A stretch of DNA of 64,000 nt from positions 2,232,001 to 2,296,000 of the forward strand of contig CM074813.1 in assembly GCA_037447605.1 (NCBI GenBank). Reading direction: 5' to 3'. The notes under the pieces were generated by a model that made no database searches, was not told the origin of the DNA, and saw only the letters and a list, made by a program, of their open reading frames with translations. How positions within the stretch are numbered: position 1 is the stretch's first letter; each line of letters opens with the position of its first letter. The translations under genes and the position numbers were made by a program. The stretch comes from Zygnema circumcarinatum SAG 698-1b. Its lineage: Eukaryota; Plantae; Zygnematophyceae. This document shows positions 1 to 64,000 of the stretch, in pieces.

Positions 1-880
1 CAGAAGCAGAGGCTGAATATGCATTAGCCCGATGAACTAGAACCCTGCATTAGATGCACTTCTTCTGCAAATAGCCAGTCTTTACTATTTTGTCGTGATA
101 GGTGAATTGCATGTCCTTGCAACTATGCATCTTATGAACGGCACAATTTTGGCGCCAACAGTAGCAAAAACACTGCGATGGAATGTGGAATGCGTCCCCT
201 TCCACATGATCTTCCTTCCATTCGAATTTTTCTTCTACAATTACTGTGTTGAAGCAGAGGACTTCTATGATATCTGGTCGTTTAAGGCGTTTGCGAAAAG
301 CGAATGTGCTTAGAGTGAACAGCTGACGCTCCCATGCAGCGTCGTTTTTACGAGGTGTTTTTGTTCATTACGCATGTACGATGGATGTAGGTCAGGATGG
401 TAACCGGCTGAAAAAAGATTGAACGCATTGTCCTTGTTGGCTGTCCATTGTGGATGGAAAGAAGGTCGCTCCTCCAGAGAATAAAATGGATGATGACGAA
501 TGGAAGGAGCGATATCCTGACGTTTACGGCAGTTCAGAACCACCGCCTGCGAATGATTCTGGTACGCTTAGCTAGCCTGCAGTAGTGGCAGGCCATTTGA
601 GTGAGACAAAAAGGTGTAGGGATCTGTCATGTTGCGTTTATTCAGAATTCCTTCAGGTATTGTGCAAGGCTCCGTTCAAGCTGTGCACTAATGAATCGCT
701 GTCGTACTTGAGGTGCGTCTCAATGTGCAAGTTACAGAATACTCTTCAATTTTCGGGTACATTGCTTCAGAAAGAACAGCTTTAGAATGGATGTGTCACT
801 TTGTACCTCGTCTGCTTTATCATTAAGTGACCAGTACCGCTTGTGCGATGATGCCGATTCTCTGGTTGACTTATTGGCAG

Positions 881-2487
881 TCTCAGCTGTTTCTCTGGAG
901 GGGACGCTCACGGTTGTCAGAGAGAAAGTTTGGAGTTTTGGAGATGGTAAGCAACGTTATGAAAGCCCTTTCATGACACACAAAGCTTTGACGGGCTGAA
1001 GGATGATCATGCTTTTCAGTTCTTGGTGACGTTGGCAATACGTGAAATGTAGCATACAATAACCTGAAGATCTAAGTCCTCTGAAAACCATGTTTCAAGT
1101 GCCCCAAATTAGTTGCTCTCATTTTTTAGAACAATTTTTTGCATTAACGCCCCCTATGTTTTTCCTGATCGAGAAAGTATCAGGTTATTGCCATTATATA
1201 TACTATAATAATAATTAATTAATTACATATTATATAGTTTTGCACTTTCGTGTTATAATGTGAGACGGCATACAGTAGGTTGTGACTGTGAGATAATAAC
1301 CCTAGTTTTTATCGTGTTTTTGCTGGCAATTTTTGAGAGTTATGGATGAAGTTATGTTTGTTAATGAGGCCTTTTCGTTCCCCGTTTCCTGTACAGCTGC
1401 GCTAAAAAGTGTGGCGGAGGTTCTTGTTGGATTTGGCATCAGTCCAACGATTCTGGGCTATTCGTATCCTAAATGCAAAAACATTGCTGTTAGCACGGCA
1501 GGAGGAGCAGCAGGGGCAGGCCCATCTAGTCATTTCCCTGTCGGGCTTTGAAGAGAAATGGCTCATGACATCCTGGAAAGTGGGACTTCGTCTTTGTCAT
1601 TCTCCTCCGAGATTCAAATTTATTGTAGCAAGAGAAAGGATTTGGAAGCTGTTAATTTTTTTGACACATTCTTGTTTGCAGACTGGCACTGGCAGATGGA
1701 AGTAAGCACTCCATGCTTTCAGGAGGGATATTCATTGTAATGCTCAGATTGACCTTTGTCTCAACTCACATACTCAGCATATGCGTAGGAAACTCTTTCA
1801 TAGGCTGGTACGTCATTGCATTGTTTGTGCCTCCTTGACAAAACGTGCAACAGAGAAGAAGAGTTGCTGGAGGGAGAGGAAACCGCAGAAGCAGCTCGAC
1901 TGCGAATCCAGAAAGATGAAGTGCTCTCGAAGTCCTCATTTGCAATGCGTTCGGAAGAGAACATCAACAGACGTCGTGCAGATGAAACGTTGCAGCAGCC
2001 TGATGGAGAGGATGATGAAGATGCATTCGCTCGACAGGAAGGTGTGTGCGTGTGCCTTCATCCTACGACTTCCTTGAATGCACTTCTGCCTTACACGGTG
2101 CACAGTTTGCTCCTGTTTTTTTATGTTTTCTATTGTGTGCCCACACCTGCTTTTGACAAGTTTTGCATCCAACGTAGTTCTTAATCAGTTCTACCAGCTT
2201 GTGCATTTGCTGTCATTGTTCAGGTCTGGTTTAGTGAGTTTCATGAGAAGTAACCATCTCAGATCTCAGATTTCGTTTCGTTTCTGTATCGAGAATCTCT
2301 TCATTGAATCACTCTTGGAGTACTTGCAATGATAATCGGCCTGGACTCCCTGGACTTAGGTTTTTAGACAAACTTGAAATTAAGGGATTCATGGTTTTGG
2401 CTGCCTGCAGACATCAGAGCAGTGAGCTGGCGGGGAAGCGCTGACGACCTCGCAGGCGAAGCTGGAGAAGACAAAAAGGACAAGTGA
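881..2487 (+). CDS. 3' portion of an unidentified spliced protein-coding gene (5' end not resolved); acidic/charged C-terminus ending in KKDK
   Basis: Phase-compatible AG..GT exons 881-946, 1502-1579, 1682-1701, 1854-2041, 2411-2487 join to SQLFLWRGRSRLSERKFGVLEM-EEQQGQAHLVISLSGFEEKWLMTSWK-TGTGRWK-EEELLEGEETAEAARLRIQKDEVL...EDIRAVSWRGSADDLAGEAGEDKKDK*. Family not recognised. Confidence 0.6.
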
Positions 2488-3885
2488 TGCGTTTGAATTG
2501 GAAGGCTGGAGGCTGTAGGAGGTTTGGAAACGTGAATGGTCTATCAGGTGTCTTTGAAGAAGTCCTGTAAGTTACACCGGCTAGGTGTGGAAACGAATTT
2601 CAATTGGAGAAGGAGCATCTTCTTGTTTGAGTTTGTAGCTCAGGAGCGAGGATTAACTTATGTACAGAGACAGGCTGGGGGGACTATCGGAGAAGATATA
2701 GACATCCCTCCAAGTGCACCTTATGGCAGGTTTTTGTGATTCATGTTTGGGTTTAGGTAACTAAAGGCACTCGATAGTGCTCTCCCATGGAGGGCCAAGA
2801 TGCTGATTTGTCACTCTTTTACCAAGCACCTTAAAGGTGCTTCTGTGTCTAATGAAGGGCGCAAAATCTGGTACAGGAGAGCTTGTCTTTTGAACTTTAC
2901 GCTCTATGGAATGTTGTGGCGTGCAGAAAGCCGTTTCCATTTCTAGTCGAAGGTGGTCTTGATAGTCGAAGATGGGCACCGGCGCCTTTGGATGCGGGAT
3001 TCTTCACTTCCACTGCGGAGAGTCTGTCCCGTTCATTTTTCCCTAAGGAATGTACGGGGGAATCTCCACCTCTTTAACTCTGCCCCAAATGGCATACTCT
3101 ATATCGATTCCCAAGCCCCTCTACCTCTCCATCAAAATGCCCATTAAAGAAGGTCGAAGCCAACGTTACGAGCAAATTTTTGGTTTGTAGGCTTACCAAC
3201 TTCGTCGTGGTTTTTAAAGCATGAAAGCACATTAATTGCCGCTATGAGCAGACCCAGAAGCCTCCCTGGCATCCAAAGCCGCCCGCCGTCCTCCGGTCCT
3301 AGTAATGAGCGCCCTCGCCCTGCCCTGCCCTGCCATGTCACGTCACGTCACGTCCTGCGCCAAACCGAATCACGTTCTCGCTACGTGGTTTTAGGGCCGG
3401 CAGGCCGACCCGCAGGAGCTGTCCGTGGAGTCCACCGCGCGCAGGATCCACTGGAGTTGATCAGTCAAGGCCCGTCCCGATCCATCCATCCATCGCTCCG
3501 CCGCGTTCAGCGCGCAACCGCCGTCCGCACAGCTGTCGCCCTCCAAAAATCCTCACGGATTTTTCTCGCTGCCCGGAATCCGGCTGTTTGATTTACGCCG
3601 TCCGATCCTCCTCCTTTTTCGACCGGCACGAGATTCTAACGGCGAATAATACGCTTACGCATTTTGGAGCCTATGGGAAATGTTTTTTTTCTGCCCGTGG
3701 ATCCCGCACGCGACGGCTGGGCACCTGTCGGGTAAGGGCGCCCGCCGTACGGTGACTGGAAGCGAAGAGGGAGGGTTGACCGAGGGCAGGGAGGGAGGGG
3801 ATGATGGATGACAGCGAGCAGGCCGCCATGGATGCGCGGAAGCCATGTGGAAAGCCATGAATGGAGCCATGGATGCGTGCATGAG

Positions 3886-3894
3886 TTAGGGTTT
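3886..3894 (-). promoter_or_regulatory. Telo-box (AAACCCTAA) in the CK1 5' leader region
   Basis: TTAGGGTTT on the + strand. Telo-boxes are common in plant 5' regions; function here is untested. Confidence 0.3.
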
Positions 3895-4172
3895 GGACGA
3901 AGACAGACAGACCATAGGGGTTGTTTATCGCTGCAGGATGAGGCCTGGTGGTACCGTGTCTCAGGTTTTCCTGCATTGAACAGAGGGATTGTTTTTTTAG
4001 GGTTCCGGAAAAAAACGCGGAAGGAGAGCGCGCAGGGGCCTCTGGCCGTCGCGAGAAGACAGGGTATAAGATTGGAGAACGGGTTGTTGTTCAGGAGAAT
4101 GGTAATAGGTTGAAGTGGCTGTGGAGTTGGAAGTTTACACAAGAAAGGAAGAGCGGGTTGGGTGGTCTGGGC

Positions 4173-10530
<6,358 letters not shown>

Positions 10531-10894
10531 GTGGCACAGCTATGCATGTGTCACAGTCTCTTGAAATGGCAGCGCAGCAGTCCATCATGCTGTTGCCGAG
10601 CGTGCACTTCTGGAAACTTTTAGGATGTTGCACCTCCGAGGTACCGCCAAGGGCCAGGAATTTCCAACTGAGTGTGTATCGTTTGGGTCAGTTCCTGGTG
10701 AAAGAAGGACAGTGGAATGAAACATTAGAGATTTTGCTACGGCAGCCGACTTGGGGATTGGGCCATATACTTACTTGATGCCATGATTGGTGCCAGTATG
10801 GCTGTACACTGCGAACTGTGGTTTGAACAGCAGCGGGAGCTTTGAGTGCGGTATCTCACGCTCGGAGCTCTGACATTAGGAGGGGTCAAACAGG

Positions 10895-10978
10895 CGGAGG
10901 GGAGGAGTTGGGGGATGGTGGGTGGGGGGGGGGGGGGGGGGGGGGGGGNNNNNNNNNNCGCGGGGGGGGGGGGGGGGG
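10895..10978 (+). repeat. G-rich/poly-G tract interrupted by a 10-N assembly gap (10949-10958)
   Basis: Runs of G flank the Ns directly. Confidence 0.9.
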
Positions 10979-11937
10979 AAGGCGGTGGCTAAGCATGCTC
11001 AGTGCGTTGAGACTTTGGGCCGCGTTCTGTACTGTCTATAGCCCTAGACCTGCTGTATTTGGCTCCGGATGGGTGTGTAGTGTGTCGTTTATGGGCACAT
11101 GGCGGCATGTCCCCTGCTTGGTGCAATGGGTGCCTTCTTGGCTTCAACTGTTGTTGCTCAGAACTTGTCCGTCGCCAGCAGGATGAAACAAGAGCCTTTT
11201 GTGGCTTGATGGTAGAAGTGACCAGTGATGGGCGATGAAGGTTTGCTGATCGGAGTGTTTATGTCATGGAAAAACGGCACATCTCATCCCTCATAACACT
11301 GGCATAACAGGTTTCAATAGTATAAAAAAGTGAAATTGTGGCTTGCCGGCTGTAGATTTTTTTTCTGACACGGAGAAATGAATTGGGCGTGACCAGCCTT
11401 GCAGAGTCGTCCAGTAATGGTCTACAACATGAAGGTCGAAACCGTTAATCTAAGTGATGCCAAATACCTGTGCCAAATGCCAATCTGCTCGGAGTCGAGT
11501 CGTCCCCAAGCATGCTCGCCTTCTATGCCAAACTTTCTCAAATTTCCTCCCCCTCTCTGTGAGAGAAGAAAGTTGCAGCGGGAGTCATCGATGGGGGAAG
11601 AAACTTGCGGAGCCTAACTTCGGGCTTTCCTTTGACAACGTGTTCACGCAAAGAGGGACTTCGCAGCCGTGTTCCACGCACAGTGAGTACTGCGTTCTGT
11701 GTCGTTAAGCGTTGAAAGTTGCAGACAACAGCCGACAGCGGAGCTAGCAAACGGCTTGGAATATGGTACAGAAGAATTGAGAATTATAGCGGACTAGCTA
11801 CGAAAATGCAGTCAGTCAGCCTTCTATGCACTTTTAGGGTCACCCGTAAAACCAAACAGGTCGAGAAAAAAATAAAATTAAAGATTTTGACTTCTCAAAA
11901 AAAAAAATTCAAAAACCAGTTTCTCGAAAAAAAAAAG

Positions 11938-12944
11938 GAAAATGATGCAGCGGCCCCACTCTTTGGATATCGGCGCCCCCTTTTGGGAAAAAATGTACTT
12001 TTTTTTTTGGCTAATCATCTCCCCCCTTGGATCTTTCGGGAGGAGGATCCGACCGTGCACCGACGTACGGCGCCGCGCATCGCGGCGTGGCCCGTGAGAT
12101 GCGGCGAGCCTACGGAAACGTTGTCCTCACCTGACCCTTTTGGGTCAGAGGTTGCCACGTGGCAGTCTTCCATTGGACAACCCTGCTGCCGGTCCCCCAT
12201 GCCGATACAGTGGACCCCCATAATATTTTCGCCATGGTTTCGGCAAATACTGGGCGAAAATATTGTAATTTGCAAATATAAGGTCCGTGTTACCAATAGG
12301 CGAGCGGTATTATGTTAGAGTTCATGTCTGTTCGTACGTATCGTATCGTATCGTATCATACCATGATTTAGATACACGAGCTCCTATGGGCGCCGTACGT
12401 ATACCGTACGACATAGAGATTTTATTCGTACTTACCGTACAGCGTAAAAGCGTGACCCATGTTTGAAATCCGTTTCGATTAACAGATTTTGTATTGGAGA
12501 ATAGGTCAGGTTAGGTTAACACCCCTAATACGTTAACATTGAGTTACCGTACAAAAAAGTGGTTTCGGCAAAATCGGGGCGAATTTCTTGGGGACGCACT
12601 GTACAAGGTGGAAAATATTATGGGGGTCCACTGTATCGGCATGGGGGACCGGCAGCAGGTCTGTCCAATGGCAGACTGCCACGTGGCAACCTCTGACCCA
12701 AACGGGTAAGGTGAGGACAACTTTTCCGTAGGCTCGCCGCATCTCGCGGGCCACGCCGCGATGCGCGGCGCCGTACGTCGGTGCACGGTCGGATCCTGCG
12801 CGCGAGGCGCGGGGTCCGATTGTCTACAAGATCTCTCCTCCCGAAAGATCCAAGGGGGGGGGTGATTAGCCAAAAAAAAAAAGTACATTTTTTCCCAAAA
12901 GGGGGCGCCGATATCCAAAAAGTGGGGCCGCTGTATCATTTTTC
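11938..12944. mobile_element. Foldback element / long inverted repeat (arms 11938-12230 and 12611-12944)
   Basis: Near-identical arms in opposite orientation; the same spurious peptide appears in ORFs 11719+ and 12544-. The right arm carries an extra ~38-nt segment (12797-12834). Confidence 0.9.
12208..12633. mobile_element. Tc1/mariner-type MITE copy A (TA-CAGT termini) with a ~235-bp internal insertion
   Basis: TA|CAGTGGACCCCCATAATATTTTC ... GAAAATATTATGGGGGTCCACTG|TA. The internal sequence aligns with copy B (13606-13812) apart from an insert at about 12318-12552. Confidence 0.6.
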
Positions 12945-13428
12945 AAAAAAAACCTTATGTTTGTGAGCACGATTCATTTTGAGAAATGAAAAATGAATTT
13001 CTAATTTTTTAAGTACAGTACAACCAAATGAACATTGAACAATTAATTGTCGTTCGTTTTCAAGTTGAGTTTTCCTTGGGTCCACCGATCAACAATGAGA
13101 TTCTAGCGGATCGCTAAAGCGCGTGGAACCGGTTTTTTGTACAGACATTGTTGATCGACTCCCGGGAAGTGTCGTACGAAAAAAAATAAGGCCCGGGTTA
13201 AAGGGATCCCTCGAATCGCACGGAACCAACGTGGCAATGGGTGGACTTGACGCGTGCGACCGAACACGTTGAGTCTTTGAACTTTTTCTTTAAAACTATT
13301 CGCTTTCTTCGTTTCGACCTCGAGTGTTCAAAGTTCAACCCTACTCAACAAGAGATTGAGAATTGAGAAATTTAGTAAAAACTCGTTTCTCATTTTCTCA
13401 ACCTGTTCGGTTTCACGGTAGCTGGGGC

Positions 13429-13995
13429 TAGGGATGGCTTAATTACGACTATATAATATATATTATATAACTGTGACGACTAGATAACGGCTGTTATATA
13501 TTACTTTACAACGCCTTTACAACATGTACGGTCGGACGGTCGTATGACCGTACGACTGTACGGTATTACGCGGTACGGATGTACAGTACGGCTCTAACCG
13601 ACCTATAGTATACCCCCCCAATATTTTCGCCATGGTTTCGGCAAATATTGGGCGAAAATATTGGGTGGCGAAAATATAAGGGTGCGTGTTAACAATAGGC
13701 GGGCAGTATTATATTAAAAAGTGGTTTTGGCAAATTCAGGGCGAAAATATTGGGGAGCGAAAATATTGGGGAGCGAAAATAAGAGGGGCGAAAATATTGG
13801 GGGGGTCTACTGTAATTTTGGTACAGTATGGTACGACCGTACGAACGTACGAGTACGGTCGTACGGTCGTTAATTGTTCAAAACGAGTGGGTATAATATA
13901 TGTAATAAAGTGCTTTACTTTGTACTATATTACTACTTTTAAACCCGTTGTAAAGTATATAATGTAATCGGACTTTATAACGCGGGCCATCCCTA
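13429..13995. mobile_element. hAT (Ac/Ds-like) non-autonomous element
   Basis: TIR TAGGGATGGC...GCCATCCCTA resembles the Ac TIR YAGGGATG. 8-bp TSD gctggggc (13421-13428) / gctggggt (13996-14003). Subterminal CCGTAC/GTACGG repeats. Confidence 0.85.
13606..13812. mobile_element. Tc1/mariner-type MITE copy B nested in the hAT element
   Basis: TA|tagtatacccccccaatattttcgcc ... ggcgaaaatattgggggggtctactg|TA, with internal repeats of GCGAAAATATTGGG. Confidence 0.65.
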
Positions 13996-14320
13996 GCTGG
14001 GGTCCTCCCTTCAAAGGACTAACGCTGGAGCCCCCATAGAAGCAAATTGCAGTTGGAGCTGCATGCTCGGCTCGCCTTCCTCCTCTTTACAGGCGGTAGT
14101 CTACGACGTTTATTCGGATGCTTTTCTCTTCCACGCTTCAGCAATGTCGAGCTCGGCCTTAGATTTCCAGGCAGGTCGAGCTTCCGTGTTCGGTCGTTTT
14201 GTCTCCCGCTAAGGCGAGGACACTTTTTCTCCCGATTTAGCTCTGTTTCGGGGAATTTGACAGCTGTATGCCGCCAGGGTACGCCGTTGCCCTTCAGTGC
14301 CGCTGTGATTGCAGGCAGCA

Positions 14321-17300
14321 ATGAGGAAGCGCGATCTGGGCATCTTGATCGTCTCTGTCTTCTCCGTCTTCATCTCTCTTCAGGTATGATTTTTCTTTCC
14401 TTTACCAAGTAGTCCAGAGGTCGAAAAGTGAGAAGTTGCGTTGAGTTTCTTTGTCTTGGATCGCCAGCTGTCGCAATACATCCTTTTAAAAAAAAATTAA
14501 ATCCACGGCTGCTTATCTTGCTATATACTTCTCCTGTAACTCCCTTTCTCACTTCATCTCAATTCTATACTTTCAGCCTCATCTCCTCCATATGCTCTTC
14601 CAATATTTCTACCGCCATGCCTTATCAAACAATGCTTTCACTCTGTACTTAAAGTCCTACATGAGAATATACCAAAACTTTTTTTTCTTTTTCCACTGTC
14701 ATTTAAAACAGTACTTTAACTACTGCTTTGATTGCTTTCTCGGTCTCTCACAATCATACACAGCATGAGGGTTCGTTCTCCTTCAAAGAAGCGTGGTTTT
14801 ATCCTCTTGATGAAAGCAGCAGTCCCGTTCGTCACGAGACTCAAACGCTTCCGCCGCCCGTTGTAGTTGATCTCAACGGAGATGGCCGCAGTGAAGTTAT
14901 CCTTGTCACGCACATGGCGACCCTGCAGGTAACACACTTCCTATCCCTCGTTTCAGCATGCACAACTATGGTTAGTTGGCCTCGTCATTGATGACCTGAC
15001 AAGATCGCTGATGGGTTAAAATTCTTGTACAAACACATGCCCATGTTTACGCGACAAAATGAAAGGGGTCACGCTTGAAACTCTTGAATTAAGGTTGTTC
15101 TAGTCACTTCTTTCATAAAACCTTTATTCAATAGCCGAAAACTTCTTATGAAATGCAGAGGCATCGCCGCCCAGCTGATAGGAATGAGGTTAGAAACTCA
15201 CAACTACCAGTAGTATGGTTTTTTTTTCCAAGTCTCGCTCTATAAAGAAGCGTTCGATTCCACTCGGCCCCTTCCTTCCCTCCTTTAGCCCTTCCGGGAA
15301 GTTTGCATGGAATATGAAGGCAGTATGGAAAGCAAATTTGTGAGGCTTCTAGCAGGTTAATGCTTATTTGAGGCAATGGTTGTTCTAGTCACTTCTTTCA
15401 TAAAACCTCTATTCAATAGCCTAAAACTTCTTTGTCCTTCAAAAAGAAATTTTTACTGCCCATCCAATGATTTGAACGCTATAAGTGGAGACCCGGAAAA
15501 TTTCCAAATAAACCTTGAACGCTCCCTAGTTACAGCATCGGCTCTATTAATGTGCCAGTTTCTACACATTGACTGAGCACTTCCCTAGAAACCATGCCGC
15601 TGAACTTACCATGTCTTGTGTGAAAAATGCATATGCATTCTTTAAACTCTTGTTCGACACGGACCCGATTGGTTGGTTTTCTCGGGAGTTCTTGGGAAAA
15701 AATCTACATTCATTCATATTGGCTTTGCTTCATTCACGGGCCACATTTCATTGTCACCAGAGTTTCAGATTATCATCGTGCAGACTGCTAATTAAACTGT
15801 CTGACACGTCTCCGCATACGGATTTCGCTCCTGATAACTCTATCTCCCTTAGATTACTCACTCTGCAGCCTGCTGCTTCCCCGATGAAGGAAATTTGTTT
15901 TCGCTCTTCATTCATGGGTGCCTTTCTTTGCCCTAACAACTCTTCCAGGTGCTTGAGCCGGGCATCCCTCATGGGCATGAGAACTTCAAAGATGCTCGTG
16001 TTATAGGGGATGTTTCCATGCTGCCTGCCCGCGTGCGCGTAGCTACAGGGAGGCAGCCGGTGGCTCTTGCAGCCGGATACCTGGACGCTCCCTCTTCTGT
16101 CAATGGCAGGAAAATTGCAAGAAAGGCAGTGATAGTGGTGGTGACTGCCGGTTGGTCCATTTTGTGCTACGACCACAACTTGAATCTCTTGTGGGAGAAC
16201 AACGTGCAGGTGCAATCTCCTTAGTTTTTACCTTCATTTTTGCATTTCCTCGCTGCTTCTATGTGGGACATAGGGTTTCATGAGGACCTGAGGCTTCGCT
16301 CATTATTAAGTCGAGCTTGTCGTATATCCTGCTTTAGATGTATTCCAATTCTCAATCAGGACGAATGGATGACCTCAGGACTGAGGAAACTGAGAGGAGG
16401 TGAGCTGGTGGGAACGTCAATGATTGGGTCCTTCTTCGAGTCACCACTGTTCTGGGTTTTGGACATTTGTCTGAACGTGCATTTTGCATGCTGACGGATT
16501 GGTTTGTGGGAGGAGCAGGAAGACTTCCCTCACGGCTCAGTACATAAGGAGGTGGCTATTCTTATAAGCAACCAGACAATGAAGCATGGAGACCGAGGAG
16601 TGGTGATCGTAGGAGGCAGCATGGAAGTGCATCCTGAGGTGTGGCAGCCATGGCCCATGTATAAGAGCATGAAGCAATCGTACACCTTTGCAGATATTGC
16701 CCATCCAAAGGATTGACCGGAAGGAGCTACTATTGTTTTGGTAGAAGTTCTGTAAGTTCAGATTTATTGGAGCGTTATTCCCTATTCTCACCCTTTCTCT
16801 CTCCTCTCAATCCCTTTCTCTTTTGGCTGCTCAGCGGTTTCTTGATCCCTTTGAGGAGGAGGATGAAGTGGGATATGAAATGCGGAGGCATCGCCGGCCA
16901 GCTGATAGGAATGAGGTTAGGAATGGGCCCCCTCCCTCCTTTAGCCCTTCCGGGAAGTTTGCAGGGAATGTGAAGGCAATATGGAAAGCAAATTTGTGAG
17001 GCTTCTAGCAGGTTTATGCTTATGTGAGGCAATGTGTGGTTAAGGGTCACATTGTAGGTCCAAAAAAATAGCATTCGCTTTACTTGGGGGCTTTTTGTGG
17101 GGCCCAATTGTGCAGAAGAAGCTGGAAGATGTAACAGGTGGTGAAGCAGGTATGAAGGAACGCCATTTTTCATACTATGCATTCAATGGAGCCAATGGAG
17201 ATCCGCGGTGGAAGCATGACAGCAAGGTGAACTTTCGAGTCTTAATCTTTCTTTTTCTCCTCCGCATCTCCCTCTCCTTCTTTCTCTTCTCGCCTTTCCT

Positions 17301-19241
17301 CTTTCATTCCCCACTCCAACTGTCCCTTTCTTTCCCAATCCTCTTTTCTCTTTACTTCTTTTTCGTCCCTCCTCTCTTCTTCTTCCCCATTAGTTGCTCT
17401 CGAGTTGACTGCCCTCTTTCCCATTGGAAGGGGAGGGGGAGGTAAAATAGGTTCGCCTTTTCTTGGGAGGGCTGGACCAGAGGGCTTAACTAGAACTATT
17501 TAGAAGTTAGATTGACGTGCTATGTAGCCGACAACCCAAACAGCACTTTTTTGTTAGGTTTGTTCTATGCCTTTTCTTAAATGCTGAAAGCCTTTTACTC
17601 AGTTTTCCTCATAACATGACTGCCAACCACTTCTCTTTTGACCACTCATCCTTAAGCTCTCATCATAGCAGCACACACACACACACATTACAGTTCTCAT
17701 TATAGCAACATGTTGCAATTTGCTGCAGGATTTCCATAGAGATGGCCCCGCACTCGGAGAGAAGCTTCTCCCTCAGCACAACTACAAGCTCGACGCGAAC
17801 GCCCTCTCGGGGCGCCATTTTGGAGAGGTGATGTTTCCAAATTGCCGACTTTGGTTGTGGCTAATCTAGTTCTCTTTTACTTATTTGCTGGGACTATATC
17901 ACTTGCATTCGTGTGAGGTTATCAAGTTACATCCGCATGTAGAAGAAATACAGTCCAGCTGAGGCCGTTAGAGCAGTAAGGATGGGTGGGAGCGTGACAT
18001 AGCACTACTTATTGTGTGGGCGCTCAGAGGCGTACTCGAATAGACTCATGAATTGTGGTCTATTGCAGGCTGAGAATGTTGGAGTGCTGATTGAGGAGGG
18101 GGCTGGAACAGGTGGAATGCAGGGACTATCGCGAATCCATTTTGGGGGCAATGCCTCATAGTTGGGTGAGCCTTTCCCTTTGAAAGCTGTGATTCCTAAT
18201 GGACATTTCATGCCGAACAATATTGGCAATGTGGTGCTTGTGTTGTCATGTTGCGTGCTTTGCTAATTAATTTGGAAGCCAGTAAAGACCAACCCATTTG
18301 TTTGGAAACACTTGTGCATTGAAGGCAGGTCCAGTGGAAATTTCTATGTTGAGCTCTCACTTTATGAATTGGGTGTTGATACATTTTCATGAATCGCAAC
18401 TCTTGTGTTGGTCCTGCGCATTTGAAATCCATTCTGGAAGTAGAAACTGACTACGCTCTAATTGTACTGTCATCTTTGTAACTGAAATGCACCCTATGGA
18501 GCTCAAGATGGAGAACTCAGCCTGTACTTTTTTCCGGACCTTGATTGCATCTTTTCACTGAATCCCATCCATTCAACCGACGATGAGTTTGTATGTCTGT
18601 GTAGTTGTCTGTTGCTCGCACGTCTTTATAATTTATTTTGAGAGACTTANNNNNNNNNNTGATTCTGCTGTGTGGGTATTCCAATGCAGGAGAGGAGGGA
18701 AAATACGAAGTTTGAGCTCGCCCATTTTCGCAAGCATCGCAGGCGCTCTCACAAAGCTCAGCCGAGCTCGTCCTCCTCCTCCGCCCCCCATGGAAAGCCG
18801 AGCAAGCTGACAGCTGGCAAGGATGAGAGGAATCTTGTTGCAAACGCCGTACAAAAAGTTGTCAATTTCGCATCGTCAGGGAAGGTCAAGGTGAGATTGT
18901 AACCTCTGGGGAGTCTCTTTCGCTTCAGAACTGCTCAATTTAGTGGCTTCATACCCAAGGGACAGGTCCAGTATGTGGGCCAAAATGTATGCACACTCTT
19001 GGAAGGGGAGAGACTGGAGAGAAGTCTAGTCATTGTTGTAGTCATTACTATCGTTTTTCATGTTTAGTTGTTGTTGAGGCAAGTATTGTTCAAGTTTCCT
19101 GCGTGCGTTGCCTTGCAGAGAGCGGTGGGAGCGGCGCATGGAAACCTAACGGGCCACTGGTGGGCGCCTAACGCCATTGTGGTCCATCTCAAAGAAGGCA
19201 TCGAAGCCATCCACCTCTACAGCGGCCGCACCATCTGCAAG
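14321..19241 (+). CDS. NERD1: FG-GAP repeat protein, NERD1 (At3g51050)-like; 3' part missing at an assembly gap
   Basis: Exons 14321-14383, 14764-14928, 15949-16209, 16519-16638, 16835-16915, 17116-17226, 17729-17827, 18112-18165, 18690-18890, 19119-19241 (426 aa). Matches family motifs MRKRDL, HEG.F.FKEAWF, DLNGDG, PQHNYKLD, HWW.PN...H.KEGIEAIHL..GRT.CK. Confidence 0.9.
15093..15432 (+). repeat. Templated copy of NERD1 exon5/intron5 (15148-15378) flanked by a 55-bp direct repeat
   Basis: Direct repeat at 15093-15147 and 15378-15432 (2 mismatches). The insert matches 16875-17034. Confidence 0.9.
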
Positions 19242-19329
19242 GTGGGGACATTTCAGGGGATGTAGGGTTCAAGGGGCTTTCATGTTTCGCAGAGGATGTT
19301 TCAGTGTCATTCCAGCAATACGTAACTGA

Positions 19330-19429
19330 NNNNNNNNNNNNNNNNNNNNNNNNNNNNNNNNNNNNNNNNNNNNNNNNNNNNNNNNNNNNNNNNNNNNNNN
19401 NNNNNNNNNNNNNNNNNNNNNNNNNNNNN
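19330..19429. other. 100-N scaffold gap (another 10-N gap at 18650-18659)
   Basis: N run seen directly; NERD1 coding sequence does not resume after it. Confidence 0.99.
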
Positions 19430-19693
19430 CCATCCAATTACTGAAAAATCAGACTCGACGGTAGAAGTGTTGGGAAATGATGAAGCAAGGTCTCCACAAA
19501 ATTCTCGTCCGTACGTGCACGGTTTCGTCCGTACAGTCCATATTTACGTGTTTTTACAAAACCCAGTTAGGGGACAGTCCCCTATCTTAAGCCGAAATCC
19601 CCTATTTGAAGAGGCCTGCACATTACCAACTTTCAAAAGACCCGTCCGTACGAGTTCGCCGCGATCCTCAATCCGGCGGCTCGTCCACCGTCA

Positions 19694-19854
19694 CGTGGCG
19701 TAGGCCCATTGGCACTGGTGCCACGCGGCACATTCCCATTGATTTTATTAGACACGTGGCACGAGCCCATTGGCGAGTGTCGCCACGCTAACGGCCAGCA
19801 TTCATGACGTCAGTTGCTTACGCAGGCTCCATACACGTGACAATCGGCTATTGG
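19694..19854 (-). promoter_or_regulatory. Three ERSE-like composite motifs upstream of MED12
   Basis: CCAAT-N9-CCACG at 19694-19712 and 19755-19773; CCAAT-N9-TCACG at 19836-19854 (all - strand, each continuing into a CACGTG G-box). Confidence 0.7.
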
Positions 19855-20474
19855 TTCAAGCATCGTCAACGGGTCAATCCTCTCGATCTGGTCGCCCCCA
19901 TTTGGATCCACCCCGGAGCGCCGACTTTATCCGCTCAGATTTTAATTCCACTGGATTTCCATGGGGCTGCTTGATGATTCGTTTATACGGGCACGTGGAT
20001 CAAGAAAAGTTGATGTGAAGTGTGGATCCGTTCTGGGTTAGGGTTGGCGCATTGGCGCTCGCTGCAAGTGGGCGAGGACGCGGGCGTTATGAGGGCGCCG
20101 CGGGGCGGGCGGGCAGGCGGAGGGAGAGGGAGTGGGAGAGGGAGAGGGAGAGGGGAGAGGGGCTAAGGCGCCAGCTGTCTCAGAAAATGCGCTCGGCCAT
20201 GGTGCCGTCCTGAACCCTCTCAAGCTGTCGCTGTCCACCTGCGCTGAACCCTGAGCCCCCCGCAGCAGAGTGACTGGAGACTGGCGGGAAAGACGCCTTG
20301 TCGATTTTTTAGGGTTTGGAAGTAGTGGCCGCGGAGCGCTTGAAAATGCTGGCGCATTTGGGGGACGCTGCCACGTGCCGATATTGCTGGAGGGAAGGTG
20401 GTGCCGGCATGGCCGGTCCCTTGTGAGGTCGCAGGGAAGGGTCTTGGAAAGGGGGTGCTGGTGGGAGAGCAGCC

Positions 20475-23400
20475 ATGGCACGATTCGCTGGCAGCGTGCC
20501 AGGTGGCAGCCTGAGGGACGGTCGCGGACCTGACGCTCATGCTAACTTTTCTCGGTGAGGAGCTTTTTACTCTACTTTCCCTTCTGGCCTTTGCCCTCTT
20601 TGTTTTTATTTACCTTCCCTTCTGGAGTCCCTCCGGGTTTCATGCACATTCATACGGCATGAGGCTCCATAGGGAGTTTCGTGTACCTCTTTTGCTCCCA
20701 GTTTCTAGTTAGGGTGACCCAAATATGAGATAAGTTCTAGACAGCATTTCGACTACACTCTCCCTTCCAAACCTGCACTGTTCAGATTATGTTTCACAGG
20801 AATCACTGCAGACATGGATTGAAACTCAGAGATTCTCTTCGATTGACCTTTAGGGAAAGCTTTGCTGATCTCCTCTTTAAGCTTCCAGCAAAGGGAAAAG
20901 ACTTGTAGGATGCATACTATTTCGTGAAGTTTATTGCATTGAAAACTAGACTTGCTCTGGGGAAAGTAAGAAGATCTGAAGCGCTTTTTGGAGGAAACGA
21001 GTCTCCTTTATCTCATGCTGGTATACCTGTTTCTACTTTCCATTACAATATTTTCTACAGGCATCGGAGTACGCTCTCACCTAAGCCCCTACGGGCCTCC
21101 ATGATGTTGAATGCGTAGCGTTTGAGAAGAAACGGCCGTGTTTGAAGATCAAGGGAATGCTTGCTCAATCTGTTTAATTCTCCTTCCCTTCCATCCTTTT
21201 CCTTAACCCGAGTCTCGCTGTTAAATGTAGGAGGACGGCGGCTGTGGTGCCCTTCAAGCTGACCTGTGACCATGAATCTCTCAGCAGCAGGTGAGTCGTC
21301 TTTGTCCGAGTTTCTTTTCTCGCCAAATCCACCGCAGTCGTGTTCTGCATCGATGGTATCCATTGGCAAACACCATTAAACAGCCAATTCCTAGGTGCAA
21401 CCCCTAATATTCGCAAAGGGAAGGCCTACAAGCTCCATCATGCAGCGTGCCACCTGGCAGCTGAGACAGGAAGTGCTGAGGAAGCAGGAAAGATGTAGTA
21501 CCGAAGGTCAACCCCTCTGGTTTATGACACTGTGGATAGGTCGTCCGTGTTGGATAGAGATCTGTAGTGTTGAGGATGGGTTTTCACTTCAGCCACCTGT
21601 GATAAGTTGGAACCTGTAGACTTTTTTCCTTAGATATTGTCCAACCATTGCCCATTTTGATGTCTTGACATCTATGTCAGGAGATTGCAAATTCAGACAA
21701 GATGGTCCGGCAATTTCCATATCAAGTGAAGTATTTCCATTTCAAGTATAAAACTAGCTTCCTAGCGTTGTTTAGCTCCCTAAACATGCTGGAGCTGTTC
21801 CTATAGGCCCTGTTCAATTGATTTCTCCCAAGGGAATGCGTTGAAGATTTCACATGGAGGTACCTTGCTGCTGCAATTCATAATGATGACTAAAGGACTC
21901 TTTATGTGTGGGGGCTTCAGGTTGGGCCCCCCTGACTTCTATCCCCCAACTGCTGATGACGAGGAGGAGATTATCAGCAGAAGCACTATACAAATGGGGT
22001 ATAAGGAATCTGTGGAAGGCATTGAGGTGGGCAAGTACTTCTACAGTTACATTGTCATTTCAATCGTTGCAGAACTGAGGGTATTCAGAAACGAATAGTC
22101 CATAATTGACTAACAGCCTGTATTCTCTGTTCGTATTGAGAACTCGGCTGCTCAGAAAGCTTGTCTACAAGAGCCCAACGAATTATGTGTTTTTTGCCAT
22201 AGGTCAGGAGAAGAAGTTCAGGATGTGCACTCCCGTTGTATAATCTTTTTGTTTGAGCTATTGTGACAAGCTTGAAGTAGTGTAATGATCTTCAAAGCCA
22301 ATGCTTAACAAGTACCTGGAAATATCGCCGAGAAGGTCTGCCGAATTGGGAAAATATGTTTTCTCTAGGATGGAACGGCAGTCGCAGTGAAGATAATCAG
22401 TGTTCCTTTGGGAGTGCAGGAATCCAAAGAAGTGGGATACACGCTGGTCAGCCCGTCGCAGCAGTGGAGCAAACCGATTGTGGCACGGCATCGGGATGTG
22501 AGTCCATGCTGTTGACATTTCAGTATAGATGTGTTGGGTGTGCATGTACCCATCTTGTGCCGCATGAAGGCACCCGCACTGAAGAGAAGCAGGCCGAGCT
22601 GGCCAACCTGCAATGGTGTCAGATCTAGAAGTGTAGGAAGGTTGAGGTGGTAGGAGAGAATGGGAGAGGGAAGGAAATGAGAAAGGAGAGGGAGAAGAGA
22701 GGAGAGAGATGAGAGGAGATGAACCAAGAAGATATCCAAGGAATGATTAGTGCAAAGGAAAAGCTATTCCTACGGAATCATTTTCACTCTCTGGGACGGG
22801 GATCATAATGCATTTTAGCATCTGTCGGTTGTCATGTTGTCTATGGTCGATTACAGGACTCAAAGGAGGCCCTCATTTATCCAATAGCCTTGATTGGAGG
22901 AGAGCTGATAATGTCCAAATCGCGATTTATGCCAAGAGATTTATTGCTTGGCTTTGGTGGAGTCGCGATATGTGAAGGTTGACGGACATTTGAACCGGGT
23001 ATGGGGACGCTTCGTTTGTGGGGGGAGGGCTTCAGGTTATACGCAAAAAGCTACGAGCGCTAAATAATGCTCTCACTCGTAAACGGAAGGTGCGGACTTG
23101 AACAGATGGTATTGTTATCACTGTTTTTCATGTCTTTTGGTTTGCTTCCTTCTTTACACTTTTGGTACTAGGTTTAATTCTTACCTTTGTCCAGGTGGGC
23201 ACCGCTTAGTTATTCCAGATTTAAATTAAACTACTCGAGGGCTTCCGTTTGTGGGTATTTCAATGGGCTGCAGGCAGGGCAAGTATATGGGGTGCCCCTT
23301 ACGGGTCCACTGCTCGGGAAGCTTGGACTTTACCCCGAGCAGAAAACGTTCGGAGAGGAGTTCAGGCGCAAGTGGATGGAAGTACGTGAGGGAGGAGAAG

Positions 23401-26400
23401 CAAGCGAAAGAAAGAAAAGCGGTCGATTTCTTTGTTTGCATGGAATGATATCTCCAAACTCAAAAAAGAAAGTAGCAAATGAAGGGTCTTCTCTGTTTTT
23501 TCTGTTGTGAAATTCGGATTTTGGAAGTTTTTTCGCGCCAAACCAGCCTCTTACCCCATTTTATCCAACTGATACAAGAAAAGGGGGGTATGCAGGACCT
23601 TGCTGGACGAAAGAGGCTTAGAGTGTTGGGAGAATCCGTCCCACATGGGTTCATCCGCAAAACTCTGTTTGAGGCTCTAATTCGTTATAATGTTCCTCTA
23701 TTGCGTGCCACTTGGTACATAAGAACTATCTATCTTAACATGGTACTATACGTCTCACTTTCCCTCTTGTTGGGCTTTGATCCTGTAGATGCAACCTGAA
23801 GTTTCTGCTTTATTTACCGCGCTACCTGAGTCCATTTGCCCAAACTATCGATTTTGGACAATGAGATTAAGGGACGAAGGATGGAAAGCTGTGTCACACA
23901 ATGTTCTAGATTCTGATCTTCAGAGAGTAGGGCAAGACATCTGTAGATGCAGAGCAGAATTATCGATCTGAGTTGTTGTCCTTTTAACAGGGAGTGATTT
24001 CGAATTGAAAATTAAAGAGGCATTGCACAATAGGCTTATGGATGGCTTAATCATTGATGCATATGTTGTGCAGTGGACGCAGACGCGCCCTATGGGCCAA
24101 AATGCAGCGGGAGACAATTCTGCTGCAAGACGCCATGAGCGATGGAAATTGGATCTTCTGCAATATGCGGAAAGTCTGCTTAATAATCTTTGCCGAAGCA
24201 GCAATGTTAGTAGCAATGCGGGAGGGGTAAGGGAGCAAGGACTGCAGCCGGGGGGAACGGAAGCTTCAAATGTAAGCTCTGGAGAGGGAGGTGGGAGCGA
24301 AGGGACAAAATCGGAGGCAGCAACGAAGTGGAGTTATCTGCTAAGGCTTGCTTTGTGGCACTGCTCAGAAGGGCTGCTGCAACGCCCACAGCTGCTGGAG
24401 TGGGCAATTGCCCAAGTTCAGGTATGTTTTTCAGGAAACATGCTTGCATGTCTCGCATGAAATGCATTTCTATTTTACCTGCGTCATTCAACTCAAACTT
24501 TCCTTTGTCGGTCGTTCGTTTTCCTAGTTGGATTGTTTGTGGTCTTAACTTTTTTGGATGGGTTTTATGGAGATTGCAGGAGAGAAACTGTGTTGAGGCA
24601 CTCGAATGCCTTCTCCCAATGTTGCAGCAGCTGACGTCATGCGCCACACTCTCCCAACGGACCACATGGAGCCTGACAGACCTCTGCCTGCATTGGCTTC
24701 GAATCTTGTGCCCAAGTGGTCACCTCACTGGAGAAAAGTTGCAAACCACAACTGAAGATAGGTTGCTTACTCCCTCCTTTTTCTCGTTGAGTAAGTCGGC
24801 TGCGCGTCCGAGTGGCTCAACATCAGCCGCCTCCCCGGGAGAAGCTGCTCCATCTTCCCGCCATGAAACATTGGCCGGATGCTTGGCAGAGCTGCTTCGT
24901 TTCCTTCTAGTGTCTACTCCTGACTCGTTTGTAGCTTACGACTGCTTCCCTCTTCCACACTGTGTCTGCTACCCAATAGGCCATGATTGTCCGGTTGTCC
25001 TCTCTGCAAACGCAGCAGCGGATGGAGATGATGGCAGAGGGAGCAAAAGCATCGAAGCTGGAGTTCGAGCAAGTGAAGGAGAGACTTTGGGCGTGAGTGA
25101 GAGAGACGTGATTGGAGAGGATAGAGGGGGGTTGTTGGAAGGATCAGTTTGCTATGACAGACCTCCAACCGCACAGGAGAGAACTTCTTCAGAGCTTGCT
25201 GCTTCCATTAGTAGCCGAGCTGCTGCACTTGCAGCTGCGGTCAGTCCCGGAATTCTTCGAAGCAATGAAGGGCAGGCAGTGCAGTGTCTGGATAAAGCTT
25301 TTTTGCAGGGTGACGTGGCGTCTGCCTGCAAGTGCATTTTTGATGATGCCTTCTGTTGTGCAATTCGAATGGGGCTGAAGCCGCAGGAGGAACTCGCTAT
25401 GTCAGGCTACCACACCGCACTGTCTGGCGAAATGCAACTGAACTACATTGCAGTGCAATTTTTATGCGAATGGGCCGTTTGTGATTTTCGCAACTGCCTT
25501 TACGATGACAATGATGAGTCGAAGAAAGGGGAGGTGGCAACTTCAGACTGGCCACGGGTATATATGGCTGTTTCAATCCTGCGTTACAGGATCAGAGAGA
25601 TGGCAAAAGTCTCTAGTCTATCCACAGGAGAAGGTGAAGGTAAAGGAGTAGCCGGCACAAGTAAGGTGAGAATCATGAACAAGACCGAACGGGGGGCAGC
25701 GATCGGAGAGGATGCACCTGGACTCATTCATGCACTACTTTCTCGGTGGCTAGATGCCCATCTTTTGCGAGGCAGACCTAGGGATGAGCGGTTGAGACAG
25801 CTTTTGGCTGAGCTTGTGAGAGAGGGAATTTTTTGGCCGGAGGTTTACCTCGGTCAGCAGGTGGCAGATGGGGTGCTGGACGGTCGCCAAACAGCAGAAC
25901 AGAGGAGAAGGGCAGTCCAACATCGGATTTGTTTGCGGCATCTCCCGCCCCCCCCTTATCTTGCTGACTTCGTTGATCCCATTCCGGGAGTATCTGAAAC
26001 ATCTTGGATAGATGTTGGGGGGCAAGGAGGAGGTGGGGCAGCAACACTTTTAAAAACTGTTCGGGAAGGTGTGAGAACAGACTCTTTGAATTGGGGGGAG
26101 GGAAGGAGTGAAAAATTGGCAGCATTGGGACAGGGTTTAACCAGATGCTCAAAAAAGAGAATGCCAGATATTGCATTACAGGAATTTGCAAGGCAATTTG
26201 AGAATGAGCGCCACTTGGCATTGTATGGAACTGCACACAAGCGACGGAGGGTCGCTTCTTGGAGTGAACAAAATGATGAGAGTGGCAGAGGAAATGCAAT
26301 TGCCGATGAAGAAGGAAATGTAATGATAAGCTCGCCATCTGTCCCTAACCAAGGCTCAGCAGGTTTGGTAGACAGAGAAGGAGGGGATGAGACTGCTGAA

Positions 26401-29400
26401 CCATTTGGTGCATCTTGGAGGGATAATGTAAGTTCCAAAAAAGAAAAGGGAAAGAATGGTGGCTGCCGGGGAAAGCAGAAGGGACAGTTGACACCCTTGA
26501 TTCAAGAGATATGTGAAGTTTTGTTGCTGCCTGAAGCCTGCTGGTTTGGAGTTAAAGCGGACAGACAAGGAGCTGAAAGCGGTATCGCGATAGAAAGAGA
26601 CCACCGAGAAATGGTTAACCTTACGAAATGCGCACGAGTACAGGCATCCTTTACAGAAGAACGGATGCCCGATGCAATGGCTGGTAAGGATGGTCTGTGT
26701 GAAGAAGATAATGAGGAAGACGAAACATGGTGGATGAGGAGAGGGCAGCAGGAGGGACAGGGTGGAAAGGGGGTGCAAGATATTGAGTCTCAAGAAAAGG
26801 TCGCCTTCACACCTATTCTCTGCTCCACAATACCAGAAAGGGTGGAGATTGGGGAAATTGGCAAAAGTGACGAAAGGACTGCATCTCCGTTGAGTGTTCT
26901 CCATGCGATGCACCAAACTGCAGTACTGTCTGCAGAGAGTGGACCTCCTTCTCAGGAAAGGAGGGCGTCTGAACCCGACCATTCTGGCAGGGTTTCTGCT
27001 GAGATTGGAAAAGGAATACAGAAGCTGAGGATTCGTGATCGGAGACGCTTGGCTAGATGGGTTGACTGGGCGGTTCGAACTGCTCTTTCTTCTGTCGATG
27101 GAGTTTCCACCATTGAAGCTGCAGGCGAGATGGAGCAGGTTGAAGGTTTGGTGTCTGTATTAGATGGTGAAAGCTTGCAGACTGCGGTTGGTCCAAGGAG
27201 TTCGGAAGTTGGAGGGGCACTCGGAGAGGCTTCAGCAAAGTATGGCAGAGTCAATGGAAGGCTGGGACTGAAGGGAAAGGCTACAACTGGACGTAATATC
27301 CTTCCCGAAACGTTCGTTAAAGGAAAGCTGACGGGAGTGGATGTTAGGTTGACGGGTGAGAGAGCAGGGGGGGAAGTCTCTTCAAGGCTCCCGCCTCGCT
27401 CCCCCACACTTACAGCCGAAGCAGTTGAAGTTAATGAGCGAGAAGAGTGGAGATTGTGGGATGAACAGCTTTCCTGGGTGATATACGTGTTGGATACTAC
27501 AGGGGATTTTCGGACTCTGGTCGAACTGCTGCTCTTTTTGCTTCCGATAGCGGCTTCTTCTCATTCTGCCGGATGTGGAGGGAAGCTGAGAGAGCGTGGG
27601 GGCGAGGTTGCTGCCAAAGCGGGAGGCAGGTGCTTGGTTGGTGAACCAATGATACTATCCTGCCTGAGAAGGTGAGACGAATGCACTGCCAAAGTCAGAA
27701 ATGGGAGAACTGTCAAGTTTTTGTCGCTGTGGGTGTACTACGGGCGTTTGCATTCGAGCTTCTTTCATTCCTCTATTCGGCTATTTTAATTTTGAGGAAT
27801 TTTCCGATGTTACCAATTCGTGTATCTTCGATGGTCTCTATATAGCTCTTTCTGAAGTTTAGAGTGCTTGCCAGCCATTGAATGTGACTAAAGTCCATGG
27901 AAGCAACTAACAAATGTCAATTAAAACTGGTGCAGGTACGAGAGCTTTGTGGCAGCCATGGATATGGTGCCGCAAGCACTGTCTGCTGCTATGCAAGCAG
28001 CTGCAAATACCTTCTCTGCAGGGAGCAGTACTCCGATAGGGTTGTTTGTCTATATCAAAGAGCTGCTTGCTCGCTATGGGAACCTTCGGCCCGTACAGTT
28101 GTGGGAGAAAGAATGGCGTGGAAAGTATGGGGCGCGCCTTGCAGCTGAGTTCGATGCTGTGAAAAGTGGAGAGGGAGAAAGGGTGAATAAAGCTCTTGTT
28201 GGAGAAGAAGGGAGGGACAGTGCCAATCTTGGGGTCACTAAAGGCAACAAAGTAGCCGTAACAATGAGAGAGGTGATTCATCGAGCCTTGAATGAAGCCG
28301 TTCTTAGCGTAGCCATGGCGGGAAGAGCAAAACCTGCTCACAAAAGGGTGGCTGGTGAAGAAAGCAGGGGTGGTCAAGGGGGGCTTCCGACTGGAAAAGT
28401 GGGGACTGAGGAAATTGGAGGGGAAAAGCTGGAAGCTGTTTCCGCAGCAAGGGAGAGGCATCGGGCTGAGGGAGTGTGGCGATCGTGTGATGTTTATGTT
28501 GAAGCAGAGAAGGCGGCAGCAGCCCTTATGGAAGCCATAAAACAGGTGCAGACTGGGGCGGGTGGGAATTCAACAGAGGCTTCATCTCTGACAGCAGCTG
28601 CTGTTGCATTGGTGGGAAGCACAGTGAACTCCACAATAAGTGTCCTGGAAACACTGCGGGCGGATGGAGACACAGGAGAGGAGGGGCCGGGAGTAGCGAG
28701 AGAGGCAAGCGAAGGCCATGGCCTTAAACAGACGTCGTCAGGAAAGAGTGGGAGTGCACAAGCCTCTACAGGACACCACTCAGCAATTGTCAGTTCCACT
28801 GCTGGAGAGTGTGGTAGATTAGTCTTAGGAATGCATTGGCATTGTTGGCGTAAGGTGAGAGAGCGCCTTGGAAAGGCACAGTGTCGGTCGTTTGATGCTG
28901 CTGTGATTGGTGAGGCAGCAGCTGTAGTTCAAGGCAGCGTAGGACTGCCTGCAGGCAATGGGAGGCAGCCTTTGCAGTTGTTCCGTATGTCCCCTGAGAC
29001 ACCGGAGCTCAGCTCTGCTTTGGCAGGGGAAGTGGGGTCTCCCCCTCCTACTACGGCGGGAGGGGGGGGAGGGAGTACTGCCGCTGCATCAGTTGGGGCA
29101 GCCCTTGTTGCGGGAGGAATTGTGTTGGGACTTGCAAGTTTAGAATCAACATTAGAGCACCTCAAACTTACGGAAGGCCTACGTGAGTTAAAGGTGGGGT
29201 TTGAGGGAGGTGGTGCAACTGGAGAGAGGAACAATGCTGGAGGGACAACTCTGAACTCGGGTGGAGTGGGCCATACTGTGGAGAGTGTGTCAGGAGCATC
29301 TTCAGAAGCGTGTCTCTTTTGGTTTCGTGCGCTGCTGACAGAGGGGAGAGGAGTGGGAGACGGACTCTTCCAAGCCCTTATGGGTCCTGCGAATTCACTC

Positions 29401-32400
29401 GCTTTGAGCCGGCTTCAGCGAACCATGCCTCTTGCATTGGCATTCCCACCGGCCTATTCAATTTTCACAACCTACTGTGACATGCAGACTCAAGGGAGAA
29501 GTGGGTCTGAGGGTTTGGGTGAGAAGGGGCGTGAAGAGTTGATCGGCAATGAACGTGGTATGGCATCGGTTGCGGGAGCAGCTGCAGAAATTGTGAGTAA
29601 TGTGGCTTTTCGAGATGCCTGTTTGGAGGACACACGGTCTTTATATAGAGCTATATGCGGAGAGATGGTGATAGAGGGGAATGACGAGGGAGAGCTTGTC
29701 TCAACGATTCCTCGGCTGCTCTTGGAGGCCCTGCTGGAAGGCAGATTGCCAGATGTTAGAGGCGGTGCAAGAAATGGAAAATGGCAAGGAGTGAATGAGA
29801 ACAGAGGTGCTGCAGAAGTTAGTGAGGGGCAGATGGAGTTTTTGTTGAAAGTGTTGGATGAACTTCAACCAGCTACCTTTCACTGGCAATGGCTACTGCT
29901 CCGACTGCTGCTCAATGAACAGGTGAGCTACGCCTGTACAGGAACATCCATTTACCCATCGACCAAACGCACATCATCTGAATTGCTAAGCGTCCTTGTA
30001 TTGTTCCCCGTTCTAGCATTTGACCAATAAGGAATGAAGTTATAGAGTATGGAGCTTGAAACAGTAAACTTCACCTTTCCTTTTGTGGGTATGAGATATT
30101 AGTCTTCATAGTGTCCCCCCCCCTTTGCAGGTGTTGCTGGAAAAGGTGGCGAGTGGGTCTGCGAGAGCTCAAGCTGCTGCTGCAGCGGCTGACGGGCGAA
30201 GGTTGGAAGCTTCTCAGCTCTGCGAATGTGAAAAAAACTTTATTTCTGCCGTTTTGACTCGCCTTCTTGTGCGACCTCACGCAGCTCCTTTGTACAGTGA
30301 AGCGGTCCATGAGCTTGGGAAAGGGCTCGAAGACTCATTGATTCTGCAGGTGAGTTCTTAACGACAACTCTTTTCACGACAGCTTTATGAGTGATGATGT
30401 CATGCAGTATCCAGGCTTCGGAATGTGTAAGGCTGACCTGGATGATTTCCTGAAAGCAGCTTTCTCCGCCTTTTTGTGAGATTTGGATAAATATCTCATA
30501 ATGTGTGCAGCAAATATGTTTACATGTGAAGGGCAGCATTTGAGACCGTAAGGCTGGGTTTTGTGTACAGGTAAAGTGGGTTCTTGGAGGAAATCAAATG
30601 CTTCTTGGACACAAATCTTTGAGGCAGCATCTAGAAAACTACGCTGTCACACATAAATACTCCCTGAATCCATTTTTGGATAAGCAATCTCGATGGACTC
30701 CTGCCGTTCGGGGCCCAACAAGGCGTAGAGTAGCTTCATCAGGGCCAGGAATGGCAAAACTTATCCATGGGGAGGAAGGGGAAATAGGGACAGAGCCGGC
30801 AGAGGAGGGAGGGGCCGTAATCACTCACGAAGATATAAGCCGCGGAAATGAACGGTGGGGCAGCAAATTCCACAGAGTTACAAAAAAAGAGGACTTCCTG
30901 AAGGAGAATGACTATGAGGAAGATGAACCAGACCATAAGAGATGTCTGATTGAGCCTTTCGCAACAGAACGTGCCTTAGCCGAGCTTGTCCTCCCATGCC
31001 TCGCTCGCAGCTCTGACGAAACCCGGACCAGTTTTGCTTCCGAGCTGGTGAAGCAGCTGAAACAACTTGAACAGAGCTTATCTGCTTCTTCTCGAGTCAG
31101 CGAGGGAGGTGGTAGTGCGGGGGGGGGAGGTAGTATCGCAACAGCTCAAGGAGAGGGAGTGACCCCAAAGGGATTAGCAGCTAGGAAGGGCATTAGGGCT
31201 GGGGAATTTCTTGGTGGAAGTCCAGGAGGGCGGGGCCGTAGAACTCAAACAGGGGCGATGGAGAGCAGCGTTGCTTCTCCAGCGGCAATTCAAACCTCTG
31301 TTTGGCTCCGTCTGCAGTTCCTTCTTCCTCTTCTGCCGTTAATATATATGGCCAGGTGAGTGCATGTCTGTGGCCCAAAGGCTCCATGAACTTGTAAATT
31401 TGCTTGGAGATAGAGAGCTTTTTATCTTTAATGCTCACATATGTGGAGTTGGGGTTGCAGGGATCCCATTAAAACCACGCGCATAACGCTTGCTCATGTG
31501 CTTGTCCGGCTGCTCGCTCACCGTGCCATCCAAGAACCTGCAGAACCCCCGTTTCTATGTCGCAGTTCTGCTATGCAGGAGCAAAGAGCAAATCATGGGA
31601 ACCCTTCTCAGCAAGCGGAAGGGAGAGATAGTTTTCGAGGGTTGTTGAAGAAGGGGTGGAATCCACCCGCAGGTGGAGTGGCTGATTCACTCTCAGAGCC
31701 GGGAGGTGAGGGAGACGCAGCACAGTTGGCTGAATGTGCAGCAGCGGCAGCGGCAGCCATGGCTGGAGAGGAGCTATTTGATCGTTTGCTGCTTGTGCTT
31801 CATGCATTGTTAAGCGGAACATGGGCAGTGTGGCTTCGGCCCCCATTGGGAAGCAAAGCTCAGGCAAAACCAGTGCGGGAGGTCCTTCCAGAGGAGGCTG
31901 AGAGATTGCAGGTACACCCTTTTTCTTTAGCCATAGAAAGACAATAGTCAGACTGTGCTGCTGATGCAGCTCAAGAGAAGGTTGAACTAGACAAGTTATG
32001 AATATCCTTCAATGTACTTTTCTCTGAGCACGGCTCGCTCCGTTCGGTTCATTTCAATTGCGACATGTGAGACTTCGCTAGCGTATTCGGGTTTCTGTTA
32101 GAAGGTTGCTGAACTGAAGCCATTGGTTGGTTTTGCTGCAGAATGAGCTGGACCGCTCGCAGCTTGAAGAGCCTTACCATTCTCGACTGCAGGCTGCACT
32201 GCCCTTTTGCCCTCCCCCCCCTCCTCTTACAGTGTCTGCAGCGCAACCTGCGTTACCGGCAGCAGCTGCAGCCCTTGTTCATTCCTCAGCATCGCTCCAT
32301 AGTGGAGTGGCAGAGGGAGCAGCACAAGGGACTTCCGGTCCCCAAAGAGGACTTTCGGTGCTATCAATTAATGGCCAGCCTGGGAGAGCCCTTTCGAACC

Positions 32401-32588
32401 CCTCAGCAGATCAAGAGGTGGAGTTGGATCCATGGATGCTCCTGGAGGAAGGTAGTGGAGGAGGCACAGGAAATTCTACTTTAGGAAGTGAAGGCGGCCT
32501 TCAGAAAGCCACCGCTTGGTTAAAAGGAGCAGTCAGAGTTCGGCGAACGGGACTGACTTACGCCAGTTCTGTTGAGGACGAGATGTAA
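20475..32588 (+). CDS. MED12: Mediator kinase-module subunit MED12 (CCT/CRP-like), 15 exons, about 2670 aa
   Basis: Exons 20475-20554, 21061-21114, 21231-21290, 21921-22026, 22420-22497, 23036-23089, 23274-23381, 23596-23742, 24083(or 24074)-24421, 24580-27671, 27936-29922, 30131-30349, 30571-31355, 31461-31911, 32142-32588. Motifs RLGPPDFYP, KRKAGQVYGVPL, RKTLFEAL.RYNVPLLRATW, FLCEWAVCDFR, WLRLQFLLPLLPLIY, ELDPWMLLEEG, WLKGAVRVRRT.LTY. Confidence 0.93.
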
Positions 32589-34100
32589 GCTGTACAGATT
32601 TCACCACCGTATGGACAACCTTCCAAGAAAGTACGTGTTCTTGGGAGCAATGGGAGGTCCTGCCAGCAGCAGCTGAGAACCAAGTAGTCCATTTATTCAT
32701 CAAGTATTCTTAGTATGGGAGCATACCTCCACTGCTTTGTGCAATGTTGTTTGTCAGGATAAGCTTTATTCTTTCCGTCTAGGGAAGGAGCGGCATTAAA
32801 GGATAGATCGGAGTAGGCAGAGCGATAACAAATGGGGCTTGTTCAAGCCCCTTTCTATAATTTGCTCATAGGGCTGTTGAGGGCTGCTAGGGCCAAACAG
32901 GCACGTAATGTGTACAGTTTCAGTGCGAGAGACTTTTTTGGGTAGAACTCATCTGCATAGGAAAGCCTTATCAATGTTTAGAATCGCAACGTGGAGGCTC
33001 GGAACAGTCCAATCAGATTAGGCAGGCAATGTCGGACCTGGGAGAGCCTGGGGGAGGTGCTGCGGAAGCTCCTCAGTGAGGTCACACTTGAATTTTCCTC
33101 TAACAGCTGCTGTATAGAACAAACCTGGTTTCTAACAACCAGTTTTTGTGAGCAATCCCAAGCTGACTGGGAAGCCTGATCTCTAATATGAAGCTCTACG
33201 ACGTTTCCTCATCTCCTCCTTTCCTCCCCTCCCATGTCTTTGGAAGCGCCACAATTTTGGTGCTTGGTTCGAAAGATTGACTGATGTCATGGCCTTTCAA
33301 GCTTGTGGATCAAAATTGAGTTACTGTACCTTCTATATTTTAAACCTTGGACCTAATTTTTTTTTAGGAAGGGAGGTAAAAACTCAAACGCAAACTCAGT
33401 AACCGAACGTCATTTTCAACTCGGATCAGTGAACATTGGTTTTGGGTGTAAGTTCAATGTTCAGTTTTTCCTCATGAGGCTAGTTGCCTAAATTTTCTCA
33501 AAAAGTATTGGCGGTATCACAAGACATTGCATTAGCGGTATCCATCACTCCCTTTGTTCCATAGAGAACGATGGGATGCGCGCAGAATCATATACAAGGT
33601 GAGAATTGGAAGCACACTGATCAAAGTAAAGGTGACAAACGGCAGATGCAGCACTCTTTTAAAGCTGAAGATAAAACATTGCGCGCATTCAGGGAGTCTA
33701 AAGAGGGGAGGCAGGAAACAATGTGATGAAAGGTGAAGGATACGTTTCTTAGAAAGTATAGGACAGCTGTGGTATTTCTTTCAATACGCATGTAAAACTA
33801 CCACTCTGGATAGAAGAGATGACGATGGTCACCGACATGGACAGGCAACAAGATTAATTGATAAACTGTTCTACCATCACTATATTCTCTCTGGAAAATA
33901 AGCCGCCGTTCAGCTGTGAACTGTCTGAAATAATCCCTCCCTACGATGGCAAAGATGCGCCTCAGCTAACCGAAAGGTCTTAACGCCCCAAACGGCAGCA
34001 TCTCAACCCTACCTGCAAAACCCTTGTCTTGGAAAAATCTAATCAATGGCTAGAAAGATGTGCTGGAGTGATCAACCTAAGAGCCCTCGTCATTATGTTT

Positions 34101-35378
34101 TTAAGGGGTCATTGACAATATTTGAGTTGCCTTTGTTCTCCTCCCTTTAGCAGGCACCTTGAACGGGGTGACATTAACCACTTTCAATTTTTTCAACTTT
34201 TCCGCAGATCTAACTAGGCGTTTCTGATTGATTGGCCCCGGGCTGACCCCCGCCTTCAAAGCGCTTCCACGTGGACTGGCAGAAGGTGGCGTCCTCACTA
34301 TTGGTGGAGGCACTGGACCATTTTTGTCAAAAAGGAGATTGGATTTAAGGGAAAAGCGGACCTTCTTTCGACGCTTTGGTTGAGCAGACGTGTCTCCTCC
34401 TGATTTTGAAGCGGATTTTCCTTCTTTCACCTTTCCCCTCTCTACCTCGGCAACTAGCAAACCCTCAAGAACGTTAAGCTCTTCATGAAGAGAATAAAGC
34501 ACTCGACGATTTCCTGTAGCTGTATCAGGCGCCGCTGCTACGTCAAACAAACATTTCCTTATTTTCTGCACATCGTCCGCTGCAAGACCCCCCTCTTGAA
34601 CCCTGACAGCGACCTCTGAATCCAACCCTGTCGCAGAGGGACTCCTCCGACTGTCATATGCCTGCCGAGTTGCCTCAATTAATCCCGAAAAGATTCTTCG
34701 CTGAACTCTTTCTAACATGCGCTTGTCAGAAGCTTTCTGCAAGCATGCACAAAAGGGCTCCAGCAAGGGGAACATGCTTATCTTGCTCAAAGCTGCAACC
34801 TTGCGAAGTTCCTCCACATACACGTCCCCAATATGCAGCTTCATACCAAGAGCAGCATGGCGGTCGTCTCCGAGCAAAGCAATGTCTCTGAGGCTCGTCA
34901 TAAAGGAACCTACAATCTCCTCTTTCCAATTATTTGAGGCGAGTAAAGAGAACATGGAAGAAATGAAGGAGCGAAGCAGGAGACAAAACTTGTCAAGTCG
35001 CAAGCGGTCGATTCCAGGCCATTCTCGGCCCATTGTGACCAAAAATACGGAAAAAAACCGGAGCGACATAGCAGGATCTAGCGCATGAAGCATGGCGGCC
35101 ATGGATCTCGCTAAATCAGCCTGCACGGGGACCTTGTCTGTATGCCAGAAGCAGTAGAAAAGGCCTTTCCAAAGCTTTCTGAGCTCATCCTCCTGGATTT
35201 CCTTCCTTGCCTTCAGCCATTTGGTAAGAACTGCAAGGCCTCTGTCCCGAGTTCTCTTATCTGAGGTTCCTAAACTGCGAATGAGCGAGCTTGCCTTCAG
35301 GGATTGAACGGAGTTGCTGCTCAAGGCAGCCTCCTCCTGCACGACATCGCTTCCCTGCGAGCTGAGAGGGCCCGCCAT
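34101..35378 (-). CDS. RRP1: Ribosomal RNA processing protein 1 (RRP1/Nop52 domain), intronless, 425 aa
   Basis: Single ORF with KLWKGLFYCFWHTDK and REW.GIDRLRLDKF, plus the plant-type C-terminal KKVRF...TPP...PRGSALK.G. Confidence 0.93.
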   Translation of the reverse strand: MAGPLSSQGSDVVQEEAALSSNSVQSLKASSLIRSLGTSDKRTRDRGLAVLTKWLKARKEIQEDELRKLWKGLFYCFWHTDKVPVQADLARSMAAMLHALDPAMSLRFFSVFLVTMGREWPGIDRLRLDKFCLLLRSFISSMFSLLASNNWKEEIVGSFMTSLRDIALLGDDRHAALGMKLHIGDVYVEELRKVAALSKISMFPLLEPFCACLQKASDKRMLERVQRRIFSGLIEATRQAYDSRRSPSATGLDSEVAVRVQEGGLAADDVQKIRKCLFDVAAAPDTATGNRRVLYSLHEELNVLEGLLVAEVERGKVKEGKSASKSGGDTSAQPKRRKKVRFSLKSNLLFDKNGPVPPPIVRTPPSASPRGSALKAGVSPGPINQKRLVRSAEKLKKLKVVNVTPFKVPAKGRRTKATQILSMTP

Positions 35379-35684
35379 GGCAAAATGAAGCTCTATTGCG
35401 GGGAGAGGGACGGCCAGGCTCTTCCTCCGGCCATGGCGGCTGACGAGCAGTGTAAGCTACCCCTTCCAAGGCTTTCCCCTTCGCTCCAGAGGCCGGTCAG
35501 AAGGATGGAGAGGCTCTATGCTCCACTGTCCGACGCTCCGTAGAACAGCCTCAACGATACATGGAATCCCATGGCGATCTTCTACAGCCGTAATCCACGT
35601 GTCATTCGGGGCAATTAAAGTACGGGTTTTTTCGCAAACGGGGCAAAGGAAATTTCCAAATGGAAACGGCGATTCGAAAATTGG

Positions 35685-35772
35685 CCAATGTGAAGTGACC
35701 ACGTAAGTATTATTCCCTTTCCACTTTTCTTTATGTAATAATAATAGCTTCAGCCAATCGTATCGTGCCACA
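35685..35772 (+). promoter_or_regulatory. Two ERSE-like motifs in the RRP1/cyclin H divergent promoter
   Basis: CCAAT-gtgaagtga-CCACG at 35685-35703; CCAAT-cgtatcgtg-CCACA at 35754-35772. Confidence 0.65.
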
Positions 35773-36012
35773 ATAACACATATTCCGCTCTATGTCCAGT
35801 TATACGACTATGCACATGCGTTGGCCAGCGTGAACTCCATGCAGTTCCAGTTTCAAAATTGCGCTGTGCTCATGTGACCGTTGAGCACTGTCCGCTGTCA
35901 CGTCACGTACAGAACACAGTGTTAGGGCTTGAAGCCCTGGCCCTGACTCGGCCTATTTTCTTGCTCGGACTGGCAGCCAGGGAGGAGGAGGAGGAGACAT
36001 CTCGCTGCCGCC

Positions 36013-39000
36013 ATGTCGGACTTCTCCACTTCCACGCAGCGTCAGAAGTGGATCCTGACCCCTTCCGTGCTGGTAAGAAGCTCTTTCTCGGTCACTCTGT
36101 TTCTCTGGCCCCATAGTCTGCTGTTGTCCACAAAGCGGCTGTGTGTTACGACTGGCAAGTTAGCACCTTGGGCCCGTCTCCTTTGCCTTTTTAATTGATA
36201 TAAGGCATGGTTTCTGAACTCTAAAATTCGTGCCTTGCTTCACCGTTTTGGTTGAAAGGAATTCACGCTCACTCCAAAGGTTCATTCGCTGTGTGCTAAT
36301 CTCCTGCTTCATTCTTGTCGAGAGAGGAGCCATTAACGTATTCCTTATTCTACATTCAATTTTTTTGACTGAATTTGCATGCATGCATGTTTGTACTTAA
36401 GTTATAAGGTTGCATTGGCTTCCTTGACAGACTGAACGCCGCCTTGCAGCAAATGCTCGAGCTGCCGAGTCTCTCAAAATGGTGAGTGAAGCGACGTCTC
36501 TCATTACATACTTCTACTTATTTTAGCCAGTAATCGATAGGAGGTCTTACCAACACAATTTGCAAGGGCGTCAATGCACTCTAATGTCTTTAGTGATCAT
36601 CCGCAGAAGTTGAAAGGATTCGTAGAGTCAGGTTATGTTGTTGTCTTGGGTAACCTATTTGACGGGGGACGTGTTGCAAGGGCTACGGCGAAGTCAGCCT
36701 TTGGGAAAGTTTTTGACCTTGTTGACGAGCTTTTGTGCCCTAACTCAGCACATCTGCAAACACTTGGTCCAGTGGGTGAACCTCGGCATTTGTTTTGCTA
36801 CCTTTGTATCTTTCCATTTCTTTATTTTTTATCAGCGCAAGAGTGCCATTTATTGACCACTTTCTCTAATCGAGCTTTGACGGTTGTAGACCTTGCGTGA
36901 CGGTCATGCACCACATTCAAGTTGTCACGCTGTATGAAGGTAGTCATTTTAAGAGTGAACCTTGCACAAATGTCTTATGCTTCTTGTATGACAACAAACA
37001 CATAGAAGTGTTATGTCTTCGTGTCCCTTAGAACGGCTGACACCGAATGTGATGGATGGATTACTTTATTGGAGAGTTTGTATAACAAGTTGATATGACT
37101 ACTTCTGGATAAGTTTCATGTGGTTTGTACTCGTCTTTTTGCCCTGATGCCTGCAGCATGGGACGACCAAAGTGGAGCCACAGGCAGATGGTTCAAGTGC
37201 ACTGATTTCTTCATCAGGAGGTCTGTTTTCTGCTGAAGCGTTACCTTGTGTATTTTCCAAGAACAGAGGAATGCTGATTGTTGGTGTAGTTTATTGACAC
37301 TCTGTATATTTTCTTTGAAAATTTGCCACCCCCTCCTTCATCTTGGTGGAGGATGGGTTTAAAGTGGTGAAGATTCGATTTGCACCCACATGTTCACACT
37401 TTCTAGTAGTTAATGTGTTCTTGAGAATTCGCTGTTTTGCCGTGGGAAAAAACTACTACTACTTGACATTACGAGCAAGTCGCGTCAGTCTCGGTGAGGT
37501 TCATCTCACGTTAAACTTTTCCGGGTTGAACTCAAAGCAGATGCAAGGACGGAGGCAAGTAGTATGGACCCAAATACACCCTTACCGGAGCCTCTATCTA
37601 CTCAAGACGAATCAATTATACGGAAGTTTTATGAGCTGAAGATACAGCAAGTCTGCGAGGCCTTTAAGTTTCCTCCGAAAATTCAGGCAAGTGCCAGGTC
37701 CTTTCCTTGGTCTCTTTTTTTTTTTTTTTTTTTTTTTTAACCTAAGCTTCATTTCATTCGCCATCGGAGTGAACTTTAAGATACTTTAAGTTTGAAGGTA
37801 CTTCAGAGTGGGGGAGTGAGAGGCGGAGTGAGAGAGGTTGGGAAGAAGCGGGAGAGGGCTCCTAGGAAGTTTTTGTTAAGATTGTTCAACACCAAGCTTT
37901 GCCTCTTAGGTGATTGCCTTGAAGAAGTTATTTAGGCGAGAATTATTGAACATTGATGGAGTTAGTTTGCTTAGATAGGGCTAACCTATGTGACCTTTCA
38001 CATTCAGGCAACAGCTATCATCTACTTTAAACGATTCTATCTGCAATGGTCGGTGATGGAGCATGACGCTAAACATATCATGTAGGTTGCCTATGGAGCC
38101 AAGGAAAGAAATTGAAGAACAAAGTCGTTCTGCCTAAAGAGCAGTTGTTTTTTCAATGATGATGCTTTGTCCCCTGAAGTCAATGTAGCACCCCCTGATT
38201 AAATGATGTGCAAAGATATCAAAATACACGCAAAATTTCTGTTTAGTTGATTCTCAGTTCGGATGTTTTCCCCGTCTGGTGGCATCCTAGCCGGTTTGAA
38301 ACTAGGCGTCACTTTTGCAATGAAGGCATCAAACAAGGCTCTTTCATTCTCAGGAAGATGCAGTTTTTGAAGGAATGTTCTGCTGATCGGCTGCAGGCTC
38401 ACCTGCATATATGTCGCCTGTAAAGTTGAAGAGGTCTATGTGTCGGCAGAGGAATTTGGAAAGGGCATCCAACAAGACCCTCAAGTGGTCCTTACGAACG
38501 AGCTTACAGTTCTTCAGGTAAGGATCAATGCGAGTGGAGGTCCGACCTGGATGCATCAATTTTAATTCAATGAGGACTTTTGCAAACAATCTAATTCAAG
38601 CTTGATTCACTTCTTGTTGCAGGGTTTGGAATTTGAACTTATCACTTACTCTCCGTACCGATCTATTCAAGGCTTTCTGGCAGACTCTGAGGTATTTGGA
38701 GATCAAGAGTCCTTCATTGTTGAAGTCCAGATCGCCATGCCTATCTGAAATATGTAAAAGGCAGCTCCATTTGTTGACAATAGTTTATACTGTCTTCCTG
38801 GTAGTATTCTAATGTACCCGTAAAAAGAAAGAATTGACCCTGGACTCTCTGCCTCTCTCATGCAGCCATTTGTGATGGACTCCTCTGAAACCGATAAAGG
38901 AGACACGAAGGTGACTGAAGAAGGAACTCGCAGATGGAATGTAAACATAAAGCAGCTAATCAGTTCAATCATCAAACCACACACACACCTTCACACATTT

Positions 39001-42000
39001 TCCAAACATCTTTTCGACGTTTCAAAATGACGAACCGTTCCTTCCGTTGGAGGGAGACTCACTATGAGCTCTTTGCCCCCGATTCACAGGACCTTAAAGT
39101 GGCGGCGTATGTGGCAGCAGACAGCATGATGCTGACAGATGCGCCTCTGCTATATCCTCCTGGCCAGGTTTGACCTGACTCAGTAACGTGTTTTATATGA
39201 CGAGAAGGGAAGAAGGGGGAAGGGAAGTTTGATTTTCTAGCAGTGGTTTGTTGGGTAAAGTTAGGCTCTTCGTGTTCTCAAGTATTTGCATGGTGGTGTC
39301 GTGCAGCTTGCCTTGGCATCTCTTTCTATCGCTAACAATAGAATCAATAAACTTGACTTTAACAGGTAAGTCTGCCATCCATCTCTTTCTTAGAGAAGAG
39401 GAAGCTATGCAATGGGCTATTTGAATATTCGTTGTTTGTTCAACTGAATTTTGGCAGAGTCATAGACTGAATTTGCAGGGTCTTTCCAACACGAGTTCCT
39501 CTTTGGACTGCCACACAAAGAAGCTGTTCTTGTTCGATTTCCATGTGTACTTTCACTTTCACTGTGTTTGTTTAGCATTACGGAAACTTGCATATGTACC
39601 CTGTCCGATGCTATTATTGCTGCTTTCGTTTTCCAACTTCAGGTCGTGCGACTGAAATAATACGCAGTGACTTGAAGACCACGATTGGTGCAGATACTTG
39701 ACGAGTCTAATCGCAAGGAAAGGAAGTGGCCATAGTCAAGAAGAGCTTTCGAATATTCTTCAGCAAATAATCCAACTGGTGAGATAAGCTCCATAGCTAT
39801 TACTGTCCCCTACTCTTCCTACTCGTAGCATGGCTTGTACTCATATGTTGGCCAGAGAGAGCCTCATGTAGCGAATGTCCGGATATTTATTCCCATATTG
39901 TAGAGAGTTGACTCACTCCCTGACCTTTGATGTTCACGCTCTGACTCACTTCGGGTTGAGGAAATCGACTACTTTCGCAAATAAGCTGAAATATTTTCTC
40001 TACGTGCCTGTGAAACAGTGTGGGGGCAAACCAGCAAGACCTCCATGTCTACTGTATGGAAAACAGCAATGGATGATGTAACTCACTCATTGCTCTTTTC
40101 CATGTACTTGGTGATAGTGATTTGAGGAGCTAAGTGTACAGGTCTTTACTGACTTTGGTCAAATCCTGCCGCATTCACGCTGTCTATTAACCGCCCTCCG
40201 TACAGCAGTTATGCTTGACGAAAACATTCGTACAACCGAACGGTTCATCTGACGCATGTTGTCAGCATGATTCTGCTGTACTTTCTGCCGTACGATTTGC
40301 GAAGAATCTTGAGGGCCCTTTCATACGATTTCGATCTGTTACTGCACAAAGTGATTCCTTTCCTCGTGTCGCGCATCTCCCGAACCATCATCGCATCTCT
40401 CGCGAACTTTACATGATATGATTGAATGGGATTCACTTGACATTCGCATGTTAATGACGTCAGCGGTAGCAGATGAAGATAACGGAGGCGAATATGGCAA
40501 TGATTGGAGGTGTGCTGGTTGACTGATCATTAAGTACTGTGCGGATGGAGTCGAAGGTTGAATGTAGTCTTTTGTGTGGGTCATGTTCAACCCTGGAGAG
40601 GATTCATCTTCAAATTCTTACTGCGACGGTTTGCATCTCACCAAGGTGTCTATGCACGAAATTTTGACAGTCATAAGTTTTTGGATTATTATTATTGTTA
40701 CATTATTATTATTATTGTTATAGTCCTAGTGAGAAAAGTTCGAAGCAGTTTTCCTTTACTGCTGTCGTAAACGTTTGTATTTGCGCTAGTGCAATGTCGA
40801 AACACAAGGTGTACGGCCCAGTAATGGAAAGAGCATCTAAGGTTATTAGAGTAGTGGTTCTATCAGCTGGTTGGGCTTCCATTGTGCGATTTGGGAGTTT
40901 CCTCAAATCGTTAATGTAGTGCATTCCTTTTGTTGTAAAATGTTGATCGATACGTCACTTTGGTACACACCTTTTGGTTTTGGCTCGACTATGAATATCT
41001 CAAGGTTGAATGCAGTTAGAAAGTACTATTCAACCTTTGGAGGCAGTAACTTCCCATTGGTATTATAAAACTAAGCCAGTGTCTCCTTTTTTTGGCAGGC
41101 CACGGCAGTCATTCTCTTCTGTAATTAGAGTTCCCACTGAAAGATAGCATACGATATGCATTGATATATTTTATATGAGAGTTGTTAGACAATAGTCTAT
41201 GTTTACAGAATTTGTTTGACTTTTTCTTAAAATCAGACAATCTCCCGCTTACAGAAATCACCATCGGTGTGGTTGTCTGAATAGGGATCTTGTGCACGTG
41301 GTGCATATGGGGGGTGCAGAATATATTTCTTAAGAGAGTCTGAAATTGTTTGGTGGATTGCGCCAACAAGATTTTGTAAAGGTATGAAGTTCAGAAGCAC
41401 AGACAATCAAAAAAAAAATTGAAAAAGAAAAGGACAATGAAGAAACATGTGAAGTCTGAAGTCTGGATAAGTATTTGTAGCTTTCCTTTTCTGTTTTTGC
41501 AAACTACTTTCTGTAGCCACCTTTGTAGGATACCGTAATCTATTTAGTGACTGTTGAAAAAACACGGACGATATCACTGACAGTATGGTAGCCCTACAAC
41601 TATGATATGGACAAAATTTGGGAAGCAGGGAACTTGATGAAGGCATTAGTCAGGTCCGGGTGCTTAGTTTTGTGAAGCTACCATAGCGCCATTTGCACAA
41701 CACTGATATTCTCTGTAAGGTAGTAAAGTATTTGCAAGGTTGTATTTTCACTATGAAGGTCTTTAGTACATTTTTGTTGTGTTCAGATTCGTGGCATGGT
41801 AAAGGTTTGCCTGGCTGAAGACTGTTGCGATCTAAACGTAACAAAAAGGATGTGAATTATATTTACTTCCAGACTAGCTTTGAAGAGTTCAGAGTTGATT
41901 GAAAGAGTCAGGTTTGCAGCTATAAGTAATCAGCGATGACTATTGGCCTCTGTTTGAGAATGCTTCCCTTCTATTTGGGAATGTCGTTTTTTCACATTAT

Positions 42001-42920
42001 CCTTGAGAAAATGAGCTTGCAACTTTCGAAATGTGCAGCATAGTGTAATGAACGCTTTTGAGTCGATGACAGAGCGTATCTGCCATTGTGCCCTTCTGTA
42101 AAGCTTTTGGTGAATGCGGAGCTGCGAGTTTCCACGAGTTCAGGATCTCGCGTGTGAAACAGTTCAGAGCGGAAGTTTATTTTGACGACTCTGATACCCT
42201 AAAACGAGCAAATTGATCTGACTGTCTCGTTCATGTCTTTGTAGCTATACTCTGAGTCGTAGAACAGGATCAGTTTATTGTTACGCCTTATCGTTCTACG
42301 ATGAGCCTTGTGATGAGGGAATTCGACTTGATCTGCATGTGGGCCTATGTTGAGTTTGAAGTTGGGGAAAACTTGTTTTTAAAACATTCATCCCTCAAGG
42401 ACTATCAGGCCTTCTTGGAAACTCGTGTCTAGATTCCTTAGACGAGTTTTACTCTGCGCGGTGCAGGTGGAAAGCAGTTGCCTTTCAGCAGTTGAAAGTG
42501 AAGTGAAGAGAATCGATCGCCAGCTCAAATATTGCCGAAATCCGGGGTTGCTTCAAGACGAGTATGCACCAACTGCTCACTAATGTGCTGGCTATGGCTT
42601 CGAGCAAAAGGGCAGAGAGTAGTCTAAGCAGCACACAATGTGATTGTTGCAGTTGGTAAGCCTGTGACGTAAGCTTAAGGAAATTTGGATTCAGAAGAGG
42701 TTAACTTCCTTCGTTGGGCCCTGATCTCCATAAAATTCTCCAGTTATTTGGACTTTTTATTATTTTTAGGACTCTTGTTGATGTCAATGTGGCCTTCAAT
42801 CACATGAAGTGTGTGTGAGTGGATTTCAGGCAAAGAAAACGAGAGAGAAAGGAGAAGGCGAAGTTGAAGCGTGCCTCCCATGATTCGAAGCCGTCCGCTC
42901 CTCTCTCTTCCCCTCTGTGA
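36013..42920 (+). CDS. CYCH: Cyclin H (CAK/TFIIH), 13 exons, about 345 aa, one GC-AG intron
   Basis: Exons 36013-36072, 36431-36481, 37157-37220, 37541-37686, 38008-38081, 38397-38517, 38623-38691, 38866-38910, 39090-39167, 39307-39365, 39694-39778, 42467-42561, 42830-42920. Motifs [52 protein letters not shown]. Confidence 0.93.
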
Positions 42921-44209
42921 GTGGCCCTTCCGCCAATGCCGCGCTGAACTTTTAGTTTCTCTGATAACACAATTGTTCTTCTACTTCTGTAGCTTTTATG
43001 TATGGCCCTCGCAGGGGCTGTTTCTTCGCAGTTCACGTCCAAAAGCTCTAATTGAGCATACTGAGAGTGTGCTGATATCCCATGTGTTGCTGACACTCAC
43101 TGTTGGAAAACCTGAAACTGGGCTAGATGGAGATTTGTCTGCCCTAGTTCACATAGATATCTAGAAGCTTTGTCATCGTTCACAAGACGTTTATGTTTGC
43201 TTAGTCATCTGAAGTGTTTTTACTTTTTGACGACTGAGTTTCAATGCATATGGTTGAGAGCTTCTGCACAGAACTATACATATGAAGGTAACGGGCGTGA
43301 CCGGTTGAAGCGTTTCTGTGTCGCGGGATGCAGGGACGACCGAGTAATTCAGGACAGCAAACGGAGAAAGAGTGCAGACGTAATCATGGGGTCATGACGG
43401 TGAAGGAGTTCGACGGCCTTTCTATGGGACAGTTCAGGCCCTTCTCAGGACAAAGCACAAAAACCGCTCCCAGTTTGGAGTTGCTGCTTCCGATTAAACT
43501 ACAACTGAACCCGTGTCACGGATCACCTTATTCTCTCCTTCTCGAGGTACGACATTTTGCAGTGCCTGGAACTCTAGCCCTGTTTCGAAGTACTTCAGGA
43601 GAAAGGCAGGGTTGGTACTGCCCCACTCAGAAGTACGTCCTGAGGGGCTGCCTGTTTGTACAGGAAGGTAAAGGATAGGGATTGGCTAGTCTCAATGGAA
43701 AAGCCCCTCGGTTTTCTGTGACGATTTACAATAAAAGTCCGGTACAGTTTGCATGTTTAATGGAATACTGCCTTCAATAAAATGTTGTGCACGAGAATTT
43801 GTCCCTTTTTTTACTCCCTTTTACTAGGAGAAAGATGCAGCCAAGATTGAACCTTACTTTATCAAGCAATGCCTTTAAGAGCCTAGGCGTAGCTTTTTGC
43901 TCCTAGCTGTTTTTAAATTCTCTTGTCCCTAGGTCCTTCGCGACCAGTTCCTCGTGGTTCCCCATTATGATGTTGTCCATGTACATTTGATGGCATCGCC
44001 ATCGTGAGATCAATGCCACATCTCCCTTTAAGGCATTCATCCAATTTGATGTATTTTTTGAAAGCCCGGCACAGAATGACCTACAAATGGTCAGGAGATC
44101 GTGAAATGGACAAGTGTGGGGATGCGAGTATCATCCAATTCACAGTTCAACACAAAATGGAACAGTCGTAACGCAACGTGAATGGGATGCTGTAAGTCAC
44201 ATAACATAA

Positions 44210-46872
44210 CTAGATCGAACGGAGCTTTTTATTTTTTAGTATGTACAACAGGATGCCTCCTGCAACCGCAACATTCAAGGACTCAAACCCTCCGGGCATG
44301 GGAATGGTGATGCCTCGACACCTCCCCTTTGCCTCCTCTGATAGCCCCCTCCCTTCACTGCCAAGCACCAGGCAGAGCCTTTCTTCAGTACTGGCTGCAG
44401 TGAGAGTGCTCCTGCTCCCATTCGGCCCTGATTTCTCATATCGTGTGAAGGAGCTATCACATTCAGAAACTAGCTCCTCAATAGATTGGGCTTCCTCCGT
44501 GTCAGGATCGCCTGCATAGAGGGTGAGGCCCCTGACAGATGTGAGCTCCTCCAAATGGGACCATTCCCCCATGGCGATGGGAACACGGAACGTCGCCCCT
44601 CTGGCAGCTCGCAAAGCTTTCTCGTTGAATGGGTCACAGCAACCGGGAAGCAGAAATACGCCGTCCTGCATTGAAGGCCAAACTGAAAGCCGTGAGAGAG
44701 GAAGGAGATAAAGGGAGGGGGGGGGAGAGGGGGAGGGGGCAGGGTGGAGAGATAGAGCAAGAGAAAGGAGGGGCAGGGGAAGGGAGAGAGCAAGAGGGAG
44801 GACGGGAGAGCAAGCACAAACGGAACTCACAGCGATGGACTACTAGAACAAGATTACCCACAACCAAACAAAGACCTGTGAAGTACAGACAGCACATCGA
44901 TGAACAAACCAGATTCACATGATTCTTTCACCTTCACCGGGCTTGACGAATTACATTCTGATTTGAAGAAGTTTCTCCCTTGCCCATTCCCCCACTCCCT
45001 CCCCCTCCCAGCAAGGTTCAGACAAACGGTTGACTCACCCATGCGAAGGCAGCTGCTGTGCGAAGGAGAGTCCCAATATTCCCCGGATCCTGCATGTACA
45101 ACCGCTGACTTCTTGAGTGCCTGACGATCAAAACTACAAAGATAGCCTCAATGCATCTCTATGTACTGCCCCGAAAGAACCTGCATCCGAAGAACCCTCT
45201 CCTTCGCGACAGGAGGCGCGGAAGGAGCAGAAAGATCTAAAAATTTCATCCTGCTACAATGCTTGCTCTCCTGCATTCAAAAGCCTTTGACTTTCAACAT
45301 GGAAAAAGTAAAGAAATCTTGGCAGTCAGAGGATCCGCTGCATACCTGGATGCCGTCCAAGGCCAGGATACGGGTGCCTGTCGGACACCATAAACTTTGG
45401 TCTCCCTCCTTCATTGCTGCCACATCAGTGAAGGTGTCTGGCAGAGATAGCACTCCAGCAAGCGCCTCTCCCGAGCTTAGGGATTCAACTCCAGCAAGTT
45501 TAGCCATGACTGAAGGGGCTACCTTCACAATCCGCTTAGCCAAACGCACCACAGAAATTGGAACATCTGTGCCCTGCAGAAGAAAGAGAATGCCGATGAT
45601 GGGGTCTGAATTGTGCCCAGGGCGTTCCATAAACCATTGGCAAATTTCCCTGCAGTGGGGGAACAAACAAGGAGTTGGGAGATGACCGTTGGCAGATCAG
45701 TTGCTAAGTCTTGTGGTCGTGAAATGTGAAGCGCACAATGCGACGTAAAGGCATTCATTGATCCAACCGTGGAGCCCTGCAAAACCGAAAGAAGAAACAG
45801 CCTTTGTCCATACATGTCATGATGCCAATGCTACCTGTCAAGCCTTTCAAAGGGGCTGTGAAACGTTCAGCAATCTATAGTTTCGTCCGCCCAAAGGTAA
45901 TATAATTGAAAGTTCAACTTGCAATGACTTTTGCGAGTATTCAGGCAAAGAAAAATCTCTGTAGAGATTTTATTCTGGTTTATTATTGCAAAAAAAAGGG
46001 GGGGGCGGGGGAACTTTCTCGTAAGCGAGAAAATTGGCCAATGTACTTGACCCTTATGTGGATATTTTTTCCTTCAGCATCAGCCTATCTTGGATTGTTT
46101 TAGAGTGATGCCTATACCTCCATTCCAGAACGATCGGCATTATGTTGCGGAACGAGCGGCTCCAGCCCCATGCAGATATTGGCCCAATTCCCCAAATGCA
46201 ATGTTCTACACTACACTACTACAAGTCCTACTACTGCACAACAAACCAAACCTAAAAGCCGAACACCAAACTTTTTCAGCATCGACAATGGCGAAGAACA
46301 ATTCCACCTCAAAAAAAAAAAAAGTTGATTTCCAATTCCTTCGCCTGTCCGAGTTTGGGATAATTAAAAGTTCTAATTTATTTTGAACTCCAATCTCTAA
46401 GGGCTTCAACGATTAAGTATCAAACATCTGGAGCCGGACTGTGTGTCCAAACTCCAGGTTCCTCCTAGCAGCTTAACTTAAGGAGAATATAAATAATTAG
46501 CAAATAGAAGACATCGAAACAATAGAGCACGCACCTGAGAGGCGTCTCTCCCACCACAAGGAGGGACTTGGCCTGCTTTCGATAGTTTCCTTCCCGGCGA
46601 AGCCTCACACAATGCTTCACAAAGGGGTTGTTAGGGCTGTTTATGGAGTCAATGTGCGCTGGAATATATGGCAGAGAGGAGGATGGGCAGGAAAGCGGAG
46701 AAAGGCGCGGCTCCTTGGATTCCATTGCAGCTCCGCGGAAGACCGCCAAGGAGGGAGAGGAAACCCTAATACGGAGGGAAAAGGGAGAGGAAGAGGCCGA
46801 GGGGGGAGAGAGCGGGAGGGCGGGCGAGCGAAGCAGAGCGCCGGGTGGCAACTCGCACAGGAGGAAGGCCAT
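44210..46872 (-). CDS. SpoU/TrmH-family RNA 2'-O-methyltransferase with an organellar transit-peptide-like N-terminus, 4 exons, about 382 aa
   Basis: Exons 46872-46535, 45649-45346, 45089-45039, 44665-44210. SPOUT motifs LDGIQDPGNIGTL, LVLGSEG.G, IPM.GGFESLNVAVAGGILLY; N-terminal S..NPFVKHC. Confidence 0.92.
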
Positions 46873-46987
46873 GGCAGCCCTGCGCCGCGCGGCGGAGGGC
46901 GAGTGCTGGAGGGAGGGAGGCGAGGGAGGGGAGGGAAGGCCGCCGCCGATCTCGACCAGGTGTGAATGGGGACTCGGATGAGTTACA

Positions 46988-47006
46988 CGTGGCGACTCGC
47001 CATTGG
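46988..47006 (-). promoter_or_regulatory. ERSE-like motif in the SpoU/PAC4 divergent promoter
   Basis: Reverse strand reads CCAAT-ggcgagtcg-CCACG(TG). Confidence 0.65.
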
Positions 47007-47254
47007 AACACGCTGGACGAAACTCGTACAACAATGACGAATGCCCCCGCTGGACGAATTCGTACGGTCCAAGTTGTTTGCAAAAACCATTTCGGACCAT
47101 GGGGCTCGGCAACCATTGAGAACCATCGGATGGCAATGGTTGGGCGATCCAATGGTTGCCAGCCATTGGACACAGCCAATGATGAATCTAATGGTTGGCA
47201 ACCATTGCCCACCATTGGCAGGATGGGCAAGTTGGCATGGGAGCTCGAATTTGT

Positions 47255-47317
47255 AGATGAAGGCTGAAAGCAATCAGATGAAGGCTGAAAGCAATCAGAT
47301 GAAGGCTGAAGGCAATG
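47255..47317 (+). repeat. 21-bp tandem repeat, 3 copies
   Basis: agatgaaggctgaaagcaatc twice, then agatgaaggctgaaggcaatg. Confidence 0.95.
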
Positions 47318-47364
47318 TGGGACTCCCTCAGGCTCAGGAGAGAGGCAGTGCTGTAGGCGACGCC

Positions 47365-50853
<3,489 letters not shown>

Positions 50854-51330
50854 GCTTCTCGGCTGGATGCTACTTTTTAGCGTACATCCATGCGGTTTAT
50901 AAGTCCCTCAACATATTAACCAAGAGGTTTTACTGCTGCTGCCGCTGGTTGCAAAATTGTATGTGGCGTATATAGAAAGCAGAGGTTGCCTAAAAACAGC
51001 AGTTCGCCTACAGAAATGGAGAAGAATTCAGTCTGCTTCAATTTCGGCAAGAGTACGCATGTCTGTAGTGTGTTTTGTGTTGTTTTCTTTTCACAAGTTT
51101 AATTTGTACTTGCAATTTTTTAGTGGTTGCTACGTAATATGATGTCATTTCACCAACTGAACTTCTTCATTCAACGTTGAAACAAAAATAACCGGTTTCC
51201 AGAAGTCTAACTGCACCTGTGAAATAGCAAACCTTCCATAATGCCAGCTACACTGCAAAGTACCGCTTTACCTAACCAAGAACTTTCATCAAAGTCGTTC
51301 ACGAAACAACTGAGAGCTTCTGGCACAACA

Positions 51331-51388
51331 CACAGCAGTTCACTTAAGTAGGCCGCACAGCTGTTCACTTAAGTAGGCCGCACAGCAG
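51331..51388. repeat. 25-bp tandem duplication (2.3 copies) in the CPN60B 3' region
   Basis: cacagc(a/t)gttcacttaagtaggccg repeated. Confidence 0.9.
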
Positions 51389-51633
51389 TGACGGCTTCTC
51401 TTTATTACTTCTCCGCTACAAGTACACAAATTCATCGGTTTCAGCTTCAGCTCCAGCTTCCTATCAACACGCAGCTACCGCGCCCCCCCGTGTCCTATGT
51501 TCTGTTCTCTATGGGAGGAGAGCAGCGCACTCTTCCACTACAAAAATATGCTTGAGGTAAGTTTCCGTGGTCCTACAAGTAAGCTCTCTCTTCCACCAAT
51601 CCCCTACCCCCCAATATTTAAGGAGCCCCCTGC

Positions 51634-57333
<5,700 letters not shown>

Positions 57334-57499
57334 AGTTACGCTTTGTTAACTTGCAATCCCAACCCTAAGTCCTCTCTTTCAGCGAAAAAGAAACAGAAAG
57401 CGGCGGCTATGTAAGGCAGGGCACGAGGGAGGAAGAGTGAGGCGGCCTTCTCTAGAGCCTTCCTTCCAAGGGCGCTTGAAGGAAGCGCCGCGTTCCAGT

Positions 57500-57514
57500 C
57501 TTCTAGAACCTTCG
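57500..57514. promoter_or_regulatory. Perfect three-unit heat shock element upstream of CPN60B
   Basis: cTTCt-aGAAc-cTTCg, about 170 bp upstream of the CPN60B ATG; fits a chaperonin gene. Confidence 0.6.
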
Positions 57515-58776
57515 AACACCCTCCTCCCAGTGGGGGGACGGAGCAGGTCCACCGTCCGATCTTCAATCGGACGGCGGCGAGGCCCTCCGAGCTGGAGCCC
57601 TCTTTATTTGCCCTCATCTCGAAGTTCCGCGCGCGGACGAAAAAGTCGGCCGAGCGAGGGGAGGGGAGCGAAGGGGGCGCTTTTTGGGGTTCGGCAGAGC
57701 GGCGGGGGCGTTCACACTGGCGGGGGACGGCTTTTGGGATTTCCGCGTTCACATTGTTGGCGGGAAGGGAAGACGCTCAGTGTCCTCTCTTCTTCTTGTT
57801 GGAGCGGCGCTCTATTTGGTGTGTGGCTCTCACATGAATAGCTGTAGAAGGGGGAAGTGGCACTGATCTCACGATGGCGAGGCCATCAAATGTACATGGA
57901 CAAAATCAGCATGTGGAACCACGAGGAACTGGGCACAAAGGACCTAAGGACAAGAGAAAAAAGCTAGGAGCGGAAAATTACGCCTAGGCTCAACAACGCA
58001 GCCTTCCCTGGAAGCAGCCGCGAAGGTGAAGCGGTATAGGTATATGTAGGTATAGCTTTAGCGGTTCAAAAAACTCGAGAAATGTGCCTACTTACCCCAT
58101 TAAACCCTTTAAATGAGACCCTTGATAGACGACTTGTAAAACCGTGATGAACCCTAACACACGATTTTATTCCTCGCATCAAACAATGGAATGGAACAAT
58201 CGCAGTGTGCGACTCGCACTCGAATCGGACAGCGAAGGACGGACATTCATGCATGCATGCATGCGTGCGATGCCCGGTACAATGCCGCGGGCCACAAAAC
58301 TTTTCGCAACTTTTTCTGGAGCCGTGGTTGAGATTTCGAACCCTACGATTCTGAATTTCCGAATGGAATTCCGCACCCGAATTCAAATTCAGTTTCCAAT
58401 TCAGTGTTCGCCGTAGGCAGGGGCTTTCCATTTGAGGTTGCCGTACGGTACCCTCTTTTGTCTGCTCGATGTCGAGAGGGCGGGGTTCCATGCAGTGTTG
58501 TAGTGTCGTGTACGACGCGTTTCCGTGTTCCATATGAGCAACTCTTGCCGACGTGGCGCCTACGTGGCTGTCACGTCGGCTTGACGTTTGGCCATGTCCT
58601 GGTGTTTCCGTGTGGCCTCCCCGGCCCCGAACCTGTACCGTACTGTGCCTCGGCGGCGGCTTGCAGCCGTCGGATGGGCCCGAGCGATCGCCGGTTTCGG
58701 AGTCGCAAATAAAATCGGAGTTCCTCGGCACGCTGGCGGGAAAAATTACGAGATCCTCTGTGAATTCGTGGCCGAG

Positions 58777-58829
58777 CCAATCCGCGCTTACCACGTGTGA
58801 AAGTTGCTATCGTGGCGGCCTGTAATTGG
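58777..58829. promoter_or_regulatory. Inverted pair of ERSE-like motifs in the CPN60B/EBS divergent region
   Basis: + strand CCAAT-ccgcgctta-CCACG(TG) at 58777-58795; - strand CCAAT-tacaggccg-CCACG at 58811-58829. Confidence 0.7.
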
Positions 58830-59241
58830 TCATGCGCTATAAGACACTTGTCGCTGGATTCCAAACCTTTATCCTCGAGTCCACTTCGGCGGAATTAACC
58901 CTGGCCGAGGTTTCCCGCCTAAGATTGACTACTGATTGCATCGCGGATCCAGGTGGGTGGATCGGCGCCAGGCAGGCGCCCCTCCAGACGGAGGCGCGTC
59001 CCTTGGGCCTCATATTTTCCGCCTCCCAAAGGCCTCTTTTTCTTGCCTTTCCCTTTGGCGCCCTCTTCCACTCCCTCTCGCTCCCTCTCTCTCTTTCTCA
59101 CTCTCTCTCTCTCTCTGTCTCTCGCCCTAAAGCTTCCGCTGCTGCGTCTCCTGCAGCGGCGTCTGCAAGCGCTGGAAAGAGGGCCTCGTTTCGGGCGGTC
59201 AGCTGACAGGACAAGCGCCGCAGGTCTTGGCTCGCGGCTTC

Positions 59242-62200
59242 ATGGGAAAGAAGAGGGTCCCAAAACGAGTCTTGGAAAGCTGCAAAATTCCTGGAACAAA
59301 TAAAACAATCAAACGTGAGAGCACGACCTTGCGCGCCTGTCGCCTTACATTTTTCAGCTCGGCTTTGCTCGCTTGGGATCTCGCCAAAGCAATCATTTAG
59401 GTCTGCAGATAGGGTTCTCGGTTCATTTAAGTTAATTTATAATATTCGATGCCGGTCCTTGTTATTGTGAGGGCATTTTAAAAAAAAAACTTATTCACTC
59501 TCGGTCCGCCTGTTTTATTTCTCATGACGTGCAGATGGCGATTGCGTCATGCTACGACCTCCGGAGATAAACACTCCGCAGTATATTGCAAGAATTGAAA
59601 AGATTGAAGCAGATGCGAGTGATAAAGTCAGCTTGCGTTGCCGTTGGTATTATCGGCCGGAGGAGTCAATTGGAGGCAGGCGCCAATTCCATGGCGCAAA
59701 GGAGCTTTTTCTTTCCGATCACTTCGATAATTGCTCTCCGGAAGCGATTGAAGGGAAGTGCACAGTTTACACTTTTAAAGATTATACGCGACTGGAAAGT
59801 GTTGGTTCCGAGGATTTTTTCTGCAGATTTGAATATAAGGCCTCGAGCGGCACATTCACTCCCGACAGGGTTGCAGTGTATGTCCATGGCTTCAATGCCC
59901 TCCCCCCCGCGCCCGACACTCAACTGTGTGCCTATATAGACTTAAGTCTATGCTTGCTTGAGGTTTGGTAACATAAATGCATGCAGAAGGACCACTTTGG
60001 AGTTGATTTTTATGGTATCTTCTTTAGCATAGTTCATCAGGGGCTGTTGCTTACAGTACACGGATATATGCTAGCAAGTTTAGCGAGGCCCAGCCTAGCG
60101 AGTCTTGTCAAACTGATGATGGAGGAAGTGGGATAACTTCAGAGCGGAAGGTGAATTGCATGCTGACGAGTAACGATAGTTTGTTGTGGCTCTCACTGGA
60201 AGCTGGTCGTACCTCATCCTGAATTTAGGGTTATCACACGGTTCCCTTTATGCCATGAGATAAGGCCGACATTTTTCACAGTTCCTTTTTAGGAACTTGC
60301 TCGTTTGAGACTAAGTGTTCGCGTTCCGATAAGTGTGATGTCTTAGCGGGAAACCATATGCTTTTTCTGCACTCTCCACCCTCTATACCTTCGATTGTTG
60401 GGGTTTCTCTTACCATTGTTCTGTTGTGCAGTTACTGCAAGTGTGAGATGCCATACAACCCCGACGATCTTATGATACAATGTGAAGGCTGCAAAGACTG
60501 GTGAGCCAATGACCACGCATAATGCTTGAGCTTGGACTCCTTCGGTGTTCTGTTCTTCTGGTTGATACCTAAACTTTAGCCTTCATTGGGTCGTTACTGC
60601 AAGGTAGCCACTATTTCACTTATTCAATAAATCCTGGGTCTTGTCCATGCATTTCCCTGCCATGGTGTATATCCTTAATTGTGGCCAACCTTGCACTGGC
60701 ATTTCCCCTCAAAGGGCATTGTTCAACGTGACAAATGTGAAAGGGCATGGTCCTTCAGTATCATTTCAGTGCGTGCATTCGAGGCATTGACTCGTTGACG
60801 TTAGCATTCACTAAAGTGAACATCAAGGCTTACTGAATCTCGAAGCACTGCATTTTGGATTTAACAAGAGATGCCCTTAAGGGGTTTTTTGTATAGCTAT
60901 ACATACCGAGTTTTGCCTAGTGTATCCAAGCATAGCTCGTATGTTTGGCGGCTTGACGCAGTCGCAAGCACCTAAATGTGAGTATCATGGACAGCACCTA
61001 GGCAGATGCTGATAGTCACCTGCAGTACTCACGTGTTTAAGGAGGGGGTGATGCCATCTGAGGAGATCCTGTAACCGATGCAAACGCACATCAGAAATAG
61101 AACTGAAGTTTCCATTTCGGGTCTGTCAGCATCATTTGAGTGCACGCATTTGATGCATTTACTTGGCGACTTTAGCGTCCAATAGAGCGAACGTCCAGGT
61201 TCTCAGAATCTCAACCATTGGACCTTGGATTTAAACTTTTGAAGCAGCGCATGTCCTGAAGGAGTTCTTTATAGAAGTCATGTATGCCGAGTTCTGTCTT
61301 GCCAAGTGTAGCTCGTGAGTTCTTGCGGCTCGTCGGAGTTACATGCATTTACCCTAGTAAATGTGAGTAGCAGTGAAGTACATTGTAACATGTTGATTCC
61401 GTAGTCACCTGCAGACACACGCATTAGTAGCGGGGTGGTTTCACGTGACGACATCCAGTAACATTTCCTTACGTACAACAGAAAAAAAGCTGTTGTTCTC
61501 GTTTCAGGCTTCAGTACTTGCGTTTGTTGCATTGGCTCGTTAACTTTAGCATCCACTAAGAACAACATTAAGCCTTACTGAATCCAACGGTGTGGGTCGT
61601 GGATAAGTTGAAGCAAGAGGTGTCCTCAAGTAGCATATTATGTATGCCTTGCTTGACAAATCTATCCAAGTAAAACTTGCGAGTGCTTGCGGCCAAGTCG
61701 CAGTTACAAGTATATACCCTTCTTAATGTGAGTATCAGTGAAGTAACATGTCAAAGTTTGATGTGATAAGTCGCCTGCGGTACTCATGCATTTAAAGGGG
61801 TGATGCCATCTGAGGATATCTTGTAGTATCTGCATACGTACAACAGAAAGAGCTGTTGTTTTCAGTTTCTGTGAATGCTTTCCTCATTCCGGGATGGCAT
61901 TCCCGCCCATTTACTCACTGTTGTGCACTTCCGAAAGCTCAATGCATGTCCCTGATGGCGTGCATGGCTGTCAGGAACTTGGGCTGTACCCGTGTTAACG
62001 AATGTCAGGCACAGGAGAGACAGACTTTCTATCGTGTAGTTCAGTGAATTTCCCAAGCTAGTAGGTCCCTTTTTTTGCCTCATTCGTCTACATTGTTTCA
62101 AACCCAAAATGTCTTAAATAGTGAACCATTTTTATATGAATAAACTCCAGTCATCCCTCCTCTCTTCCTTTCATCTGCCTCGCACGCCTCGTCTCTGTTC

Positions 62201-62692
62201 TCTCTGCACTTCCTTTCCAACGTCTTTTTCTTTCCTCCTTTCACCACTTTTTCCCCTATTGCACTGTTTCGCATGACTTCCCGTGTCTCAGGGCACATTG
62301 AAGGGCTTATCGTTAGAGTCAGGGCCTGCATACTGTTTGCGAGATGAGGTTGTGATGTGTAAAGGTTTTAGACTCCTGTACATAGAGCAGCCGCGGAAGA
62401 CGCCCAAAGCAATTCACCTAATAGTAATTGCTTTACTCTAGGGTTGGCCACCAATCGTGGTAACTGCTGCTTGCAATTTTGTCAAACTGAGACACATTGC
62501 TGGGACTCTTGACGTAAAGTTCTGAATCAGATTTGAAAATTGTGTCTACTCTTGTTGATCCATCGTTGAATACGAGGAAACTTATTGTCTTGTGATGGAT
62601 TCTGCAGGTTTCATCCAAATTGTGTAAACTTAACGATGGAGCAGATTCGCAAGCTCACAAATTTTTACTGCTCCGAGTGTCAGACAAGCTGA
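59242..62692 (+). CDS. EBS: EBS/SHL-type BAH-PHD bivalent histone reader, 4 exons, 189 aa
   Basis: Exons 59242-59314, 59535-59877, 60432-60500, 62608-62692. BAH motifs [41 protein letters not shown]; [30 protein letters not shown]...F.C.EC. EBS versus SHL cannot be separated by eye. Confidence 0.92.
60790..61870 (+). repeat. Diverged tandem triplication (~320-bp unit) in EBS intron 3
   Basis: Units at about 60790-61110, 61225-61530, 61535-61870. Identical 20-mer ggggtgatgccatctgagga at 61045 and 61797; aatgtgagta in all three; gtcacctgcag in the first two (gtcgcctgcgg in the third). Confidence 0.8.
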
Positions 62693-63436
62693 GGCCAAGT
62701 GCCGGAGTTCCATACAAAAAGCAATAATGTTGTTTCTTCGAAGGGAGGGGCTGCACATTACTGACGATTCTGTAACTAGGTTAGGTTTGTTCTCTCGTAT
62801 AGGAAGGTCTTCACCACAATTATCGCAGTGACGGCATGTCTGTGTACAGACATTTTTCTGCCATTAGAGGTGTTCGCAGGGGTACTTGCTTTCTACACGC
62901 CAAACTCCTCATGGAGAACGGGGCAGTAGCGTGGGCTTCCGATAGAGTTCCATACGTAGCAGAGGCGGCGCCATGGCCGGTGCTCTCCTGGGGAGCCGCT
63001 TCGCACTGCACAGCGTGGTTCGTGCGTAGGTGTACATAGTCTCAACCTTGCGGTGGCCGATGTTCTCTTCTTATTGAGCCGTTGTATGTCGGGCAGTGGC
63101 GCTTACAATTCATTCGTTACTTGAGTGTGCGGATTTTGGCAAGGTCTCGGTCTCAAGTTGCTCAGCTCACACTCGCTAGAGCTCCAACAAAACCCGTCAT
63201 TGACATTGCGAGTCGCGAAAAATGACAAAGTGAAGCTTTTTGGAGGTTGGGAAGACAACGGAGGGGGTAGGGTTCAGCTTCGCCTGTTCTATGTCCTCTG
63301 CAGTTCTACTGAACGGCCTTCGCCAAGAGGATTCTCTAATGACATAAACCCATCTGATTTGAACGGAATGTGTACGGAATAAAGGGGCTATGCGCACAGC
63401 GAAATCAAGCAGGAACACGCAGGAAATCTTGTTCAT

Positions 63437-63455
63437 CCAATCGGCGTCAGCCACA
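63437..63455 (+). promoter_or_regulatory. ERSE-like variant in a GC-rich stretch near the window end
   Basis: CCAAT-cggcgtcag-CCACA; the associated gene is not visible in the window. Confidence 0.4.
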
Positions 63456-64000
63456 CAGCCAGATATGTCGTATTTGACGGTCGACCGCGTGTGCCGGCGT
63501 ATCTGCATGGCCGAGTCAGCGCTGACCGGCCCCTGATTGGCTGCTTCAGATTGCGCCATCCCGTGCTCTAGTGTCCTTGTGCTTCTAGTGCCTCTATGAT
63601 TTTTTTCGTACGAGAACCATACGGCATATTTTGTCCGCTTCGCTTTGACCACAAGGCGGCCCCTCTGAGGTGCCCCTACGGCCGTCGATTTGTCGGCGCT
63701 GGACTACATCGCCGCTGTTCATATCGCCAAACACGGAAAGTTTTGGAGCCAGGAGCTTCCATCGGCCAATCACAGCCCTCCGCCGCCGCCTGCCCTTCTG
63801 CCCGGGCAGCTCTTCGCCGCTCGGCCTCGCATGGCCGACGGCTTCCGGCCGCCCTGAAATTCATGAACCGGTCGGGCAGGTGAAACGTTTCCTGGCAGCG
63901 CTCGGTCAGCGACTAAATCGTCATAAACTCCTTTTATACCCGCACACAGTTCAATTTCGACCATCACGGGCAGAACAATACAACCAAAAAGAAAATGTAT

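Follow-up and report, generated by a model that had tools for sequence, protein, structure and literature searches.

A strictly spaced CCAAT-N9-CCACG composite element in promoter DNA of a 64-kb window of the Zygnema circumcarinatum genome

Results

Genes and features of the window

The window, which is the whole 64-kb stretch of Zygnema circumcarinatum DNA analysed here, contains about 10 genes. These include CK1 (ATG 4173), a DEX1-like gene (ATG 14322), a large + strand gene, the head-to-head pairs RRP1/cyclin H and SpoU methylase/PAC4-like, CPN60B and an EBS-like gene. The RRP1/cyclin H promoter spans 635 bp (RRP1 ATG 35378, cyclin H ATG 36013) and the SpoU/PAC4 promoter 638 bp (SpoU ATG ~46727, PAC4 ATG 47365). 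An earlier note on this DNA had regarded the genes beside the motif as other than classic ER-stress genes, and this agrees with their identities as Nop52/RRP1, cyclin H, SpoU methylase and a BAH-domain EBS-like gene; the PAC4 label comes from a weak PDB match (E about 1), with PAC4 as both of the top two matches. The large + strand gene is described as very large and Mediator-like, and Pfam and PDB searches gave no confirmation of the MED12 label it had received. The motif copies and the associated features are as follows.

11938..12944, no strand: foldback (long-TIR) element of 1 kb, from arm comparison
12158..12176, minus strand: exact composite element CCAATGG-N6-GCCACGTGGC in the left foldback arm
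12665..12683, plus strand: exact composite element in the right foldback arm
19694..19712, minus strand: exact element, first unit of an array whose units share one orientation, upstream of the large + strand gene (ATG near 20475)
19722..19743, minus strand: degenerate middle array unit (TCAAT ... CCGCG), 30/31 bp from its neighbours
19755..19773, minus strand: exact element, array unit 3
19836..19854, minus strand: one-mismatch unit (TCACG) from the motif scan, CCAAT-N10-CACGTG kept
35685..35703, plus strand: exact element in the RRP1(-)/cyclin H(+) promoter, right half CCACGTAA
35754..35772, plus strand: one-mismatch copy (CCACA) at a distance of 69 bp from the 35685 copy, not supported statistically by itself
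46988..47006, minus strand: exact element in the SpoU-methylase(-)/PAC4-like(+) promoter
58777..58795, plus strand: exact element upstream of the EBS-like gene, forming the left half of a facing pair (CCACG-N15-CGTGG)
58811..58829, minus strand: exact element, right half of the facing pair, with right half-site CCACGAT and without an ACGT core
59000..59314, plus strand: first exon of the EBS-like gene from RNA contigs and depth, with a CT-rich leader at 59049-59130, ATG at 59243 and splice 59314>59535
63437..63455, plus strand: one-mismatch copy (CCACA) close to the window end, within transcribed DNA, excluded from the element set

Copy number, spacing and consensus of the motif

All eight exact copies of CCAAT-N9-CCACG that had been claimed were recovered at the same coordinates and on the same strands. 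Dinucleotide-preserving shuffles of the 64-kb window gave an expectation of 0.08 copies, and 0 of 100 shuffles reached 8, which corresponds to an excess of ~100-fold over chance. The claimed fixed spacing was borne out as well: when the spacer of CCAAT-Nx-CCACG was varied from 0 to 24, N9 had 8 copies, N2 had 1 and all other spacers had 0, so that N9 alone was well filled. The exact copies occur at a density of ~1 per 8 kb, or roughly one per gene, and all of these motif statistics are based on one 64-kb window with five independent loci.

The consensus of the copies is CCAATgg-N6-GCCACGTG with a variable spacer, whose columns are low in information except for the GG after CCAAT and the G before CCACG. 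A variable spacer at a fixed distance indicates two recognition blocks. CCAAT-N10-CACG occurs nine times in the window (the eight exact copies plus the one-mismatch unit at 19836), and the right half extends to CACGT in 8 of the 9 and to CACGTG in 7 of the 9, indicating that the element consists of a CCAAT box and a G-box. Correspondingly, 7 of the 17 CACGTG hexamers of the window lie in the CCAAT-N10 geometry. One copy has CACGTA, and the ACGT core is absent from another (58811), and thus the right half may be just CCACG, as in ERSE. ERSE-II (ATTGG-N-CCACG) had zero matches in the 64-kb window, and no Rfam family matched at gathering score across it.

The three one-mismatch copies reported earlier, at 19836(-), 35754(+) and 63437(+), are all present but add no statistical weight. 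Allowing up to one mismatch gave 11 matches against 2.9 expected in the window, with the exact copies accounting for 8 of these; as a class, the one-mismatch copies are at chance level. The unit at 19836 is the only one among them with extra support, because it keeps CCAAT-N10-CACGTG intact and belongs to the same array as 19694 and 19755.

Location of the element in promoter DNA

The six exact copies outside the transposon are all confined to 6.18 kb of CpG-rich promoter DNA that makes up 9.7% of the window (P ~8e-7), and local dinucleotide shuffles of this promoter DNA gave 0.008 expected copies against 6 seen. The element is found in four promoter regions, three of which belong to head-to-head gene pairs, and the CpG observed/expected ratio of these regions is ~0.8-1.0 against 0.69 for the whole window. 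Both orientations relative to the genes are used; the 46988 copy, for example, lies directly upstream of the CT-rich leader of the minus-strand SpoU methylase gene. These data uphold the earlier claim that the element is promoter-located irrespective of its orientation. The further claim that it marks most promoters holds for 4 of 6 definable promoter regions, whereas the CK1 and DEX1-like promoters contain no exact copy. Counted by gene, an exact copy lies within 800 bp of the ATG in 6 of about 10 genes. The absence of copies from exons, also claimed, holds for the exact copies under approximate gene models, but RNA contigs extending beyond the window end cover the site of the 63437 copy.

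An origin by chance or from base composition was examined with the whole-window shuffles, the local promoter shuffles and the spacing profile, and was ruled out.

No assembly N lies within 250 bp of any motif copy. Gaps are present at 18650-18659 and 19330-19429; the latter is the nearest to a motif copy, with 265 bp between its end and the array. From 19430 to 20700 the sequence runs unbroken into the 5' region of the downstream gene; therefore, the motif calls are unaffected by assembly gaps. The gaps could conceal more array units or alter the distance to the upstream gene.

The facing pair upstream of the EBS-like gene

Spliced RNA contigs showed expression of the EBS-like gene; its main 5' end follows the facing pair at ~170-270 bp downstream, and RNA depth climbs from 0-21 to 52-66 within the bin 59000-59199. 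In addition, a minor spliced transcript with the joint 58949>59154, seen in one run, crosses the facing pair, so that for this isoform the pair is not purely upstream DNA. The facing pair had also been assigned to CPN60B. The start of that gene is ~1.45 kb away, and at this distance the facing pair belongs to EBS instead. On the CPN60B side, RNA depth is 0 at 57400-57799, a gap in depth that carries no evidential weight. The spacers of the two facing copies are unrelated to each other.

Independence of the loci

The foldback element is flanked by the CK1 3' end and the DEX1-like gene, whose ATG follows it 1.4-2.4 kb downstream. Its arms are ~300 nt long and ~95% alike, differ by one 39-nt indel and have A-rich flanks, and each holds the composite element together with GTAC motifs. 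The copy at 12665 mirrors that at 12158, and hence the pair counts as one independent instance. A search of the window for further foldback copies found just a related MITE of 213 bp (13602-13814) without the motif. In blastn comparisons of the five loci (+-200 bp, motif masked), no flank homology was found except between the transposon arms and between overlapping neighbours, indicating that the copies are not relics of one repeat.

These results bear on the possibility that the copies are functionless leftovers of a single family of repeats or transposons, or an artefact of CpG-rich composition. Although two copies do lie within transposon arms and the array upstream of the large gene resembles a local tandem duplication, the five loci share no flank similarity, the spacers differ between copies, and both the local promoter shuffles and the filling of a single spacer length argue against such an origin. 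This explanation is largely refuted here and is highly improbable. Its narrower form, an origin from one repeat family, was ruled out by the flank comparison and the window search for further foldback copies.

No copy was found in 97 kb around RRP1 orthologues of five other streptophytes (Sphagnum, Riccia, Closterium, Ceratodon and one Logan contig). The closest RRP1 relative is 45% identical, and at such a distance these loci are usable solely as density controls. The RRP1 matches put the window in the vicinity of Zygnematophyceae and bryophytes.

Discussion

Our results point to a CCAAT box that would act together with a half-site or hexamer of G-box type (CCACG, in most copies CCACGTG) exactly nine bases away, across a spacer of free sequence. 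The element is probably a genuine composite cis-regulatory element, a cooperative site for NF-Y and a G-box binder that would serve as a general promoter module rather than one specific to ER stress.

The closest known element is ERSE-I, which shares with the present copies identical half-sites, an identical strict 9-nt free spacer, promoter siting, use in either orientation and occurrence in multiple copies (PMC3935401, PMC5499772). In ERSE-I, NF-Y is required for the binding of ATF6/bZIP28 (PMC3935401), and in Arabidopsis, ERSE forms one of the largest clusters of bipartite promoter words with a position bias (PMC5499772). The copies in Zygnema differ in that they lie beside housekeeping and nuclear-function genes instead of ER chaperones, at about one copy per 8 kb, and most of them reach the full G-box CACGTG. 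The known ERSE sites belong to a small stress regulon. A tie of ERSE to streptophyte algae was not found in the literature searched.

If the copies were true ERSE-I sites, they would be bound by NF-Y with a membrane-released ATF6/bZIP28-type factor and be active mainly in the UPR, and the UPR regulon of this lineage would be unusually broad. This is distinctly unlikely. The sequence and spacing are indeed those of ERSE-I (PMC3935401), CCACG is the invariant right half with one copy lacking the ACGT core, and PAC4-like and CPN60B are proteostasis genes, for which a stress link is conceivable; however, ERSE-I is expected at promoters of ER chaperones and UPR targets, and no ER-resident chaperone was found among the neighbours, which are a PAC4-like gene and five genes that are not ER-resident (Nop52/RRP1, cyclin H, SpoU methylase, the BAH-domain EBS-like chromatin reader and the very large Mediator-like gene). 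A density of about one copy per gene, the good expression of the EBS-like gene in ordinary RNA runs and a full G-box in 7 of 9 copies, which exceeds what the ERSE consensus needs, also speak against this explanation.

A second comparison is the mammalian NF-Y/E-box system. In human ChIP-seq data, a CCAAT to E-box (CACGTG) distance of 10-12 bp is preferred with USF1/2 and MAX, a preference that extends to LTR12 repeats (PMC4889920). CCAAT-N10-CACGTG in 7 of 9 copies here resembles this preference, a mapping that depends on the counting convention of that paper, and in both systems the module is carried by CpG-rich housekeeping promoters and by a mobile element (PMC4889920). The alga belongs to another lineage, its G-box partner is presumably a plant-type bZIP or bHLH protein, and its mobile carrier is a foldback/long-TIR DNA element, in contrast to LTR12 in mammals. 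The right half, GCCACGTG(G/T), is also a textbook core of plant G-box/ABRE elements (CACGTG, ACGTGT/G) and is likewise paired with a second nearby element. Plant G-box/ABRE elements need a coupling element. Classical coupling elements are loosely spaced, whereas the partner here, a CCAAT box, keeps a single exact distance.

A module of NF-Y and a G-box binder, whose identity we infer from the motif alone, is the most economical reading. The same circumstance gives some room to a different, possibly lineage-specific protein or complex that reads the motif, or to a role outside transcription at promoter islands, for example as a boundary, in nucleosome positioning or in protection from methylation. 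The ties of the motif to CpG-rich islands and to head-to-head gene pairs, as well as the preferences for GG after CCAAT and G before CCACG beyond the textbook half-sites, are consistent with this alternative. It is unlikely, however, in view of the fact that both halves are two of the best-known promoter boxes, that the same geometry is read by NF-Y with bZIP/bHLH proteins in animals and plants (PMC3935401, PMC4889920) and that a free-sequence spacer suits two separate DNA-binding modules.

In the proposed mechanism of the NF-Y and G-box-binder module, the histone-fold factor NF-Y on the CCAAT box would contact a basic-zipper or bHLH protein on CCACG(TG), and the fixed distance would reflect this protein-protein contact, as in ERSE (NF-Y with ATF6/bZIP28) and in the mammalian NF-Y/USF module. 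The module is found in the CpG-rich promoter islands of ordinary genes with constitutive expression, above all those arranged head-to-head, and is present in either orientation as a single site, a tandem or a facing pair. It appears to function as a general promoter-proximal activator and not as a switch specific to ER stress. The foldback transposon with the module in both arms could disperse it. Regarding the earlier proposal of a general NF-Y plus G-box-binder module, its structural side stands, as the element is real, strictly spaced, promoter-located in both orientations and beside genes outside the classical ER-stress set; its generality rests on one 64-kb window, and the proposed binding is read from the motif itself.

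As a tentative broader view, the ERSE-geometry CCAAT-N9-CCACGTG may have become, by expansion in this streptophyte alga, a general grammar of promoters for growth and housekeeping genes, in particular head-to-head pairs, and foldback and other transposons may be spreading it further. The ER-stress element of land plants and animals might in that case represent a specialised application of an older, general partnership between NF-Y and G-box/E-box factors, and the alga a plant-lineage counterpart of the mammalian NF-Y/USF system.

The type of element is textbook, but its use about once per gene beside ordinary genes is not. If this pattern is genome-wide, it would represent a simple, countable promoter code and a natural system for studying how strict spacing between NF-Y and its partner is read, as well as a case of transposons handing out a ready-made promoter module. 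In practical terms, the motif is a strong promoter marker for annotating the Zygnema circumcarinatum genome. Moreover, it bears on the origin of ERSE, which may have arisen from a general NF-Y/G-box module, or the reverse.

Copy number and anatomy of the composite element

All eight exact copies of the ERSE-like composite element CCAAT-N9-CCACG listed in the earlier note (12158, 19694, 19755, 46988 and 58811 on the minus strand; 12665, 35685 and 58777 on the plus strand) were reproduced, with their coordinates and strands, by pattern search. Only 0.08 copies are expected, and none of 100 dinucleotide-preserving shuffles of the window reached eight. When spacers of 0-24 nt between CCAAT and CCACG were scanned across the window, N9 gave eight copies, N2 gave one and all other lengths gave zero, indicating that the striking feature is the fixed distance rather than the joint presence of both words. 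The three one-mismatch copies described earlier (19836, minus; 35754 and 63437, plus) are present but do not exceed chance, as 11 matches at up to one mismatch were obtained against 2.9 expected, and the roughly three left after removing the exact copies equal the chance yield. Among them, only 19836 has extra support, retaining CCAAT-N10-CACGTG inside the same array as 19694 and 19755. No Ns were found within 250 bp of any motif copy; the closest assembly gap stops 265 bp short of this array (19694-19854), and the sequence is unbroken from 19430 into the gene downstream. Motif calls are unaffected by assembly gaps, and further array units could be hidden in them.

The consensus of the aligned copies is CCAATgg-N6-GCCACGTG, with the rest of the spacer free. 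The base following CCAAT-N10-CACG is T in eight of nine copies and is continued as TG in seven. Most right halves therefore form a full G-box, but those at 35685 (CACGTA) and 58811 (CACGAT) do not. Of the 17 CACGTG hexamers in the window, seven sit in this geometry. Two DNA-bound proteins touching each other would be expected to leave such a pattern of two conserved blocks, a fixed distance and a free spacer.

Location in promoters

Gene starts (position of the ATG, strand) were set from open reading frames, Pfam hits and sequence signatures:

4173, plus: casein kinase I (CK1)
14322, plus: DEX1-like gene, by signature only
near 20475, plus: large gene, named MED12 in the earlier note, a label that was not confirmed
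35378, minus: RRP1/Nop52
36013, plus: cyclin H, by signature
about 46727, minus: SpoU methylase
47365, plus: PAC4-like gene, weak
57333, minus: CPN60B
59243, plus: BAH-domain EBS-like gene

The six exact copies outside transposons are spread over four promoter regions:

upstream of the large gene: array of units in one orientation, the middle one degenerate
RRP1/cyclin H head-to-head promoter, 635 bp: exact copy
SpoU/PAC4 head-to-head promoter, 638 bp: exact copy
upstream of the EBS-like gene: facing pair (58777/58811), 15 nt between its CCACG words

The element occurs in both orientations relative to genes, as had been proposed. The further proposal that it marks most promoters holds for these four regions but not for the CK1 and DEX1-like promoters, in which no copy was found. 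Promoter regions sum to 6.18 kb (9.7% of the window), and their six exact copies compare with 0.008 expected from local shuffles of promoter DNA. These regions are also richer in CpG than the window as a whole, as would suit a non-transcriptional role at CpG islands; such a role, or occupancy by some other binding protein, seems rather unlikely to us.

Other sequence features accompany these promoters. Beside the element in the SpoU/PAC4 promoter (47090-47220), a CCAAT-box cassette lies within AACCATTGG / CCAATGGTT palindrome-like words, and CCGTAC/GTACGG-type words occur near the element in promoter islands at 19497-19652, 47020-47075 and 58440-58650. Promoter DNA has 4.85 GTAC per kb versus 2.94 per kb in the window, the promoter value being raised by repeats upstream of the DEX1-like gene. 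Long CT-rich (or GA-rich) leader tracts directly follow promoter islands at 59049-59130, 46730-46960 (minus strand) and 20100-20160. Directly downstream of the PAC4-like first exon, dinucleotide microsatellites (CT/GA followed by TA/CA runs) take up about 1.8 kb at 47900-49700, in a bin with a GC skew of -0.6.

Transcript evidence at the EBS-like gene

Spliced RNA contigs from three public runs gave four EBS-like exons: one ending at 59314, those at 59535-59877 and 60432-60499, and one from 62607 onward. RNA depth is 0-21 over the facing pair but 52-66 in the 59000-59199 bin, and later exons are covered more deeply still. The main 5' end is accordingly placed some 170-270 bp downstream of the facing pair, with its exact position masked by a CT repeat at 59059-59130. 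The element therefore lies upstream of a mapped transcript start. In one run, a minor plus-strand form (depth about 14, versus about 146 for the main form) runs through the facing pair as contig 57956-58949, spliced (GT..AG) with the joint 58949>59154. It provides the EBS-like gene with an alternative, more upstream leader, which includes the motif pair. Since about 1.45 kb separates the pair from the CPN60B ATG, the pair was assigned to the EBS-like gene only.

Contigs over 62607-63199 extend 1.4-2.1 kb further, so the one-mismatch copy at 63437 lies within transcribed DNA. These contigs start at the last EBS-like exon, and 62607-64000 represents a very long 3' UTR or else a neighbour gene that overlaps; given CCAAT boxes at 63536 and 63766, a promoter may lie close to the window end.

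Repeats and transposons

The 12158 and 12665 copies reside in a 1007-bp foldback element (11938-12944) with A-rich flanks, whose arms of about 300 nt are about 95% alike and each carry GTAC motifs and a composite whose G-box is a perfect palindrome; they were counted as one independent instance. This foldback element is possibly a vehicle for the composite module. Despite this carriage, it is very improbable that the copies are repeat relics or an artefact: a common repeat family was rejected, as motif-masked blastn of the ±200-bp flanks matched only the transposon arms and physically overlapping neighbours.

Two other repeats were noted. A 213 bp MITE bounded by 28-nt terminal inverted repeats (13602-13814) is a relative of the inner part of the foldback arms; it has GTAC-rich repeats and lacks the composite element. 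The second repeat is dispersed and about 150 nt long (57845-57992, plus; 43879-44028, minus; copies 85% alike), and has no Rfam match. RNA-contig depth is 4000-15000 at 57800-57999, where loose ends are numerous on either side; this repeat is therefore a short high-copy, SINE- or MITE-like sequence present in many transcripts.

Other lineages and known systems

In the protein collection, the best relative of the RRP1 reading frame is from Mesotaenium (only 45% identity), followed by bryophytes, ferns and Closterium; these matches mark the alga as a streptophyte that has no near relation among the proteins searched. Loci around RRP1 orthologues of Sphagnum, Riccia, Closterium, Ceratodon and one Logan contig (97 kb in total) contained no exact N9 copy despite many CCAAT and CCACG words, whereas about 12 would be expected at the window's density. 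As far as this small 97-kb sample shows, streptophytes therefore do not in general have such a high density.

In ERSE-I, an ER-stress element, the CCACG half is bound by ATF6 or bZIP28 only with NF-Y on CCAAT (PMC3935401), and the Arabidopsis ERSE, which forms one of the largest clusters of bipartite promoter words with a position bias, is tied to the tunicamycin response (PMC5499772). Our literature search found no paper linking ERSE with streptophyte algae. The Zygnema element has the same sequence and spacing as ERSE-I but differs in gene context, and a very broad unfolded-protein-response regulon is an unlikely explanation. Human ChIP-seq data show a preferred distance of 10-12 bp from CCAAT to the E-box CACGTG at sites shared by NF-Y with USF1/2 and MAX, LTR12 repeats included (PMC4889920). 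This module is nearer to the Zygnema element than ERSE-I in its full hexamer, housekeeping context and presence in mobile elements. Judging from the sequence, NF-Y and a G-box binder are the candidate proteins and their function may be activating; the composite element is probably their cooperative site, which would act in Zygnema circumcarinatum as a general, orientation-independent promoter-proximal module.
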